From Planctomycetota bacterium (GTDB lineage Bacteria; Planctomycetota; SZUA-567; H5-PLA8), in contig BTVV01000025.1 in assembly GCA_045863855.1 (NCBI GenBank), forward strand, positions 1 to 64,000: a DNA stretch of 64,000 bases. The letters are read 5' to 3'. The notes under the pieces were generated by a model. That model was given only the letters and a program-made list of their open reading frames with translations, was not told where the DNA came from and did not search any database. The translations under genes and the position numbers were made by a program. How positions within the stretch are numbered: the stretch's first letter is position 1; the number at the start of each line of letters is the position of its first letter. Positions 1 through 64,000 of this stretch are shown here, one piece after another.

Positions 1-21
1 GATCTTTTGGCCTCGGAACAT
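1..21 (-). CDS. Possible 5' end of a gene running off the left edge (MFRGQKI...)
   Basis: ATG at 21-19 on the minus strand with a GAGGTG Shine-Dalgarno-like sequence ~6 nt upstream; only 7 codons are visible. Confidence 0.3.
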
Positions 22-510
22 CGCTTGCACCTCGCACCGCTCACAACATACCGCTCGCCGCGCGGCCGCGACAACCCGCGTAACGCTTCATAGAGGTGGC
101 GTTTCGCGTTCAGATTCGGACCGATGGGCACGCCCAATCCACCTTACCGATTTGCTCAGGGAATCCTGATGAACTGCCCTGGAATCAACCAACACCCCGC
201 AAAGCAACTCGTTTCATATCGTAACCTCGTGTAGTGCATGCACTTAAATCGAATTAGGCCTGTTGCAAGAATCATCCCTGCGGAGCACGCCTGCCGCAAA
301 AAGGGACGCCGAGTGACTTTGCGGGTTCCAGGTCCAGGTTGGTCATTTGATCGCCGTGGCCTCCAGTAAAATCTTCTAACCAATGCCCCTCTAAGCTCCT
401 ACATGGACGCTCACACGCAATGAGGCTGTATCGGCCTACCGCTTGCGTATGACCTCCGCGGGTTTGGGAGAACCCTTGGGCGAGGTGACGGGGTATGGGA
501 GTGGACCGTC

Positions 511-714
511 ATGTCGCATGATTTTGGACATCAGTTACGCACGTTGCGTGAGAAGTTGAAACTTACGCAACATCAGGTCTCGGGCATGTTGGGCTGTTCG
601 CCGCCGCGCATCTCGGAATGGGAACGCGGCGTACGCACGCCCAAGCCGTTGACGCAGGAGGCGATTCTGCTGCGCTTGCGAAAAAAGGCGCCGACCAAGA
701 GCCGCAGGAAATAA
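511..714 (+). CDS. XRE/Cro-family helix-turn-helix transcriptional regulator (67 aa)
   Basis: FGHQLRTLREKLKLTQHQVSGMLGCSPPRISEWERGVRTP is a typical HTH_3 pattern; GGAG upstream. Confidence 0.8.
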   Translation: MSHDFGHQLRTLREKLKLTQHQVSGMLGCSPPRISEWERGVRTPKPLTQEAILLRLRKKAPTKSRRK

Positions 715-851
715 CTCGTAGCGCGCAACGCCCGGATTGCGGTGGTCTCGGCAGGCCTGTAGCCGGTAAACTAGCGGCCGTCTCGAACGCTCGCGGCGCA
801 GCAGCGCCGTGCGAACGTGGAGGCGCCGAACCGGCTTCAGGAGCTACGGAA

Positions 852-1712
852 ATGGCCCGCTCGCCTCGACCGCCGCGTTCGCGGGGGTCCCAGCCGGAAC
901 CTTCCGAACCGCCCGAGCCGCAGGCCGCGAAGCGCGAGCCGGCCGAACCGGCGTTGCCGGATGTGCCCGAGCCCGAAGCCGGCGACGCCGACCTGACTCT
1001 GCAACTCGAAGCACCCGAAGCGCCGCAAGGAATCGCCCCGCCGCCGCGGAAAGGCCCGCGCCGCAAGGTCGAATCCGTCGACGGCAAGCCGATCCATTTC
1101 GACACCGGCCACCTGATCCCGCTGGCGGGGATCGTCGCCGTGGTGGTCTTGATCTACGGCGTCTATGCGATCTTCAAGCCCACCGGCGCGCCCAGCGCTC
1201 CGCCGCCCCTGCCGCCGCCGAATGCCCCCGGCCCTGCGGCCTCAAAGCCTTCCGAACCGACCCCCAATTACGTCTCCGATCCGGCCAACAAAAAGGCTTA
1301 TCACGCCTACGTCCGCTTTGTGCGCCGCGCGTACAAGGAATCGCTCAACGATTCCGCCGAGAAGCTGATCCCGCGCTTCCATCAGGACGTTTCGCTCTAC
1401 GGGGTCGGCGATCCGCTGATCCGGGAACTGCACGCCAAGTTCCTGGAGAATCTCTCGATCTACCCCGAAGCTCCGCTGCTTTCGGTGGGCACGGTGAGTT
1501 TCTCGAAGGACGGCCCCGTTTCGCGCGGGCGCGACGATCCACGCGACGCCAAGCGCAAGCGCGATCTGGCTTACGCAATCAAGAAGCTGACCAATACGCT
1601 TTCCGAACGCTACGGCCTCCCGCCCGAGGAGCCGCGGGCGGCTCCGGCGGCGCCGCCCGCCGCTCCCGAAGCGCCCGCAGCGCCGGCTCCGCCGCTGCCG
1701 GAAGGCCCCTGA
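852..1712 (+). CDS. Hypothetical single-pass membrane protein with Pro/Glu-rich disordered segments
   Basis: AGGAG RBS before ATG 852 (in frame with ORF 618..1712); one hydrophobic helix LIPLAGIVAVVVLIYGVYAIF. Confidence 0.7.
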   Translation: MARSPRPPRSRGSQPEPSEPPEPQAAKREPAEPALPDVPEPEAGDADLTLQLEAPEAPQGIAPPPRKGPRRKVESVDGKPIHFDTGHLIPLAGIVAVVVLIYGVYAIFKPTGAPSAPPPLPPPNAPGPAASKPSEPTPNYVSDPANKKAYHAYVRFVRRAYKESLNDSAEKLIPRFHQDVSLYGVGDPLIRELHAKFLENLSIYPEAPLLSVGTVSFSKDGPVSRGRDDPRDAKRKRDLAYAIKKLTNTLSERYGLPPEEPRAAPAAPPAAPEAPAAPAPPLPEGP

Positions 1713-1850
1713 TTCCAGAGCGCTCGGCGCGCCCACGACCCTGCCGTCCACCGGCGTCCCGGCGCATCCTTCTCCAGTGACAAGGCGTTCGGCGCGGCCT
1801 ACAATCTCCTCCCGCATCTCGGAAGCATCCGTACGCTTGGAGACCGCCGC

Positions 1851-2630
1851 ATGGCTCGCCTCGGTTCGCATCTTTTGGCTCTTTGCGTGGGGCTGCTCTG
1901 CGGCGCGCTGGGTACCGCGTCCTACCTGCGCGGAAGCGTTCCGGCGCAGGAACCGCCCCGCACGGCGGCTTCCACGACGCCCGGCGGCGCCGCGGCATCC
2001 ACCGCTCAAGTGCTGGACCTCAGCATCGCCGACGGCGGCGTCTACACGGTCCGCCGCGTCGTAGATGGAGACACGCTGGTCCTGGAGAACGGGCTCCATG
2101 TGCGCTACCAGGGCGTCAACGCACCCGAGATGGGCCGCTTTATCCGCAAAGCCGCTCCGCTGGGCGAAGAAGCGAAGCTGCGCAACGAATCGCTCCTGGC
2201 GGGAAAACGCGTGCGCCTGATGCTCGGCCCCGAACCGCTCGACGCCTACGGCCGCCTGATCGCGCGCGTGCGAGCCGTTGGCGAGGACGGAACCGAGACG
2301 GACCTCGAAACGATCCTGCTGGAAGAAGGCTTGGGCCGCGCCTTCGGCAAGGGGCTTCCGCGCGAAGCCTACGACGCGCTCAAGGCCGCTCAGGAGCGCG
2401 CACAGGCTGCGGGCCTGGGGCTTTGGGGGCTCCCGCATCCGTTGGAACAAGGCAACCCCGAAGGGTACCGCTACTGCGCGTCGAGCGGCTCGGACGTGTA
2501 CCATCCCGTCGAGAGCGCCACCGCGCGGCGCATCGTGGCGGGCAACTTCATCGGATTCAAGAGCCGCGAAGAGGCCGAAGCCAGCGGACGGCGCCCGGCG
2601 AAAGGAACCGAACCCGTAGAACCCGAATAG
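1851..2630 (+). CDS. Exported thermonuclease (SNase-like) with a C-terminal Ada-metal-binding-like domain
   Basis: VVDGDT, VRYQGVNAPE, DAYGRLIA, LLEEGLG and AQAAGLGLW SNase motifs; N-terminal signal/TM; C-terminal SDVYH...FKSREEAEASGRRP. Confidence 0.85.
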   Translation: MARLGSHLLALCVGLLCGALGTASYLRGSVPAQEPPRTAASTTPGGAAASTAQVLDLSIADGGVYTVRRVVDGDTLVLENGLHVRYQGVNAPEMGRFIRKAAPLGEEAKLRNESLLAGKRVRLMLGPEPLDAYGRLIARVRAVGEDGTETDLETILLEEGLGRAFGKGLPREAYDALKAAQERAQAAGLGLWGLPHPLEQGNPEGYRYCASSGSDVYHPVESATARRIVAGNFIGFKSREEAEASGRRPAKGTEPVEPE

Positions 2631-2643
2631 CGCGCGCCGGGCT

Positions 2644-3924
2644 TCAGACCGACGCGGGCACGCCGCGCATTTCGTCCAGCCGAGCCTTCAATTCGGCCAC
2701 CTCGATGGCGTCCGGATCGCACCCGCCTTGCACCGCCAGCGCCGCGGCGAGCCCCGCCGCTTCGCCCATCGCCACCGCGTCTCCCGTCACGCGGTAACTG
2801 CCGTGCGCCACATGGCTTCCGCTGATGCAGCGCCCCGCCATGAGCAGATTGTCCACTTCGCGGGCCTGGAGACTGCGGTAGGGCACCTGGTACGGGATCA
2901 CCTTCATGCCCCAGAGCCCTTTGCCTTCCTTCGGATCGACGTGATGCACGTCCACGTTGAAGCGGACCTCGCAGATGCCGTCTTCGAAGCGCGCGCCGGC
3001 GCGCAGGTCCTCCTCGGTGAGGTAATAGCGCCCGAGGATGCGCCGCCCTTCGCGTACGCCGACGAACGGCCCGGTGTCGAGCAGGTAGACGCCCTCCCAA
3101 TCGGGTCCGCCGCGTTCGCGCAAGAGCTTCACGCCGCGCTTGATTTCCACGCGCGCGAGCCGTTCGGCGCGTGTCAGGTCCCGAACGTCTGTGCCGTCCA
3201 CGCCGTAGACGTGCGTCGCCATCAGGATCGCGACGCCGGGCTGGCCGGGCTGAGGCAGCAGCGTGACCCGTTCGTAGCTGGGCTCCCAGCCGCAGGCGCG
3301 GGCAATCTCGGCGATGCGGCCGCGCGGCCAGGATCGGTAGTCGGCCTTCAGGCCGCCGATGCGCGCGAAGAGGGTCATCGGCTGCATCCCGCCATCGGAA
3401 GGCCGGCCCTTTTCGTACGCGCAGCCGGTGCGAGCGGCCACATCTCCGTCGCCGGTGGCATCCACGACGACCTTGGCGCGGACGAATTCGCGCCCGGATT
3501 TGCTTTCGGTGAATACGCCTTCGATGCGCCGTCCGGCCCGCGCGGCCGCCGCGACGGACGTGTAGAGCTGCACGTCCACGCCGGCTTCTGCGGCCCAATC
3601 GTCCAGCACGTGCTTCATCGCTTCGGCGCCGAAGGCCGTCCACGCTTTATGGTGGTAGTAGGCTTCCGCGCCGCCTTGCGCATCGAGCCTGCGGACGAGT
3701 TCGGCGTTAAGTCCGCCGTGATGCGGCCCGTCGATAATCAAACTCAAGGACGCCGCCGTCCATACGCCGCCCAGGAAGGGATGGCGTTCGATCAAAAGCG
3801 TCTGCGCGCCCGCGCGAGCCGAGGTGACCGCGGCCGCAAAACCCGCGGGACCGCCGCCGCAAACCAGGACGTCCGTCTCGCGCACAACGGGGATCTCGCG
3901 TTCGGCTTCCCATATCGTAGTCAT
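2644..3924 (-). CDS. FAD-dependent oxidoreductase (FAD_oxidored / PF12831-like)
   Basis: DVLVCGGGPAG Rossmann motif, VDATGDGD, GVREGRRILG, YQVPYRSL, AGRCISGSH; start at ATG 3924 behind AAAGGA. Confidence 0.9.
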   Translation of the reverse strand: MTTIWEAEREIPVVRETDVLVCGGGPAGFAAAVTSARAGAQTLLIERHPFLGGVWTAASLSLIIDGPHHGGLNAELVRRLDAQGGAEAYYHHKAWTAFGAEAMKHVLDDWAAEAGVDVQLYTSVAAAARAGRRIEGVFTESKSGREFVRAKVVVDATGDGDVAARTGCAYEKGRPSDGGMQPMTLFARIGGLKADYRSWPRGRIAEIARACGWEPSYERVTLLPQPGQPGVAILMATHVYGVDGTDVRDLTRAERLARVEIKRGVKLLRERGGPDWEGVYLLDTGPFVGVREGRRILGRYYLTEEDLRAGARFEDGICEVRFNVDVHHVDPKEGKGLWGMKVIPYQVPYRSLQAREVDNLLMAGRCISGSHVAHGSYRVTGDAVAMGEAAGLAAALAVQGGCDPDAIEVAELKARLDEMRGVPASV

Positions 3925-4037
3925 CGCAAGTTCCTTTCGTAACACCGCTCGTTTGGGTTCTCGAAAGATTACCCCGCTGCTTACATGGAATCGATAGCAT
4001 GCTTGTGCGTTAGATATCGTAATCGTAACATTCTTGC

Positions 4038-4889
4038 ATGAATCCCATACGGCACTTCATGCGCCTGCTGGCGCTGGCATTACGCATCGGACCTCGCGCC
4101 GTGCGGGTCGCGAACGAGCCCGGAACGCTGGAGCCCGGCCTGGGAGCGCACACGGTTCAGGTTCCGCGCATGAGTCTCTGCCTGAGCGGCCGGTCGGGTT
4201 ACCGCGTGAAGCGCGATGGCGCGGCGGCCGAATGCTGGCTGCGCCCCGGCCAAGCCCTCATTATGCTTCCGCACTGCCTCGGCACGCCGCTTCCGCCCGC
4301 ACGTTACGAATCGCTGGGCCTGGTATTTCATTCCGGGTTCGTCCAGTGCCTGCACGCGCGCCAGAGCCGCGGAGGGGGGCATCGCATCCTGGTGGCCTTC
4401 GCGCTGCCCAGCGGCGGCAACGAAGAACTGGCCGCGTGGGTGCAGGTACTGTCGCGCGCCGCCAGACGAACGAGCGCCGGCGAACGTCTGCTCCGCTGTG
4501 CCCTCGAAGGATTGCTGCTGCGCGTGCAAGACCTGCTGCGCGATCCGCCTCAGCCTTCCGAAGGCAAGGCCGCCCTGGCCTACGCGGCGGCGAGCCAGTT
4601 CGTGCGAGAACACGCACACGAAGGCATCGGCCGCTCGGACTTGGCGCGGCTGCTCGATCTGCACCCCAATCACGTCTCGCGCCTATTTCGCAGCCAGGGC
4701 CAGACGACGCTTCAAGACGCGCTGCACACGGCGCGATTGGAGCGAGCGCGCGCCTTGTTGCGCGATCCGCAACGCAGCGTCAAGGAAGTCGCCCGCGCCT
4801 CGGGCTTCACCACCGCCGCGCATTTCGTGGCCCTCTATCGCCGCCGCTTCGGGCAGCCTCCCGGGCGCCATCGCTCCGTGCTAAGCTAA
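4038..4889 (+). CDS. AraC-family transcriptional regulator
   Basis: C-terminal double HTH (LARLLDLHPNHVSRLF...SVKEVARASGFTTAAHFVALYRRRFGQPPG); divergent from the oxidoreductase. Confidence 0.9.
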   Translation: MNPIRHFMRLLALALRIGPRAVRVANEPGTLEPGLGAHTVQVPRMSLCLSGRSGYRVKRDGAAAECWLRPGQALIMLPHCLGTPLPPARYESLGLVFHSGFVQCLHARQSRGGGHRILVAFALPSGGNEELAAWVQVLSRAARRTSAGERLLRCALEGLLLRVQDLLRDPPQPSEGKAALAYAAASQFVREHAHEGIGRSDLARLLDLHPNHVSRLFRSQGQTTLQDALHTARLERARALLRDPQRSVKEVARASGFTTAAHFVALYRRRFGQPPGRHRSVLS

Positions 4890-5091
4890 GGGCCTATAAG
4901 CACCTGCGCTTACCCATGCGTTTCACGCGGAAATTGGGCGTACGTCCTTTCTCTTGGCCGGTACATTCAAGGCCGCTTCCTCGCCTCCCGGTGGTTGAAC
5001 CCCGCGCTCTTCGGCTGTATGACCGTTTTCTTGAATCGCCCGCGCTCGGCGCGTGGCGAATGCCGCTTTCGAATCCGAGGAGGAAGTGTTC

Positions 5092-5649
5092 ATGCGATCA
5101 TCCTGTCGGTATGGAACGGCGTGTCTCGTGCTGGCCGTTTGGGCCGGCATGCTGCACGGCCAGGACGAAGTCGAAAAGGCGCTGAAGGACCTGGACAGCG
5201 CCGATGCGGCCCAGCGCGCGGCGGCCGAAACGTCGCTGCGCAGCCTAGGCGAGAAAGCGCTGCCCGCGCTACGCACTGCGAAGATCGCCAACGAAGAGGG
5301 TCAGGTCCGCATGCGCACCGTGCTGATGGATTTGTCCGTCAAGCACGCCAGGATCGACGCCACCGACGCCGATACGCTGATGCAACTCGCGCGCGAAGAG
5401 GCGCTCGCCAAGCGCTATGCCAATGCCGAAAAGGGCTACGACCGCGCGCAAGGCCTGTACGAAAAGCTCGAGGACGACGCCGACGATCGTAAAGAGAAGG
5501 AAAAGCAGAAGGAGTTCGATCAGAAGAAGGACCGCGCCCATAAGCTCAAGGAAAAGGCCGAGCGGCTCGCGAAGGGCCAGGAACATAAAGTCAGCCACTG
5601 GGGTCCGATTCCAACGATCAAGAAGGTAGAAGACGACGGCGATTGGTAA
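5092..5649 (+). CDS. Secreted hypothetical protein with one HEAT-like repeat and a charged helical region
   Basis: GAGGAGG RBS before ATG 5092; signal peptide (ACLVLAVWAGMLHG-Q); ALKDLDSADAAQRAAAETSLRSLGEKALPALR. Confidence 0.75.
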   Translation: MRSSCRYGTACLVLAVWAGMLHGQDEVEKALKDLDSADAAQRAAAETSLRSLGEKALPALRTAKIANEEGQVRMRTVLMDLSVKHARIDATDADTLMQLAREEALAKRYANAEKGYDRAQGLYEKLEDDADDRKEKEKQKEFDQKKDRAHKLKEKAERLAKGQEHKVSHWGPIPTIKKVEDDGDW

Positions 5650-5678
5650 ACTCAAGACGTTCCTGCCGACGCACTCAC

Positions 5679-5708
5679 AAGCCCCGTCCATCCGGCGGGG
5701 CTTTTTTT
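5679..5708 (+). terminator. Rho-independent terminator
   Basis: AAGCCCCG-loop-CGGGGCTT followed by a T-run, 30 nt after the stop at 5649. Confidence 0.85.
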
Positions 5709-5957
5709 GTAGGCAACCGCGACAGCGTGGCGGAAATCGCCACCGCCCGAGTGCCGGAATCGGCCACGTGCGGCCGCGGTGTTCGCCCAACGCACAGCTC
5801 CAGGTTTTCATCCAACTCCAGAACTGCACGCCGCTTGAATGCTTTCGCTGCGCCGCACCACGCCCCGCCGCGCGCGCACGCCGCGCTGGCATAGGTCTTG
5901 ATGAACCACGCTCCCGTTACGCTTGGCGAGTCCGAGCGGCTCTGGAACAAGGATGCG

Positions 5958-6551
5958 ATGGTCATGCGAACACGGGTGCGGTGGACGATGGGCATGGTGC
6001 TGGCCTTGGCCGGCGCGGGGACACTCTGCGCTCAGGACGATCCGACGGTGCAGCCAACCGATGCGGCCGCGCGCGAGGCCTGGAAAGAGCGCGTGCTGTC
6101 GAAGTTCGACAAGGACGGCGACGGGCAGCTCAACGAGAGCGAACGCGCGCACGCGCGGCGCGCCTTGGCAGACCGCAAGGAAGATGTCCGCGATAAGCGC
6201 GAGCAGGTCGCCGACCGGCGCGAAGACGTGAGGGACCACCGCGAGAATGTGGCCGATCGCCGCGAAGACGTGCGGGACGCCGCGAACGATTCGGTCAAGC
6301 GCGCCAAGCTGGCCGAACTGCAGACGGCGCACGACGCGGCGGTGGCCGCTGGCGACGCCGAAAAAGCCGCGCAGCTCAACCGCCAGATCGCGGCGCTGAA
6401 GGGCAACATGGTGCGCGACCGCGCCGAAGACGCCGTGGACCGCAAGGAAGACGTGCGCGACCGGCGCGAGAACGTTAACGACCGGACCGAAAACCGCCGC
6501 GACCGGCGCGAAGATGCGGTCGACCGCAACACCGGTCCTTCGCGCAAGTAA
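5958..6551 (+). CDS. Secreted EF-hand protein with DRREDVR heptad repeats
   Basis: Signal peptide (MVLALAGAGTLCA-Q); EF-hand loop DKDGDGQLNESE; two blocks of about five D-R-R-E-D/N-V-R/A repeats; start is 5958 or 5964. Confidence 0.75.
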   Translation: MVMRTRVRWTMGMVLALAGAGTLCAQDDPTVQPTDAAAREAWKERVLSKFDKDGDGQLNESERAHARRALADRKEDVRDKREQVADRREDVRDHRENVADRREDVRDAANDSVKRAKLAELQTAHDAAVAAGDAEKAAQLNRQIAALKGNMVRDRAEDAVDRKEDVRDRRENVNDRTENRRDRREDAVDRNTGPSRK

Positions 6552-6608
6552 CCCTTTCGAGAACTCGGCAGGCCGCCGCATGCCCCGCAGGCGTGTTTGC
6601 CGAATCCG

Positions 6609-6649
6609 ACGGGCGCGGTCCCCACGGGCCGCGCCCGTTTTCTTATTTT
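6609..6649 (+). terminator. Rho-independent terminator
   Basis: ACGGGCGCGGTCC-ccac-GGGCCGCGCCCGT stem followed by TTTCTTATTTT. Confidence 0.7.
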
Positions 6650-6673
6650 GGATTCTGGACTTTGGATTTTGGA
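6646..6673. repeat. Heptamer tandem repeat (TTTTGGA) x4
   Basis: ttttgga ttctgga ctttgga ttttgga. Confidence 0.8.
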
Positions 6674-6730
6674 TTGAACGGCCACGACGGGACACTATGA
6701 ACTCGAGAGGGAGCCCTCTCCGAGTGCCGT

Positions 6731-6798
6731 TTACTCTTTACCTGTTACTTTTTGCATTCACGGTTCACGCTTCACCGTTCTCCGCTTACTCTTCACCC
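6731..6798. repeat. Degenerate pyrimidine-rich heptamer repeat (TTCACGS/TTACTCT) x~9
   Basis: ttactct ttacctg ttacttt ... ttcacgg ttcacgc ttcaccg ttctccg cttactc ttcaccc; it overlaps the last codons of the minus-strand gene. Confidence 0.6.
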
Positions 6799-8695
6799 AC
6801 GCCTCTACTTCGCGCTTCACCTGCGCAGCCCGCGCATGCTGCTCCTTCACGACCGGATCCTCAGCGGCCGGCGAATGCGCTTCGGCGTAGCCGGGTACGA
6901 TCCGCGCGCCGCGGGCGTCGTCTTTCTCTTTGCTGGCTTGCGTATCGCGGGCGATACGCTGCTGCGCTTCGGCCAGCCGCTCAAGGAGATCGGGCACGCT
7001 CAGGCCGGGGTGTTCTTCCGCGAGCAGCTTGCGCGCGTGCTCCCAAACCGCATCGGCGGAGGACAATTCGAGCAGCCCGTGCGCCGAAGCGCCCGCATCG
7101 AGCCGCCGCTTCAGTTCGCGCAGCGCGTAGTAGCCGATGAAGAAGCCGTAGGATTCGATGCCGGCTTTGCGCGCCGGTTCGAGCATGTAATTCTTGCCCA
7201 GCCCTTCGACTTCGCGGTCGGTGTAGACGGCCTGGCCCTGCGCATCGGTGAGCCGGGCGCGCCCTTCGGCGGCGCGCAGGCGCGTGCGGGCATCGACGAG
7301 CATCTCCACGGTTTCTGCGCGCAGGACCTCGAACGCCAGGACGCAGCGGCGCGCCTTGTTGCGCGTGCGGAATTTCCGCTCGCTGCGCCAAAGCTGGTAC
7401 GCGTTCTCGCCCAGGACCCAGCCGGGTATCAGTTCGTTGAAGGCCGGCGAGACGCCGGGGATCGTTTCGGCCGGCGTGTTGACCAGCGCGAAGGGCATGG
7501 CGAGACGCTGCGGCAGCGCGGTGACGCCGCTGGCGATGACCGTGTACGGCGAGCGCGAGTAGTCGCCGGGGAATTTGATGTTCACGCCCAGCCCGAAGAA
7601 GACACCTTCGCCGACCCACAGTTCCTGGTCGGGAAGTTTCGCGGTGTGGTTGCTGCCGACGTTCGCGCCGTAGGCGATGTTGCCGCGCCCGCCGGGCCAG
7701 TAAGTGGCGATCAAGAGCGACTGGTGGTGCATGCCGACGAACGGGCCGATCAAGCTGGCCGAAAACTCGCCTGCTGCGACTCCGCTGTTCGGTCCGAGGA
7801 CGCAATCGACGACCTTCCCGTTGCGTTCCACGTGGGTGTGTTCGCCCAGGACGCTGCGCTGCACGATCCCCATCGTGTCGACTTCGACGCCCCACTGCAG
7901 GAGGCTGTCTTTCACGTACGCGCCGTTGCGCACGGCGGTGGGTTCGTCGGGGAGCGAGAGGAGCGTGGAATGCTCGACGCCTTGCGCCGCGTCGACGGCC
8001 GCGCCGGGGCCGACGTACACGTCCAGCACCTTCGGCGTATCTTTGATCCGCGCGCCGGCTTCGACGATGAGCAGTTCGCTGCGCGCCTTCGACGCGTAAT
8101 CGGCCACCGCTTTCGCGTAGGCCGACTGCATCTCCCGCTCGCCGCGCCGCGCCGCGATCTCGGCGGCCACGTCCACGGTCAACTCGGCGTAGATGCCGGT
8201 CTCGCGCCCGCCCGTCTCGATGGCCAACGGTAAGATCTGCCCGTTACCGAAGGAGGTGACGCCCGTCGCCGCAACGGTGCCGCAGCCTTTCACCAGCGCG
8301 CCCGGACCGATCACCGCGTGCGCCAGGAGCCCCACGTTCAGGATCAGCGCGTGATCGCCGATGGTGACGTCGTTCAAGTCCGCGTGGTAAAGCCCGCTGC
8401 CAAGCTTCAGACCCGGCTCGATCTCAACGTCGTGCTCGAAGACGCCCAGACGCGCCGGCCCCGAAAAGTAGCAGCCCACCACTTTGGATGGCCGGAAGTT
8501 CACCGCGACCAGCACTTGGGACCAGTCGGCGGCGGCGTTGAGCTGGCGTTGAAGCTGCGCGATCTCGGCCTCGGTCAACGCGCGATAGCCGGCCGTCTGC
8601 GCATGGCGTTCCCGCGCCGCGGCGATGGCCCGGAGCAGTTCGCTCTGCTCCAGCGCTTGGCGGACGGCTTCCACGGGATCGAGGGCTGGCGACAA
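6758..8695 (-). CDS. DUF4954-family protein (left-handed beta-helix-like repeats, GlmU/acyltransferase-like fold)
   Basis: LTEAEIAQLQRQLNAAADWSQVLV N-terminus, hexapeptide-like repeats, GPFVGMHHQSLLIA and GNIAYGANVGSNHT motifs; likely TTG start at 8695 behind TAAGGA (ORF open to 8767). Confidence 0.75.
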   Translation of the reverse strand: MSPALDPVEAVRQALEQSELLRAIAAARERHAQTAGYRALTEAEIAQLQRQLNAAADWSQVLVAVNFRPSKVVGCYFSGPARLGVFEHDVEIEPGLKLGSGLYHADLNDVTIGDHALILNVGLLAHAVIGPGALVKGCGTVAATGVTSFGNGQILPLAIETGGRETGIYAELTVDVAAEIAARRGEREMQSAYAKAVADYASKARSELLIVEAGARIKDTPKVLDVYVGPGAAVDAAQGVEHSTLLSLPDEPTAVRNGAYVKDSLLQWGVEVDTMGIVQRSVLGEHTHVERNGKVVDCVLGPNSGVAAGEFSASLIGPFVGMHHQSLLIATYWPGGRGNIAYGANVGSNHTAKLPDQELWVGEGVFFGLGVNIKFPGDYSRSPYTVIASGVTALPQRLAMPFALVNTPAETIPGVSPAFNELIPGWVLGENAYQLWRSERKFRTRNKARRCVLAFEVLRAETVEMLVDARTRLRAAEGRARLTDAQGQAVYTDREVEGLGKNYMLEPARKAGIESYGFFIGYYALRELKRRLDAGASAHGLLELSSADAVWEHARKLLAEEHPGLSVPDLLERLAEAQQRIARDTQASKEKDDARGARIVPGYAEAHSPAAEDPVVKEQHARAAQVKREVEAWVKSKRRTVKREP

Positions 8696-8835
8696 CGCGG
8701 CATCCTTATATGCAGGCGCTACGAAACTCCGTGTTCCGGCCCGCTTATTATAAACCCCTTTCGCCAAGGGGCTTAGTTCTTATGCGCCAGGAGCTTCTCC
8801 ACATCGAAGAGAGGAAAAGTGTGCATGGTGCAGGC

Positions 8836-8864
8836 TTGATTTGTTATGGTTTAGAAAGTATAGA
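8836..8864 (+). promoter_or_regulatory. Putative sigma70 promoter of the ROK-nagB operon
   Basis: TTGATT-N17-TATAGA in an AT-rich divergent intergenic region. Confidence 0.45.
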
Positions 8865-8911
8865 TGAGTACAGAAGCATAAATTCACAAACTTAGTGATA
8901 GAACGATAACT

Positions 8912-10150
8912 ATGGCTACGCGCTTCGAAAACAAAGTCCGGCTCCTCCATCTGATCCGCTCCCGCGGGCAGGTCTCGCGTCCGGTGCTGGCTGAAGACCT
9001 CGACATCAATTTGCCTTCGATCAGCAGCCTGACGAAAGAACTGCTCGACGAAGGCCTGATTCGCCCGCAAGGCTTCGACAAGTCGGAAGGCGGTCGGCGG
9101 CCAGAGCTGCTGGGCTTGAATCCCGAATTCGCCACCGCGATGGGTCTGGAGCTGACCCTGGCCGGCGTGCGCGGCGTCCTGAGCGACATGGGCGGGCGCG
9201 TGCTCGACCGAGAGGAAGGTCCGCGCGTATTGCCGCAGCAGCCGGCCGAGATGCTCGACGCGCTGCTGGCCGTCGCCGAGAGCTTGCTGGCGCGCGCGCT
9301 GCCCGCCCGCCGCCCGGTGGGCGTAGGCGTGGGGCTGGCCGGATTAAGCGACGGGAGCGGGCGTGTCTGGCGCTCGTTCCCGCACCGCAAGGCTTGGAAA
9401 GACGTGAAGCTGGCCGAAGAACTGGAGCGCCGCCTCGGCGTGCCCGTGCGGCTGGACAACGACGTCCACGCCGCGACGCTGGCCGAACGCAGCCTGGGCA
9501 ATGCGCGCGGCTTGCGCGACGTCCTGTACCTCCACATCGGCCACGGCATCGCCTGCGGGATCGTCGTCGACGGCCGGCTTTACACGGGCGCGACGCGCAA
9601 CGCCGGCGAGTTCGGCCACACGATCCTCGAACCGCAAGGGCCCATCTGCTACTGCGGCAACTACGGCTGCTTGGAGAGCCTCGCGTCGCCGGCGGCGCTG
9701 GTGGAGCAGGTCCAGCAGGGCTTGCGCAAGGGGGTGCAGTCGAGCCTCGCCGCGCGCCAGACCGAACGCGGGCATCTCGACGCGACGGCCGTGCTGCAAG
9801 CCGCCGACGACGGCGACCGCTTGGCCGAAAACCTGGTGCTCAAGATGGCCGAGTACATCGGGCTAGGCCTGGCGAACCTGGTCAACTTCTTCAATCCGCA
9901 GCGCGTGGTCTTCGGCGGCGAGATGCTCGTCCGCGGCTACCGCGTACTGAACGACGGCATCGAACGCACCTTCCGGCAGCGCGTGCTGCCAGTGCTGCAA
10001 TCCCAGACCGGCGTGGTCGTCTCCGCGCTGGGCCGCGACGCCACGGCCCTGGGCGGCGCGATGCTGGTCTTCGAACAGCTTTTCGAGCAACCCGACCGGC
10101 TCTTCGCGATCGCCCACGGCCACCAGCCCGCCGCCGGCGCCCGCGCTTAA
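8912..10150 (+). CDS. ROK-family transcriptional repressor (NagC/XylR-like)
   Basis: N-terminal wHTH with GGRRPELL; LDNDVHAATLAE; GEFGH...CYCGNYGCLE zinc motif. Confidence 0.92.
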   Translation: MATRFENKVRLLHLIRSRGQVSRPVLAEDLDINLPSISSLTKELLDEGLIRPQGFDKSEGGRRPELLGLNPEFATAMGLELTLAGVRGVLSDMGGRVLDREEGPRVLPQQPAEMLDALLAVAESLLARALPARRPVGVGVGLAGLSDGSGRVWRSFPHRKAWKDVKLAEELERRLGVPVRLDNDVHAATLAERSLGNARGLRDVLYLHIGHGIACGIVVDGRLYTGATRNAGEFGHTILEPQGPICYCGNYGCLESLASPAALVEQVQQGLRKGVQSSLAARQTERGHLDATAVLQAADDGDRLAENLVLKMAEYIGLGLANLVNFFNPQRVVFGGEMLVRGYRVLNDGIERTFRQRVLPVLQSQTGVVVSALGRDATALGGAMLVFEQLFEQPDRLFAIAHGHQPAAGARA

Positions 10151-10182
10151 ACGATGCACGCACCGCGAAAGGAAATTCGCCC

Positions 10183-12540
10183 GTGAGCCTACGCAGCTAC
10201 GATCTGACGTCCCGCGTCGAGGAGCGCGCCGTGGAGCGCTCCGGAAAACCGTTGCGCTTCGAGCCCGCCGAACGACTCGGCGTCGTGGAAGTCTCGGACT
10301 TTCCGTTCCTGGGGCAGCTCGTCGCGCTGCGCTTCCTCGAATGGTGCCAGCGCAACCCCGAAGGTTCGGTCAGCCTGCCGACGGGCAAGACGCCGGAGCA
10401 CTTCATCAAGTGGACCGCGCGGATTCTGCGGACGTGGAACGAGAAGGATACGCAGAATCTGCTGGGCGAATGGGGCCTCGACGCCGGACGCAAGCCCGAT
10501 ATGCCGGGCATGCGCTTCGTCCAGATCGACGAGTTCTACCCGATGAACCCGCAGCACGAGAACGGCTTCGGGCACTACATCAAGCGCTTCTACTTCAAGG
10601 AATTCGGCTTCGATCCGGCCCGCGCGATGATGATGGACTGCTGGACGCTCGGCGCGCCGGCGGGCAAAGATTTGGGCTGGGTCTTCCCCGACGGCAAGGT
10701 CGATCTGACGCTGCGCTACCGCGCGCCGCGCGGCGAACTGCAGGCGTTGCAAGCGCAGGCCATCGTCGCCGCCGACCAGGCCGCGATGGAATTCGAAGCG
10801 CGCCTCGAAGAACTGGGCGGGCTGGGCTTCTTCCTCGGCGGCATCGGACCCGACGGCCACATCGGCTTCAACATCCGCGGCAGCGATCACTTCAGCACCA
10901 CGCGCTTCATGGCCGTGAATTACGAGACCGCCGCCGCCGCCGCGACCGACTTGGGCGGCATCGAAGTCGCCCGCGACAAGGTTATCGTTACCATCGGCTT
11001 GCGCACCATCACCGCCAACCCCACCGCGACGGCCATTGTCATCGCCGCCGGCGAAGGCAAAGCGCGCGTCTGCCGCGAAGCGATCGAACTTCCGCCCTCG
11101 GTGCTCCAGCCGGCCTCGGCGCTGCAGCACGCGCCGGGCGGGCGCTTCTACCTCACCAAGGGCGCCGCCAGCCAGCTTTCCGAACGCCGCCGCCATGCGC
11201 TCGCCGCGCAGCCCCAGTTGCCCGTCGCCGACCTCGACCGCATCCTGATCGACCTGGCGTACGCCAAGCGCAAGAAGCTCGTCGAACTCAGCCCAGCCGA
11301 CTTGAAGGACGACCGCCTCGCCGCGCTCCTGCCGCAAGACGCCGCGGGCCTCGCGGCATTCGCGCGCGTGGCCACCGAACGCATCGAGAAGAAGATCGCC
11401 AAGGGCCGCGAGCCGCTGGAAGGCTACAAATTCCTGCACACCGGACCGCACCACGACGACATCATGCTCGGATACCTTCCGTACATCGTCCACTTGGTCC
11501 GCAGCGCCAAGAACACGCATACCTTCGCGACGCTCACCAGCGGCTTCACCAGCGTCACCAACGCATATGTCCTCTCGCTCTTCGGCAAGCTCGAACACGC
11601 GCTCGAACGCGGCCTGCTCGAACCCGCGCTCGAAAGCGGCTACTACGCGCCCGACAACCTCGCCGGGCGCAGCGCCGACGTGTACCGTTACCTCGACGGC
11701 GTGGCCTCGCGCAACGAGGACATGCAGGAAGAAGCCGAAGCGCGGCGCATGCTGCGCTACCTCATCGCGCTGAGCGGCAAGCGCACGTTCGACGCGCTGA
11801 AACCCGAACTCGCACGCTTCCAGGACTACCTGCGCAGCCGCTACCCCGGCCAGAAGGACACCAAGGAAGTCCAAAGCCTGAAGGGAATGGTGCGCGAGTG
11901 GGAGGAAGAACTCACCTGGGCGCACCTGGGCTTCGACTGCGAGCACGTGCTGCATCTGCGCCTGGGCTTTTACACCGGCGATATCTTTACGCCGCAGCCC
12001 GAGTTCGACCGCGATGTGGAACCCGTTCTCGAACTGCTGCGCCAGACCGATCCGGACATCCTCACCGTCACGCTCGATCCTGAAGGCGCCGGCCCCGATA
12101 CGCATTACAAAGTGCTGCAAGCCACCAGCGAAGCGTTGAAGCTGTATTTAAAGGAGCGCCCCGGCAAGAAGATGCGCGTCTGGGGTTACCGCAACGTGTG
12201 GTACCGATTCCATCCGGCCGAAGCGACGCTCTACGTGCCCGTCTCGATGAACGCGCTCTCGACGATGCGCAGCGCGTTCCATACCTGCTACGGCTCGCAG
12301 CGCGCGGCGTCCTTCCCCAGTCCCGAGTACGACGGTCCGTTTTGCGATCTGGCGCAACGCATCCTCGTCGAGCAATATGCCACCATCCAGAACGCGCTGG
12401 GCAAGGAGTACTTTCACCAGAACGCCGCACCGCATCTGCGCGCCAGCCGCGGCTTGAACTTCCTGGTGGACATGGAGCCCGAAGAATTCTTCCAGCGCAC
12501 GCGCGCGCTGAAGCAACTGACGGAGCGGTCCGCCACATGA
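10183..12540 (+). CDS. Glucosamine-6-phosphate deaminase-like domain fused to a PIG-L/LmbE-type deacetylase domain (785 aa)
   Basis: SLPTGKTP, QIDEFYP and GGIGPDGHIGFN (NagB fold); HTGPHHDDIMLG and PDTHYKV (PIG-L metal motifs); GTG start at 10183 behind AAAGGAAA. Confidence 0.85.
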   Translation: MSLRSYDLTSRVEERAVERSGKPLRFEPAERLGVVEVSDFPFLGQLVALRFLEWCQRNPEGSVSLPTGKTPEHFIKWTARILRTWNEKDTQNLLGEWGLDAGRKPDMPGMRFVQIDEFYPMNPQHENGFGHYIKRFYFKEFGFDPARAMMMDCWTLGAPAGKDLGWVFPDGKVDLTLRYRAPRGELQALQAQAIVAADQAAMEFEARLEELGGLGFFLGGIGPDGHIGFNIRGSDHFSTTRFMAVNYETAAAAATDLGGIEVARDKVIVTIGLRTITANPTATAIVIAAGEGKARVCREAIELPPSVLQPASALQHAPGGRFYLTKGAASQLSERRRHALAAQPQLPVADLDRILIDLAYAKRKKLVELSPADLKDDRLAALLPQDAAGLAAFARVATERIEKKIAKGREPLEGYKFLHTGPHHDDIMLGYLPYIVHLVRSAKNTHTFATLTSGFTSVTNAYVLSLFGKLEHALERGLLEPALESGYYAPDNLAGRSADVYRYLDGVASRNEDMQEEAEARRMLRYLIALSGKRTFDALKPELARFQDYLRSRYPGQKDTKEVQSLKGMVREWEEELTWAHLGFDCEHVLHLRLGFYTGDIFTPQPEFDRDVEPVLELLRQTDPDILTVTLDPEGAGPDTHYKVLQATSEALKLYLKERPGKKMRVWGYRNVWYRFHPAEATLYVPVSMNALSTMRSAFHTCYGSQRAASFPSPEYDGPFCDLAQRILVEQYATIQNALGKEYFHQNAAPHLRASRGLNFLVDMEPEEFFQRTRALKQLTERSAT

Positions 12541-13283
12541 GCCGGAAGATTCACGTCGAAATCTTGGGTGATGCAGAAGCCGTAGGGCGCGAAGCCGCCG
12601 CACGCATCCTGGCGGTGGTCGAGCGCAAGCACGAGGCCGTGCTGGGGCTGGCCACCGGAAGCACCCCCATCCCCGCCTACCGCGAACTGGTCCAGCTCGC
12701 GCATGAGCGGAAGGTCAGCTTCGCCGGCGTGAAGACCTTCAACCTCGACGAGTACTTGGGGCTGAGCGGCAGTCATCCGCAAAGCTACCGGCAGTACATG
12801 AACAAGCATCTCTTCGAGCATCTCGATATTCCGCTGTGGCAGACGGCGCTGCCCGACGGCGCGGCGTCCGACCCCGAGGCCGAATGCGCAGCCTTCGAAG
12901 CGCGCATCCGCGCGGCGGGCGGCGTGGACCTGTGGCTGCTGGGCATCGGCTCGAACGGGCACATCGGCTTCAACGAACCCGGCGCGCCGCGCGATTGCCG
13001 CACGCGCGTGGCGAGCTTGGCACCCTCGACGATCGAAGCGTCGGCCAAGGATTTCGGCGGCGCGGCGGGCGTTCCGCGCCAAGCGCTCACCGCCGGCGTC
13101 GCGACGATTCTCGAAGCGCGCGAAATCCTGCTCCTCGCCACCGGCGCGGGCAAAGCCACGGCGGTTGCGGGGGCGCTCGAAGGACCGATCACACCGCAGC
13201 TTCCCGCCAGTTATCTCCAGGCTCATCCGTCCTGCGCCTTCGTGCTCGACCGCGCGGCCGCGGGCAAACTCGCGCAGCGCTAG
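12537..13283 (+). CDS. nagB: Glucosamine-6-phosphate deaminase
   Basis: LGLATGSTP, TFNLDEY, LGIGSNGHIGFNEPG, PASYLQAH; ATGA overlap with the upstream gene. Confidence 0.92.
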   Translation: MSRKIHVEILGDAEAVGREAAARILAVVERKHEAVLGLATGSTPIPAYRELVQLAHERKVSFAGVKTFNLDEYLGLSGSHPQSYRQYMNKHLFEHLDIPLWQTALPDGAASDPEAECAAFEARIRAAGGVDLWLLGIGSNGHIGFNEPGAPRDCRTRVASLAPSTIEASAKDFGGAAGVPRQALTAGVATILEAREILLLATGAGKATAVAGALEGPITPQLPASYLQAHPSCAFVLDRAAAGKLAQR

Positions 13284-13291
13284 CGAACCGA

Positions 13292-14140
13292 CTACACCGG
13301 ACCAACCGCCGTTCCCGCCCAAGCCTTCGCCGCCGGACCTTCCTGGTGCCACGCAATATCGAACTCCCGGCCGCTGTACGAGCGCTTGTAAACCGGCAGC
13401 GTACCCGCTTCGCAGCGGATACGCTCCGGAGCGCTTCCCCGCACCTGCCAGCCCGAATCGTCGAAGACGCGCCCGTCAAGCTGGTACGCGTCGGCGGCGC
13501 GGTACTGGTAGATCAAGCCGCGGCGCTCGCGCCCCGATCGGTTGTTGAAGCTCGCGTGCAGCGTCAGTGCGTGATGGATCGTCACGTCGCCGGCCTTTCC
13601 TTCCAGTGCCACCACCCGCGCGGGATCGACACAGCGCGCTTCGTCGGAGACGCCGCCGCTGAACCGCCCGTCTTTCGTGTGGTCCAACAGACCCAGCTTG
13701 TGGCTCCCGGCCGCCACATGCAGGCAGCCGTTCTCGAGCGTGCTGTCGTCGAGCATCACGAAGACGGCCAACAGATCGGTGTTCGTGTGCGGGAAGTAGG
13801 CGAAATCCTGATGCCAATGGAACGCGCCCTTGCCGGCCTTCGGGGGCTTCGTCGCGAGCTTCGATTGTTGGAGTTGGATATCCGGGCCCAGCAGGTCAGC
13901 GATGCGTTCGACGATCCGCGCATCCGCGCCCACGGCCTTGAACGCCGGATGCTTGGTCGTCAACGGATGCAGAAAGACGATCCTTTCTTCGTACCCGCGC
14001 TCGGTCAGTTCCCGGCGCAGCGACGCCTGCGTGCAGGCCTCCCGCAATTCGTCCACTTCCGCGGCGTTGAAGACACCGCGCAGATGCAGGTAGCCCTCCT
14101 CGCGGTAGCGGTCGATTTCGCTCTGGCTTAGCATTTTCAT
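13292..14140 (-). CDS. Phytanoyl-CoA dioxygenase (PhyH)-family Fe(II)/2-oxoglutarate dioxygenase
   Basis: WHQD...ENGCL...GSH...TLHAS...R facial-triad pattern. Confidence 0.9.
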   Translation of the reverse strand: MKMLSQSEIDRYREEGYLHLRGVFNAAEVDELREACTQASLRRELTERGYEERIVFLHPLTTKHPAFKAVGADARIVERIADLLGPDIQLQQSKLATKPPKAGKGAFHWHQDFAYFPHTNTDLLAVFVMLDDSTLENGCLHVAAGSHKLGLLDHTKDGRFSGGVSDEARCVDPARVVALEGKAGDVTIHHALTLHASFNNRSGRERRGLIYQYRAADAYQLDGRVFDDSGWQVRGSAPERIRCEAGTLPVYKRSYSGREFDIAWHQEGPAAKAWAGTAVGPV

Positions 14141-14266
14141 GACTCCTGGTTGAAACGCTGGGGCGTTTGCCTCTTCGGTTCCCCTAAGAATACCATCCTT
14201 CGCCCTTGCGGCGCATCGGAGCAGACTGCTAGGCTATAGCATAAATCTGACCAGGAGCACACCCGC

Positions 14267-15043
14267 ATGTCCGCCGGCCTTCCGTCCCGCTCCGCGCTGC
14301 CGCGCCTTCTCGCCGCCGGGCGGAGCCACGCCGAAGGCGACGGCCCTCGGCACGTCCACGACGCGCCCGAACTGGTCCTGGTCCGCGAAGGCGTCTACGG
14401 CATCGCGCTGGGCGAGCGCTTCCTGCCGGGCGCCGCCGGCACGCTCTTCGTGCTGCCGCCGCGCGTACCGCACGCCGTTCGTTCTCCGGGCGTGCGCGTC
14501 TCGAGCTACCTCGTCTTTCGGCAATCCGCCGAGTTGTTGGAAGAAACGCCGCGCACGCTCGACGCACGCGGCGATCCGTTCCTGCCACGTTGGTTCGACG
14601 ATCTCCTCGCGCTCGCGCGCGCCGATGCGCGCCGCGAAGATCCCGTCGCCGACGGCTTGCTCTACGCCATCCTGCAACGCGTCGCGCGCCTCGAAGGTGC
14701 GCAGCGTGCGGCCCCACGCCTGCATCCGGCGCTGGAACGCGCGGTGAGCCATCTGCAAACGCACGCCGTCGAACGCGTCGGCGCGCGGGATCTGTCCCGC
14801 GCCGCGCACGCCAGCCACGGGCATCTCTGCCGGCTATTTAAGGAAACCTTTCGATGCTCGCCGCGCGCCTACCAGCATCGCCTGCGCCTGGAACGCGCCA
14901 AGAAACTCCTGGCGGATCCTTACCTTTCGGTGAAAGAAGTCGCGGTCCGTTGCGGCTTCGAGGACGTCAATTATTTCGTACGGCTCTTTCGAGCGCGCGA
15001 AGGGCATACGCCCGGACGCTGGCGCGAAACAGCCTCCCGTTGA
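14267..15043 (+). CDS. AraC-family transcriptional regulator with a cupin sensing domain
   Basis: PRHVHDAPELVLV...PH cupin; SVKEVAVRCGFEDVNYFVRLF HTH; AGGAG RBS. Confidence 0.9.
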   Translation: MSAGLPSRSALPRLLAAGRSHAEGDGPRHVHDAPELVLVREGVYGIALGERFLPGAAGTLFVLPPRVPHAVRSPGVRVSSYLVFRQSAELLEETPRTLDARGDPFLPRWFDDLLALARADARREDPVADGLLYAILQRVARLEGAQRAAPRLHPALERAVSHLQTHAVERVGARDLSRAAHASHGHLCRLFKETFRCSPRAYQHRLRLERAKKLLADPYLSVKEVAVRCGFEDVNYFVRLFRAREGHTPGRWRETASR

Positions 15044-15092
15044 CGAATCGAGTGCGCGCCGCGAGCATCGAAGTGCCGCAGGGAGCCCCGCC

Positions 15093-15737
15093 ATGCCCGA
15101 GACCCCCATTCCGCCGCGCTTTTCGCTGCGTACGCTGCTGGCCGTCGGCGCCGCCGTCTTCGCGGCGCTGGGCGCCTTCCGGAGCGCCACGCCGGCGCTG
15201 GCCGCAATGGTCTTCAGCGCCACGGCCTTGGGTCTGGTCGCGGCCACGCTCGCGGCGCGCTACCGCGGCGAAGCGGTGCGGCCGTTCTGGTTCGGTTTCG
15301 CGCTGGCGGGCTGGCTTTACCTCGGCGTGGCGTTCCTGCCGGGCCTTAAGACCGAAGTCGCGCCGAAGCTGATGACCCAGGATCTGCTGCGCGAGACCTA
15401 CGCCGCTTTGCGTACCTACGAAGCGGGCTCGGAAGTGGAGATCGAATGGCGCGGTGGGTGGTATACCGGATCGATACTGGCGCTGGGCCCTGAAGGCTAC
15501 CGGATTCACTACGACGGCCACGGTCCCGAATGGGACGAGTGGGTTGGCGCCGCGCGGTTGCGCCCGATCGGGCCGCCCGAAGCCGCGCTGACGTTGGGCC
15601 ACTCCTTGTTGGCGCTGGCCGCGGGCCTGCTGGGCGCGTTCATTGCCGCTTGGATCGCTTCCCGGCGATCTCCTCACGCCGCGCCGCAGCCGCTTACGGA
15701 ACCTCAATCCCGCCCAGATCCACCCAGCGGTCGCTGA
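15093..15737 (+). CDS. Multi-pass membrane protein with a Tudor/chromo-barrel (Agenet/Tudor-knot-like) domain
   Basis: RFSLRTLL N-terminus, 3 TM helices, VEIEWRGGWYTGSIL...YRIHYDGHGPEWDEWV, C-terminal TM. Confidence 0.75.
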   Translation: MPETPIPPRFSLRTLLAVGAAVFAALGAFRSATPALAAMVFSATALGLVAATLAARYRGEAVRPFWFGFALAGWLYLGVAFLPGLKTEVAPKLMTQDLLRETYAALRTYEAGSEVEIEWRGGWYTGSILALGPEGYRIHYDGHGPEWDEWVGAARLRPIGPPEAALTLGHSLLALAAGLLGAFIAAWIASRRSPHAAPQPLTEPQSRPDPPSGR

Positions 15738-17049
15738 AGACCTCCTGCACCGCAAACGAGACCTTCGCCTGCGTCGTGCCGGGCTTGACCAAGCCCGCCG
15801 CGAGTTCCACGTAGCCGGGTTTCAATCCGAGCGGCAGCGTCACGTGCCGCTCGATCCATTCGTCGCCGGGCAGCCAAGTTCGAATATCCAGATCGCTCAG
15901 CACGTGGTGATAATCCTGCTCGCCCTGCCGGAAGCGCAACGCGAAATCGTACTTCCGGTAGATCGGCGCGACACCCACGTTCTCGATCCAGGCGCTGAAT
16001 CGCCACGGCTGTCCGGGCTTGCCGTAGCGGTCGTAGACCGATTGCCGGTACACGTAGCGGTAGCCCAGCTTGCGGCAGAACGCGTGCAGCTTGTCCATCC
16101 AGCGTTCGGGCAGCTTTGTGTACTTCGGCATGAAATACGTCCCGTGGTACTTGAGCCCCTGCTCGAGGATGAAATCGATATCCCAGCCCTGGTCGTACCA
16201 ATGCATCGGTACCCAGCAGGATTCGAAATGGACCGGCGCGTGCTTCCAGGTGTCGCGCGCACCGCCTTCGCAGACTTCGCGCGGATAAGCTTCGAACATG
16301 TGATTCCAGCTCAGATCCTTGCGGACATGCGTGCTGCCCGAACCCTTCACGTCGCCGTAGCAGTCGCAGCGCCAGCCCGCGCCGCTCTCGATCCCCGCGC
16401 GCATCTGGTCGCCGCCGACCATGCACAGCCGTGGCGTCTGCACGAATGCGTCCTTCCAGAGCCGCGCGAAACGAGCGCATTGCTCCTTCGAACAGCGCCC
16501 CGCGCCTTCGCCCCACGGGCCGATGTACGTCACGTCGATGCTCTCCAGCCGTTCGTCAGCGTCGTAGCGCCGCGCGAACTCCTTCACAAAACCGCCCCAA
16601 TGCTCGAGGTACTCCGGCGCATCGTGATTCGGCACCCGCACCACCGTGCTCTTATGCTGCTCGTCTTCCATCGGATACTTTTCGGCATACCACGCCGGCA
16701 CGCGCGGCTGCTTGGCGCTCCCGAAGGCCATCAGGCGCACCGCCACCGTCTGCCCGCGCGCGGCGGCCGTCTCCAATGCGCGGTCGATCATCGAAAAATC
16801 GTACTGCCCCTGCCGCGGCTCCATCACCGCCCAGAACCATCGGCAGTACGATACCGTGCTGGGCATGTAGCCGTCGATGAACGGGAGTTTCTTTGCCTCG
16901 GGGAAGGTCAGAGGCCCTTCCTCGCTCCAGCTCTTGCCCGGAAAAAGTTCGTCGCCGTTGAAATGCTGGAACGTGCAGCAACCCTTGTGCGGATTGGCCA
17001 GGTACGCGTCGGTGGGCATGGGACGCACGCGGCGAACGACTTCGGGCAT
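15694..17049 (-). CDS. DUF4832-domain putative glycoside hydrolase (GH42/GH35-like TIM barrel), no signal peptide
   Basis: YCRWFWAVMEPRQGQYDFSMID, IGPWGEG, KLGYRY, WIENVGVAPIY, WLPG motifs. Confidence 0.75.
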   Translation of the reverse strand: MPEVVRRVRPMPTDAYLANPHKGCCTFQHFNGDELFPGKSWSEEGPLTFPEAKKLPFIDGYMPSTVSYCRWFWAVMEPRQGQYDFSMIDRALETAAARGQTVAVRLMAFGSAKQPRVPAWYAEKYPMEDEQHKSTVVRVPNHDAPEYLEHWGGFVKEFARRYDADERLESIDVTYIGPWGEGAGRCSKEQCARFARLWKDAFVQTPRLCMVGGDQMRAGIESGAGWRCDCYGDVKGSGSTHVRKDLSWNHMFEAYPREVCEGGARDTWKHAPVHFESCWVPMHWYDQGWDIDFILEQGLKYHGTYFMPKYTKLPERWMDKLHAFCRKLGYRYVYRQSVYDRYGKPGQPWRFSAWIENVGVAPIYRKYDFALRFRQGEQDYHHVLSDLDIRTWLPGDEWIERHVTLPLGLKPGYVELAAGLVKPGTTQAKVSFAVQEVFSDRWVDLGGIEVP

Positions 17050-17177
17050 GAGCGATTCCTTTCGCGATCTGCGAATCGAGCGATTGATTCAGCATGAGGA
17101 AGCAGGATTCAATCTACCTCATGCGCGCCCGCTTGCCGGTCAACTGGATGGAATTCCGAGCAGGTCTAGCTTGGTTT

Positions 17178-18089
17178 TCAGGTCTTTGCGGCGGACCTGT
17201 CCGTCGTCTCGCCGCGGTGCTGCCGCTGGTAGGCGCGCGGGCTCTGGCCGAAATGCTTGGCGAACTGACGGCTGAAGTAAAACGGCGACGCAAAGCCCAC
17301 GTCGTCGGCCACTTCTTTCACGCTTCGCCCGGCCACCGTCAGCAACCGGGCGGCCTCGCGCATGCGCAGCTTCAAGACATACGCGATCACCGCGTCGCCC
17401 GTCTCCGCTTTGAAGCGGTGCGCGAAGCGCGACGGCGAAAGACGCGCGCGCTCGGCCAAGTCTTCGATACGGTGCGCCTGAGCCAGATTCGCGACGAGAT
17501 GCTCCACGACCCGGCGAATCGGCGGCGTGAGCCCGCCTTCGCCATGCGTCAGCGCTCGCTCGCGCGCGGCCAGAAAGATCAGTTCCTCAAGCCCGTTCAG
17601 CGCCAATTCGGCCAGGTACGGCCCGCGGCCGGCGCGCGCGGCCGTGGCGTCGCGGTTCGCACGCAGGAACGCCTGTTCGATCCGCGCGAAAGCCGTCTCG
17701 TCGCCGATGGACAGGCCCGATAGTCCGCGCCCCCAAGTCGGCCAGCGCAGCGCGTCCAGCCACGGCGGGCGCGGAATGAAATGTGCCCAGACGAAATCCC
17801 ACGGCTCGTCCGCAAAGCAGCCGTAGTCGTGCGGCGTCCCGGGTTCCAGCAACACCAAATCGCCCCGCCGCGCCGCCCATTCCGAACCTTCCAGCCGGTA
17901 ACGTCCCCGCCCGCCCAAGGTGAACGTCAGCAGCCAGTCCTGCGTCCCTCGGCTGCGGATCACGCGGTACGGCGCACGGCTCTGAAAATACCCCGTATGA
18001 ATCAGGCTGGGCGGCCCGGCCCCGGTTTCGACCACCCGGCCGTCGGCGCGAACAGCAGAATCGTGCATGTTTATGGCGGTTGGGTCCAT
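17178..18089 (-). CDS. AraC-family transcriptional regulator (AraC_binding + HTH)
   Basis: RSRGTQDWLLTFTLGGRG...PHDYG; LSPSRFAHRFK...GFASPFYFSRQF; start may be 18068. Confidence 0.9.
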   Translation of the reverse strand: MDPTAINMHDSAVRADGRVVETGAGPPSLIHTGYFQSRAPYRVIRSRGTQDWLLTFTLGGRGRYRLEGSEWAARRGDLVLLEPGTPHDYGCFADEPWDFVWAHFIPRPPWLDALRWPTWGRGLSGLSIGDETAFARIEQAFLRANRDATAARAGRGPYLAELALNGLEELIFLAARERALTHGEGGLTPPIRRVVEHLVANLAQAHRIEDLAERARLSPSRFAHRFKAETGDAVIAYVLKLRMREAARLLTVAGRSVKEVADDVGFASPFYFSRQFAKHFGQSPRAYQRQHRGETTDRSAAKT

Positions 18090-18163
18090 TCATATACCCT
18101 GCCTGGAGGTGTATTCTGTCCCAAGGATAGCACTTTTGTACAGGCCCATTTCGGAGACCTTCA

Positions 18164-18970
18164 ATGCCCGCCTTGGTCGCCGCCCCCGCCCTGACCTCCG
18201 CACAACTGGCCGCGTACCACCGCGACGGCTACTACATCGCACGCGGACTCTTCAGTCCGGCCGAAGTCTTCGAACTGACCGATCACTACATGCGTCTGCA
18301 CGCAACGCGGCAGCTCAAGAACTATACGCACACTTCGTGGGAAGAAGCCGGCGGAGACATCCTTAAGGTCTACACGCGCGTGATGCACCCGCACCGCTGG
18401 GATACGCTCGCGCTGAAGTGGCTCCTCGACGAACGCGTCGCCGACGTGCTCCGCGCGCTGCTTGATGAAGACCCGATCGCGACGCAAAGCATGTTCTACT
18501 ACAAGCCCCCCGGCGCGAAGGGGCAGGCCTTCCACCAGGATAATTTCTATCTGCGCGTGCGCCCCAAGAGCTGCATCGCGGCCTGGACGGCGCTGGACCG
18601 CTCCGACCTCGAGAACGGCGGCCTGCAGGTCTGCCCCGGCACGCACACGATGGAGGTCGCCTGCCCCGAAGAAGCGAACGCCGACGAATCCTTCAGCACC
18701 CACCTTGTCCGGCCGCCCGAAGGGCACACGCCGGTCCCGGTCATCCTGGAACCCGGCGACGTGCTCTTCTTCAACGGCAGCGTCGTCCACGGTTCGACGC
18801 CCAACCGCTCGGCCACCCGCTGGCGGCGCAGCTACATCTGCCACTACGCGCCCGAGAGCTGCCACGAGATGTCCAAGTGGTACTTCCCGCTGCTGGATAT
18901 GCAGGGGCGCGAGGTGGTGCGCGGCGAGACCGCCGACGGCGGCCCGTGCGGAACCGAGTTCAAGAAGTAA
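18164..18970 (+). CDS. PhyH-family Fe(II)/2OG dioxygenase
   Basis: GQAFHQDNFY, ENGGL..PGTH, VVHGS, WRRS. Confidence 0.9.
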   Translation: MPALVAAPALTSAQLAAYHRDGYYIARGLFSPAEVFELTDHYMRLHATRQLKNYTHTSWEEAGGDILKVYTRVMHPHRWDTLALKWLLDERVADVLRALLDEDPIATQSMFYYKPPGAKGQAFHQDNFYLRVRPKSCIAAWTALDRSDLENGGLQVCPGTHTMEVACPEEANADESFSTHLVRPPEGHTPVPVILEPGDVLFFNGSVVHGSTPNRSATRWRRSYICHYAPESCHEMSKWYFPLLDMQGREVVRGETADGGPCGTEFKK

Positions 18971-18991
18971 ACGCCCAAGTTAACCGAAACG

Positions 18992-19024
18992 AAAAAGCGC
19001 CCGCCGATCGGCGGGCGCTTTTTT
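18992..19024. terminator. Bidirectional Rho-independent terminator
   Basis: Perfect palindrome AAAAAGCGCCCGCCGA/TCGGCGGGCGCTTTTT between convergent genes. Confidence 0.9.
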
Positions 19025-19045
19025 ATGCGTGCCCTGAAACTCGAA

Positions 19046-19372
19046 TTACATGCCCGCGGCGGCGCTCCGCAATCCCGGACGCTGCACCAGATGCGGGCCC
19101 ACGAGGCTGTCCACCAGCACCTGCATCGCAGACAGCACATGCCGGCTGCGGCATTCGATCTGCAGCTTGCTCCCGCCCAGTCGCACCGTCGCGACCGATT
19201 CGAAATTCATCCGCGCCGCATCGCCCTGCGGCACGCGCCAAACGAACTCTTCCAAGTCAGGCCGAAACGCCCCGCGCGCGAATTCCGGCATCCCGCGCAG
19301 CACGCGCGATACCGCCGGAATGTTGCGAACCTCGTAACAGACCGTAAATGGGGCCGGCGCCAGTTCAACCAT
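19046..19372 (-). CDS. Hypothetical protein (108 aa)
   Basis: GGAGAGG RBS before ATG 19372; globular alpha/beta-like composition; ends at the shared terminator. Confidence 0.6.
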   Translation of the reverse strand: MVELAPAPFTVCYEVRNIPAVSRVLRGMPEFARGAFRPDLEEFVWRVPQGDAARMNFESVATVRLGGSKLQIECRSRHVLSAMQVLVDSLVGPHLVQRPGLRSAAAGM

Positions 19373-19680
19373 GGCCGTCTCTTCCTCTCCGCAAACCAAC
19401 ATCGCTTCCCCCTTCCGCCCAAATGGACGCGCGCGGCGAACGCGGATTCAGCGTTCCCAAGCAAAATGGGCAGCGAAGCGACCGGATCGGAAAACGTCCC
19501 GAAGGCGCTTCGTGGAACCAATTAAATAATGCCTAAGAGCAGTTGGAGTTGATAAGCGCCGTTTCACGAACCGCAAGCCTAAAATCCCGAGAATAGATTC
19601 GCTCAACTCTATATAGCGTATAGTTTTGCACAGGTGAATAAGACCGCCAAGATACCTTCAAACCGTTGTATTCGCGTGCT

Positions 19681-21945
19681 TTACGGCGGCGCTTCCCACC
19701 AAGCTCGCCCTTCCCAGCCCGTGCCTTCAGGAACTCGATGCCCCAAGATCCCCAGCGCGCTGGGGGCTAAATCGAGCAACTTGGGCTCGGGGTTCCCTTC
19801 CTTCCAAGGGCGCGTCGAGAAAAGCACGCCCGGCACTTCTTCGGGATCGATCGAACAATGATCGCCCGACCACACCGAACGATTGGGCTCCATCACGCTG
19901 GCCGGAGCTCCGCCCACCACCGTCGACCACGAAACGCGGTAGCCCGGCTCGAAACAGATCTGCAAATCCGGCAACAGCGCGGCATGCGGTCCGCGATAAA
20001 GATCCTCCGCGCGCAGAACGCGCCGCACGATGGCCTTCCCCGTCTTCGGATCGCGCAGTTTCAGAAGCGTGTCGATCACGAGCTGCGTCACCAGTTCGCG
20101 TTCGGACTCCTGCACCACGCCCCACCGTTCGCGCCCCTTCAGGTTCAAATAGATCCCGCCCAAGCCCAGCGCATAGGCTTGCGTGCGTGTGAAGTCGATG
20201 CGATTGAGGTTCTCGCCCGAAGTCACCTGCCTCGCGTCGGCGGGCAGGCTTTCGGCGCGCGTGGCCAGCAGTCCCGCTTCGCGCAGCGCCGCATTGAGAT
20301 GAACCTGCGTATCGAACGCCGCGAAGCCGTGATCGCTGACGATCAGCACTTCCGCGTCCAGTTCTTCCGCGCGCGCCAGCGCCTGCCCCACGATGCGATC
20401 CATGCGCCGGTAGACCTCGCGCAGCGCCGCGACGCCGCCCGCGGCTTGGGCCGGTTCGTGCAGCGGATGATCCGGCGAAAGATGCCGCCACAGGATATGC
20501 CCCGCGCGATCGGTGGCCATGAAGACCGCCATTAGCATATCCCAGCGGTCCTGCTTCAACTCCCGAGCGAAGAGCGCTTCGTGCGCATCCAGCACCGCAT
20601 TCAGATCGTCTAGAAACGCCGCGTCCGGCAGCACGCCGTCTTTCGCCGGATGCGTCGCGATCGCCCAGCCCGCGGTGGGAAACGTGCCCGTCGCCGCGGC
20701 CAGTTCGGCGGCGTAGTCGTGCGGAAAAGAAAGCGGCACATGCGGCGGCACGCGCGCCGGATCGAACATCGCCGGTCCCACGAGCACGCGCACGCGCGCC
20801 GGATCGCCCGGATCGGGCAGCCAGACTGCGCGCAGTTGCGCGCCCAATTTCGCCACCGGCGAAAAGCGAAACTCCACCAAAAACGGCTTGGACCAGACTT
20901 CGGCTGCGAGCTCCTGAGCCGCCGCCGAACCGATGCGCAGGCGCCTCGATTCCGGCTCGAACGTCACTTCCAACTCGGCGGGCTCGCCTTGGGGCAACGG
21001 ATTTTTCGGACCCGCCAGGGTCCCGCGATACAAGCCGCCTGCGGCGGACCACGGTTGCAGCGTGCCGTACGTCTCCGTCGACCCAGCTTCCTTCGCGGCG
21101 CTGTCGAAGAGCGTCCACGAATACTGAGTCTTATGCAGATCGGGTACGCCGAAGCCGCTGAGCATGCGCAGATTCGGCGCGTCCTCGGCGGGGAACGTAA
21201 GCGGAAAGCGCAGCATCGTCGTGCGCACTCCGGCGTCGGCGGCGACTTTCCAAAGCGTTGTGCCGTCGCGCAGGTTCCGCGCGCGCGGAACCTCGAACGG
21301 CACCCCATGCGTCAATACCCATCCCGCGCCCCATGCCAGGCACGCGGCGATCGCGCCCGCCGTCAGACCGCGCGCACGCGCGCCACCCAGCCGCAGCGCG
21401 CGCAGCACGCTCAGCCATGCCGGAACCGTCAACAACCCGGCCAGCCACGCCGCCGCCCAGCGCCACGGCGCCGGCCAGCCGAACGGCTGCGTTTCTTCCC
21501 GCGCCAGCGTCAGGTAGGGGCGCATCGTCGCCGGATCGCGTCCGACGAAGTCGGCGATGGACGTGACGCCTGGGTTGGCCGAACACGCCGCGCCCGCCCA
21601 AGCGACGGGGGTCTGCGCGGGCACCGTCGTCGCCAGCGGCCTGAACGTACCGCGCTTACGTAAAGCGTCGAGGTGCTCGAGGTACGGTTTGCCCGTCGCC
21701 GGATCGAGTTCGTCCATCCAGCGCACGCATAACTTGGGGTCCGCGCCGTCGAAGCCGAGCACGATCAATTTCTTACCGTGAGCGGGCAGTTGCCGGGGCG
21801 GAGAAGCGCGCGGCCTAGCAACTTGGAAGCCCCATGCTAAAACGCCACTCAGCAGCGCGCCGATGACCAAAGCCATGCGGAGCCTGCGTCCGGGGCGATG
21901 CGGCGGTATGGGCAGTGCTTCCGTCATCTCGATTCCGGCAGGCAT
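19681..21945 (-). CDS. Alkaline phosphatase superfamily, type I phosphodiesterase/nucleotide pyrophosphatase family, membrane-anchored
   Basis: VLGFDGAD, TTVPAQTPVAW nucleophile segment, TDRAGH, IVSDHGF, WSGDH, LLDLAPS. Confidence 0.88.
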   Translation of the reverse strand: MPAGIEMTEALPIPPHRPGRRLRMALVIGALLSGVLAWGFQVARPRASPPRQLPAHGKKLIVLGFDGADPKLCVRWMDELDPATGKPYLEHLDALRKRGTFRPLATTVPAQTPVAWAGAACSANPGVTSIADFVGRDPATMRPYLTLAREETQPFGWPAPWRWAAAWLAGLLTVPAWLSVLRALRLGGARARGLTAGAIAACLAWGAGWVLTHGVPFEVPRARNLRDGTTLWKVAADAGVRTTMLRFPLTFPAEDAPNLRMLSGFGVPDLHKTQYSWTLFDSAAKEAGSTETYGTLQPWSAAGGLYRGTLAGPKNPLPQGEPAELEVTFEPESRRLRIGSAAAQELAAEVWSKPFLVEFRFSPVAKLGAQLRAVWLPDPGDPARVRVLVGPAMFDPARVPPHVPLSFPHDYAAELAAATGTFPTAGWAIATHPAKDGVLPDAAFLDDLNAVLDAHEALFARELKQDRWDMLMAVFMATDRAGHILWRHLSPDHPLHEPAQAAGGVAALREVYRRMDRIVGQALARAEELDAEVLIVSDHGFAAFDTQVHLNAALREAGLLATRAESLPADARQVTSGENLNRIDFTRTQAYALGLGGIYLNLKGRERWGVVQESERELVTQLVIDTLLKLRDPKTGKAIVRRVLRAEDLYRGPHAALLPDLQICFEPGYRVSWSTVVGGAPASVMEPNRSVWSGDHCSIDPEEVPGVLFSTRPWKEGNPEPKLLDLAPSALGILGHRVPEGTGWEGRAWWEAPP

Positions 21946-21985
21946 TATGGCGAAGCGACCGTTTCAAGACACCGTTATATTCGCC

Positions 21986-22014
21986 TTGACTTCCCATGAA
22001 AATCAGATTAAATG
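21986..22014 (+). promoter_or_regulatory. Putative sigma70 promoter upstream of the structured RNA
   Basis: TTGACT followed after 16-17 nt by TTAAAT/TAAATG. Confidence 0.45.
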
Positions 22015-22047
22015 CATCTAGTAGTTGATTTCCAAATACCGACTGTC

Positions 22048-22225
22048 CTCGTCGTGTGTTTCGGCTCACCGCTTGTGTTTACGCAATGGCCCCTTCGGCC
22101 CGTTTTCGAACGGCCTGAGGTGGGCCTGCATAAGGTGACCGAACATCCAGGCTCGGGCGGACGGCATAAGGTATACGCCGCGCTCGTTGGCTGGGTGCGC
22201 CGCGAAACACGATTCGATCGCCGAG
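22048..22225 (+). ncRNA. Candidate ~180-nt rod-like structured RNA (6S RNA-like or a leader)
   Basis: Nested pairings found by eye: GTGTTTCG/CGAAACAC, GGC-CACC/GGTG-GCC, GTGTTTAC/GTATACGC, GCCCG/CGGGC, GCCTG/CAGGC, CCT/AGG; G-U pairs favour the + strand. Confidence 0.45.
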
Positions 22226-22374
22226 AGCCGTGATCCGGTCGCGTGCCGATGGGCGCGAGGCCCGAACGAGCTCCGGAGCCCTGCCTTTTTTCTTTCTGTC
22301 CGTCCGGACCCGGATCGCCTGCCCGGTCTGCCACGGCTTTTCTTTTCATCCCAGGTTTCACGAGGTCCGCTGAT

Positions 22375-22689
22375 ATGGGCGCCTGTTACAAGTGCAACGA
22401 GCCGTACCTGAACGATCAGGCCGTCGCCGCCGATGCCGTCTGCCAGAAGTGTTCGTCCTGGCTGCATTGTTGCGCCAACTGCTTGCATTACGACGAATAC
22501 AGCAAGAACAAATGCCGCGAAGCTCGCGCGCCGTTCGTCTTCGACCGCCACGGCCGCAACGACTGCAGCTTCTTCCGCTTCCGCGTCAAAGTCGTAGAAG
22601 AGAAGCCCAAGAAGCTCTCGCACCAGTCCGAGCAGAAGATGAAAGAGACCAAGGCCCGCGATGCGCTCAACGACTTGTTCCGGCGCTGA
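22375..22689 (+). CDS. Small Cys-rich putative metal-binding protein (104 aa)
   Basis: CYKC...CQKC...HCCANC...KCRE...NDCSFF (9 Cys); GAGG RBS. Confidence 0.75.
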   Translation: MGACYKCNEPYLNDQAVAADAVCQKCSSWLHCCANCLHYDEYSKNKCREARAPFVFDRHGRNDCSFFRFRVKVVEEKPKKLSHQSEQKMKETKARDALNDLFRR

Positions 22690-22744
22690 CGTTCGACGCG
22701 TTTGCCGTGGTCAAATCCGCGTAGTCTCCTAAACTCGCTTTCCT

Positions 22745-23635
22745 ATGAACGACGCCGCGTGTACCGCCGCGCCAAGGGATTTCCTGCAGCGCCGCGCCGA
22801 ACCCCTCGCGCAGGAAGCCGTATCTTCGCGTTATTTTCTGCTCACTCTTCGCGAGCCCGAGATCGCTCGCCGCGCGCGGCCCGGCCAGTTCGTGATGCTC
22901 GCCTGCCGCCCGGACGATCCCGCGTCTTGCGACCCGCTGCTCCCCCGCCCCTTGGCGGTTCTGGACGCCGATCCGGACGCGGGCACGCTGGCGCTGCTTT
23001 ATTATCAGGCCGGGCGCGGCACGGCGCTGCTGCATCGCACCGTCTCCGACGCGCTGGCCGGACGCGCGGGCGCGGCGCTGCGGATCATCGGACCGTTGGG
23101 CAACGGCTTCACGCCGCTGGAAAAGGTGGACGCGCACATCGGCGTGGGCGGCGGAAGCGGGGTCGCGCCGCTGGTTTTTTTCTTTCGCCGCCTGAAGGCG
23201 CAAGGCGAGCGGCGCCTGATTCTGGCCGCGCGCAGCGCCGAGCAGCTCGCGCGAGCCGATTGCGTGGCCGCGCCGCAAACGGCGCTGCACGAAGCGACCG
23301 ATGACGGAACGCGCGGCTTCCGCGGGAATGCCGTCGGCGCGCTCGCCGCGCTGCTCGACGGGCCGCTGGCCGGACGCAGACCGGGGCTCTACGTCGCCGG
23401 GCCTGAACCGATGATGGAAGCCGCCGCGCTGCTGGCGCGGCAGCGCGGGTTGCCCTGCCGCGTCTCGCTGGAAGCGCGGATGGCCTGCGGCGTCGGCGTC
23501 TGCCGTTCCTGCGTGGTCGAAGCGCTTACGCCGCACGCGCATTCGGGCTTGTTCCGCCGCGCGATCTGCCAGGACGGGCCGGTCTTCGATCCCGCCGAAC
23601 TGGCCGGGGTCTGGAGCGGCGTGGCGCGGCCGTGA
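22745..23635 (+). CDS. pyrK: Dihydroorotate dehydrogenase electron-transfer subunit-like (FAD/[2Fe-2S])
   Basis: PGQFVML, LLPRPL, GPLGNGF, GGGSGVAPL, GPEPMM, SLEARMACGVGVCRSC...ICQDGPVF. Confidence 0.85.
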   Translation: MNDAACTAAPRDFLQRRAEPLAQEAVSSRYFLLTLREPEIARRARPGQFVMLACRPDDPASCDPLLPRPLAVLDADPDAGTLALLYYQAGRGTALLHRTVSDALAGRAGAALRIIGPLGNGFTPLEKVDAHIGVGGGSGVAPLVFFFRRLKAQGERRLILAARSAEQLARADCVAAPQTALHEATDDGTRGFRGNAVGALAALLDGPLAGRRPGLYVAGPEPMMEAAALLARQRGLPCRVSLEARMACGVGVCRSCVVEALTPHAHSGLFRRAICQDGPVFDPAELAGVWSGVARP

Positions 23636-25059
23636 ACGGCGCGCTGCTGCATCTCGCCGCTTCGCCCGGAGCCGGCGGCGATTCGATGCAAGGCATCGTC
23701 TTTCTGTTCGCTACCATCCTTGCGTTGATTGTAGTGGCCGCCGCGGCCCTGATCGCGCTCAAACGCCGCCCGACCCATGCCGCGCTGCCTCCTTTAAGTA
23801 TGCTGACGACCTTTGCCGACGATTTGCCGCTGGCCGCGCCCGAGCCGCCCGCCGGGCGGCTCGACCGGCACCGCCACGAGACGGCGCTGGCCAGCCGTGC
23901 GCGTTTCGAAGCCTGCCGCATCGCCGCGGACTTGGGCTTGAGCGCCGGCGGAGCGGGCGAACCCGAAGGACGCGTCTGGATTCTCGCGGGCCCCGGGCCG
24001 ACCGGCGCGGTGGCGCTGGCCGTCGCGCGGCACCTCGAAGCCTGGGGCGTGCACGTGACGGCACAGGTGCTCGCCCCGCCGGAGAAGCTCGGCACGGACG
24101 CGCGCCGCGAGCGGCTCACGCTGGAGAAAGCCCGGTGCTCGCCCATCGACAGCCCCGTTCCCCGAGCGCTGGACGGCGTCGCCGTGCTCGTGGCGGGTGT
24201 CGAGGATGCGCTGCTGCCGAAGCTGCGCCGGGAAGCGCTGGCCGAACAATACCGCGAGGCCGCCGCCCAAGGCACGCGCATCGACCAGCTCGACGCCTTC
24301 GACGCGGTCTTCGTCCCGCCGGCGCCGCAGCGTGAGGACCTCACGATCCCCGTCCCTGGCCTGCCGCTGACACGCGAAGACGTCCGCCTGCTCGACGCCT
24401 ACGCCCAGGAACATTACGGCATCCTCGGCGCGGCCCTGATGGAGAACGCCGGCTACTGGGCCGCGCGCGAGACCTTTCTGGCGGCGCACGATCTGGCCGC
24501 GCGAAAAAACGGCGAAACGCCACGCGTCACGATTCTGTGCGGGCGCGGCAACAACGGCGGCGACGGGATGGTCGTCGCGCGTTATCTGCTTTGGTGGGGC
24601 CTTGAACCGCGCGTCATCCTGCTCGGCACGCGCGAACGCTGCAGCGAAGACTGCGGGAACAACTACGACCTGCTGGAACAGGAAGGCCTGAAGATCGCGG
24701 CCTTGTTCGACCCCACGCAATGGCCCCGCTTCGCCGGTGCACTGGATCAGGCTCACTTGATCGTCGACGCGGTGCTGGGCACCGGGATGAGCGGCGAAGT
24801 GCGCGGAGACGCGAAGGAAGCGATCGAGCGCATCAACGCCGCGCGCCGAGGCGGCGCGTGGGTGCTGGCCCTCGACTGCCCCTCGGGTCTCGACAACAAC
24901 ACCGGCGCGGCGCTGGGCGTCTGCGTGGAAGCCGACCTGACGGTGACGTTTGCCGCGCCGAAGGTGGGCTTCGCCTTGGAGCGCGGCCCTGAAGTATGCG
25001 GGCAAGTGATCCTGGCCGATATCGGGCTGCCGCGCGATCTCTATCGAAGAAAGAACTGA
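23632..25059 (+). CDS. nnrE: NAD(P)H-hydrate epimerase (YjeF_N/NnrE) with an N-terminal TM helix and an extra degenerate YjeF_N-like domain
   Basis: LMENAG, LCGRGNNGGDG, IVDAVLGTG, ALDCPSGL, ADLTVTF, ADIG in the C-terminal half; GTGA overlap with pyrK (alternative start 23686). Confidence 0.8.
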   Translation: MNGALLHLAASPGAGGDSMQGIVFLFATILALIVVAAAALIALKRRPTHAALPPLSMLTTFADDLPLAAPEPPAGRLDRHRHETALASRARFEACRIAADLGLSAGGAGEPEGRVWILAGPGPTGAVALAVARHLEAWGVHVTAQVLAPPEKLGTDARRERLTLEKARCSPIDSPVPRALDGVAVLVAGVEDALLPKLRREALAEQYREAAAQGTRIDQLDAFDAVFVPPAPQREDLTIPVPGLPLTREDVRLLDAYAQEHYGILGAALMENAGYWAARETFLAAHDLAARKNGETPRVTILCGRGNNGGDGMVVARYLLWWGLEPRVILLGTRERCSEDCGNNYDLLEQEGLKIAALFDPTQWPRFAGALDQAHLIVDAVLGTGMSGEVRGDAKEAIERINAARRGGAWVLALDCPSGLDNNTGAALGVCVEADLTVTFAAPKVGFALERGPEVCGQVILADIGLPRDLYRRKN

Positions 25060-25099
25060 TCTGAACCGCCTCAACTGTCGTTGCGGCTTTTCGGTAATC

Positions 25100-25131
25100 A
25101 CTGGAAACTGGAAACCGGTAACCGGAAACTG
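25100..25131. repeat. Heptamer tandem repeat (ACYGGWA) x4.5
   Basis: actggaa actggaa accggta accggaa actg, directly upstream of the MBL gene. Confidence 0.8.
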
Positions 25132-25136
25132 TTCTT

Positions 25137-25940
25137 ATGCTTTCTTTAGAGTTCCTAGGCAGCGGCACCTCCACCGGCGTGCCGACCATCGGCTGCGCGT
25201 GCGCGGTCTGCACGAGCAGCGATCCGCGCAACAAACGCCTGCGCCCGTCGGTCCTCCTGCGCGGCGGCGAGACCACCGTCGTCGTCGATACCGGGCCGGA
25301 TTTCCGCGAACAGATGCTTCGCGCCAAAGTTACCCAGCTCGACGCCGTCCTGATCACGCACTACCACGCCGATCATGTCGTCGGCATCGACGACCTGCGC
25401 CGCTTCAATCACCTTCAGAAGCGGGTCCTCGATTGCTGGGCCACCGAAGCGACTCAGGCACGCCTGCGTCAATGCTTCGGCTACGTCTTCAGCGAAACGC
25501 TGCGCCCCGGCCTGCCGAATCTGAAAGCGCAGACCATCTCGCCGGGACAACCGTTCACGATCGGCGACCTGCGCCTGGAACCCTACGAGATCGATCACCA
25601 TGTGATGGCCAACGTGGCGTTGAAGATCACTCGAGTCGGGTCCGATCCCGCGCGCGCCGAAGGCCCGGTGCTCGTGTATTGCATGGACGTGAAGCGTATT
25701 CCCGAGGCAAGCTACGCGGCGCTTGCCGGGGCCGATATCCTGATTCTCGATATGCTCCGCGAGCAACCGCACCCGACGCATATGAATTTGGAAGAATCGC
25801 TCGCCGCCGTCGAACGCCTCAAACCTAAACGCACCTGGTTCGCGCACATGGGGCATGAAGTCGATCACGCGACACTCGAAGCAAAGTTGCCGACATCGAT
25901 TCGGCTATCCTACGATGGACTGGTCGTTCGCTTGCCGTGA
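25137..25940 (+). CDS. Metallo-beta-lactamase-fold hydrolase (PhnP-like phosphodiesterase)
   Basis: LGSGTSTGVPTIGCACAVC, DTGPDFREQ, THYHADH, HPTH, AHMGH, YDGL. Confidence 0.9.
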   Translation: MLSLEFLGSGTSTGVPTIGCACAVCTSSDPRNKRLRPSVLLRGGETTVVVDTGPDFREQMLRAKVTQLDAVLITHYHADHVVGIDDLRRFNHLQKRVLDCWATEATQARLRQCFGYVFSETLRPGLPNLKAQTISPGQPFTIGDLRLEPYEIDHHVMANVALKITRVGSDPARAEGPVLVYCMDVKRIPEASYAALAGADILILDMLREQPHPTHMNLEESLAAVERLKPKRTWFAHMGHEVDHATLEAKLPTSIRLSYDGLVVRLP

Positions 25941-26013
25941 ACTTCGAAAGACTCCGCGCCGAACGGTGAAGTAGCCTGTATTCGTTGGAGCGGCGTCTCG
26001 GAGTTCCTGCAAC

Positions 26014-26652
26014 ATGGTGATTTCCTTTTTGGGCCTCCTGATTTTCGGCCTGCCGTTCATGCTGGCGGTGTGTTATTTCGTGGGCCGCTGGGCGGTGGCG
26101 CCGTTGCGAAGATCGCCGCCCCATCCCCTGCCCCCGACTCAGTTCCAGATCACGGACGGATACGTCCTGATGGGCCAATTCTCGCTTATTGCGCTCGTGC
26201 TGCTCGCCGCGCAAACCGGTAAGACCGGCTGGGAATCCTTGATTCCGCTGCTGCCGCTCTGGATGCTGTGCGCCTGGACGTGGTGGCTGGGCATCCGCTG
26301 GCTTTCCTGGTCGGGGGTACGCGCGGCGGCCAAGCGCGCGTGGGTGCTGGGCTGTGCGATGCCGCTGGCCTTTCTCGTCTTGCCGCTGGTGCTCGCCGGC
26401 CCGCTGACGATCGTGCGCATGAACTCCATAAGCGCAAGCGGCGGCGTGACCGCCGCGCCTCGTGACGTATTCCTCATCTACGGTTTAGAAGTGCCGACGC
26501 CCGCCGGAAACTGGTCGGGGTTGATCCTGACGATGCTGCTGTGCCTGCTCTTTGGGGTCGCCTTCTACGCGGCTCGAACGCTGGCCGTTTGGGCGGTGCA
26601 AGGTTCGCAGGGGCGCCATGAAGCGCTTCGCTCCGGCGAAAGCCCCGCCTAA
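26014..26652 (+). CDS. Hypothetical multi-pass membrane protein
   Basis: About 5 hydrophobic segments; GGAG upstream. Confidence 0.65.
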   Translation: MVISFLGLLIFGLPFMLAVCYFVGRWAVAPLRRSPPHPLPPTQFQITDGYVLMGQFSLIALVLLAAQTGKTGWESLIPLLPLWMLCAWTWWLGIRWLSWSGVRAAAKRAWVLGCAMPLAFLVLPLVLAGPLTIVRMNSISASGGVTAAPRDVFLIYGLEVPTPAGNWSGLILTMLLCLLFGVAFYAARTLAVWAVQGSQGRHEALRSGESPA

Positions 26653-26661
26653 GCCCCGGCG

Positions 26662-28428
26662 TCACTTTTCGGCTTCAAGCGTTTGGTATTTGTTGGTCGC
26701 GTAATACGTCATGGAGGCTTCGGCCAGCTTACTCTGAACGGCCTTATTATCCGGCTCTCGTTTCACCACTTTCTCGTACAGTTCCATGGCCATGGAAAGG
26801 TCGTATTGCGCTCGCTTGAGCACGGAGTTCGAGGGCTGGATTGCCTTCGAAAAAAGCTTGTAGTGCGCCATGCCGCTTTCGTAGAGCAGATCGGCGCAAA
26901 GCAGATCCCGGTCGCCCTGCGGAGCCAGCGCGCGCACGCGTTCCAGCGCGCGCAGCGCCAGATCGATGTAACGTGCCACGTGAGCCGCATCGCCAATCTT
27001 GTCTTCCCGCATGGCCTCCTCGACATACTGGCGGCGCAGCGCCAACGCTTCGTCCAGCGTGCGCGCCCGCTCCGGCCCGGGGATCAACGCCAAGCGCACG
27101 CGCTTCAAGCGCGCGGCGACTTCGGGTTCGGCCTCGGTGGGCAAGGCGTCGAGTGCCGCGAGCGCCTCTTCGCCCAAGGCGCTCAAAGCACGTTCCGCCT
27201 CCTCGCGCACCTGAAACTCCTCGTTGGAAAGAAGCGGGACCAGTTCCTGTACACGCCGCGCGGTCCACCAAGCGAGCACTTCGCCAACCTTCTCTTGGTC
27301 CACTTCACCGATATCGAAGGGAAAAAACGGCGCTTTATCTATCCGCCCGCCCAAGCGCCAAAGTAGCTGAACGGCATGCGCATGGATCGTGGCGCTGAGC
27401 GGGTAACCGTGCCGTACGAAGCGGCCGACCAGGACCGGCTCGGCCTCGCGCAGCTTCAGCGCGTCGACGGCCGCCATCATGCGCAAGTGGTCCAGCGGAA
27501 GCGGATCGACATGACCGGGCGCGTGTTCGGTCATCACCACCTCGGGCAAGGGCGTCTCCAACACTCTGAGAATCACGGGCGCCGCGGCGGGCCTGGCCTG
27601 CACCACCGCCTTCAACAACGCGTCGAAGCGCCGCTCGCGTTCGGCATGCGCTGCCTCTTCGCCCGAACGGACGCCTCCGGCCCGTTCCCACGCCTGAAAC
27701 CCGCGCAGCGCTTCATACGCCCGCCTGAAGCCTTCGCCGGCCGTCTTCGCGCGCGCATCGCCGTAGGCGGCGACGAGCGCATCACCCAGCCGCGTCGAAG
27801 GCGGGCACGCGGGCTGCGGCGTCTCGGGATGCAAGCTGATGCCCAGCGACCAGACCCCGGGTTGCGACTCGGCTTCGCACTGCCAGAGCACGTTCCAGAA
27901 CGCGACGGAATCGAACTGTGCCGCGGCCGGTAGGCGTTCGGCCAATGCGAAGGCATCCCGCAAGCGCGCAACACCGGCGTCCAGTTCCGGATCGCCCGTT
28001 GCTTTGCGCTTCGCCACCGCCTGCTTCACCGCCGCTCCGCCAAGAATCAGCTTTCGGTACGCGGCCTGCCGAGCCGCAAAATCGTCCGCGCCAAGCTGCG
28101 CGATCAGCGCCTCGACATCCAGTATCTCTTCGCCGCCGGCCATCCCGCGCCCCGGTTCGCCGTTCAATCCCAGCGAGACGACAAAGAACAGCGCCGCCGC
28201 CGCGGCCACGAGGCCCCCTACAAACCAATCCAGTCCGGCACTCGAACGCGCGGGAACGTGAGCTTGAACCCGCGGAACGGAAGCGGGCTGCGCCAGTTCG
28301 CCGCTTACCCGCGCCCAGACGCGCGCGCGCGCGTCGTCGGCCAGGTCCACGCGCTCGGCTTCGATCAGGCGCTCGTAGGCCGCGTCTTCGCCGCCGCTTG
28401 CGACCTCTGGCTTTTCGGGAATCGTCAT
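26662..28428 (-). CDS. Putative membrane anti-sigma factor with extracytoplasmic HEAT/TPR-like repeats (588 aa)
   Basis: ATGA-coupled to the ECF sigma; short N-terminal domain, TM (WFVGGLVAAAAALFFVVSLGL), LIAQLGADDFAARQAA and LLSNEEFQVREEAE repeats. Confidence 0.7.
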   Translation of the reverse strand: MTIPEKPEVASGGEDAAYERLIEAERVDLADDARARVWARVSGELAQPASVPRVQAHVPARSSAGLDWFVGGLVAAAAALFFVVSLGLNGEPGRGMAGGEEILDVEALIAQLGADDFAARQAAYRKLILGGAAVKQAVAKRKATGDPELDAGVARLRDAFALAERLPAAAQFDSVAFWNVLWQCEAESQPGVWSLGISLHPETPQPACPPSTRLGDALVAAYGDARAKTAGEGFRRAYEALRGFQAWERAGGVRSGEEAAHAERERRFDALLKAVVQARPAAAPVILRVLETPLPEVVMTEHAPGHVDPLPLDHLRMMAAVDALKLREAEPVLVGRFVRHGYPLSATIHAHAVQLLWRLGGRIDKAPFFPFDIGEVDQEKVGEVLAWWTARRVQELVPLLSNEEFQVREEAERALSALGEEALAALDALPTEAEPEVAARLKRVRLALIPGPERARTLDEALALRRQYVEEAMREDKIGDAAHVARYIDLALRALERVRALAPQGDRDLLCADLLYESGMAHYKLFSKAIQPSNSVLKRAQYDLSMAMELYEKVVKREPDNKAVQSKLAEASMTYYATNKYQTLEAEK

Positions 28429-29114
28429 GGCGTGCTCTGCTTTCCATCCGTATGGCGAGCCGTTCTGCGGCGAAACGCCGCCCGGAAGTTCTCCTTGGCC
28501 CGGTACAGCAGCGACGCCGCGGCCTCCGGCGCCACGCCCAGTTGCTCGGCCAGTTCCGCTCGCTTCACGCCCGCGCCAAACCGCGCGCGCAACACTTCCT
28601 GATGCCGGGGCGGCAACTCCGCCAGCACCTGTCCCACCAATGCGCTCAGCGTTTCGCGGTCCTCGGCGGCGCTGATCCGCTCCAGCACCCCGCCGCCCCC
28701 GGATTCGCGCGCCGCCACCGTTTCCATGACGGCATCCCGTGCGGGTGCGGAAAGGTCGTCCAGACTCACCGCGTGTACCGATCTGCCGCGCTTGCGCGCG
28801 TAATCGTGCACCGTGTTGCGTGCTACGGTGAACATCCAGCCTTCCAGCCTTTCGGGGTCCTGCACCGAGGCCATGCCGCGCAAAATGCGCACGAAAGCTT
28901 CGCCCAGCAGGTCCTCGGCTTCCTCCGGCTTGAGCCAACGCGCCCACGCCCGGATGGCGCGGTAAAGCGTCTCGGAATAGCGCCGATATAGCAATTCCTG
29001 CATTTTTGGCGCACCGGTGCGCAATGCCGCCCACTCGTGCGCCGCAAGGTGCCCGGGTTCCGACTGCGTTTCCACCCAGGGTGCAGGCGGCGGATCTTCC
29101 AGCATGATGTTCAT
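28425..29114 (-). CDS. ECF-type RNA polymerase sigma factor
   Basis: Region 2 (AEDLLGEAFVRI...WMFTVARN) and region 4 (LPPRHQEVL...ELAEQLGV...SLLYRAK). Confidence 0.9.
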   Translation of the reverse strand: MNIMLEDPPPAPWVETQSEPGHLAAHEWAALRTGAPKMQELLYRRYSETLYRAIRAWARWLKPEEAEDLLGEAFVRILRGMASVQDPERLEGWMFTVARNTVHDYARKRGRSVHAVSLDDLSAPARDAVMETVAARESGGGGVLERISAAEDRETLSALVGQVLAELPPRHQEVLRARFGAGVKRAELAEQLGVAPEAAASLLYRAKENFRAAFRRRTARHTDGKQSTP

Positions 29115-29286
29115 TCCATCCGCAGGGGCGTTGCAGGCGACGCGGTATGACGGTCCAACCGCGAAATTCGGGCGAACGAATATTCGATTGCTCTAAATCC
29201 CTGAGCCGACCGGGCTTGACGTGCTTCCGCAGGCTTGAAAGAATGCCCTTCAACGAACTGTGCTCCGCACCTTATAAGGAGTGCCC

Positions 29287-30444
29287 GTGGCCGACGTCGT
29301 GCTCAAGCACGTCCGCAAGGTCTACCCCGGCGGGGTGGATGCGGTCAAGGAGGCGAGCCTCGAGATCGCCGACCGCGAGTTTGTCGTGCTGGTGGGCCCG
29401 TCCGGCTGCGGTAAGTCCACGACGCTGCGGATGATAGCGGGTTTGGAAGAAATCAGCGCCGGCACCATCTCCATTGGCGGGCGCGTGGTCAACGACGTCC
29501 CGCCCAAAGACCGCGATATCGCGATGGTCTTTCAGAATTATGCGCTTTATCCGCATATGACCGTTCAAGAAAATCTCTCGTTTGGACTGCGCCTGCGCAA
29601 GTTGCCCCAGGAGCAGATCGATGCCCGCGTGCGCGAAGCGGCGCAAATCTTGGGACTGCATGACCTTCTGCAACGCACGCCCAAGGCGCTTTCGGGTGGG
29701 CAGCGCCAGCGCGTAGCGCTGGGACGCGCCATCGTGCGCCAGCCGGCGGCGTTCCTCTTCGACGAGCCGCTCTCGAACCTCGACGCAAAGCTGCGTGTGG
29801 AGATGCGCGTGGAGCTGAACAAGCTGCACCAGCGCCTCGCCACCACCATGATCTACGTGACGCACGACCAGATCGAAGCGATGACGCTGGGCGACCGGAT
29901 CGTGATCATGAGCGCCGGGGAGATTCAGCAGGTCGCCAGCCCGCTGGTGTTGTACGACGAACCGTATAATGCCTTCGTCGCAGGGTTTATAGGAATGCCG
30001 GCAATGAACTTCTTCGACGGAGCGCTGGCAAATGCGGCCCAAGGCATCGTCTTTGAAGGCGGTTCGGGGCTGCGCGTGGGCCTGCCCGACGAGTTCGCGG
30101 CACGGTTGAAAGATCGCGCCGGAAGCTCCGTTCGGTTGGGCCTGCGGCCCGAGCACATCGCCGAACGCACCTCGGCGCGCCCCTGGCCTCAAGCGGCGTC
30201 CTTCCGCGCGCGCGTGGAGGTGGTCGAAAGTTTAGGCAACGAACAACTGGTCTACTTAACCGAAGGACCGCACCGGTTTGTCGCTAAGGTGGATGCGCAC
30301 GCGCCGGTGGCCGCGGGCCAGCAGATCGAGTTGCTCCTGAATGCCGCGCGAGCGCATGTTTTCGATGCCGCCGACGGGCGCAATCTGACCTGTCGGGTGG
30401 AGCGGCACTTACCGGCGGCCTCCGAAAAGGTTGCACCGGCCTGA
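29287..30444 (+). CDS. Sugar ABC transporter ATP-binding subunit (MalK/UgpC/MsmX type)
   Basis: GPSGCGKST, VFQNYALYPH, LSGGQRQRVALGRA, FDEPLSNLDAKLR, YVTHDQ; TAAGGAG RBS before GTG 29287. Confidence 0.95.
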   Translation: MADVVLKHVRKVYPGGVDAVKEASLEIADREFVVLVGPSGCGKSTTLRMIAGLEEISAGTISIGGRVVNDVPPKDRDIAMVFQNYALYPHMTVQENLSFGLRLRKLPQEQIDARVREAAQILGLHDLLQRTPKALSGGQRQRVALGRAIVRQPAAFLFDEPLSNLDAKLRVEMRVELNKLHQRLATTMIYVTHDQIEAMTLGDRIVIMSAGEIQQVASPLVLYDEPYNAFVAGFIGMPAMNFFDGALANAAQGIVFEGGSGLRVGLPDEFAARLKDRAGSSVRLGLRPEHIAERTSARPWPQAASFRARVEVVESLGNEQLVYLTEGPHRFVAKVDAHAPVAAGQQIELLLNAARAHVFDAADGRNLTCRVERHLPAASEKVAPA

Positions 30445-30457
30445 TCTTGGGGCGCGC

Positions 30458-30485
30458 TTTACAAGGAATCCCGTGGCGCTATAGT
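30458..30485 (+). promoter_or_regulatory. Sigma70 promoter of tRNA-Thr
   Basis: TTTACA-N16-TATAGT. Confidence 0.55.
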
Positions 30486-30567
30486 GTTCGGCCGGTGCGG
30501 TCCTTCAGGTGCCCCCGATGGGGACCGCCGGATGGGACTGCCGGTCTTCGACCGTCGTCTTCTCCGA

Positions 30568-30642
30568 GCCACCTTAGCTCAGCGGTAGAGCAGCGCTTTC
30601 GTAAAGCGCAGGTCCTGGGTTCAAATCCCAGAGGTGGCTCCA
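30568..30642 (+). tRNA. tRNA-Thr (anticodon CGT)
   Basis: GCCACCT/AGGTGGC acceptor stem, TAGCTCAGCGGTAGAGC D-arm, GCGCT-TT CGT AA-AGCGC anticodon arm, GGTTCAAATCC T-arm, encoded CCA. Confidence 0.97.
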
Positions 30643-30966
30643 CTTAGTTTAGTAGAAGGCCCCCGGCGTTCTCGCACACGCATCCGAGCAGATGATTTTG
30701 GTAAGATTCAGCGCCGCTTGGGAGCACTCCCTCATGCAAGACTATTCCATACAAACGAGTCCTTGGTAAGGCGACTTCGATCCGCTCTGCGCGGAATTAT
30801 CCTGGCTCTGTCCCGAATCGCTTCGAAGGCGGATGCGCCGCGCGGACCAAGCAGAGCGAGATAGCCGAACGCGTTGTATCTCTACAGTAGATACAGCAAG
30901 CGAGGCTGACGAAGCGCTGCGCAGGTCCCCGCAAGCAGACGCCGAAGAAGGGTTTCGGGACAGTGC

Positions 30967-33801
30967 CTAGGGCGCGGACTTGAGCGGCAACCGCGCTTCG
31001 GCGTGGTAACCAAGCTTCACGCTCAGGATGCGGGCATTCCCCGCGTCGGCGATGAATAGCCGCTTGTCGCTGTCCACCGCCACATAAGCCGCGTGACACA
31101 ACGCGACTTCATCGCCGCCCACTGCGCGCGCCGCCGGAGAAGCGCCTTCGGCCTGCAACGGCTTGCCGTCGTCGGCGTTGCCGTAGCGTCCGATGCGCGC
31201 GATCAGGTTTCCGTTCGTGTCCAGAACCGCCACGCTGAAGTGATCCACTTCCGGCGCGAACGAACGCGCGAGAAAGTCGAGCGCAAAGCGCGCGTTCCAG
31301 CACGCGCAGCCCCCGCCGCCTTTGGACGAGTTAAAACCTCCGTATCCCACTCCGCCGTAAAACCATTCCGCCCCCTCCACCCAACTCGGGCCGTTGTGGT
31401 TCTTCGCAATCTGTGGGTGCGCCTTGGGTTGAGCCCCGTCCCCCAGCGGGACCGGAAGACCTTCCTTCTTGCTCGAGACCAAGCGTCCCTGTTTGGCTTT
31501 AATCTTGATCAGCGTCTCCGAGCGCTCGAGGAAATATTCGTTCCCGTCCAGCACGCGCACGTTCGCCGCCATGACATAGAGGTTGTTGTTCCGGTCCATC
31601 GCGATGCCGTCGGCGAGATGGATGCCGGGCAGCAGATCGTCCCAGAGCAGTTTCCCGCGCTGATCCCAGGCGTGGATTTCGTAGCCCGGGTAGCGCCCGG
31701 GGTACACCGGCGCGATATACGCTTTGCCGCGCGCGTAAACCTTATTGAAACTCCCGGGCATCAGGATCTGCGGAGGCTTCTCCGTGTTGTGGCAGTGCGC
31801 GACGACGTGCCCCTGGGGCGAAACGCAGAAGCCGCCGAAGTGAAACTGCCCCGGGCGCGCGCAGGGCATGTAGATCGCACTTTGCACCTTGCCGACCTTA
31901 CCGACCGAATCGTCGAAGCCCACGTTCTCGCGCTCTTCGCCATAGTCGAACGGCACTTCGCTCCACTTAGAGAAATCGTACCGGACGACATCCGTATCGG
32001 TGCGCAGGTAGATGTAGCCTTCCAGGTCGAAGGCCAGATCCTCGGCGGTGAAGGGGAGCTTCACCAACCGGATCTGCCCGCTCTTCGGATCGATCTCGAC
32101 GAGTTCCTTGAACGACTTCATCACGCCGCTGTCGCCTTCGGCCACGTACAGCAGCCCGCTCTTGGGGTTCACGTACAACCGTTGCCGGGAGATCACCGGC
32201 GGCGCGGCGCGGACCACCGACCGCTTGATGTCCTCGCCGAAGCTGCGCTTCTGGACCAACTTCCCATCCTGTTCCGTGTAGAGCTGCAGGCTGCACGCTT
32301 CCCAGTGCGGGAGTTCCCTGTAGTCGCCACGGGCCAGCAGCAGCTTGTCGGAGGTGCCGCCCGTGCCGGGAAGCAGCCAGATCGTCGCCGGCTCGGTGTG
32401 GAAATCCACCCAGACCCCGTGTTGCGTACCCCCGGTACGGTTCATGAAGATTCCCGAGTGGTGCCCTTGCAGGGGCAGCGCACCCGAGGCCAGCACCTGG
32501 GGATCGTCCATGCTTTTCAGGCGGTAGAACTTCGGCTCCTTGAAGTTCGGATCGCCCGGCCAGAAGCGGTTGACGAGGTTCCAGGAGAAGACGTACAGCT
32601 CACCCTTCTCCGGATGCACCGCAATTTCGGCGGGCTTTTGCGCGGGAACGCTCTTCAGGTGCTTCCCATCCGGGGCGAAGACTTGGATCCGGTCGTTCAT
32701 GTAGTCAGCGACGTAGACGCGCCCCTGCGCGTCGACCGAGACCGCCGTGGGCACGCGGAATTTTCCAGCCTCGGTGCCCGAATCCGCTTCCTTTGGGCTG
32801 CCTGCGAAGATTTCCGGCTCGCCGTCGCCCAGGAAATCCAGCTTCAGCACGCACGGCAGCCATTCGCCCTTCGCAATGCCGCGGAAGCCCGTCAGATACA
32901 GGAACTTACCGTCGGGGCTGAAGGCCGAACTGCGCGGCGCCGCGTACGACGGCTCGGGCCCCTTGCCGAAACTTCCCTCCGCGGGCAGCGCGACCTTCGG
33001 GCCTTCCAACTTCAGCCCGCCGCTCGAACCGTCCGAGAGAAAGCGGTTGAGCTTGCGCATCAGCATCGCGACGCGCCCCTGATGTACCGCCAAGGTCGAT
33101 GCCGCCTGCCCGTACTTCGAGCCGCCGTCCTCGGAGATGTTGTTCCCGCTGGTCAGAAAGGTGGCCTGCACCATCCCATTCTTCAGCGGAAGCCGCCGGC
33201 CTTCCTGGGGGAACTCCGTCCATCGGAAGTCCTTGTGCGACGAAAGCTGCTCCGCAGGCGGCGGCCAGACGGTGCGCAAGTAGCGGCCCTCGTGGTCGAA
33301 GAGCCGCACGTGATCCACTCCTCCACCGTCGTGGACATAGACGCCTTCCGGCGCCGGCGCCACCGCGGCGCGGTTGCCTGGCGAAGTCCGCTTCTTGGGC
33401 TCCCAGAAGAGCGTCCGCTCGAATTCCGGCTTCAGGCCCAGCGAGACCCGCACGCTCAGGCCGTCCAGCTTGTCCACGTACCGCCCGAGGTCGTCCTTCC
33501 CGTCCCAGACCACGTGTTGCTTCAGCGTTCCGGTCTGGAATGGTTCGGGCGCTTTCGGGCCCAGTACGCCGCAGGCCAAGTGCCGCACGATCCGCTTGGC
33601 TTCGTCTTCGATCACGATCGTGGCGTCGCAAAAAGCCTGTGCCTCGAAGCGGATCTCCACCCGGTCGCCTTCCCGCGTGAGAACAGGCGCCTGTGCGAAC
33701 GCAAAGGGCTCCTGCCGCTTGACCTTGAACTCATCCAGGTCGGCAGCCGTGGCCCATAGCGAGTAGACCATCATGCAGGTCAGGATCGCGACGTTTCGCA
33801 T
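30967..33801 (-). CDS. Secreted Ig-like (FlgD-type) + NHL beta-propeller protein, paralog 1 (944 aa)
   Basis: Signal peptide; VVWDGKDDLG FlgD-Ig motif; NHL repeat FRVPTAVSVDAQGRVYVADYMNDRIQVF; GCACW. Confidence 0.85.
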   Translation of the reverse strand: MRNVAILTCMMVYSLWATAADLDEFKVKRQEPFAFAQAPVLTREGDRVEIRFEAQAFCDATIVIEDEAKRIVRHLACGVLGPKAPEPFQTGTLKQHVVWDGKDDLGRYVDKLDGLSVRVSLGLKPEFERTLFWEPKKRTSPGNRAAVAPAPEGVYVHDGGGVDHVRLFDHEGRYLRTVWPPPAEQLSSHKDFRWTEFPQEGRRLPLKNGMVQATFLTSGNNISEDGGSKYGQAASTLAVHQGRVAMLMRKLNRFLSDGSSGGLKLEGPKVALPAEGSFGKGPEPSYAAPRSSAFSPDGKFLYLTGFRGIAKGEWLPCVLKLDFLGDGEPEIFAGSPKEADSGTEAGKFRVPTAVSVDAQGRVYVADYMNDRIQVFAPDGKHLKSVPAQKPAEIAVHPEKGELYVFSWNLVNRFWPGDPNFKEPKFYRLKSMDDPQVLASGALPLQGHHSGIFMNRTGGTQHGVWVDFHTEPATIWLLPGTGGTSDKLLLARGDYRELPHWEACSLQLYTEQDGKLVQKRSFGEDIKRSVVRAAPPVISRQRLYVNPKSGLLYVAEGDSGVMKSFKELVEIDPKSGQIRLVKLPFTAEDLAFDLEGYIYLRTDTDVVRYDFSKWSEVPFDYGEERENVGFDDSVGKVGKVQSAIYMPCARPGQFHFGGFCVSPQGHVVAHCHNTEKPPQILMPGSFNKVYARGKAYIAPVYPGRYPGYEIHAWDQRGKLLWDDLLPGIHLADGIAMDRNNNLYVMAANVRVLDGNEYFLERSETLIKIKAKQGRLVSSKKEGLPVPLGDGAQPKAHPQIAKNHNGPSWVEGAEWFYGGVGYGGFNSSKGGGGCACWNARFALDFLARSFAPEVDHFSVAVLDTNGNLIARIGRYGNADDGKPLQAEGASPAARAVGGDEVALCHAAYVAVDSDKRLFIADAGNARILSVKLGYHAEARLPLKSAP

Positions 33802-33804
33802 GCT

Positions 33805-34326
33805 TCACCCCATCGCTTTCCGCGCGGAAGCCGGTCGCTCGGACAGCATCGCCGCCAGCGTAGCCAGTGCGATCGAAAACGCCGCATTCGCCGTAGCCGG
33901 CGCCGCGGCCACCACTATAGCCACATCGGCAAGGTCGATCAGTTCCCCGCCGACGCGAGCGGTCACGACGACGAGCGGCAAGTCCAAATCGTTCGCCCAC
34001 TCGGCCCCGTAGAGGGCCAAGGCTTCGTGCCCCGGAGCGTTCAGCGCCAGACACGCACCGTCACGGCCTATCGCCCGGAGCGTGCTCTCAACCTGATGAA
34101 ACTCACGCGCCACACGAGCGCCGGGAATAGGAATGCCGTCGGCATGTCCCCCGACTACCGCGATCCGTTCGGCGCGGTCCAGTACGCTGCAGGCTCGGTC
34201 GAACGGTTCTCTGGACAAGCGCTTCAGCGCGTCCGTCAACTCCGAGTGGCAGCGGCGATTCGCCTGATCCAAGGCGACCGAGGGCGTTCCGGCGACAGGC
34301 CTTCTTTGGAGTTCAGCGGTAACCAT
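33805..34326 (-). CDS. Degenerate stand-alone SIS-domain (GmhA-like) protein
   Basis: RIAVVGG...LVVVTARVGGELIDLADVAIVV matches SIS topology; 3-bp gap to paralog 1. Confidence 0.55.
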   Translation of the reverse strand: MVTAELQRRPVAGTPSVALDQANRRCHSELTDALKRLSREPFDRACSVLDRAERIAVVGGHADGIPIPGARVAREFHQVESTLRAIGRDGACLALNAPGHEALALYGAEWANDLDLPLVVVTARVGGELIDLADVAIVVAAAPATANAAFSIALATLAAMLSERPASARKAMG

Positions 34327-34631
34327 ACCCGGCCCTCGTGCATAGTTTCAATACACCGAATCATTGTTAATACATTAAAAATATATCAGGGTTTGACACC
34401 CTCTGCTGTTGTGGCTCGAAAGCCACCGCTATTAAGACTTTGCACTATCGCAAGTTATGCGACATTCGGCCGTCGTTTGAACTCAACCGTGCCTAGCGCA
34501 GCTTTAAAGGTGGTCTGCCGCCATCAGCTTGCCCCGACGGGCCACCTCTGCGCTACGCCGAAGGCGCTCTTTCGACCGCTACGGGCGCAGCCAAGTGGCG
34601 GCTTGCATCGAGCAGGCTAAAGTATGTCGCA

Positions 34632-35531
34632 ATGGCCAAGCGCTTCGCCATCCTCACCGATTCGACCGTCGCGGGCACCGCGCGCGCCCAGGATCCCTGG
34701 GAGGATGCGCGCGTCTGGATCCGCCATGCCGGGCGCTACGTTTGCAAACCCGAGTGGAAGATCGAGCCCAGTACGCTCGTCAACCACGGCTACTTCTTCA
34801 TCGAGCGCGGCCGCGGCTGGGTGGACTTCGACGGCACGCGCATGGAAGCGCGCCCCGGCGACGTCTTCTACTCGCGCATTGGCCACCGCTTCGCCAGCGG
34901 GCACGACCCTCAACGCCCCCTCACCGTACTCTCCGTGGGCTTCAAGCTTACCGGCCGCGGTGGCGTAGACCTGCTGCGCGGGGCCGCGCTACCCCTGCGG
35001 GTACGGCTTACGTCCACCGAACGCCGGGAACTTACCCGCCGCTTCGAGGCCCTGATCGCCGCGATGCGCGACGCCGGACGCACCGGGTCGCTCCACGCGC
35101 GCGGCCAGATGCAAAGCCTCGCCGCGTGGATGCTGGATCTCGACGAACGCATCCCGTCCAAACGCAAGACCGGCATCAGCGACGGGCGCGGCGCCGAAGC
35201 CGGGCGCGTGGCCGACGCGATCGCGTGGGCCGACGCGCACTTGTCCAAACGAATCACGCTCACGCAACTGGCGCAGGTCGCGCATTTGAGTCCCGTTTAC
35301 TTCGCGGCGCTTTTCCGGCGCGAGACCGGGCAGCCGCCCATCGCGTGGGTGCGGCGGCGGCGCATGGCCGCCGCGCGCGAACTGCTCGCCGAGGCCGGCA
35401 AGAGCGTCGCCGAAGTCGCGCGCTCGGTAGGCTTCGAAGATCCTTACCACTTCAGCCGCGCCTTTCACCGCAGCGAAGGTTGTTCGCCCCGCGCCTATCG
35501 CGAATCGTTAAAAAATCCATTCTTTCGATAA
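34632..35531 (+). CDS. AraC-family transcriptional regulator
   Basis: ITLTQLAQVAHLSPVYFAALF...SVAEVARSVGFEDPYHFSRAF. Confidence 0.9.
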   Translation: MAKRFAILTDSTVAGTARAQDPWEDARVWIRHAGRYVCKPEWKIEPSTLVNHGYFFIERGRGWVDFDGTRMEARPGDVFYSRIGHRFASGHDPQRPLTVLSVGFKLTGRGGVDLLRGAALPLRVRLTSTERRELTRRFEALIAAMRDAGRTGSLHARGQMQSLAAWMLDLDERIPSKRKTGISDGRGAEAGRVADAIAWADAHLSKRITLTQLAQVAHLSPVYFAALFRRETGQPPIAWVRRRRMAAARELLAEAGKSVAEVARSVGFEDPYHFSRAFHRSEGCSPRAYRESLKNPFFR

Positions 35532-35618
35532 GCCCGTCCATTCCGCCGCCACCCTCCGAATCGTATCGTCACCCATGTGTTGGTTAATAGGTGGATACCC
35601 CTACCGGAGGCGAACGCC

Positions 35619-36476
35619 GTGAACCCCGAACTTAAGCGCCAGTGGGACGAGGAAGGCTACATCGTCGTGAAGAGGCTCTTCGACCCCGAGCGCACCGCGA
35701 GGCTTCGCCTGATCTGCGAGAACATCCTGGCGCGTTGGCGCGTCGACCGCCCGGCGACCGGCGAATCTGGAACGGGCATCGACGGCACCAGCATGCGCCA
35801 CCTCAATCATCCCGACTACTTCGGCAAGCACCCCGAGTGGTTTCCTGAACTGATGAATGCCGTCGCCGATGCTAAGGTGCTCGAGACCTGCCGCACGATC
35901 CTGGGCGAGCAGCCGCTCTTCCGCTGCACCAGTCTGTTCATGAACCCGATCGTCAAGAGCGAGGATGGAAACTGGCACCGCGATACCCAGTTCGGCGCCC
36001 AAGGCAACGACGAGACGGAAAAGAAAAAGCTGGCTCGATACGAGAGCAACGGAATTCAACTCCAGGTCGCGCTCGTGCCCAGCGAGGACATCGAGTACGT
36101 GCCGCGCAGCCATCTGCGTTGGGACACGCCCGCCGAGTACGCCATTCGCCTCGCCGACGGACAAAAGCACAACCGTTCGAACCGCATGCCCGGCGCCGTG
36201 CGCTTACCGCTGGAGGCAGGTGACGCCGCGGCCTTCAACCCCAACGGCTTGCATCGCGGGCGCTACCATGCCGATAAGCTGCGCCGCACGCTGATGCTGA
36301 CCTACACGCGCACTTCGGTGCCTTGCTTCGACTTCTTCTCCAACCAACCGTGGTTCTTAAGGCCCGGGCACCTCGATCCCCTGCCGCCGGCGACGCGCGC
36401 CTTCTTCGAACCCTTCGTCGCCGAATACCGGCGGCACTGGGAGGCGCCCAAGCCCGAACTGGCCGCTGCGTACTAA
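35619..36476 (+). CDS. PhyH-family Fe(II)/2OG dioxygenase
   Basis: WHRD...VPRSH...GLHRG...RRTL; GGAGG RBS before GTG 35619. Confidence 0.85.
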   Translation: MNPELKRQWDEEGYIVVKRLFDPERTARLRLICENILARWRVDRPATGESGTGIDGTSMRHLNHPDYFGKHPEWFPELMNAVADAKVLETCRTILGEQPLFRCTSLFMNPIVKSEDGNWHRDTQFGAQGNDETEKKKLARYESNGIQLQVALVPSEDIEYVPRSHLRWDTPAEYAIRLADGQKHNRSNRMPGAVRLPLEAGDAAAFNPNGLHRGRYHADKLRRTLMLTYTRTSVPCFDFFSNQPWFLRPGHLDPLPPATRAFFEPFVAEYRRHWEAPKPELAAAY

Positions 36477-36522
36477 GCGGAGGAGACGCGGCGCCGGCCG
36501 CCGAATCCACGACCGGGCAGCT

Positions 36523-39500
36523 TCAGAAACTCAGATCGTCCTTCGAGAGCAGAATCAGGCGGCCGGCTTGGGACTGCGCAGAGACGCGTCCGTGGGTGCC
36601 CATCGGTCCCACGCCCTTGCGGTCCACTTTCTGCAACTCTTTGCCGTCCTTCAGGCCCAGGAGGCGGATCGCGAAATCCTGGTTGTCTTGCGAGAGGATA
36701 ACGGCCTGGCCGTCCGGCAGGATGGATTCGACGTCGATCTGCGGCTTGCCTTGGTAGTCCTTGTACTCGAGTTTGTAGCCGCGCTTCCCTGTTGCCGCTT
36801 CGACACTGGCGAAGTGGAAACCCTGTCCGGCGTGCGGAATAATTCCGTAGGCGATCCCGTTCTGAAAACGGATGGAGTGCATCGGCGCCGGCGCGTTTCC
36901 GTCCTTAGGATTGGAGTTCCAGAGAATTTTCCCGCTGTGAGCGTCGAGCATGTACAGGGCGGGCATGTCGTAATTCTTCTTGAGCACCGCCAGGAAATCT
37001 CCGGATAGGTAGAAGCGTAGGGGCGGTTCCTGGGTCTGATCGTTCTCGTCGATGGGTCGCTTCCACAGCACGCGCAGATTCTTCACATCGATGCAGATGT
37101 AGTACCACGTATCCGTAACGACAATGCGGTCACCGTCGATGGCGCCGGGGACTTCCTCGGGACCGTTCTCGATCAACGGATGCCCATTGAAAAGGGTAAG
37201 GTCGGGCAGCGCCAGACTGCCGATCAGTTTCCCGGTGCCCCGGTAGCGGACGGTGACGTTGAAGGGAAGCTTGCGCACGGAGATGAGCCGGTCGTCCACG
37301 AAATAGGCGGGAAGGTACTGGTCGCCTGCCTCCTGCTCCTGCCAGAGGACCTCGCCCAGTTCCAGCGTGGTCTCGACATCCAGTGCGATGCTCTCGGCCT
37401 GCCCGCAGAGCACGAAGATGCGCCCGCTGCCGGCGGCCGATTTGATCTCGAACCCGCTGGGCGAGCGGAAGCGCCAGCGTTGCTTACCGTCCTTGACGTC
37501 GAAGCAGAAGACATCGTAGAGCCCATGGACGACGACGCGGTCCTTATGCACGTACGCTTTGAAGAAGCCCCACTCGTCGCCCACGTACTTTACCTGATTG
37601 CCGAGAAACCGCAGGTTGGGAGTATCCCAGAGCTTCTTTCCCGCCGTCAGGTCGAAGCAAGAAAGAATGAACTTATTGTCGGTCTTTTGGCGCCTGCGTC
37701 CGCCAACGAACATCAGATGAGGATGTTCCTTTCGCGGATCGCTTCGCGCGAGGGTCAGCCATGCGGTGCCTTCGGCGTCTTCCAAATTGAGCGTGTTTGC
37801 CTGGTACGGCGTCGCGATCGGCAAAGGCTTGGCCGCACCCGCATCGGCCGTGACAGCGGCCTTGAACGGCTCGGGAATCGTCAGCCCACAGAGGCGCGCG
37901 GCGTCGGCGAGTTCCCAGATCCTCCGGCGACTTTCCTCGCCCTCCATCTTAGGCGTTTCGGTGAAGAGCCGGTCCAGGCATTGCTGGGCCGCGCGAGTAC
38001 CCGGGTACTCGCGGAGCAGCACGAGTTGTTCGTCGAGCGACTTATCCTTCAAAACCTCCGTGGCGGCCTTCTCGGCCTCTTCCGCGAAGCGCCCGCCACT
38101 GCGCTGAAACATCAACAGCCGCTGGACGGCAAGATCGCCGGAGCGGACGGTCATCGTTTTGGGCAGGGGCGAGGCGGCGCTGGCGTACAACGGCAAGCCC
38201 TTGCCCATGCGGGCCAGCCCGCCTTTCATTTCGGAAGCGTAAAGCGCCGCGGGTACGCGGGTCTCGGCCTGTGCGAGCATCGCTTCTCCGGTCTTGAAGG
38301 TTTCCTCGCGCTTGAGCGCATTCAGCGGGGAGACCGGGTACTCGTATTGCCCGTAGACGGTCACGAGGTTGCGCAGGCACCGCGCGGCATCGGCGAGATT
38401 GCCCTGCCGCTCGTAAGCTTCGGCGAGAATGAAGATCGTCTCGATCTCCTCAGCCAGGGTGCCGGCCGTCTGGGACATACCCAAGGCGCGCTGGAGTTCC
38501 TGCGGCGGCTGCGCGCGGAAGATGTTCCGCTGCACGAGCCGGCGGTGGATCTGATAAAGCTGCTGATCCAAAAGCGCGCGGAAGTCCAGATCGTTGGGCG
38601 AAGCCTTGGCCAGGCATTCTTCCAGGAGCCCCGCGGCTTCCTCGTCGAGGCCGTCCGCGATGGCCAGTTCGGCGCGGGCGAATAGCGCGTCCGGTCCCTC
38701 GGCCTTGGCCGTCGCGGCCTTCACCGCGTCTCTGTCGAAGACCATCATCACGTCGCGCGGCGTCACACGCAGTTCGAACGGAACGCCGAAGCGCGTAAAC
38801 GTCATCCGTGCGAACGGAAGAAACGGGCCGTGCTCGTTGACGGGCACCGAGTCCGCCACGGTCTTCTTGTACTGTTCGATGAGGTTCAACGTCGCCTTGT
38901 CCTTCTGTGGAATCTTTTCGTGCTCTTCGAGTTCCTTAGGCGCCCTATTGCTGATGATGTCATCGACTTCCGCCAGTAACTGACCCGTGTAGTAACGGCG
39001 TTGATGGACGACTTTCTTGTCTTTCAGCGAGATGCCGGCGAGGTGATACACTTGGCATCCCTTACGCCACCACGGACTGCAATCGGTCCAGGTGGGTAAA
39101 AAGAGCATATCATCGTCGGAGAGGAAAGGGCGCGCGGCGGTCTCGAACCAGCGGCTGTTAATGCTCATTCCAACCGATTTCTGGTAGGCGTACTGCGCCA
39201 TCACCGGTTGCTGATCCTGCAGGATGGGATCGAACTCGCAACGCCAGGTAGTCTTGCCCGTCGCTGGATCGAGCAGGTAGATCGGCGCGCCCTGCTTTCC
39301 CGAAGATCCCGAGAGCGGCCCGTTGCGGCCGTTGGTGCTCAAAACGAGTTCGCCCGCGGAAGTCGTCCCGAGCAGATGGCAAAAGCCCGGTTCGGGCTTG
39401 GTGCGCGCCCACTCCACTTTGCCGGTGCGCCGGTCGAGGCAGAGCATGAAGACGGTGTCGATGGGGAGAATGAAAACGCGCTCGCCTATGAGCAACGGAC

Positions 39501-41277
39501 GCTGGCTATTCCAGAACATGGGATCGTGCGGGCGCACGTAGGCTTCGCCGCCGTGAAGAATACTCAAGTTTCCGAACTGCCGGACGGCGTCGTGTACGCC
39601 GGGGTAGTACGGATAGCGAACGAGCCACTTGATCTGTCCCGAAGCGGCGTCCACGGCCGCGAGTGCGCCGGCGTTGGTGTTGTAGTAGACGGTTCCTTCG
39701 CTGTGGTGCGGCGGGGCAAAGAAGCTGCGGATCTTGTTGCGTCGCTGCTGCACAAGCCCGGCGCTGAATTTGGGCGGTTTAAGCCGGCAGAGTTCGGTGC
39801 GCCACTTGACGCGTCCGGTGGTGCTCTCGAACGCGATCATCCCGTACTCGGTATCGACATGCGTGTCGCCTTCGATGTTGTCCAGCGCGTAACCGGCGAA
39901 GACGGTGCGGTCGCCGCCCGCGGGCGCGCATTCGAATCGCATGCGCGCTTCTTCTTCGTTTGAAGCCGACATCGGGCCGAAGGTCCAGCGTACCTGTCCG
40001 GTGATCTCGTCCAACGCCGCCAGCGATGGGCCGACCTTATATAGCGGCGTGAAGACGAGCCCGTCCTGCACCAGCACGTCTTCCATCGGGTACTGCCGCT
40101 CAAACCAGTTCTGCCAGACCACACGCCCGCCAAGATCGCACAGCCAGCGCTTGGCACCGTTGAGCAGCGACCTGCAATAGATCATGTTCTTGTGACGGTA
40201 GATCACGCTGTGCTCGGTCACGACGGGCTGCGTGTAGACGAATTGGTCGCGGCGCGAGTCGGCTAGTTCTTCCCGCCAGGAGGGCTGCTGCAAAGCGAGC
40301 GGATCGAGCGTGGGCATCCCACGCGCGTAATCGTCGGTGGCAAGGCTGCCGGAACTGGCCCTCTGCACGAACGCCCCCGCGGAAAGCGGCTGAGCATTGC
40401 TCGTCAGGTCGCTCAAGGCCTTCAACTCCCCGGCGCTCAGCTCGCTCTTCGCCGTGGCCTTGCCCGGAGTTCCCGGCTTGTCGCCAAGCATCTTCCGGCA
40501 GTAACCGATTTTGAGCTGAAGGTCGGGCGTCAGGCAGTCGGAGTCCTTGAAGGACGACGTCAGGAGCGAGTACAGTTCCAGAGCTTCGAGGAAGTTGCCC
40601 GCGTCTAGCGCTGCGTTGCCCAATTCGAGGAGCGCGTTGTCGCCATAGGAGGTGGCGAGCATGCTTTCCACGATCTCGGCCATTCCGCTCATGGAGTTGC
40701 GGCGCTTGGCCTGTTCGTACGCTTCCTTGGCCCGCGCGTCGTACAAGGTGCGGTAATAGGCGAGATCGCCGGCGGGAAAATCCAGGAGCCGGCGCTGGCA
40801 GTACCTGCGAATGGGAACGAAGACCCCCTGCTCCGAGACGCGGTACATCACTTCGGGAAACTTGTCGATGACCATCTGGTAGAGCTTCAGGGCGTCGCGG
40901 TGCTTGCCTTCTTTCTCCTTGCGCAACGCCTCCGTGACCAGCGCGTTCGCGCGGTCGGCTTCCACCACTTCGTTAAGCGTGAAAAAGTGCTTCTCGGAGG
41001 AGAGTTTCATCTCCTCTTCGTCCTTGTACCATCCGCCGAACCCGTCGTTGCGATGCCCGCCGGACTTGGGCAGGAAGGTCTGGAAAGCGGCGACGTATCC
41101 TTTGTAGAGGTCGCGATAGGGATCCGGCAGTTCGCCTTCGGCGGACGGCGGATCCTTGGCTTCCTCCTTGGGTTTCGGCGGCTTGGGCGCTTCGCCGGCA
41201 TGCAGCGCCCAAGCACTCACCCCAAACAGCAGGGCCATGATGACGCTCCAGGCGGCCGTATTCGTGCAGCGGCGCAT
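36523..41277 (-). CDS. Large secreted TPR + PQQ-type beta-propeller repeat protein (1584 aa)
   Basis: Signal peptide (IMALLFGVSAWALHA-G); repeated LAALDEITGQVRW / AVDAASGQIKW / CLDRRTGKVEW PQQ motifs in two clusters; helical TPR-like segments; TGATG overlap with the DUF58 gene. Confidence 0.85.
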   Translation of the reverse strand: MRRCTNTAAWSVIMALLFGVSAWALHAGEAPKPPKPKEEAKDPPSAEGELPDPYRDLYKGYVAAFQTFLPKSGGHRNDGFGGWYKDEEEMKLSSEKHFFTLNEVVEADRANALVTEALRKEKEGKHRDALKLYQMVIDKFPEVMYRVSEQGVFVPIRRYCQRRLLDFPAGDLAYYRTLYDARAKEAYEQAKRRNSMSGMAEIVESMLATSYGDNALLELGNAALDAGNFLEALELYSLLTSSFKDSDCLTPDLQLKIGYCRKMLGDKPGTPGKATAKSELSAGELKALSDLTSNAQPLSAGAFVQRASSGSLATDDYARGMPTLDPLALQQPSWREELADSRRDQFVYTQPVVTEHSVIYRHKNMIYCRSLLNGAKRWLCDLGGRVVWQNWFERQYPMEDVLVQDGLVFTPLYKVGPSLAALDEITGQVRWTFGPMSASNEEEARMRFECAPAGGDRTVFAGYALDNIEGDTHVDTEYGMIAFESTTGRVKWRTELCRLKPPKFSAGLVQQRRNKIRSFFAPPHHSEGTVYYNTNAGALAAVDAASGQIKWLVRYPYYPGVHDAVRQFGNLSILHGGEAYVRPHDPMFWNSQRPLLIGERVFILPIDTVFMLCLDRRTGKVEWARTKPEPGFCHLLGTTSAGELVLSTNGRNGPLSGSSGKQGAPIYLLDPATGKTTWRCEFDPILQDQQPVMAQYAYQKSVGMSINSRWFETAARPFLSDDDMLFLPTWTDCSPWWRKGCQVYHLAGISLKDKKVVHQRRYYTGQLLAEVDDIISNRAPKELEEHEKIPQKDKATLNLIEQYKKTVADSVPVNEHGPFLPFARMTFTRFGVPFELRVTPRDVMMVFDRDAVKAATAKAEGPDALFARAELAIADGLDEEAAGLLEECLAKASPNDLDFRALLDQQLYQIHRRLVQRNIFRAQPPQELQRALGMSQTAGTLAEEIETIFILAEAYERQGNLADAARCLRNLVTVYGQYEYPVSPLNALKREETFKTGEAMLAQAETRVPAALYASEMKGGLARMGKGLPLYASAASPLPKTMTVRSGDLAVQRLLMFQRSGGRFAEEAEKAATEVLKDKSLDEQLVLLREYPGTRAAQQCLDRLFTETPKMEGEESRRRIWELADAARLCGLTIPEPFKAAVTADAGAAKPLPIATPYQANTLNLEDAEGTAWLTLARSDPRKEHPHLMFVGGRRRQKTDNKFILSCFDLTAGKKLWDTPNLRFLGNQVKYVGDEWGFFKAYVHKDRVVVHGLYDVFCFDVKDGKQRWRFRSPSGFEIKSAAGSGRIFVLCGQAESIALDVETTLELGEVLWQEQEAGDQYLPAYFVDDRLISVRKLPFNVTVRYRGTGKLIGSLALPDLTLFNGHPLIENGPEEVPGAIDGDRIVVTDTWYYICIDVKNLRVLWKRPIDENDQTQEPPLRFYLSGDFLAVLKKNYDMPALYMLDAHSGKILWNSNPKDGNAPAPMHSIRFQNGIAYGIIPHAGQGFHFASVEAATGKRGYKLEYKDYQGKPQIDVESILPDGQAVILSQDNQDFAIRLLGLKDGKELQKVDRKGVGPMGTHGRVSAQSQAGRLILLSKDDLSF

Positions 41278-42179
41278 CAGCGGACCTTTCTCCGGGCAAG
41301 GCGCAGGGACAGCAGGGAGGACAGCACTTCGTCCAGCCGCGCGTCGGTGCCCAGTTCTTCGAGGTTGAACCCAAACCGCATGCAAAACGACCGAACCGCG
41401 GCCAGATGATTCTTCCGTGCGCGCAGGTAGGAATTGCGCAGATCCCGGGGATCGCAGAGCAACCGCCCCTCTCCCTCGGTGCCCAGAAAAATGGTCTGGC
41501 CGGTGAACGGGAAATCGCGCTCGGCCGGATCTTCGACATGCAGCAACAGCACGTCCTGTTCGGCGAAACTGAGTTGTCCCAACCCCAGCCCAAGGCGTTC
41601 GGGGTTGTCCACGAAGTCGCTGAGCACCACCACCATGCCACGGGACTTCAGTTGCGGAGCCAGATTGAGAATCGCGGTGCCTACGTCGGTCTTTCCGGTA
41701 CCGGGCGATACTTTGCCGAGCAAGTCGAGAATCTGCCGGTAATGCATGCCGGAACTTCGCGACGGCAGATGAGTGCGGATCTTTTCGTCGAACACGGCGA
41801 GCCCAAAGGTGTCCTTCTGCTGCATGAGCAGGTAGGACAAGGTCGCCAGTACCGTCGCGGCGTATTCGAACTTCGTGAGTGCCGCGCCTTCGCTCTTGAA
41901 GAACATGGAGGGGCTAGCATCCAGCATGAAGAAGACCGGCATGCTGGTTTCGACTTCGTACTGCTTGACGTAAAAGCGGTCGGTCTTGGCGAATACCTTC
42001 CAGTCGAGGTGCTTGGTATCGTCGCCCGTGACATACTGGCGATGCTGGGCGAATTCGGTGCTGATGCCGCGCATCTTCGACTTGTGCATGCCAACCATGA
42101 GGCTCTCGACGAGGCGCAGACTGCGCAGCTCGAGGCCCTTGACTCGTCCGATGACGTCCGGATCGAAGTAATCGCTCAT
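41277..42179 (-). CDS. DUF58-family protein (MoxR-associated, VWA-like)
   Basis: GMHKS...STEFAQHRQYVTGDD..HLDWKVFAKTDRFYVKQYE, LDASPSM, LSDF. Confidence 0.92.
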   Translation of the reverse strand: MSDYFDPDVIGRVKGLELRSLRLVESLMVGMHKSKMRGISTEFAQHRQYVTGDDTKHLDWKVFAKTDRFYVKQYEVETSMPVFFMLDASPSMFFKSEGAALTKFEYAATVLATLSYLLMQQKDTFGLAVFDEKIRTHLPSRSSGMHYRQILDLLGKVSPGTGKTDVGTAILNLAPQLKSRGMVVVLSDFVDNPERLGLGLGQLSFAEQDVLLLHVEDPAERDFPFTGQTIFLGTEGEGRLLCDPRDLRNSYLRARKNHLAAVRSFCMRFGFNLEELGTDARLDEVLSSLLSLRLARRKVR

Positions 42180-42181
42180 GA

Positions 42182-43390
42182 TCAAGCCACCATCTGAATG
42201 AGCTGGTCCACGATCTGTTCGCGCGTGACGCCTTCGGCTTCCGCGGCGAAGTTGGGCAGGATGCGGTGACCGATCACGGCTTGGGCGACTTCGCGGACGT
42301 CCTCGAGCTTCGCTTCGTTACGTCCGGCAAGGACCGCGGAGGCCTTGGCGCCCAAGACCAGGTTCTGGCAGGCGCGCGGAGAGGCGCCCCAAGTAAGCCA
42401 CTTCTTGATGAAGTCAGGCGCCTCCTTCTCGCCGGCACGCGTGGCGCGAACGAGCTTCAGGACGTAGCGTTTTACCTGCTCTGTAATCCTCACCTTCCGC
42501 ACGAGTTGCTGGAGGTCGAGAATTTCTTCCTTGCTCAGCACCGGGTCCACCTGCGGCTTATAGCCGGTGGTGGTCATATCGAGGATCTGCATCTCTTCGT
42601 CTTCGGTCGGATAGCCGACGTTGATCTGGAACATGAAACGGTCGAGCTGCGCTTCGGGAAGCGGGTAGGTACCTTCCTGCTCCACCGGATTTTGGGTGGC
42701 AAGCACGAAGAACGGTTCGTCGAGCTTGCGCCGCACGCCGCCAACGGTGACTTGGCGCTCCTGCATGGACTCGAGCAACGAGGCCTGCGTCTTAGGCGGA
42801 GTGCGGTTGATTTCGTCGGCCAGCAGGATGTTGGTGAAAATGGGACCGGACAGGAAGCGGAACTGCCGCTCGCCGGTCGCCTTGTCTTCCTGGATCACCT
42901 CGGTGCCCGTGATGTCCGAAGGCATCAGGTCCGGCGTGAACTGGACGCGCTTGAAATCGAGCGAGAGACAACTAGCCAGCGTACGGACCAACAACGTCTT
43001 GCCCAGACCCGGGACGCCCATCAGCAGGCAATGCCCCTGCGAGAAGAGTCCAAGCATGGTCAGGCGTACGACTTGGTCTTGTCCGACGACGGCCTTTCTT
43101 AACTGGTCCATGATGCGATCGTGCGCGGCTTTCAGATTGCTGATCTTGGACAAATCGTCCGAGGTCCATTCGTCGCCCTCGGAGACGCGCCCGCGCAGCA
43201 CCGCGGGTTGTCCGCTAGGCGGCGAGGCGTGGGCGGTCTCGACCGCCGTTTCGTCGGCGTGTTCGTCCGGCTTGCCCTCCGCCGGGACGGGAATCAGAAT
43301 GTCGCACTTTTTACAGCGGATGCTCTTGCCGGCCGAACTTTCGGCGGCTTTGTAGGCGGTACCGCACTTGGAACAGGTCACTCGAATCAT
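42182..43390 (-). CDS. MoxR-family AAA+ ATPase with an N-terminal zinc ribbon
   Basis: GVPGLGKT, RVQFTPDLMPSDITG, LADEINR, TQNPVEQEGTYPLPEAQLDRF; N-terminal CSKC-x17-CKKC. Confidence 0.95.
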   Translation of the reverse strand: MIRVTCSKCGTAYKAAESSAGKSIRCKKCDILIPVPAEGKPDEHADETAVETAHASPPSGQPAVLRGRVSEGDEWTSDDLSKISNLKAAHDRIMDQLRKAVVGQDQVVRLTMLGLFSQGHCLLMGVPGLGKTLLVRTLASCLSLDFKRVQFTPDLMPSDITGTEVIQEDKATGERQFRFLSGPIFTNILLADEINRTPPKTQASLLESMQERQVTVGGVRRKLDEPFFVLATQNPVEQEGTYPLPEAQLDRFMFQINVGYPTEDEEMQILDMTTTGYKPQVDPVLSKEEILDLQQLVRKVRITEQVKRYVLKLVRATRAGEKEAPDFIKKWLTWGASPRACQNLVLGAKASAVLAGRNEAKLEDVREVAQAVIGHRILPNFAAEAEGVTREQIVDQLIQMVA

Positions 43391-43413
43391 GGTCTTCTCC
43401 TCGGTCTTTCGAT

Positions 43414-44475
43414 TTAGGCTTCGATGCTCTTAATCAACTCGCGCGTCCAGGACGAAACTTCCGGCAACGCGCGCCGCCGGGCATGTTGAAGGATGCGCTC
43501 CACAATGAAGCGCGCGTCCCGTCCTTGGGCTTGCGCCCGGAAATCCACCATCAATCGGTGCGTCAACACCGAAGGCGCGATCTCGATTACGTCCGACTTG
43601 GAGACGTGGGTGCGGCCCCGCGCGAGCGCCAGGACTTTGGCCCCCATCAGAATGGCCTGTGCCGCGCGGGGACTGGCTCCCAACCGGATGTCCGTGGACC
43701 CGTCGCCGCCGCTATCCGCGCCTGGCCGAGTCGCGCGGACGATGGCCAGTGCGAACTGCTTCACGGACGGAACAACCGGCACTTCGCGCGCCAGGTTCTG
43801 CATGGCCACCACGGCTTCGGGGTCCGCAACTTTTTGGGTCTGGATGCGCCGCGTGCCGGTCGTCACGTCCAGCATGCGGCCCTCGGCTTCCTCGTCGGGA
43901 TAGAACTGCTCGATGCAGAGCATAAAGCGGTCGGCTTGGGCTTCGCCCAGCGGCCATACGCCTTCGCTTTCGACCGTGTTCTGCGTGGCCACCAGCACGA
44001 ACGGCTTGGGCAGCCGATAGGTCTGCCCGCCCGTGGTGATCTGACGCTCTTGCATAAGTTCCAGCAGCGCCGACTGCGTGCGCGCGGGGCTGCGGTTGAT
44101 CTCGTCGGCCAGGACAAGGTTGGCGAAGACCGGCCCTTTGAAGAAATGGAAACGCCGCTCGCCTTCGCGGTTTCGTTCCAATACTTCCGCGCCCACGATA
44201 TCGGTGGGCAGCAGGTCGGGCGTGAATTGGATACGCCGGTACTCCAGTCCCAACGCTTCGCCAAGCGTTTTGACCAGCAGCGTCCGTCCGAGACCGGGCA
44301 TGCCCGTCAGGAGCACATGCCCGCCGCCGAAGACGGCCACCAGGAGGTGTTCGACGGCGCGCTCCTGCCCGATCACGACCCGGGCCAGTTCGGCATGGAC
44401 ATTCGCGAAGAGTGTCTGAAACTCCGCGGGTTCCATGGTGCGGCCTCCTTCTTTCGCAGCCGTCGCGTTTGCCAT
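43414..44475 (-). CDS. MoxR-family AAA+ protein with a variant Walker A (GMPGLGRT)
   Basis: RIQFTPDLLPTDIVG, LADEINR, GASPRA; Walker A Lys replaced by Arg. Confidence 0.92.
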   Translation of the reverse strand: MANATAAKEGGRTMEPAEFQTLFANVHAELARVVIGQERAVEHLLVAVFGGGHVLLTGMPGLGRTLLVKTLGEALGLEYRRIQFTPDLLPTDIVGAEVLERNREGERRFHFFKGPVFANLVLADEINRSPARTQSALLELMQERQITTGGQTYRLPKPFVLVATQNTVESEGVWPLGEAQADRFMLCIEQFYPDEEAEGRMLDVTTGTRRIQTQKVADPEAVVAMQNLAREVPVVPSVKQFALAIVRATRPGADSGGDGSTDIRLGASPRAAQAILMGAKVLALARGRTHVSKSDVIEIAPSVLTHRLMVDFRAQAQGRDARFIVERILQHARRRALPEVSSWTRELIKSIEA

Positions 44476-44482
44476 CGCGTGC

Positions 44483-45502
44483 CTACTCCTTGGCGCCGAT
44501 CTTCTCGAACTCGGCCTTCACCTTCTTATCCGTAGGCTTTTCCTGCCATTCGTTGTAATTGAGTTCTTTGCCTTCGAAGAGCTTGTCGAATAGCGGTCGA
44601 GAAGGCGCGAACGCAATCTCGCTTCCCGGCGACCACCGCATGAAGGGAGAACCGTACGCGTGGAAAACCGGAAGGGTGTCGTTGCTCGCGCCACCGCCAA
44701 CTTGATCGGCGATCTCGGCATCGCCGAAGTTCAGGCGCGCGAGACTCAGCATGACTTCTTCGTTGTTCATGAAGCTGTCGCCGTACTTGCCCAAGTGTTT
44801 GTCGTTGAACCAGAGCAAATCGATCTCGCGGGGCTTGGCTTGGCGGTTCCGCAGGTACAGCCCGGAGTGGGTGATGTGAGTGTAGGGTTCGAAGGTCAGG
44901 CGGAGTTCGAATCCGTCGAGCATGTCCCGGATGGCCGGGATCAGTTCACGATAGACCTGCTGCTCGACCGGTGCGGGCCCGGGCGGGAGCGGCTTATCCT
45001 TTTCGGGCGCGGGCAAACCCTTGGGCGCCTTCTGATAAGCGATGGAGACGGACATCTGGCCCGCTTTGGCGCCTTGGTAGGGTCGGCTCTTGTATACGGG
45101 TTCCAGCTTGAAGCGGATGACGTTGTTCTCGGCGTAGTCCAGATAGGCGAGATAGGGCGAGGCGTACTGAAAATTGTTCAAGTCTGGGATCTTATAGATG
45201 GAGACTGCTTCCTTGCCGCCGCGCACCGCCTTGACTTCGTGACTTGCCAGCTGGCAACCCTCGCCGAACTGCTTCGCGCGCAGCTCGGCCTGAGGCTTTT
45301 CCAACAGCGCGTTCATATCGGCGACCGGGCTGCCTTCGAGCTTCATATCGAGGAGGCGATGAGAGAAGCGGACGCGCTCCACGATCGTGGCGCTGCCGTC
45401 CCTCTCAAGCTTCACGCGCGTTTCGATCTGCATGCAGCCCGCGAGCGCGCAAAGCGCCAGCGCCATGCTCGATATGCGCAGAATCATCGGTCTCTTCCGC
45501 AT
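44483..45502 (-). CDS. Hypothetical lipoprotein
   Basis: Lipobox LAGC after a hydrophobic stretch; in the operon. Confidence 0.75.
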   Translation of the reverse strand: MRKRPMILRISSMALALCALAGCMQIETRVKLERDGSATIVERVRFSHRLLDMKLEGSPVADMNALLEKPQAELRAKQFGEGCQLASHEVKAVRGGKEAVSIYKIPDLNNFQYASPYLAYLDYAENNVIRFKLEPVYKSRPYQGAKAGQMSVSIAYQKAPKGLPAPEKDKPLPPGPAPVEQQVYRELIPAIRDMLDGFELRLTFEPYTHITHSGLYLRNRQAKPREIDLLWFNDKHLGKYGDSFMNNEEVMLSLARLNFGDAEIADQVGGGASNDTLPVFHAYGSPFMRWSPGSEIAFAPSRPLFDKLFEGKELNYNEWQEKPTDKKVKAEFEKIGAKE

Positions 45503-45511
45503 CGAAATCTC

Positions 45512-46732
45512 CTACCGCACTACGCGGGCCGCGCCCCAGATGGCGGCGTCGCCCAAGTCCAGATCACCTGCGTCGGTCGCTTTCAAATCCAATCGCTTCA
45601 CGCCTTCGACGGAGACCGAGATCGCCAACGCTTCATCGCCGCCACGGACCACCGGACTCTTAAAGAGTTCCTTGCCGTCGCCCATCACCTGAAAGACGAC
45701 GCTGCCGCGCCGGCCCATGCGGGAGGCAATGCCTACTTCGCAATGGAAGGTCTTGAACCGTCCGTTCAGGCCGAATGCCAACTCGGAATTCGCATGCACG
45801 CCCAGTCCCCAAGGGAAGCGCCGGCCTGCGATGGACAGGTCGAAACCCTGCACGTCCACGTCTCGGCGGTACGGCTGGACGGGCGTAAGGCGCGTCCGTT
45901 CCTCAACGGCTTGGGGATCCAGTTGCGAAAGATACTGCACGCGTCCGCCGATGGTCTGAACCAGCACGATCTCGTCCAGCCTGGCAGCCAGGAGCGCTTC
46001 GCGATTCCAGTCCGGCCGCAGATACCAGCGGCCCATGTGAATGCGTTCGAGGAGTCCGTCCACCACGCTGCCGTCGCGGCCTGTGACGCGCACGCGAACC
46101 TCGTCCTTCAACACCTCCACCGACTTACGCGCCGCGTCGGCCAAGCGCACCCCCGACAAGTAGAGGAGCTGAATGGGCTTTTCGATCGCCGACTCCTCGT
46201 AATCGAGGAATATCTGGGCGCGTTCGAACCGGCTGATCACGCAGGGATACAGGGTGCCGCGGCGGTCGAGCACCAAGTCGATGCTGGCGCTGGCGCTGCC
46301 GCGTTCGCCGTCCACGAGTTCTTCGGATTTGCGTCCGACGAATCCCATAACCGGCAGCGCGACGAATCCCTTCAGGCAACCCGCATCGAAGCGGACGGTC
46401 CCCGCAAGCGCCGACTCGACCACCACCAGATCGCTTTCGTTCCCTACGATTCGCCCGCGCAGCTTGCCGCCCTGCACGAAGCGGAACTCCTGCACGCCGC
46501 TTTGCAGCATCAGGTTCGGCCGGCCCATGAAACGGATCGCGACTACTTCCTCCAAGGGCACGGATTTTCGCTCGCCGGAATGAAGCTGAATCACGAGCTT
46601 TTCGGCTTCAATGCCCTGAACAAGCCCGTACAGCCGGGTATTGTCGTGGAGCCAGATTTCTTCCGCGCTGCCACGTTCGGATAAGGCAAGCAGCAGACAG
46701 ACGATCGCGAGGCCGACGATTAGAGGTCTCAT
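45512..46732 (-). CDS. Secreted NPCBM/NEW2 carbohydrate-binding-module protein
   Basis: Signal peptide; C-terminal IAGRRFPWGLGVHANSEL...GSVVFQVMGDGKELF...GDAAIWGAARV. Confidence 0.85.
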   Translation of the reverse strand: MRPLIVGLAIVCLLLALSERGSAEEIWLHDNTRLYGLVQGIEAEKLVIQLHSGERKSVPLEEVVAIRFMGRPNLMLQSGVQEFRFVQGGKLRGRIVGNESDLVVVESALAGTVRFDAGCLKGFVALPVMGFVGRKSEELVDGERGSASASIDLVLDRRGTLYPCVISRFERAQIFLDYEESAIEKPIQLLYLSGVRLADAARKSVEVLKDEVRVRVTGRDGSVVDGLLERIHMGRWYLRPDWNREALLAARLDEIVLVQTIGGRVQYLSQLDPQAVEERTRLTPVQPYRRDVDVQGFDLSIAGRRFPWGLGVHANSELAFGLNGRFKTFHCEVGIASRMGRRGSVVFQVMGDGKELFKSPVVRGGDEALAISVSVEGVKRLDLKATDAGDLDLGDAAIWGAARVVR

Positions 46733-49700
46733 GGCGCCGTCACCCCCTGTTCGGCGAACGAGGAGTAGTACTCGATCAGCAGTTCTTTGTGCTCTTTCGG
46801 CAGTTCGCCCATGAGAATCTCGATCATCTTTTCTTTGATTGCGGGCGGCAGATTCGGATTGGCCTTGACCTTTTCGGCCAGCGTTTCGGGGCTGCGCGAC
46901 TTCTCGAAGTCCTCCTGCGTGACCGGCTGTTCGGGCGCGGCCGGCGCGGCTTCTTCCGGAGGCTTGACGCGTGCTTCGAACTGATCGCGCAACGCTTGAA
47001 GCGCGTTGGCAAGCGCCTTGCGGTCTTCTTCCATGGAGACAGCCAACTCCGCATCCTTGCCTCCGGCGGCAAGCGCCTCGGCATTCGTGTCGAGTTTCAG
47101 ATCCTTTACGCCATCGAGGCTGGCCTCCTTGACGGGGGCCGCCGCCTCGGGCGTCAACCCGGAGGCTTTTCCAGTCGCTTCTTTCAGAAGCACCGCCGCC
47201 CGCTTGGCGCGGCTCGCCCCTCGAGCGCGGTTATCTTGCTCGAACTTGCCTATCGCGTCCGTGGGCGAGAGGTGCTTTTCGAAGCGTTTGGCTTGCCGCA
47301 CGGCTTCGGAGTGATGCAGCAGGGATTCCTGGAGGTTTCCGGTCATTTCTGCGGCGATATCGAGATCCGAACCGCGCAGCAGAAACTGGCGCTGAAACGA
47401 GTCCATCCCGTTCTGGCGCTTATTCTCGGCCACGGCGTCCTCCACACCGCGGCGGAAGGCAACGAACTGAAGCAGATCGTTCAGCGCCGCCACCGTGTCG
47501 GCCTGCAGGTGCTGGACGTGCTCGCCCCAATGCCGGCCCGTGATGAGTTGCCGCGACTGCTCCATGCCCGCTTTCAGATCGTTCAGAACCAACTCCACCG
47601 CCGCGGCTTTGCCCTTTCGAGCCTCCTCGATCGCCGCATCCAGCATCGAAAGGCCGGCGTCCTGCCGCGCGCGCAGCAAGTCGGTGCGCAATTTAAGGAA
47701 GCGGGGCATCGCTGACTTGGCGTCCTTGGAGGACAGATAGCGCGCGCGCGAAAGCACGTCTTCCTGCCGCTCCAGAGCCTGCGAGAGTGCCGTGGAGAGC
47801 GGATCGCTGCCGGTAGGCAGCGTCTTCAGGAGGTCTTCTTCGTTGAGCGGCTCATCTTCCGTGGAAGCCGATTCGGGATTCTGATCTTCCTGCTTCGGAT
47901 CCTTTTCCGCGACTTGGGCGTCTTCGAACTTAGGGTCCTCGTTCACGGCCAGGTCCGCGCGGAGCGGTTCTTCCGGATCGGGCTTCTGCCCGGCCAACAC
48001 CAGTCCGCCCTTTACGGCGCGGAGCACCTGGCTTGCGAGCTTCTGCTTCGCCACAATCGCACTGGGCTGGTTATCCTCGATCCGCTTCGCAGCGTCCTTG
48101 AGACTGTCGTTCACGCGCGCGGATCGCAGGCCGGTGAAGGCCGCTTCCAGCGGGGCGCGCACGTTATCGCGCTTCTGCACCTTCGCCTTGAACATCTGTT
48201 GAGAGAGCTGCAACTCGAGCTGCGTTTCCGCATCGAAGTTCGCCTGCTGCTGCTTGCCCAGTGTGACCAGTTTGTCCTGTTCATCCGACTGGAGATCCTC
48301 GAACTCCTTGCCGATCGTTTTCGGCGCAAGCGTCTCGGTGAGCGCCGTGATTTCCTCCTGGCGGTCCAGAATGGTGGAGGTCTGGATCGTGGCCGTTTGA
48401 AGATCGCGCCAGTCGAAGACCTTGCGGACGAGCCGATCGAGCATCAGGACCGCGAGCTTCTGAGGGCCTGCGGCCTCGCCCAGCGCTTTGGCTCGCAGAT
48501 CTTTCTGCTTGCTTTCCGCAGCGTCGGCCTGCGTCTTGGGCCGGGCGCCGCGGAGGCTCGAGGCGATGGGATCATGGGCTTCGGCTATAATCTTCTGCAA
48601 CAGCGCGTTGACCTGCGAGACGCGCGCGGCCATGAACTCCTGCTCCATATGGTTGTTCTCGTATTGCTTCGTTAGCGTACGCAGGTGTCCTTCCATGGCT
48701 TTGGCGGCGCGGATCGCGGCGTCTTGTTTCTCGTGCATGCCCGACCATGCTGCGTCGTCCTCCTTGCCGGTCCCCGACTTCAGCCACTGCTGCCCCTGTT
48801 TCCACGCATCCAACTGGTTGCGCCAGGCAATCAGCCCTTCGGCCATGATGCCCTTCGCGCCTTCGAACGCTTCAAGATGGAAATCGGTGGGTTTGAGCAG
48901 CTTGACCTGGAAACGCGTGGTCTCCGCCTTCCCGCGCCCAGTAGGGTTGATGTCCTGGATGCGGACGAAGTAGTGAAGCGTGCCCGACTCGGGCAGCGCC
49001 TCCATTTTGCGCAAGTCCCAGAAGAAGCGCGCTTCGCTGGTCCGCCCCTGCTGGACGATGGGGCCGGTAATGTGGTCGGTCAAGGGTTTAGGCTCGCCGT
49101 TATCCAGCGCGTAGAGGAATTCAACGCTCTGTAAGCCGAAATCGTCCTTCGCACGGAAGGCGACTTCGAAACCCACCGTCTTCGTGCCGGCCAGATCTTC
49201 CCCAGGCGCCAGCATCTCGACTTCCGGTGGATGGTCCGGGATGACACGAATCTCGTAGCGTTCGGGTTTCGGTTCGCGGTAGCCGTGCGGATCGTATAGT
49301 TCGATGGCGTAGCCGGTATCGCCGTCCTTGAGCATCACTTCGTGCTGATAGGCATTCTCGCCGGCTTTGATCATTTCTTCGGCCGGTTTGCCTTCGGGTA
49401 CGAAGAGCGCCTTCTGAAGCGGGATGGACACCTCAAAGACCAGTTTGACTTTCGTCCCTTCCAGACCGGTCAGCTGTCCGCCCTCCACGGCTTTGTCGGG
49501 CAGGCCGGCGTAGGTCGGGTAGCTGAAATTCGCCGTGATCTTGGTGACGTAGGGACGTTCGACGACTCCAATGTGGTAGCGGTCGGTGACGTAGTCGCCG
49601 CCGGAGATCCACAATTCCAGCGGCTCGCGGACTTCGGGGAAGGTGTAGCTGAATCGGCCGTCCTCGCCGACGGAAATCTTCTCCTTGATCGTGAAGCCTG

Positions 49701-50412
49701 TGGAGGCGCTGGTATAGGCGAGGGTGACCTGGGGCGGAATCTCGCCGGTCACTTCGGCCTTGACCGTGAACGCTTCCATCTGCGGCACCTGCGTGCCTTC
49801 CTCCGGCAGGTCCTGCACCGCGATGGTGGTGCGATGGGGCCAGCGCTGTTTGGAAAGCGGATTGAAGAATCGTGTCACGCCGATGGAGAAATAGTCCCCC
49901 GAGACCACCGCGCCGAGGCCGAAGAGTCCCGCGACGACGACTGCCGCACCCACCCAGCGCATTACACGCCCGCGAACGAAGACCGCCGCCAGCTTTGTCT
50001 GCGCCGGCAAGTCGGAAAGTTCGCGTAGCGCGGCCTCGGCCAGCGCCTTGCCCTGAGGCCGGTCGGTTTCTTGGATGCCTTTGCGCTCGGTCAGTTCCAG
50101 CAATTCGAGCAGCATGCCCGCGCCGCCGGGGGCCACGGCATCGAGGTAGTTCAGCACTTCGCGGTCCGACCACTTCTTGCGCAGCGGAAGGAGCAAAGTC
50201 CACCACGCGGTTACGGCCAGCGCCGCCACCCAACCGATCAGCACCAGCGCGCGGTAAAGCGGTTCCAGGTGCACCCACCAGTCCACGGCCATGGCCAGCG
50301 GCAGGAGTACGAAACCCAGCACCGCCATGCGGGCCAGCCCGGCCTGCATCAGCAGTCCGCGCAGTGCGGTGCGGAACGAGCCGCAGATTCTGGTCAGTTC
50401 GCGGGTGTCCAT
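46729..50412 (-). CDS. DUF4175-like membrane protein with Ig-like domains and a long coiled-coil (1227 aa)
   Basis: 3 N-terminal TM helices, YPTYAGLP, PDHPPEV, AKDDFGL motifs, helical C-terminus ending in LLIEYYSSF; GGGAGAGG RBS before ATG 50412. Confidence 0.8.
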   Translation of the reverse strand: MDTRELTRICGSFRTALRGLLMQAGLARMAVLGFVLLPLAMAVDWWVHLEPLYRALVLIGWVAALAVTAWWTLLLPLRKKWSDREVLNYLDAVAPGGAGMLLELLELTERKGIQETDRPQGKALAEAALRELSDLPAQTKLAAVFVRGRVMRWVGAAVVVAGLFGLGAVVSGDYFSIGVTRFFNPLSKQRWPHRTTIAVQDLPEEGTQVPQMEAFTVKAEVTGEIPPQVTLAYTSASTGFTIKEKISVGEDGRFSYTFPEVREPLELWISGGDYVTDRYHIGVVERPYVTKITANFSYPTYAGLPDKAVEGGQLTGLEGTKVKLVFEVSIPLQKALFVPEGKPAEEMIKAGENAYQHEVMLKDGDTGYAIELYDPHGYREPKPERYEIRVIPDHPPEVEMLAPGEDLAGTKTVGFEVAFRAKDDFGLQSVEFLYALDNGEPKPLTDHITGPIVQQGRTSEARFFWDLRKMEALPESGTLHYFVRIQDINPTGRGKAETTRFQVKLLKPTDFHLEAFEGAKGIMAEGLIAWRNQLDAWKQGQQWLKSGTGKEDDAAWSGMHEKQDAAIRAAKAMEGHLRTLTKQYENNHMEQEFMAARVSQVNALLQKIIAEAHDPIASSLRGARPKTQADAAESKQKDLRAKALGEAAGPQKLAVLMLDRLVRKVFDWRDLQTATIQTSTILDRQEEITALTETLAPKTIGKEFEDLQSDEQDKLVTLGKQQQANFDAETQLELQLSQQMFKAKVQKRDNVRAPLEAAFTGLRSARVNDSLKDAAKRIEDNQPSAIVAKQKLASQVLRAVKGGLVLAGQKPDPEEPLRADLAVNEDPKFEDAQVAEKDPKQEDQNPESASTEDEPLNEEDLLKTLPTGSDPLSTALSQALERQEDVLSRARYLSSKDAKSAMPRFLKLRTDLLRARQDAGLSMLDAAIEEARKGKAAAVELVLNDLKAGMEQSRQLITGRHWGEHVQHLQADTVAALNDLLQFVAFRRGVEDAVAENKRQNGMDSFQRQFLLRGSDLDIAAEMTGNLQESLLHHSEAVRQAKRFEKHLSPTDAIGKFEQDNRARGASRAKRAAVLLKEATGKASGLTPEAAAPVKEASLDGVKDLKLDTNAEALAAGGKDAELAVSMEEDRKALANALQALRDQFEARVKPPEEAAPAAPEQPVTQEDFEKSRSPETLAEKVKANPNLPPAIKEKMIEILMGELPKEHKELLIEYYSSFAEQGVTAP

Positions 50413-50431
50413 GAAACCCTGCGCCTCTCCC

Positions 50432-51643
50432 TTACCGTTCGTAAATGGGCATATAGCCCATCGGGGCCTGCAGGACGATCGCCGCCATCGCCGTCGCGTA
50501 CACGCTGTTTCCGAAATCGTCGGTAAACTCGCCGTCGGGCTTCTGGAGCGCGGCCAGCACCTTGACCGCCTTCGGATAAAACGGGAGCCAATATTTGTCG
50601 CCGACCGAGTACATGGCAAGGCTTGCGTAGAAGCACTGGTAGACGAAGTACTCGCGCTGGCGCAGATCGTCGATCGTGTAGCGCCGGTAGTCGTAATCGA
50701 TACGGTCGCGCGCGGCGGGAATCAGGTCGTGGTCCAACGCGCCGTTCCCCGCCATGGCGATGATCCCGATGCCGCCCAGACTGGGGCCGGCGTGGAGCCC
50801 AAATTGCCGGTAGCGGAAGGTGCCGTCGGGGCGCGAACAGGTTTCCACGTACTTCACGCCCTTAGCGATGGCTTCGGCGGAGACCGAGAAGCCACTCTTC
50901 TTGGCCATACGCAGCACCCAGATCACGTTGGCCGTCACCGACAGGTCGCTGGAGCCTTCGCGCGTGAAGCCATAGCGCCAGCCGCCATCTAGGTGCTGCG
51001 CCTTGCCGATGGCCTGAATCGCCTTCGCCACGGCGTCGCGAGTCTCCGGCCGCCAAGGCATGTCACCTTGAGCCAACAGCAGCGCCAGCGTAGAGAACGC
51101 GTGCTCGTACATGGGGCCGTACGGGTTGCTGCCTTTGCCCGCGATCACACCGCTCGATTGAACGTTCTTAAGCAGAAATTCCATGCCACGGTCGATGTGC
51201 TTGCCGAAGCGGCCGACGCGCGGCTGGCTTCCTTCGGCCATCATCGCCAGACAAGCCAGCGAGGCGACGCCGGTGTTGGACGGATATTGCTTATCCGACC
51301 AGCCGCCATCGGCGTCCTGCGTGCGCGCCAGGAAGGCCAGCGCCTTCTCGGTCATCGCGGCGACCTCGGGCGTCAGCATCTCCTTGGCTTTCTCGTTGCG
51401 GTCCAGCGGCCTGGGGAAGACGAGGAAGGCGGGATCCTTGCCGAAGCGCTGCGCACCCTTCTCGCGATCCCGCTTGGCCAGCAGAGCGTGCACTTCGTCT
51501 TCGGATTCGCCCGACGCGGCGCCCTCTTCGCCTGCCACAGCCGGAGCCGGCGCGGGCTCCGCCGGCGGAGCGGCTTCGCCCGCTGCGCAATTAAGCGCAC
51601 ACAGGCCCAGGAGCAACAGGGTTCGCCGCACGATAGCGCTCAC
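50432..51643 (-). CDS. Secreted prenyltransferase/squalene-oxidase-repeat (alpha/alpha-toroid) protein
   Basis: QW-like repeats FLARTQDADGGW, KAQHLDGGWRY, SRPDGTFRY, LQKPDGEF; signal peptide; GTGA overlap. Confidence 0.85.
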   Translation of the reverse strand: MSAIVRRTLLLLGLCALNCAAGEAAPPAEPAPAPAVAGEEGAASGESEDEVHALLAKRDREKGAQRFGKDPAFLVFPRPLDRNEKAKEMLTPEVAAMTEKALAFLARTQDADGGWSDKQYPSNTGVASLACLAMMAEGSQPRVGRFGKHIDRGMEFLLKNVQSSGVIAGKGSNPYGPMYEHAFSTLALLLAQGDMPWRPETRDAVAKAIQAIGKAQHLDGGWRYGFTREGSSDLSVTANVIWVLRMAKKSGFSVSAEAIAKGVKYVETCSRPDGTFRYRQFGLHAGPSLGGIGIIAMAGNGALDHDLIPAARDRIDYDYRRYTIDDLRQREYFVYQCFYASLAMYSVGDKYWLPFYPKAVKVLAALQKPDGEFTDDFGNSVYATAMAAIVLQAPMGYMPIYER

Positions 51644-53982
51644 AGGAGGCCCCACCATTTGCGCATGCTCCACTCGACGCAGACCAGGATCAGGAAAACG
51701 AGGAGGAACATTGTGCCGTCCCATAGCTCGACCTGAACCTCCTGGCTCAATATCTGGGGCTCGGTCGGGATCGCCGGCGGCAGGGCTTCGAGATCCTTGA
51801 TGTTGCGGTAGTCGTAGTACACGCCACCGGTCTGTTCGGCGGCGGCTCGCAGCCCCTCCAGGTTCGCGCTGGTGTCGCGATCCTCCAGGGATTCCATGCG
51901 CACTTGGTAATTGTGCTTCACGTCGAAGAGCGGCTTGGCCTCGGAGTCTGCGTTGGGTGCGGCCTGCCGGCAACTCAACAGTATGCTTCCCGTCTCACGC
52001 GCACGCGTGTTGCCGCGATACAGCGGATGCCCTGGGCCTTCCGACTTCAGCTCGACCATCTGGCGGTCCTTCTGCTTGGATGACTCCACTGCCACGAAGA
52101 CTTTCTGGTTTTCGAGCTGGCTGATCAGCGCCGGGTCGAGCATGCGCAGGGTGATCTTTACTTCCTCGCCAGGCGCATAGGTTCGCCGTTCGGTCTCGAG
52201 CATGACCTGCTGCTGCGCACCGGACAGCCGCGTTTGACCCAGATCGCGGATGGCCGAAAGCATCATTCGGTCGTAATCGAAGCTTTCCGAAGGGAAGCGC
52301 CAGCGCCAGAGCGAAGTGATGCCACAGAAGAGCACACCGCCTCGCCCGTAACGGTGCACGACCAACAAGGGTTGCCCGCCGCCTTCTTCGCGCGGACCGG
52401 CGCGCTGCAATAGCGTGACCGCCTTGCTCTTCACCGCCTGAACCGGATGATTCCAGTACAAGTCCGGGAAGCTCGCCCAAATCTGCTCGTCGCGAGCCGA
52501 ATCGGTTGAAGCCAGCGTAATGCGGTGTCCCTTTCCTGCAGGCGTACGCTCTACCTTGAACGGCTTCTCCCAGATCCGGTCGTGGTCGATCACCGCGTTG
52601 CGATCCAACTCCACCGGGAGCAGTTGGCGCACCTTGGCCGCGTGGACCTGCACAAACTTCGCCAGACCGTGTGTATACCCGCCGGTCACGATCAGCCCGC
52701 CGCCATTGGTGATGAGCGCCTCGAGACCCGCGACCTGCGCGGCGTCCAACCCATTGGGGTCCACGTCGTTCAGGATCACCACGTCGAAGCGGTTCCATTC
52801 CTCGGTGGAAGCCGGAAGCTTCTCCAGGTTGGTGCGTCCTTGCTGAATGTAATCCACATCGGCCGATTGCAGGAAACAGGAGAGGTTGACGATCGGGTCG
52901 CGCAGGAGCGCCGGGACCATGTACAGGTATTCGCGGTTGGGTTCGCCGGAAACGAGCAGAACGCGCAGGTCGCGCTTGGAGACGGAGACGTGCACCGTCG
53001 CCTCGTTGTTCTCGACGTTCACTTCGTCGGGCTGCTTGGGCAGGCTGAGCTTGAACTCCCGCACGCCTTCCGTTTCCAGGAGCGCGCCGATGGCCACCAT
53101 CGAAGTTCCGCGCTTCAGGCGCAGCGTTTTCTGCGAAACCTGTTTACCTTCTTCGGACATGGTCAACTTCACGGTGAGCGGATCGCTGATCTGGTTGGTG
53201 ACCTTGACCCGGAAGGGCAGCACGTCGCCCAAACTTGCGTCGGCGTCCACAACCACCTCGTCGATTCGCAGGTCGCGCAGCGGAAACTCGCTGCCTAAGG
53301 CCACGCAGTGAAGCGGCACCTTCGCGGCGGCGGCCTCAGAGGCTGCCTGCTCGAGTTTGATCCCGCCGGTTTCGCGACCGTCGGTCAGCAGAACAAGTCC
53401 GGAGATCCGGTCGCTGGCCAGTTCGCGCATCGAATCGGCGATCGCGTCTCCAACGTTCGAGTACTCGCCCGCCGGCTTGAAGCCTTCGGGGAATAGGTCG
53501 GACCTTGAAAGCGGTGGAACATCTTCCGATTCGCGATGCGGGACTTCGCGAAGCAGGCGCAGGGAGTCGGAGAAAGTGTAAAGACGCACACGATGGGTCA
53601 GCGCCAGCCGCTCCTGCAGGCGGCACGCCAGTTCGGCGGCCGTGTGCGCGCGGGTGCGTTCCGCGGGCGGGCGGGCTTCCACAAGCGGGTTCTCGCGCGC
53701 ATCCGGAAAATTCATGCTGGCCGAATCGTCCAGCAGCAGCGCCACGCTGGGCATACGCTCCTCGATGCGTACGACGGAAACTGCCGGCCGCGCCAGCGCG
53801 AGAACAACCATCAGCGCCGCGACGCCGCGCAAGCCCCACAGCAGCAGCAGCTGTCGGCCGCGCAGCCGGCGCGCCATACCGCTTTCGCGCCGCGCAAGCC
53901 AGAAGTAGAAGACGGTCAATACCGCGCCTAGTACCAGCAGGAGCACCATGGCCACGTCGCCGGTCAGGAGCATGGGCTTCAT
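51640..53982 (-). CDS. Membrane VWA-domain + class I glutamine-amidotransferase-like protein (780 aa)
   Basis: 2 N-terminal TM helices, MIDAS DDSASM...LTDG, NVENN, YGRGGVLF...WRWR, C-terminal EWSMRKWWGL. Confidence 0.85.
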   Translation of the reverse strand: MKPMLLTGDVAMVLLLVLGAVLTVFYFWLARRESGMARRLRGRQLLLLWGLRGVAALMVVLALARPAVSVVRIEERMPSVALLLDDSASMNFPDARENPLVEARPPAERTRAHTAAELACRLQERLALTHRVRLYTFSDSLRLLREVPHRESEDVPPLSRSDLFPEGFKPAGEYSNVGDAIADSMRELASDRISGLVLLTDGRETGGIKLEQAASEAAAAKVPLHCVALGSEFPLRDLRIDEVVVDADASLGDVLPFRVKVTNQISDPLTVKLTMSEEGKQVSQKTLRLKRGTSMVAIGALLETEGVREFKLSLPKQPDEVNVENNEATVHVSVSKRDLRVLLVSGEPNREYLYMVPALLRDPIVNLSCFLQSADVDYIQQGRTNLEKLPASTEEWNRFDVVILNDVDPNGLDAAQVAGLEALITNGGGLIVTGGYTHGLAKFVQVHAAKVRQLLPVELDRNAVIDHDRIWEKPFKVERTPAGKGHRITLASTDSARDEQIWASFPDLYWNHPVQAVKSKAVTLLQRAGPREEGGGQPLLVVHRYGRGGVLFCGITSLWRWRFPSESFDYDRMMLSAIRDLGQTRLSGAQQQVMLETERRTYAPGEEVKITLRMLDPALISQLENQKVFVAVESSKQKDRQMVELKSEGPGHPLYRGNTRARETGSILLSCRQAAPNADSEAKPLFDVKHNYQVRMESLEDRDTSANLEGLRAAAEQTGGVYYDYRNIKDLEALPPAIPTEPQILSQEVQVELWDGTMFLLVFLILVCVEWSMRKWWGLL

Positions 53983-56126
53983 GCCGCATCCTCCGTGCGC
54001 CGCATCCCGTACCGCACCGCTAGAAAGGATTCCGAGCCCATCATCAGGGCCAGAATTACAAGCACCAGCGGAGCCAATTCGGTCACGGAATGAAGCTTGG
54101 CGACGAATTCCTCGATGGACTGCTCCGGGCTGAGCCAACTGTAGCCGGCCGAGCCGAACAGATCGCCGAATTCGTCTTCCTGCAGCCGGGCCAGATCGCC
54201 TTCTTCCGTGCGCGGATTGACCACGAACCGGCGACGCGCCAGGACTTCTTTGGGCACCTCGGTAAAGAAGTACTCCCCATCCAGGTTGGTGTTTTCGTAC
54301 GCGATGTTCCAGGCTTCCTCTTCGCCCTCTTTCTTGCGCGGGGTCAGGCGCTCTTTCCCGCCATCGGGGCGCTTGAGCAAGAGGTGCTGCGCCGATACGT
54401 AAACCGCCGATTGGAAGCGGTCCCCGGCGTTGAGGTTTACCGAAGCGTCGGCGTCCCCGGCCAGGTGCTTGAGCATGCCTTGGGCAAGGATCGGAAACTC
54501 CGGCAATGCAGGGAGGATGGTCCACTCCGGCCCGGCCGTGTAGTTGGCAAGCACCACCTGGCCTCGTCCCCAGTCGCGCCGCACCAGCGCGGGCGTGCCG
54601 TCCGAGAGCGTCGCCACTACATCGGCCTCAGTGGGGCTCACGGTCACCGGAATGCACCCGGTCACCTTTGCATGGTCCTTGCCGGCGCTGCCTTGAAGCT
54701 CGGCCAAAGCCGGGTGCGTGGCGCCCGCGAAGACCAAGTGAGGTGCGGTCGCAAGCGACATCGGCGCATCGCCTACTTTGGCCGGGAGCAGACCGCGTCC
54801 CTCCTTATATAAGTGCTTGTTGTAGTCGTACGAGTTGGCGCGTGGGCCCAGGAAGAACCAAGCCGCGCCGCCGTCGGCGACGTAACGCTCCAGGCGTGCC
54901 GCGAATGCCGCGTCCACGGAACCGAGCGCCGCAAGCGCCAATGCACGATAGGGCTCAAGGTTCTCATACGCCAGTTGCGCGGGCGCGATCACCTTGACCG
55001 AGAAAGGCGAGACGCGGTCCAGCCCCGGCCGGCGCAAGGGATCGATCGCCTTGGCCAGAAAGTAGGTATCACTCCCGGCCGCACCGGCCTGCTCGTCCAC
55101 CAGCAGTACTTTGATCTCTTCCGGAACTTGGCACAGGTAGAATCGGCGATTGTCTACCGGATGCTCGTCGCCCTCCAATTGCACTTCGACCAGATACTCG
55201 CCCGCCGACGCGAAGCGATGCTCGAAGTTCAACGTGCCGCCCTCTCCACCCGGCGCGAGTTCGCGTACGCCCTTTTTCTCTCCGTCCACCAGGAAGAGCA
55301 CGCGCGCGGCGCGATCCTGAGGAACCTTGCCCGTGGAAGCCACTTGCACCGAAAAGTTCACCGGCCGGCCTGCCGAGATCAGTCGTTCGGCGGGGCGCAG
55401 TGAAGTGACGAGGTAGTTAAAGGTAGGAGTGCCGCCTACATCCACCATGAACAGCTCGCACCGCTCGCTCAACTCCCGCAGCCCGCGGCTCAGGCCTTCC
55501 GCTTTGCCGCCGGGCGGCTGCCAGGTGAACTTCTGAAAATCGGAGAACGCGTAAACTTCGGCCTTATCCCACTTGGACTGCTCCACGTAATCCTTGACCC
55601 ACTGCAGCGCGTCGGCCATCGGCCCGGCACCCGACCCTGGGCGGAGTGCTTCGATGCGGCCGCCGGCGGTGTGCAGGTCCGTCTCCGCGTCCAGCACCGT
55701 CTCCGCGCGGTCGCCCATCGTCACGACACTGACCGTCGTCTCGGCCGGCAGCGCCCGAACCATCGCCGCAGCTTTTTTCTGCGCGATGCCGAAGGAGGTG
55801 GTGACCCCCACTCGCTGGTTCATGCTCGCCGTGGCATCCAGAAGCACGACCACGTGTCGCTCGGAGGCCGACCCCAGCAGGCCGTGCTGCAAGACCGGTC
55901 GCGCCACCCCGAGCACCAGCAGCGCCACCGCCAGCGTGCGCAGAATTAAAAGGATCCGGTCCTGCCGCTTGACCTGCTCCTGCTCCTTGTCCTGAAGAAT
56001 GTAACGAAGCGTGGGGAGTTCGACCTGCCGCTTGCGCCGCCGAAAGAGCCATTCGATCAACCAAGGCAATCCGGCGGCCACAAGGGCCGCCAGCAGGAGA
56101 GGATGAGCAAAGAATGAATCGAGCAT
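53979..56126 (-). CDS. BatA-domain + VWA + Ig-like + GATase-like membrane protein (715 aa)
   Basis: FAHPLLLAAL...PWLIEWLFRRR...PTLRY...LLILRTLAVALLVLGVARP BatA motif; DATASM MIDAS; PVDNRR; EGDL; C-terminal TM. Confidence 0.88.
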   Translation of the reverse strand: MLDSFFAHPLLLAALVAAGLPWLIEWLFRRRKRQVELPTLRYILQDKEQEQVKRQDRILLILRTLAVALLVLGVARPVLQHGLLGSASERHVVVLLDATASMNQRVGVTTSFGIAQKKAAAMVRALPAETTVSVVTMGDRAETVLDAETDLHTAGGRIEALRPGSGAGPMADALQWVKDYVEQSKWDKAEVYAFSDFQKFTWQPPGGKAEGLSRGLRELSERCELFMVDVGGTPTFNYLVTSLRPAERLISAGRPVNFSVQVASTGKVPQDRAARVLFLVDGEKKGVRELAPGGEGGTLNFEHRFASAGEYLVEVQLEGDEHPVDNRRFYLCQVPEEIKVLLVDEQAGAAGSDTYFLAKAIDPLRRPGLDRVSPFSVKVIAPAQLAYENLEPYRALALAALGSVDAAFAARLERYVADGGAAWFFLGPRANSYDYNKHLYKEGRGLLPAKVGDAPMSLATAPHLVFAGATHPALAELQGSAGKDHAKVTGCIPVTVSPTEADVVATLSDGTPALVRRDWGRGQVVLANYTAGPEWTILPALPEFPILAQGMLKHLAGDADASVNLNAGDRFQSAVYVSAQHLLLKRPDGGKERLTPRKKEGEEEAWNIAYENTNLDGEYFFTEVPKEVLARRRFVVNPRTEEGDLARLQEDEFGDLFGSAGYSWLSPEQSIEEFVAKLHSVTELAPLVLVILALMMGSESFLAVRYGMRRTEDAA

Positions 56127-56165
56127 GCGCTCAGCGTCCGTGGTTGAGGTGCGTCATGCGGATGC

Positions 56166-56247
56166 ATACACCGCATCTGGAATGCGCGTACAAAATTCGA
56201 TATCGCGTATAGAGAATTTTTGTATTACGTCTATGTTTATGGTGTAT
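56166..56247. promoter_or_regulatory. Back-to-back pair of TTTTGTA-N16-GGTGTAT elements (divergent promoters or operators)
   Basis: Minus-strand copy 56195->56166 faces the BatA operon; plus-strand copy 56218..56247 faces the GntR gene. Confidence 0.55.
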
Positions 56248-56255
56248 TACGTACA

Positions 56256-57482
56256 ATGAAGAAAGCGGAAGCACCCATTACGAACGCGTCTCGTATACCT
56301 AAACATAGGCAGGTATACGAGTTACTGCTTTCGCGCATCGGCAGTGGCGAATATCCGCCAGGAACCCGACTACCGCCCGAAACCGAACTTCCTTCCCAGT
56401 TGGGCGCCAGCTTACAAACCACACGCTGGGCTTTGCAGGAACTGGTGCGTAGCGGACTCTTGATCCGGCGGCGCGGGGACGGCACCTATGTGGCCGACCA
56501 GCGCGATCCGCCGCTGATCGATGGACGGTCCTTGCGCATGGGATTGCTGCTGCCGGTCGAGGCCTGCCACAAGAATCACTATTACTCCTTTTATGGGCAG
56601 GTTTGCCGGGGCATCCTGGCCGAGTGGGGCGCCGCCGAGGTCGCGCTCTCGTGGCATTCGCGCGGAAAGTCGGGCGCGACTCGGGCGGAAGTGCGCCAAC
56701 CCCGACGCGGGTTGATGGTTGAGGTGCTGGGCGAGCCACGCGATACCGCCGAACGACACCCTCCCTTGGAAGACGTGCTGCGAGGGCGCTTTGACGGGTT
56801 CATTTCCGTGGGCGTCATCGAGGTACCCTTTCTGGAGAAGGTCATTGAGTTGGGCGTACCGACGGTGATCGTGGATTTCCCGAACGCGCCGTTTCACGCC
56901 AAGGCAGACCTCGTTTTCGCCGACGCGGTGGGCGGATACATCGGCGCCGTGCAAGCGCTGGTGGCCCAAGGCGCCAAGCACATCCATTACCTTGGACATC
57001 GCAAGTGGATGCCGAGCAAATCCGGGGAAAACGTCAAACGCTGGCGGAAAACCCGCTCCCAGACGCGGCTGGATCCGGACGGTTTGCTGCGCCTGAACGC
57101 CTACCGCCAAGGCCTCGACCTGGAAGGCATCGCACTGCGTGACGACTGGATTCATTTCGTACAGGTCAACGAACGCCAGTTCGACGATCTGGCCGATCGC
57201 CTGGCTGCCATGGACGAAGCCAATCGGCCCGATGCGCTCGTGAGCCAGGATGTCGGGTCCGCAAACCTGATGATCCAGAAATGCGCGGCGCGGGGCTTGA
57301 CCTTGCTGGGCACCGGAGCGTGTTCCGGCCCGGTCACCGGCCCGGCGCTGCCGATCGTCTTAGACGGCGAAGAGATGGGCCGCGTCGGGGCCGACCTGCT
57401 GCTGGGCCGCTTGCAGCGTCCCCGGCGGCCTTTCCTGAGCGTGGGCGTCCGGATGACCTTCGGGCCGCCCCCGCTCGATTGA
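56256..57482 (+). CDS. GntR-family regulator with a LacI/periplasmic-binding-type effector domain (AraR-like architecture)
   Basis: PKHRQVYELL...YPPGTRLPPETEL...RRRGDGTYV wHTH; C-terminal FDGFI...PTVIVD...ALVAQGAKHIHYLG...PDALV. Confidence 0.85.
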   Translation: MKKAEAPITNASRIPKHRQVYELLLSRIGSGEYPPGTRLPPETELPSQLGASLQTTRWALQELVRSGLLIRRRGDGTYVADQRDPPLIDGRSLRMGLLLPVEACHKNHYYSFYGQVCRGILAEWGAAEVALSWHSRGKSGATRAEVRQPRRGLMVEVLGEPRDTAERHPPLEDVLRGRFDGFISVGVIEVPFLEKVIELGVPTVIVDFPNAPFHAKADLVFADAVGGYIGAVQALVAQGAKHIHYLGHRKWMPSKSGENVKRWRKTRSQTRLDPDGLLRLNAYRQGLDLEGIALRDDWIHFVQVNERQFDDLADRLAAMDEANRPDALVSQDVGSANLMIQKCAARGLTLLGTGACSGPVTGPALPIVLDGEEMGRVGADLLLGRLQRPRRPFLSVGVRMTFGPPPLD

Positions 57483-57501
57483 ACGCAAACTAGCCGGAGG
57501 C

Positions 57502-60462
57502 ATGGCCGTGATCGTACGGTTTCCGTTGCTGCCCCTGCTGGTCCTGTCGGGCGTGGTCTTGGCGGGTTCGCCCGAGGACGAGTGGAAGGTCAAGCGCGAG
57601 CAGGTTTTCGACTTCGAGACACCGCCGTCCCTGGAGCGCGACGGCGACCGGGTGACGATCACCTTCACCGCGCGAGGCTTTTGCGACGCCACGGTGGCCG
57701 TCGAAGGGCCGGACGGGCGGATCCTGCGCCACTTGGCCTGCGGCGTCCTGGGACCCAACGCACCAGAACCGTTCGCGAAAAACAGCCGCGTTCAGAAGCT
57801 GGTCTGGGACGGCAAGGACGAACGCGGAAGGTATGTGGAAGTCGCGGACCAGTGCCGCATACGCGTTTCGCTGGGGCTCAAAGCGCAGTTCGAACGCGCC
57901 CTGCTAAGTGAGCCCAAGCGCCGCATGGGCGCAGGGCTGGGCGTCGGCGTCAGTCCCAGCATCAACCTGCCCGTACCACTGCTGGCGGCCGGTCCGGAAG
58001 GCGTGCTGGTCTTCGAAGGCCACGGACTGGACCATCTGCGACTCTTCGATCACGACGGGAACTACCTGCGCACGATTTACCCGTTCCCAGCCGGCAAAAC
58101 CGATCAGGTGCTGGGCGTGGGCCGGGCGGTCTTTCCCTCCGATGGCGCGGATCTGCCGTTCAAGAACGGTTTTTTGCGCGGAACGCTGCTGACGTCCGGC
58201 GCTTCGGGGCAGCGCAACAGCTATTACGGCTGCATGTTCGGAGCGGGCGCCACGGCGATGGCCGTCCAGGACCGCCGCATCGCGCTGACGCACTATCGCC
58301 TGAACCGTCTAGCCACGGACGGCACCTCCGGCGGCCTCCCGCTGACCGGCCCCGACGTGGGCAAGGACTACCGCGCGCACGGCTCCAACCGCGGCAAGAA
58401 CGACATGAATCTCCAGGCCTTTCCCAACAGCGTGGCCTTCAGCCCCGACGGAAAGTATCTTTACCTCGCGGGATACCAGATTCGCGACGGCGTACCCGGG
58501 CGCAACTTGAACAAGGAATGCCTGCAAGGCGTCCTGCGCCTGGAGTACGGCTCCGACAAGCCGCCGGAGCTTTTCGCCGGCAACATGGACCCGGGAGTCA
58601 AGACCGGGACCGACAACAACAGCTTCAAGGATCCCGTTTCCGTCGCGGTGGATAAGGAAGGGCGCGTCTACATCGCCGACTTTGGGAACGACCGCATCCA
58701 GGTGTACGACACCTCGGCCAAGCATTTGAAGTCCATCAAGGCTTCCAAACCTGCGCGGATCTTCGTGCATCCCAAGACAGGCGAGTTGTACGTATTCTCC
58801 TGGCTCCTGATGACCGAAGCCGTCGCGGGCAAGGACAAACTCTCCGTAGCCAAACCCACGCTGGTGCGCATGGGTTCCTTCCAGAACCCCGAGGTGAAAC
58901 AAAAGCTGGAGCTTCCGTTTAAGCCGACCGCGGGCTGGCAGCCCATGGATTTGTGGGGCGGCTTGGAGCACCAAGTCGCCGTGGATTTCTGGGCCGCGAA
59001 GCCGCGTATCTGGGTTTGCTCCAGTTCGATCGCATACTGGATGCCCGGCACGGGAGAACCCGGCGGCTCCTTGGGCGCGGACAAACAGGGCTCCGAACCT
59101 TGGGACCGAAAAAATGTTCAGATCTACGAAGAGAAAGACGGGAAGCTCGCGCAAGTAGCCGATTTCGGAGCGGATGTGCGCAAGACGCTCCCCCGGAGCG
59201 ATCCGCCCTTCTTCTGGCGGCAGCGGCTCTACGTGAATCCGGCGACGGGAAAACTCTACATCGGCGAAGGCAACCGTACGCGCTGGTACAAGGCCTTTCA
59301 TCAGTTGATCGAATTGGATCCCGCGGACGGCAGCAGCCGGATCGTCGAACTGCCTTTCAGCGCGGAGGACGCAGCCTTCGATCTCGAAGGATTTCTATAT
59401 TTGCGCACGAACACCGCCGTCACGCGCTGGGAACTGTCCAGTATGCGTGAAGTGCCGTTCGACTACGGCGAAGAGAAGAAAGGCATCGGCTTCGCACCCG
59501 ACGCGGGCGGCAAAAAGGGCGATGCGCAGGGGGCGCTGGCGCTTATGGCGCCGCCCTATGTCTCGCATTGGCACAACGGCGGGCTCTGGGTTTCGCCCAA
59601 GGGGCACGTCGTCGTGCCTTGCCTGATCAACAAGGAAGAGAGCCTGGATCCGGAATTTCTCGGCACGCCGGGCGATGTGGTGGCCAATCGCAATCAGGTA
59701 CAGTCGGCTTCCTCGACGCCCCTGTACTGTCCCCCGCTCTTTCCCGGCCGCAAGCGCTGCGGCGAAGTTCACGTCTACGACCAGAAGGGCAAACTGCTTT
59801 ACGAAGACGCGATTCCCGGTATTCGCAAGCTTTTCGCCATCGCCATGGATCGCGACGACAACCTCTATCTGCTTTCCCATGGTGCGCGCGTGCTTTCGGA
59901 CGGCAAGACGTTCAATCCGCGCACCGCGACCTTGATGAAGGTCAAGCCCGGCGTTTCCCGCACGCTGAACGACCACCAAGGCGGCGGCAAGTATCCCAAC
60001 CCGCCGATTCCGCTCAAGGACGAGGACAAGCCCAAGCGCCCCCATGACGTTCGAAACGGCCTCACCGGCGAATGGCTGGTCAACGGCGAATGGATGTACG
60101 GCGGTCTGATCTTTTCGGGCAAAGGCGACACGGATACCGGGGGTGGATGCTCGTGCTGGAACGGCCGCTTCACGCTGGATCTGTTCGGACGCTCGTTCGC
60201 GCCCGAGACGGATCACTACAGCATCGCGGTGCTGGACAGCAACGGGAACCTGCTGCTCCGCATCGGCCAGTACGGGAACCGCGACAGCGCCGGCCCGAAG
60301 AGCGCGCTACCGCTGGGCGGCGACGAAGTGGGACTCTTCCATGCCCAATACGTCGGCGTGGATACCGACCGGCGCCTGTTCGTGGCCGACGGAGGCAACG
60401 CGCGCCTGCTAAGCGTAAAGCTGGACTACCACCAAACCGCGATTCTGCCGTTGAAGCGCTGA
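57502..60462 (+). CDS. Secreted Ig-like + NHL beta-propeller protein, paralog 2 (986 aa)
   Basis: GGAGG RBS; signal peptide; LVWDGKDERG; FKDPVSVAVDKEGRVYIADFGNDRIQVY; GCSCW. Confidence 0.85.
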   Translation: MAVIVRFPLLPLLVLSGVVLAGSPEDEWKVKREQVFDFETPPSLERDGDRVTITFTARGFCDATVAVEGPDGRILRHLACGVLGPNAPEPFAKNSRVQKLVWDGKDERGRYVEVADQCRIRVSLGLKAQFERALLSEPKRRMGAGLGVGVSPSINLPVPLLAAGPEGVLVFEGHGLDHLRLFDHDGNYLRTIYPFPAGKTDQVLGVGRAVFPSDGADLPFKNGFLRGTLLTSGASGQRNSYYGCMFGAGATAMAVQDRRIALTHYRLNRLATDGTSGGLPLTGPDVGKDYRAHGSNRGKNDMNLQAFPNSVAFSPDGKYLYLAGYQIRDGVPGRNLNKECLQGVLRLEYGSDKPPELFAGNMDPGVKTGTDNNSFKDPVSVAVDKEGRVYIADFGNDRIQVYDTSAKHLKSIKASKPARIFVHPKTGELYVFSWLLMTEAVAGKDKLSVAKPTLVRMGSFQNPEVKQKLELPFKPTAGWQPMDLWGGLEHQVAVDFWAAKPRIWVCSSSIAYWMPGTGEPGGSLGADKQGSEPWDRKNVQIYEEKDGKLAQVADFGADVRKTLPRSDPPFFWRQRLYVNPATGKLYIGEGNRTRWYKAFHQLIELDPADGSSRIVELPFSAEDAAFDLEGFLYLRTNTAVTRWELSSMREVPFDYGEEKKGIGFAPDAGGKKGDAQGALALMAPPYVSHWHNGGLWVSPKGHVVVPCLINKEESLDPEFLGTPGDVVANRNQVQSASSTPLYCPPLFPGRKRCGEVHVYDQKGKLLYEDAIPGIRKLFAIAMDRDDNLYLLSHGARVLSDGKTFNPRTATLMKVKPGVSRTLNDHQGGGKYPNPPIPLKDEDKPKRPHDVRNGLTGEWLVNGEWMYGGLIFSGKGDTDTGGGCSCWNGRFTLDLFGRSFAPETDHYSIAVLDSNGNLLLRIGQYGNRDSAGPKSALPLGGDEVGLFHAQYVGVDTDRRLFVADGGNARLLSVKLDYHQTAILPLKR

Positions 60463-60562
60463 AAGGGAGGCCTCAAACCGCTCGAATAGTTCGGTTTCAT
60501 CGAGAAGATCGGTGTATGTAATTAAGATGCATTATTTGTCATAATTACGGAGCCATCTTCCA

Positions 60563-63493
60563 ATGACCGAGAATCATTTCAATCCTGAAAAGTATCGAAG
60601 AATTAGAGGGGCACGCCCTGCGCGTCTGGCGATAGGCCTGGCGCTGCTGGCCGCATGTTCGCTGCGCTCCGCGGAGAACACCGCCGAATATCAAATTAAA
60701 CGCCAGGAAGTATTCGAGTTCACCGAACCGCCCTCGCTCGCCATTCAAGGCGACCGAGTGGAGATTTCCTTCGCCTCCAAAGCGTACTGCGACGCCACCG
60801 TCGCGATTCTGGACCCGGAAGGACACATCGTCCGCCACCTTGCCAGCGGCGTGCTGGGACCCCGCGCCCCCGAACCCTTCCAGCAGAACGCGCTCAAGCA
60901 GACGCTCGTTTGGGACGGGAAAGACGATCAAGGCAAGTACCGCGACGACCGCGAGCGCCTCTCCGTGCGGGTCTCGCTGGGCCTGAAGCCGGCGTTCGAG
61001 AAGCCATTATTCTGGGAGCCGAAAAAGCGCATGGCCTCCAACCCGCCCATCCTGTGTTCGACCGAGCAGGGCGTGTACGTTTACGATGGGTTGTCGGTGG
61101 ATTTCGTGCGCCAATTCGATCATCAGGGCGAGTATGTCCGCACGGTCTATCCATTCCCCGCCGACAAAATCGCATCCATCGAAGGCCTGCATTGGCACGA
61201 ATATCCGCAGGACGGAAAGCGCCTTCCGGTGAAGGGCAACTTCCTGCAGAACACGATGCTGTCCAGCGGTGTCAACGCACTGGATGCCACCTATAAGGCA
61301 CAAAAGCGACAATACGATTCGGTGGTGAGCAGCGGCAACGCGCATTTTGGAATGTACGCCTCGGGCGCCACGGCCATGGCCGTCCGGAAAGGCCGCCTCG
61401 CGCTCGCGTCCATGTCCGTCAATCGCTTCGGCTCTGACGGTTCCGGCGGAGGACTCAAGTTCCGCGGGCCCACGGTCTCCTTTCCCGCACAACTTCGCGC
61501 TATGCACGAACACAAGGGCGGCACCCATCAGATCGGACCGCGCAGCGCGGCACTCAGCCCCGACGGGCGCTGGCTGTATCTGTCCTGCTATTTTTGGAAC
61601 CAGGCATGGAACCAGGACGGACTGCATGGCGTGCTCAAAGTCGACATGGAATCCGACGCCGAGCCCACGGTCTTCGCGGGCAGCTTCAAGCAAAACGATT
61701 CGGGCTCCGAGAACGGCCGCTTCCGCTACGCCACCGGTATCGCCTGCGATGCGCAAGGGCGCGTGTACGTCGGCGACTACATGAACCAGCGCATCCAAGT
61801 CTTTGCCCCCGACGGCAAGCACCTTAAGAGTATCCCCACCCCCTACCCCGTCGACCTGGCGATACACCACAAGACCGGCGAGATCTACGCGTTCTCCTGG
61901 CAGTTGGGCAATTACCAGCTCGTGGCGGAGTGCGATGCCGCTCAGAAGGCGCAAAAGACCCTGCGCATCCCGGCCTTGGCCACGCGACTGGGCCCGTTCG
62001 ACGATCCCAAGCCTCGCGCCACCTTCGACCTCCCCTTCGAACAGTACAATCCGCAGGTGGGGTTCTACATGGGGGTTACGCGCTACGGCCTGCAGTTTCG
62101 CGTGGCGCTCGACTCCTACTCTGAGCCGGCGACGATCTGGATGGTGCCGGGACAGACCGACTCCGAAAACTTCGGCGTGCAGGGCTCGGGTTGGGCGAAA
62201 GGCGGTATCCGCCTTTTGCAGGAGAAGGACGGCAAGCTTGCGGTGATCAAGGACTTCGGCCAGGATGCGTTGAAGTCGGTCAAACGCCTGCGTCCTCCCG
62301 TGTACGGACGACAGCGCCTTTATGTGAATCCCAAGAGCGGCAAGCTCTACGTGGGCGAAGGACAGGAACCCGACGGCACCGGATGCGAAAAGGCATTTCT
62401 CGAACTGGTCGAGATCGATCCCGAATCCGGCGCGATCGAACTCGTGAACCTTCCTTTCGATGCCGAAGAGATGTGTTTCGATCTCGACGGCCACGGTTAC
62501 CTGCGCGGGCGCGCGTCGGTCGGCCGGTTCAATGCCACAACTTGGCAGGAAGTGCCCTGGGACTATGGGGAAGAACTGGACGGCGTGCGTTTTTCGTCCG
62601 GCACGCGCGGCAAAGGCACGCGGCTCCTCTCGGGCCTGCCGGTCTTTCAGGGCATCAACTGGCACATGGGCGGGATGGGCTGTTCACCGCTAGGACATTT
62701 CGCCGTCTCCTGTTACACCGGGAAGGATGTCGAGGACCGCAAGGAGACCAAAGTCGCCAGCGGCGGCAAAGAGTACGCGCCCACGCTATATCCCGGACGC
62801 GTATTCGGCGGAAAGACCGCGTTGATTCACATCTGGGACCGCAAAGGCAAACTTCTGTGCGAAGACGCGGTGCCCGGACTGCCCGACCTTTACGGCTTGG
62901 AAATCGACCGACAGGGCAACCTGTACGTACTCTCTTCGGCCACGCGGCATCTGAACGGCACCCGCTATTTCAACGACATGACCGGCACCTTGATCAAGTT
63001 CAAACCCAAACAGGCCCGCGTGCTGAGCGACTCCGCGAAGGTGACACCCCTGGGTTCGAAGCCCGAGCGGGCGCCGGATTTCAGCTCCGCGATGCAGGGC
63101 GCGGGCTGGGTGGAAGGCGCGGAATGGATGTACGGTGGCGTAGGATACTGCGGCAAGAATCGCGGTGTCGGCTGCGCCTGCTGGAGCACGCGCTTCTGCC
63201 TCGACCTCTACGCGCGCTCCTTCGTCTCCGAACAAGACCGTTACAGCGTCGCGGTGCTGGATACGAACGGGAACCTGATCCTGCGCATGGGCGCTTACGG
63301 CAATGAAGATAGCCGCGGCGCGCGAAGCCCCGTGCCGCTGGGCGGGGACGAGATCGGATTTTTCCTGGGCGCCTACTTGGCTACGCATACCGACAAGCGC
63401 CTGTTCGTCGCCGATGCCGGGAACGCGCGCATCGTCAGCGTGAGTTTGGGATACCATGCCAGCACGACGCTGCCGCTCAAGAAGCAGGACTGA
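60563..63493 (+). CDS. Secreted Ig-like + NHL beta-propeller protein, paralog 3 (976 aa)
   Basis: GGAG RBS; signal peptide (possible LAAC lipobox); LVWDGKDDQG; FRYATGIACDAQGRVYVGDYMNQRIQVF; GCACW. Confidence 0.85.
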   Translation: MTENHFNPEKYRRIRGARPARLAIGLALLAACSLRSAENTAEYQIKRQEVFEFTEPPSLAIQGDRVEISFASKAYCDATVAILDPEGHIVRHLASGVLGPRAPEPFQQNALKQTLVWDGKDDQGKYRDDRERLSVRVSLGLKPAFEKPLFWEPKKRMASNPPILCSTEQGVYVYDGLSVDFVRQFDHQGEYVRTVYPFPADKIASIEGLHWHEYPQDGKRLPVKGNFLQNTMLSSGVNALDATYKAQKRQYDSVVSSGNAHFGMYASGATAMAVRKGRLALASMSVNRFGSDGSGGGLKFRGPTVSFPAQLRAMHEHKGGTHQIGPRSAALSPDGRWLYLSCYFWNQAWNQDGLHGVLKVDMESDAEPTVFAGSFKQNDSGSENGRFRYATGIACDAQGRVYVGDYMNQRIQVFAPDGKHLKSIPTPYPVDLAIHHKTGEIYAFSWQLGNYQLVAECDAAQKAQKTLRIPALATRLGPFDDPKPRATFDLPFEQYNPQVGFYMGVTRYGLQFRVALDSYSEPATIWMVPGQTDSENFGVQGSGWAKGGIRLLQEKDGKLAVIKDFGQDALKSVKRLRPPVYGRQRLYVNPKSGKLYVGEGQEPDGTGCEKAFLELVEIDPESGAIELVNLPFDAEEMCFDLDGHGYLRGRASVGRFNATTWQEVPWDYGEELDGVRFSSGTRGKGTRLLSGLPVFQGINWHMGGMGCSPLGHFAVSCYTGKDVEDRKETKVASGGKEYAPTLYPGRVFGGKTALIHIWDRKGKLLCEDAVPGLPDLYGLEIDRQGNLYVLSSATRHLNGTRYFNDMTGTLIKFKPKQARVLSDSAKVTPLGSKPERAPDFSSAMQGAGWVEGAEWMYGGVGYCGKNRGVGCACWSTRFCLDLYARSFVSEQDRYSVAVLDTNGNLILRMGAYGNEDSRGARSPVPLGGDEIGFFLGAYLATHTDKRLFVADAGNARIVSVSLGYHASTTLPLKKQD

Positions 63494-63521
63494 AAATTAG
63501 AATCGCCCGCAGGAGTTCCGC

Positions 63522-64000
63522 ATGCATCTCGCCCGCCTCCCTGCTTCGCTTCACGCCCCGATCCTTGCCGGGGCCATCCTGTGCGCGGTGTCCGCCGGTT
63601 TCACGGCAGGAGCCGAGGTGAAGGAACTGGCGGTCAAGCGCCAGGAGGTTTTCGAGTTCGTATCCAAGCCCGTGCTTGAGCGTAGCGGCGATCACGTGGA
63701 CATCCGCTTCGAGGTCAAAGCCGCATGCGATGCGACGGTCGCCATCGAGAACGCGGAAGGGCGGATCGTCCGGCACTTCGCGTCTGGCGTCTTAGGCCCG
63801 CATGCGCCCGAACCCTTTCAGAAAGACTCGCTGAAACAGAATCTGCGCTGGGACGGCAAGGACGACGCCGGTCAATACGTGGACCGCAAGTCCCAATGCA
63901 AGGTCCGCGTCTCGCTGGGCCTTAAGGCGAGTCTGGACCGCGTGATGCTCTGGGACGCCAAGCGCCGCTACGGGCGGCAGACGCCTATCCTAAAGGCGGT
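63522..64000 (+). CDS. Secreted Ig-like + NHL beta-propeller protein, paralog 4 (5' part; runs off the window; absent from the ORF track)
   Basis: Hand translation from ATG 63522 (AGGAG RBS): ...VKRQEVFEF...ACDATVAIE...RIVRHFASGVLGPHAPEPFQ...WDGKDDAGQY...VRVSLGLK. Confidence 0.85.
   Translation, partial: MHLARLPASLHAPILAGAILCAVSAGFTAGAEVKELAVKRQEVFEFVSKPVLERSGDHVDIRFEVKAACDATVAIENAEGRIVRHFASGVLGPHAPEPFQKDSLKQNLRWDGKDDAGQYVDRKSQCKVRVSLGLKASLDRVMLWDAKRRYGRQTPILKA

Follow-up and report, generated by a model that had tools for sequence, protein, structure and literature searches.

Bat-type MoxR-DUF58-VWA operons are described as widespread and as lacking an agreed function (PMC5700661), and the piece that is usually missing is the client on which such a machine would act. 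The window analysed here, a stretch of 64,000 nucleotides from a planctomycete (contig BTVV01000025.1), contains an operon of this type beside genes for paralogous propeller proteins, raising the question of what the operon serves. Here candidate partners can be named, co-inherited and amplified, and they come with an ATPase carrying a conserved K-to-R substitution, so that the operon subtype turns the open question of function into specific questions of pull-down, ATPase activity and ligand binding; tractability is limited, the named homologues found all being MAG or metagenome records.

Gene content of the operon

The ten genes run on the minus strand from 56126 to 36523 (Table 1), with successive junctions of -4, -19, +19, -4, +9, +7, +23, +2 and -1 bp; this range of -19 to +23 bp bears out a preliminary description, made from the sequence alone, of ten same-strand genes with gaps or overlaps of 23 bp or less. 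Pfam searches recognised BatA (1.3e-16) with VWA, VWA with a GATase1-like domain, a squalene-cyclase/prenyltransferase toroid, NPCBM, two AAA_3 MoxR ATPases (5.9e-64 and 2.1e-56), DUF58 (1.1e-42) and PQQ_2/TPR. Together with orthologue alignments they confirmed the three MIDAS-type proteins and two MoxRs proposed in that description, and its toroid, NPCBM, lipoprotein and 1584-aa TPR/PQQ assignments likewise agree with the Pfam matches and a visible lipobox.

Table 1. Features of the window, in the order of the operon and then of its flanks.
Feature	Position	Strand	Basis
BatA-type inner-membrane protein, core	53979..56126	-	Pfam BatA, VWA_2; TIGR02226; hydropathy; orthologue alignment
Second membrane VWA protein, canonical MIDAS and GATase1-like domain, core	51640..53982	-	Pfam, alignment, hydropathy
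Alpha/alpha toroid, squalene-cyclase type, N-terminal hydrophobic leader, core	50432..51658	-	Pfam, alignment, hydropathy
Membrane-anchored Ig and long helical stalk, 1227 aa, core	46729..50412	-	three hydrophobic helices
Signal-peptide protein, C-terminal NPCBM/NEW2 putative carbohydrate-binding module, core	45512..46732	-	Pfam 1.8e-35
Lipoprotein, LppM-like fold, subtype marker, amplified in many genomes	44483..45502	-	lipobox, structure model
MoxR1, AAA_3 ATPase, Walker A Lys to Arg, subtype marker	43414..44475	-	orthologue alignment
MoxR2, canonical AAA_3 ATPase, Cys-rich zinc-ribbon-like N-terminus	42182..43390	-	Pfam, alignment
DUF58 VWA protein, full MIDAS	41277..42179	-	Pfam, alignment, hydropathy
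TPR and PQQ-type propeller giant, signal peptide, 1584 aa from ATG 41277	36523..41277	-	Pfam PQQ_2/TPR
Divergent intergenic region, 129 bp, AT-rich near GntR start	56127..56255	.	10-bp direct repeat
GntR-HTH and LacI-type sugar-binding-domain regulator	56256..57482	+	Pfam GntR, Peripla_BP_3
CxC double-propeller paralogue 1	57502..60462	+	signal peptide, FlgD-like Ig, NHL propeller, second propeller-like domain
CxC double-propeller paralogue 2	60563..63493	+	AlphaFold pLDDT 92.4, pTM 0.94
CxC double-propeller paralogue 3	63522..64000, on past the window to contig end at 66276	+	complete (974 aa) in G002
CxC double-propeller paralogue 4, far side of operon	30967..33801	-	sequence search, Pfam

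The BatA-type protein has two N-terminal hydrophobic helices flanking a basic loop, then VWA, Ig and GATase-like domains and a C-terminal helix; its MIDAS variant, DxTxS with D196, is invariant in 6/6 orthologues, as are DxSxS with D201 in the second membrane VWA protein (7/7) and DxSxS/T/D in the DUF58 protein (11/11). The latter shows no hydrophobic helix by hydropathy and is likely a cytoplasmic MoxR adaptor. The start codon of the toroid is uncertain within 51616-51658, and the protein does not have the cyclase DxDD motif, the matching position reading DxSVT in the consensus of ten orthologues. Eight of 12 stalk orthologues match Big_7 and one matches DUF4175 (1.2e-9), so that the earlier label "DUF4175-like" is supported only indirectly, whereas the window protein itself has no DUF4175 match in Pfam. 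MoxR, DUF58, two membrane VWA proteins, toroid, stalk and TPR/PQQ giant form the frame of a common planctomycete Bat-type operon; the novelty lies in the cargo of this subtype, not in its frame.

Two subtype markers, an unusual MoxR and a lipoprotein

The Walker A lysine of MoxR1 is replaced by arginine in 20/20 orthologues (all 15 aligned and five from further genomes), which makes the twin-ATPase point of the preliminary description stronger than it was claimed to be. The lysine is kept in all 15 other MoxRs of the window genome with a parsed Walker A, two more being unparsed. The K-to-R form was not found in the sister-clade genomes G056, G114 and G418, where the operon loci end at contig ends. 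Judged by sequence, MoxR1 is likely an attenuated partner of MoxR2.

The lipoprotein carries an LAGC lipobox whose G-C pair is invariant (40/40). Its AlphaFold model (pLDDT 91) has LppM as best VIA match (Z 6.9, rmsd 4.3, 151 aligned), and a structure match in the Atlas leads to the LppM cluster (TM 0.43/0.63). Pfam gives no match, PF21946 included, and Foldseek no clear match in the PDB; no homologue was found on plasmids.

The CxC double-propeller family

The divergent regulator gene is followed by three propeller paralogues (starting at 57502, 60563 and 63522, the last reaching the contig end); the further paralogue announced earlier beyond the opposite end of the operon is indeed present, and a fifth lies on contig C237. 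Their mutual identity is 42-46%. The best VIA match of the paralogue 2 model is the TRIM2 NHL propeller (Z 22.0, rmsd 3.3, 247 aligned, residues 115-519). Proteins of similar structure range from Ca/Zn propeller enzymes, PAL and gluconolactonases among them, to teneurin and a surface-layer protein from an archaeon, the last two resembling the Ig and NHL part. Ig is likewise combined with a six-bladed NHL propeller in PDB 3hrp of Bacteroides thetaiotaomicron (Z 17.9, rmsd 3.6, 267 aligned), a likeness at the level of fold only, with 12% identity, to which the proteins described here add a second propeller-like domain and CxC. For the whole protein no solved relative was found, its NHL repeats being recognised by sequence and single propellers by fold, and no catalytic family was matched beyond NHL/SGL repeats. 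A search for fused propeller forms of 1709-4880 aa came up empty, which counts as weak evidence.

Of the CxCW motif noted earlier, CxC stands, being invariant in 113/113 propellers and present in distant subfamilies too, whereas the W is variable. Hypervariable loops (entropy 2.3-3.1 bits) occupy residues 201-220, 261-280, 401-520 and 681-700. Conservation of an acidic motif (E626, D630-Y631-G632) is confined to the operon-linked clade and is a lead only, the underlying alignment having taken in two wrong-frame ORFs. We also weighed the idea that the toroid prenylates CxC and rejected it: CxC is internal, and no conserved Cys was seen in the toroid at the position of the prenyltransferase zinc motif.

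Operon subtype and propellers are inherited together

Across 401 Planctomycetota genomes, profiled with the lipoprotein and the C-terminal half of the propeller (both at E<=1e-20), all 16 lipoprotein carriers also have a propeller, and 16 of the 18 propeller carriers have the lipoprotein; independent distribution of the two, named in advance as the observation that would count against a link, was not seen. Among 41 relatives, the same nine genomes contain the full-length propeller, the giant and the lipoprotein, and eight of the nine have MoxR1, the operon of the ninth (G007) being cut by a contig end; same-genus relatives without the subtype exist, and propeller and lipoprotein were present or absent together in four within-genus contrasts (g1, g10, g14, g17). 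The link spans nine families, down to 30% identity. In six other genomes (G015, G019, G018, G196, G060, G114) propeller genes lie between operon genes, in at least three positions. These co-occurrences, the in-operon propellers and correlated trees uphold the proposal that the propeller family belongs with the operon subtype. A shorter CxC subfamily occurs in G024, G028, G004, G012 and G212, in which no strong lipoprotein or MoxR1 was found, so that not all CxC propellers need the operon.

Copy numbers in one genome reach at least 20 for the propeller, 4 for the lipoprotein and at least 7 for the giant, which is amplified in several genomes, while the core is mostly single. Satellite cassettes consisting only of propeller, lipoprotein and giant were mapped at G007:C88, G138:C36, G114:C61, G056:C29 and G018:C279. 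The lipoprotein and the giant thus multiply with the propellers, a point missing from the preliminary description, and on this ground they resemble subunits partnering the propellers more than a chaperone that serves a single client. Distances of linked propellers correlate with those of the giant (Mantel rho 0.87, 13 loci), lipoprotein (0.74, 12 loci), stalk (0.84, 11 loci), NPCBM protein (0.89, 10 loci) and toroid (0.93, 9 loci), and with those of MoxR1 at rho 0.42 (p 0.13); mirror trees are expected for any physically linked genes. G018 and G060 each have two operon types, the more divergent propellers lying beside the more divergent operon. RNA-library contigs of close relatives from four runs touch both the operon and the propeller array, being contigs that cannot show strand, level or co-expression; runs X2 and X4 touch all 30 bins of both stretches, with DNA carry-over possible.

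A regulator that travels with propeller genes

The preliminary description had the operon share a symmetric control region with the GntR regulator. The divergent layout holds in the window, and the intergenic region is identical in G002; the symmetry is weak, because 30/150 local shuffles reach the inverted-repeat score, and a symmetric operator is thus unsupported. The one element to stand out is a 10-bp direct repeat with copies at 56221 and 56243 (8/1000 shuffles); by eye it is not apparent upstream of other GntR paralogues. No match to a sigma-70 promoter was found. Sharing is not general either: in the operons of G005, G019, G021, G026, G060 and G138 no GntR orthologue adjoins BatA, and GntR-propeller cassettes occur in G005, G007, G004 and G047. 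The arrangement shared with the operon is lineage-specific, and the regulator travels with propeller genes instead.

Link to carbohydrates

CBM9 is fused to three propellers and PA14 to two giants, and NPCBM belongs to the operon core; the shorter CxC subfamily, in whose genomes no strong lipoprotein or MoxR1 was found, accounts for two of these CBM9 fusions and for the neighbourhoods in which GH123/heparinase genes are clearest. GntR/LacI-type regulators lie within two genes of 6/20 unselected close-clade propeller loci and of 0/19 controls, the six all coming from two genomes of one family. Carbohydrate-degrading families make up 4/61 genes beside the 20 unselected loci and 5/69 in controls; they also neighbour 9/12 propeller loci of distant subfamilies, for which the proteins were hand-picked. 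The "polysaccharide attack" suggested earlier is thus favoured by the domain fusions but not by the neighbourhood control, and we regard the carbohydrate link of the system with moderate confidence. Planctomycetes can internalise polysaccharides by cellular mechanisms that PMC11685898 terms unexplored. With such internalisation and only six TonB-dependent receptor matches in the 6.9 Mb of the window genome, a machine with one core and many heads is worth considering as a candidate.

Comparison with known systems

Like the Bat operons, bb0170-bb0176 of Borrelia and cmdA-D of Rhizobium (RL3499-RL3502), as presented in PMC5700661, the operon combines an AAA_3 MoxR, DUF58, a BatA double helix with VWA, a second membrane VWA protein and a TPR partner, its VWA domains being predicted to be periplasmic, the topology shown there for the Borrelia BatA homologue BB0173. 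Unlike them, it adds a toroid, a stalk, NPCBM, an LppM-like lipoprotein, a K-to-R MoxR and three amplified partner families, and unlike the strict Bacteroides Bat type it has no Pfam match to BatD at E<=0.01 among the ten genes. The window genome has at least seven other MoxR-DUF58-BatA runs with the same core, consistent with the earlier remark that related operons are common in planctomycetes; in contrast to the operon studied here, these generic runs have no match to the lipoprotein or to close-clade propellers. Generic operons of the form MoxR-DUF58-BatA-VWA-stalk, in part with toroid and propeller, are not described in the papers found.

With mxaRSACKL of methylotrophs it shares a MoxR and three VWA proteins linked to a gene for a periplasmic client (PMC12276312), but that system has one known enzyme client, whereas here there are many paralogous non-PQQ double propellers, lipoproteins and giants that are amplified too, and a scaffold of far greater size. 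MoxR-vWA ternary conflict systems and Esr also join MoxR and vWA to variable TPR or propeller components (PMC7159879; PMC13622651), and the beta-propeller ternary systems of Kaur et al. 2020 occur in planctomycetes (PMC7159879). In those, according to the same source, the propeller is strictly fused C-terminal to vWA, whereas the three VWA proteins here carry Ig/GATase-like domains or none at the C-terminus; their ATPase is of bpMoxR type, whereas ours are of AAA_3 type (46-50 bits to bpMoxR, 190-214 bits to AAA_3 in Pfam). Esr further has a Ser/Thr kinase, a phosphatase, FHA and an Esx output, none of which is among the window's genes. The openly available literature yielded no description of the operon-propeller system, with the source data of PMC7159879 and PMC8195603 being places that could list such loci.

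Proposed mechanism and alternatives

The reading that we tentatively prefer, at not quite an even chance, is that a single ATP-driven inner-membrane core of the Bat-type MoxR/VWA kind, co-inherited with the three amplified families, serves to assemble or power numerous exchangeable heads in the periplasm, which probably engage glycans. MoxR2 and the attenuated MoxR1 would form a mixed cytoplasmic ring with DUF58 as adaptor, like NorQ with NorD; DUF58 would grip the conserved cytoplasmic loop of BatA, and force could thereby reach the two periplasmic VWA domains across the membrane. A periplasmic scaffold may be made up of stalk, toroid and NPCBM protein, and the variable head of propeller, lipoprotein and giant, with GntR/LacI-type regulators selecting which propeller is made. 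In ECF transporters scattered S-components share one energising module, and in TonB systems one motor serves many receptors; by this analogy of many scattered variable genes and one energising core, orphan propeller genes elsewhere in the genome might feed a single core, although nothing homologous to ECF or TonB parts was seen. As no outer-membrane channel gene was recognised by Pfam and TIGRFAM-type profile searches, this model leaves the outer-membrane uptake step unexplained. Its boldest form, which we consider distinctly unlikely, is TonB-independent, ATP-powered glycan capture in PVC bacteria, in which the mixed ring would pull the periplasmic VWA domains and service tens of sugar-induced orphan double-propeller receptors held by lipoprotein-giant adaptors; if true, the apparatus would represent a new class of envelope energisers and offer a molecular candidate for how planctomycetes take up polysaccharides.

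It is possible, if rather unlikely, that an enlarged mxaRSACKL-like machine instead inserts metal or cofactor into the propellers, which would be free periplasmic metalloenzymes with CxC as part of the site. Methanol dehydrogenase is itself a propeller protein. Ca2+ incorporation into this periplasmic enzyme needs MxaR, a MoxR, and the VWA proteins MxaS, MxaC and MxaL (PMC12276312), and NorQ/NorD insert iron into cNOR through surface carboxylates (10.1101/2022.11.16.516607). The invariance of CxC, its occurrence in distant subfamilies, the Ca/Zn enzymes among the structural neighbours and, as a lead, the clade-specific acidic motif would fit such maturation. Yet a chaperone needs no amplification, while the copies of lipoprotein and giant rise with those of the propellers; some genomes have CxC propellers although the subtype was not found in them, and no catalytic family was matched. 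Sensing of foreign cells or their glycans by variable surface propellers that signal via MoxR-VWA, as a defence, we hold to be very unlikely. Precedents exist in Esr of Actinomycetota, in which surface beta-propellers of diverse sequence are coupled with MoxR and vWA (PMC13622651), in the MoxR/VWA defence cluster Arc2 of Pseudomonas (PMC8926400) and in the use of NPCBM in conflict systems (PMC8195603), and the patchy distribution and the many paralogues with hypervariable loops agree with them; but kinase, FHA, effector and nuclease genes are absent from all mapped operon copies and from the window's ten genes, PADLOC returned one weak AAA match only, the MoxRs score far better to AAA_3, and the associated regulators have sugar-binding folds.

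A role in adhesion or envelope structure appears highly improbable: the VWA heterodimer and propellers would make an integrin-type adhesin or a trans-periplasmic strut, either one under ATP control, with propellers as variable adhesin tips. The VWA-Ig-TM pair with Ig-propeller partners, the teneurin and surface-layer neighbours and the altered envelope and shape of Rhizobium cmdA-D mutants (as summarised in PMC5700661) speak for it; against it, several generic operons already in the genome and same-genus relatives without the subtype mark it as dispensable for basic envelope integrity, and no route to the cell surface was identified. That operon and propellers are passengers on one mobile island with no common function is extremely improbable. 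The GC content of 36500-64000 is 0.624, against 0.658 in the left part of the window, and this region lies downstream of a tRNA-Thr and is absent from the same-genus G001; the reading as a tRNA island is nevertheless unsupported, since the G001 neighbourhood differs, has no tRNA there and shows no empty site. The breadth of the link over families, the several in-operon positions and the many rearranged cassettes also argue against hitch-hiking, which the propeller insertions within operons already largely refute.

The operon and its generic frame

The ten minus-strand genes of the preliminary description were confirmed as one operon, with all junctions within -19 to +23 bp, in a contig (C25) whose source genome (G000) is 6.9 Mb and 94% complete; a same-genus relative has proteins 96–98% identical to those of this genome. 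In order, the genes encode BatA with its VWA domain, a second membrane VWA protein (VWA2), a toroid, a 1227-aa helical protein (the stalk), an NPCBM protein, an LppM-like lipoprotein, MoxR1, MoxR2, a DUF58 protein and a 1584-aa TPR/PQQ protein (the giant). The MIDAS residues of all three VWA proteins do not vary among orthologues. Hydrophobic helices lie at both the N- and the C-terminus of BatA and VWA2, and none occurs in the MoxRs or DUF58; the cyclase DxDD motif is absent from the toroid.

By gene content, this is a Bat-type MoxR-proper operon. BatD is absent, however, and the fusion defining beta-propeller ternary systems (PMC7159879, partial text) is missing. The genome holds 19 MoxR and 15 DUF58 homologues, and MoxR-DUF58-BatA runs occur in it at least seven more times, in several cases with a stalk, toroid or giant; such a frame is ordinary, and the novelty must therefore sit in the additions made by the C25 copy. 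No description of the subtype (LppM-like lipoprotein, MoxR1 and propellers), of its propeller family or of its MoxR partner with a Walker A Lys-to-Arg change was found in open-access main texts. The operon is a real, apparently undescribed variant of Bat-type systems. Its genetic tie to candidate partners is unusually clean, and is known here at the level of genes rather than of function.

Contig C9 carries a different, compact MoxR-DUF58 operon, resembling by eye the classical Bat type; divergent from it lie genes for a beta-helix protein and for a propeller fused to CBM9.

Co-inheritance with the propeller family

The proposed tie between the CxC double-propeller family and this operon subtype survived a comparison of their distributions, co-occurrence holding among relatives and across the phylum. 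The same 9 of 41 relatives hold full-length propellers (E<1e-200), giant orthologues (E<1e-100) and the lipoprotein (E<1e-70); MoxR1 is present in eight, and the operon of the ninth is cut by a contig end. Within four genera (g1, g10, g14 and g17), propellers and operon are present or absent together. Among 401 phylum genomes, the C-terminal half of the propeller was detected in 18 (E≤1e-20) and the lipoprotein profile in 16 (E≤1e-20), all within those 18; the two carriers without a strong lipoprotein, G024 and G212, have only propeller matches of about 1e-21, from a more distant subfamily. MoxR1 occurs in 12 of the 401, every one a propeller carrier, and nine further genomes show weak, mostly N-terminal lipoprotein matches (1e-9 to 1e-16) and no propellers. 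Overall the association covers 21 genomes in nine families, mostly incomplete MAGs that include non-independent kin, with four to five candidates per genome scored in the phylum searches. The lipoprotein was also found in two Pirellulaceae MAGs.

Weak N-terminal matches to the lipoprotein lie outside the subtype in G004:C68 (L173), G032:C3 and eight other genomes; in G004 the gene directly precedes a canonical MoxR, which hints at the origin of the subtype's lipoprotein.

Because of gene order, the propeller-operon link is functional rather than accidental: propellers lie inside the operon between toroid and stalk (G015, G019, G018:C21), between lipoprotein and MoxR1 (G196), as two copies around the giant (G060:C69) or after the NPCBM gene (G114:C27). 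For linked genes, divergence among the propellers parallels that among the giants, lipoproteins, stalks, NPCBM proteins and toroids (Mantel rho 0.74–0.93, p<0.001, 9–13 loci), part of this signal being expected from physical linkage alone; the correlation with MoxR1 was not significant (rho 0.42, p 0.13, 7 loci). G018 and G060 each have two operon types, the more divergent propellers adjoining the more divergent operon. That operon and propellers merely hitch-hike without shared function is very improbable.

The twin MoxR ATPases

The Walker A Lys is replaced by Arg in MoxR1 (15/15 aligned orthologues and five further genomes) and kept in MoxR2 (9/9 aligned and five further copies); it is also present in the 15 other MoxRs of the window's genome with a parsable Walker A, two more having no parsable motif. 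Walker B and the Arg residues downstream are still present in MoxR1. In P-loop ATPases, replacing the Walker A Lys by Arg permits ATP binding and lowers hydrolysis, so that MoxR1 probably has an attenuated or regulatory part in a mixed ring. MoxR1 was not found in three sister-clade genomes, in which contig ends interrupt the operon loci. Twin MoxRs as such, earlier taken as novel, are not unique since a second tandem pair exists on contig C190; the Lys-to-Arg change is. The N-terminal segment of MoxR2 is covered by several orthologue alignments, the others starting at about residue 70.

Proposed mechanism and alternatives

Satellite cassettes of propeller, lipoprotein and giant without the core were found in G007:C88, G138:C36, G018:C279, G114:C61 and G056:C29. 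Copy numbers vary greatly: in G007, 20 or more propellers, at least seven giants and four lipoproteins contrast with the one core seen, and the window's genome has five propellers and one each of the others. We tentatively favour a single ATP-driven core that would assemble or power many interchangeable heads. A mixed ring of MoxRs, together with DUF58, would exert a pulling force on BatA through its conserved cytoplasmic loop, much as NorQ acts via the VWA of NorD on client carboxylates (10.1101/2022.11.16.516607, partial text). In the next step, the two periplasmic VWA proteins would act with the stalk, toroid and NPCBM protein to engage a head, itself composed of propeller, lipoprotein and giant. 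By analogy with Borrelia BB0173, a BatA homologue of experimentally mapped topology (PMC5700661, partial text), the BatA VWA would face the periplasm, so that ATP power would have to cross the membrane. The scheme is built on gene content, co-inheritance, motifs and folds, from which we infer all further steps.

The main rival, metal insertion into propeller enzymes, has a direct precedent in mxaRSACKL (PMC12276312, partial text) but fits the parallel amplification of lipoprotein and giant less well, and we consider it rather unlikely. Threat sensing, modelled on Esr (PMC13622651, partial text), is less probable still, no kinase or effector being present, and a role in adhesion or envelope structure lower again.

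On G228:C14 (L130), propeller genes are interspersed with genes for other large PQQ_2 proteins (1740 aa), which gave no match to the window's giant at E≤1e-8 and are possibly a second adaptor family.

Propeller anatomy and a possible glycan link

In the CxCW motif first described, CxC proved invariant (113/113 sequences) and the following W variable. The propeller, modelled with confidence (pLDDT 92.4, pTM 0.94), gave good fold matches to its first propeller only (TRIM2 NHL, Z 22.0, rmsd 3.3, 247 aligned), the best whole-protein Foldseek matches being weak tandem propellers (TM by query ≤0.36). Conservation is highest in the Ig domain and in the last 120 residues, which carry CxC, and several loops are hypervariable. 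The lipoprotein model is likewise confident (pLDDT 90.8) and only modestly resembles LppM.

The suggested polysaccharide role is supported by domain fusions, CBM9 with three propellers (G007:C88, beside giant and lipoprotein; G212; contig C9 of the window's genome) and PA14 with two giants, in addition to NPCBM in the core, but not by close-clade neighbourhoods: carbohydrate-degrading families, as classed by us, make up 4 of 61 genes beside close-clade propellers (20 unselected loci) versus 5 of 69 control genes (19 loci, same genomes), counting per flank the two closest genes foreign to the system. Neighbours do favour a glycan role in the distant subfamilies, where 9 of 12 loci have PL8, PcRGLX-like, GH123, heparinase, GH42-like or pectate-lyase genes within two genes, the scanned proteins having been picked by eye.

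A shorter CxC subfamily (~860 aa, FlgD-Ig/double-propeller; L102–L105 in G028, G024 and G004, and contig C70) is found as tandem arrays amid genes of GH123, heparinase and PcRGLX-like type, is present where the operon subtype was not found, and is an uncharacterised, expanded family of its own.

Positions of features in G000 and, where named, another genome
Feature	Contig	Position	Strand	Remark
Ten-gene operon	C25	56126 to 36523	-	
MoxR2	C25	42182–43390	-	N-terminal zinc-ribbon-like segment, two CxxC pairs (weak Pfam matches)
Propeller paralogue 2	C25	60563–63493	+	modelled
FlgD-like Ig domain of propeller		about residues 1–112		FlgD_ig named for homologues
NHL propeller		residues 115–530		closed by C-terminal strand in the model
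Second domain of propeller		residues 540–915		all-beta, propeller-like in the model
Fourth (far) propeller paralogue	C25	30967–33801		
tRNA-Thr(CGT)	C25	30568–30642	+	just past far propeller
Degenerate SIS-domain gene, AraC and PhyH-dioxygenase pair	C25	33805–36476		SIS-domain gene immediately upstream of far propeller
ECF sigma factor, large membrane anti-sigma-like gene	C25	26662–29114		conserved with ABC ATPase in G001
Second tandem MoxR pair	C190	6168–8474		both with canonical Walker A Lys
Region of compact MoxR-DUF58 operon, divergent beta-helix protein and CBM9-fused propeller (L181 and beyond)	C9	53734–69380		
Shorter CxC propeller	C70	10470–13052		
GntR/LacI paralogue	C9	90893		
GntR/LacI paralogue	C13	49737		
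GntR/LacI paralogue	C70	7034		
GntR/LacI paralogue	C81	24516		
tRNA-Lys, then phage- or element-like genes (L189)	G002:C3	about 927.7 kb		~3 kb past other end of array

Control region and regulator

A GntR-HTH/LacI-type regulator, divergent from the operon and 129 bp away, is followed by three paralogues of the ~950-aa signal-peptide family; a fifth paralogue is on contig C237. The symmetry previously seen in the control region is weak, its inverted repeat being equalled by 30 of 150 shuffles; a 10-bp direct repeat was equalled by 8 of 1000. The GntR orthologue accompanies propellers (G005, G007, G004, G047), and no copy of it adjoins BatA in six other operons, so that control shared with the operon would be confined to the genus of the window's genome. 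GntR/LacI-type regulators flank 6 of 20 close-clade propeller loci, all six from two genomes, versus 0 of 19 control loci (one-sided p 0.012).

GC is reduced across the operon-propeller region, for which no empty site was found in G001. Four close paralogues of the regulator (40–45%) each head a run of proteins with signal peptides, among them Kelch-type propellers and members of the shorter CxC subfamily, and constitute a family of regulators devoted to arrays of secreted propellers. AraC/PhyH-like pairs recur in the window's genome.
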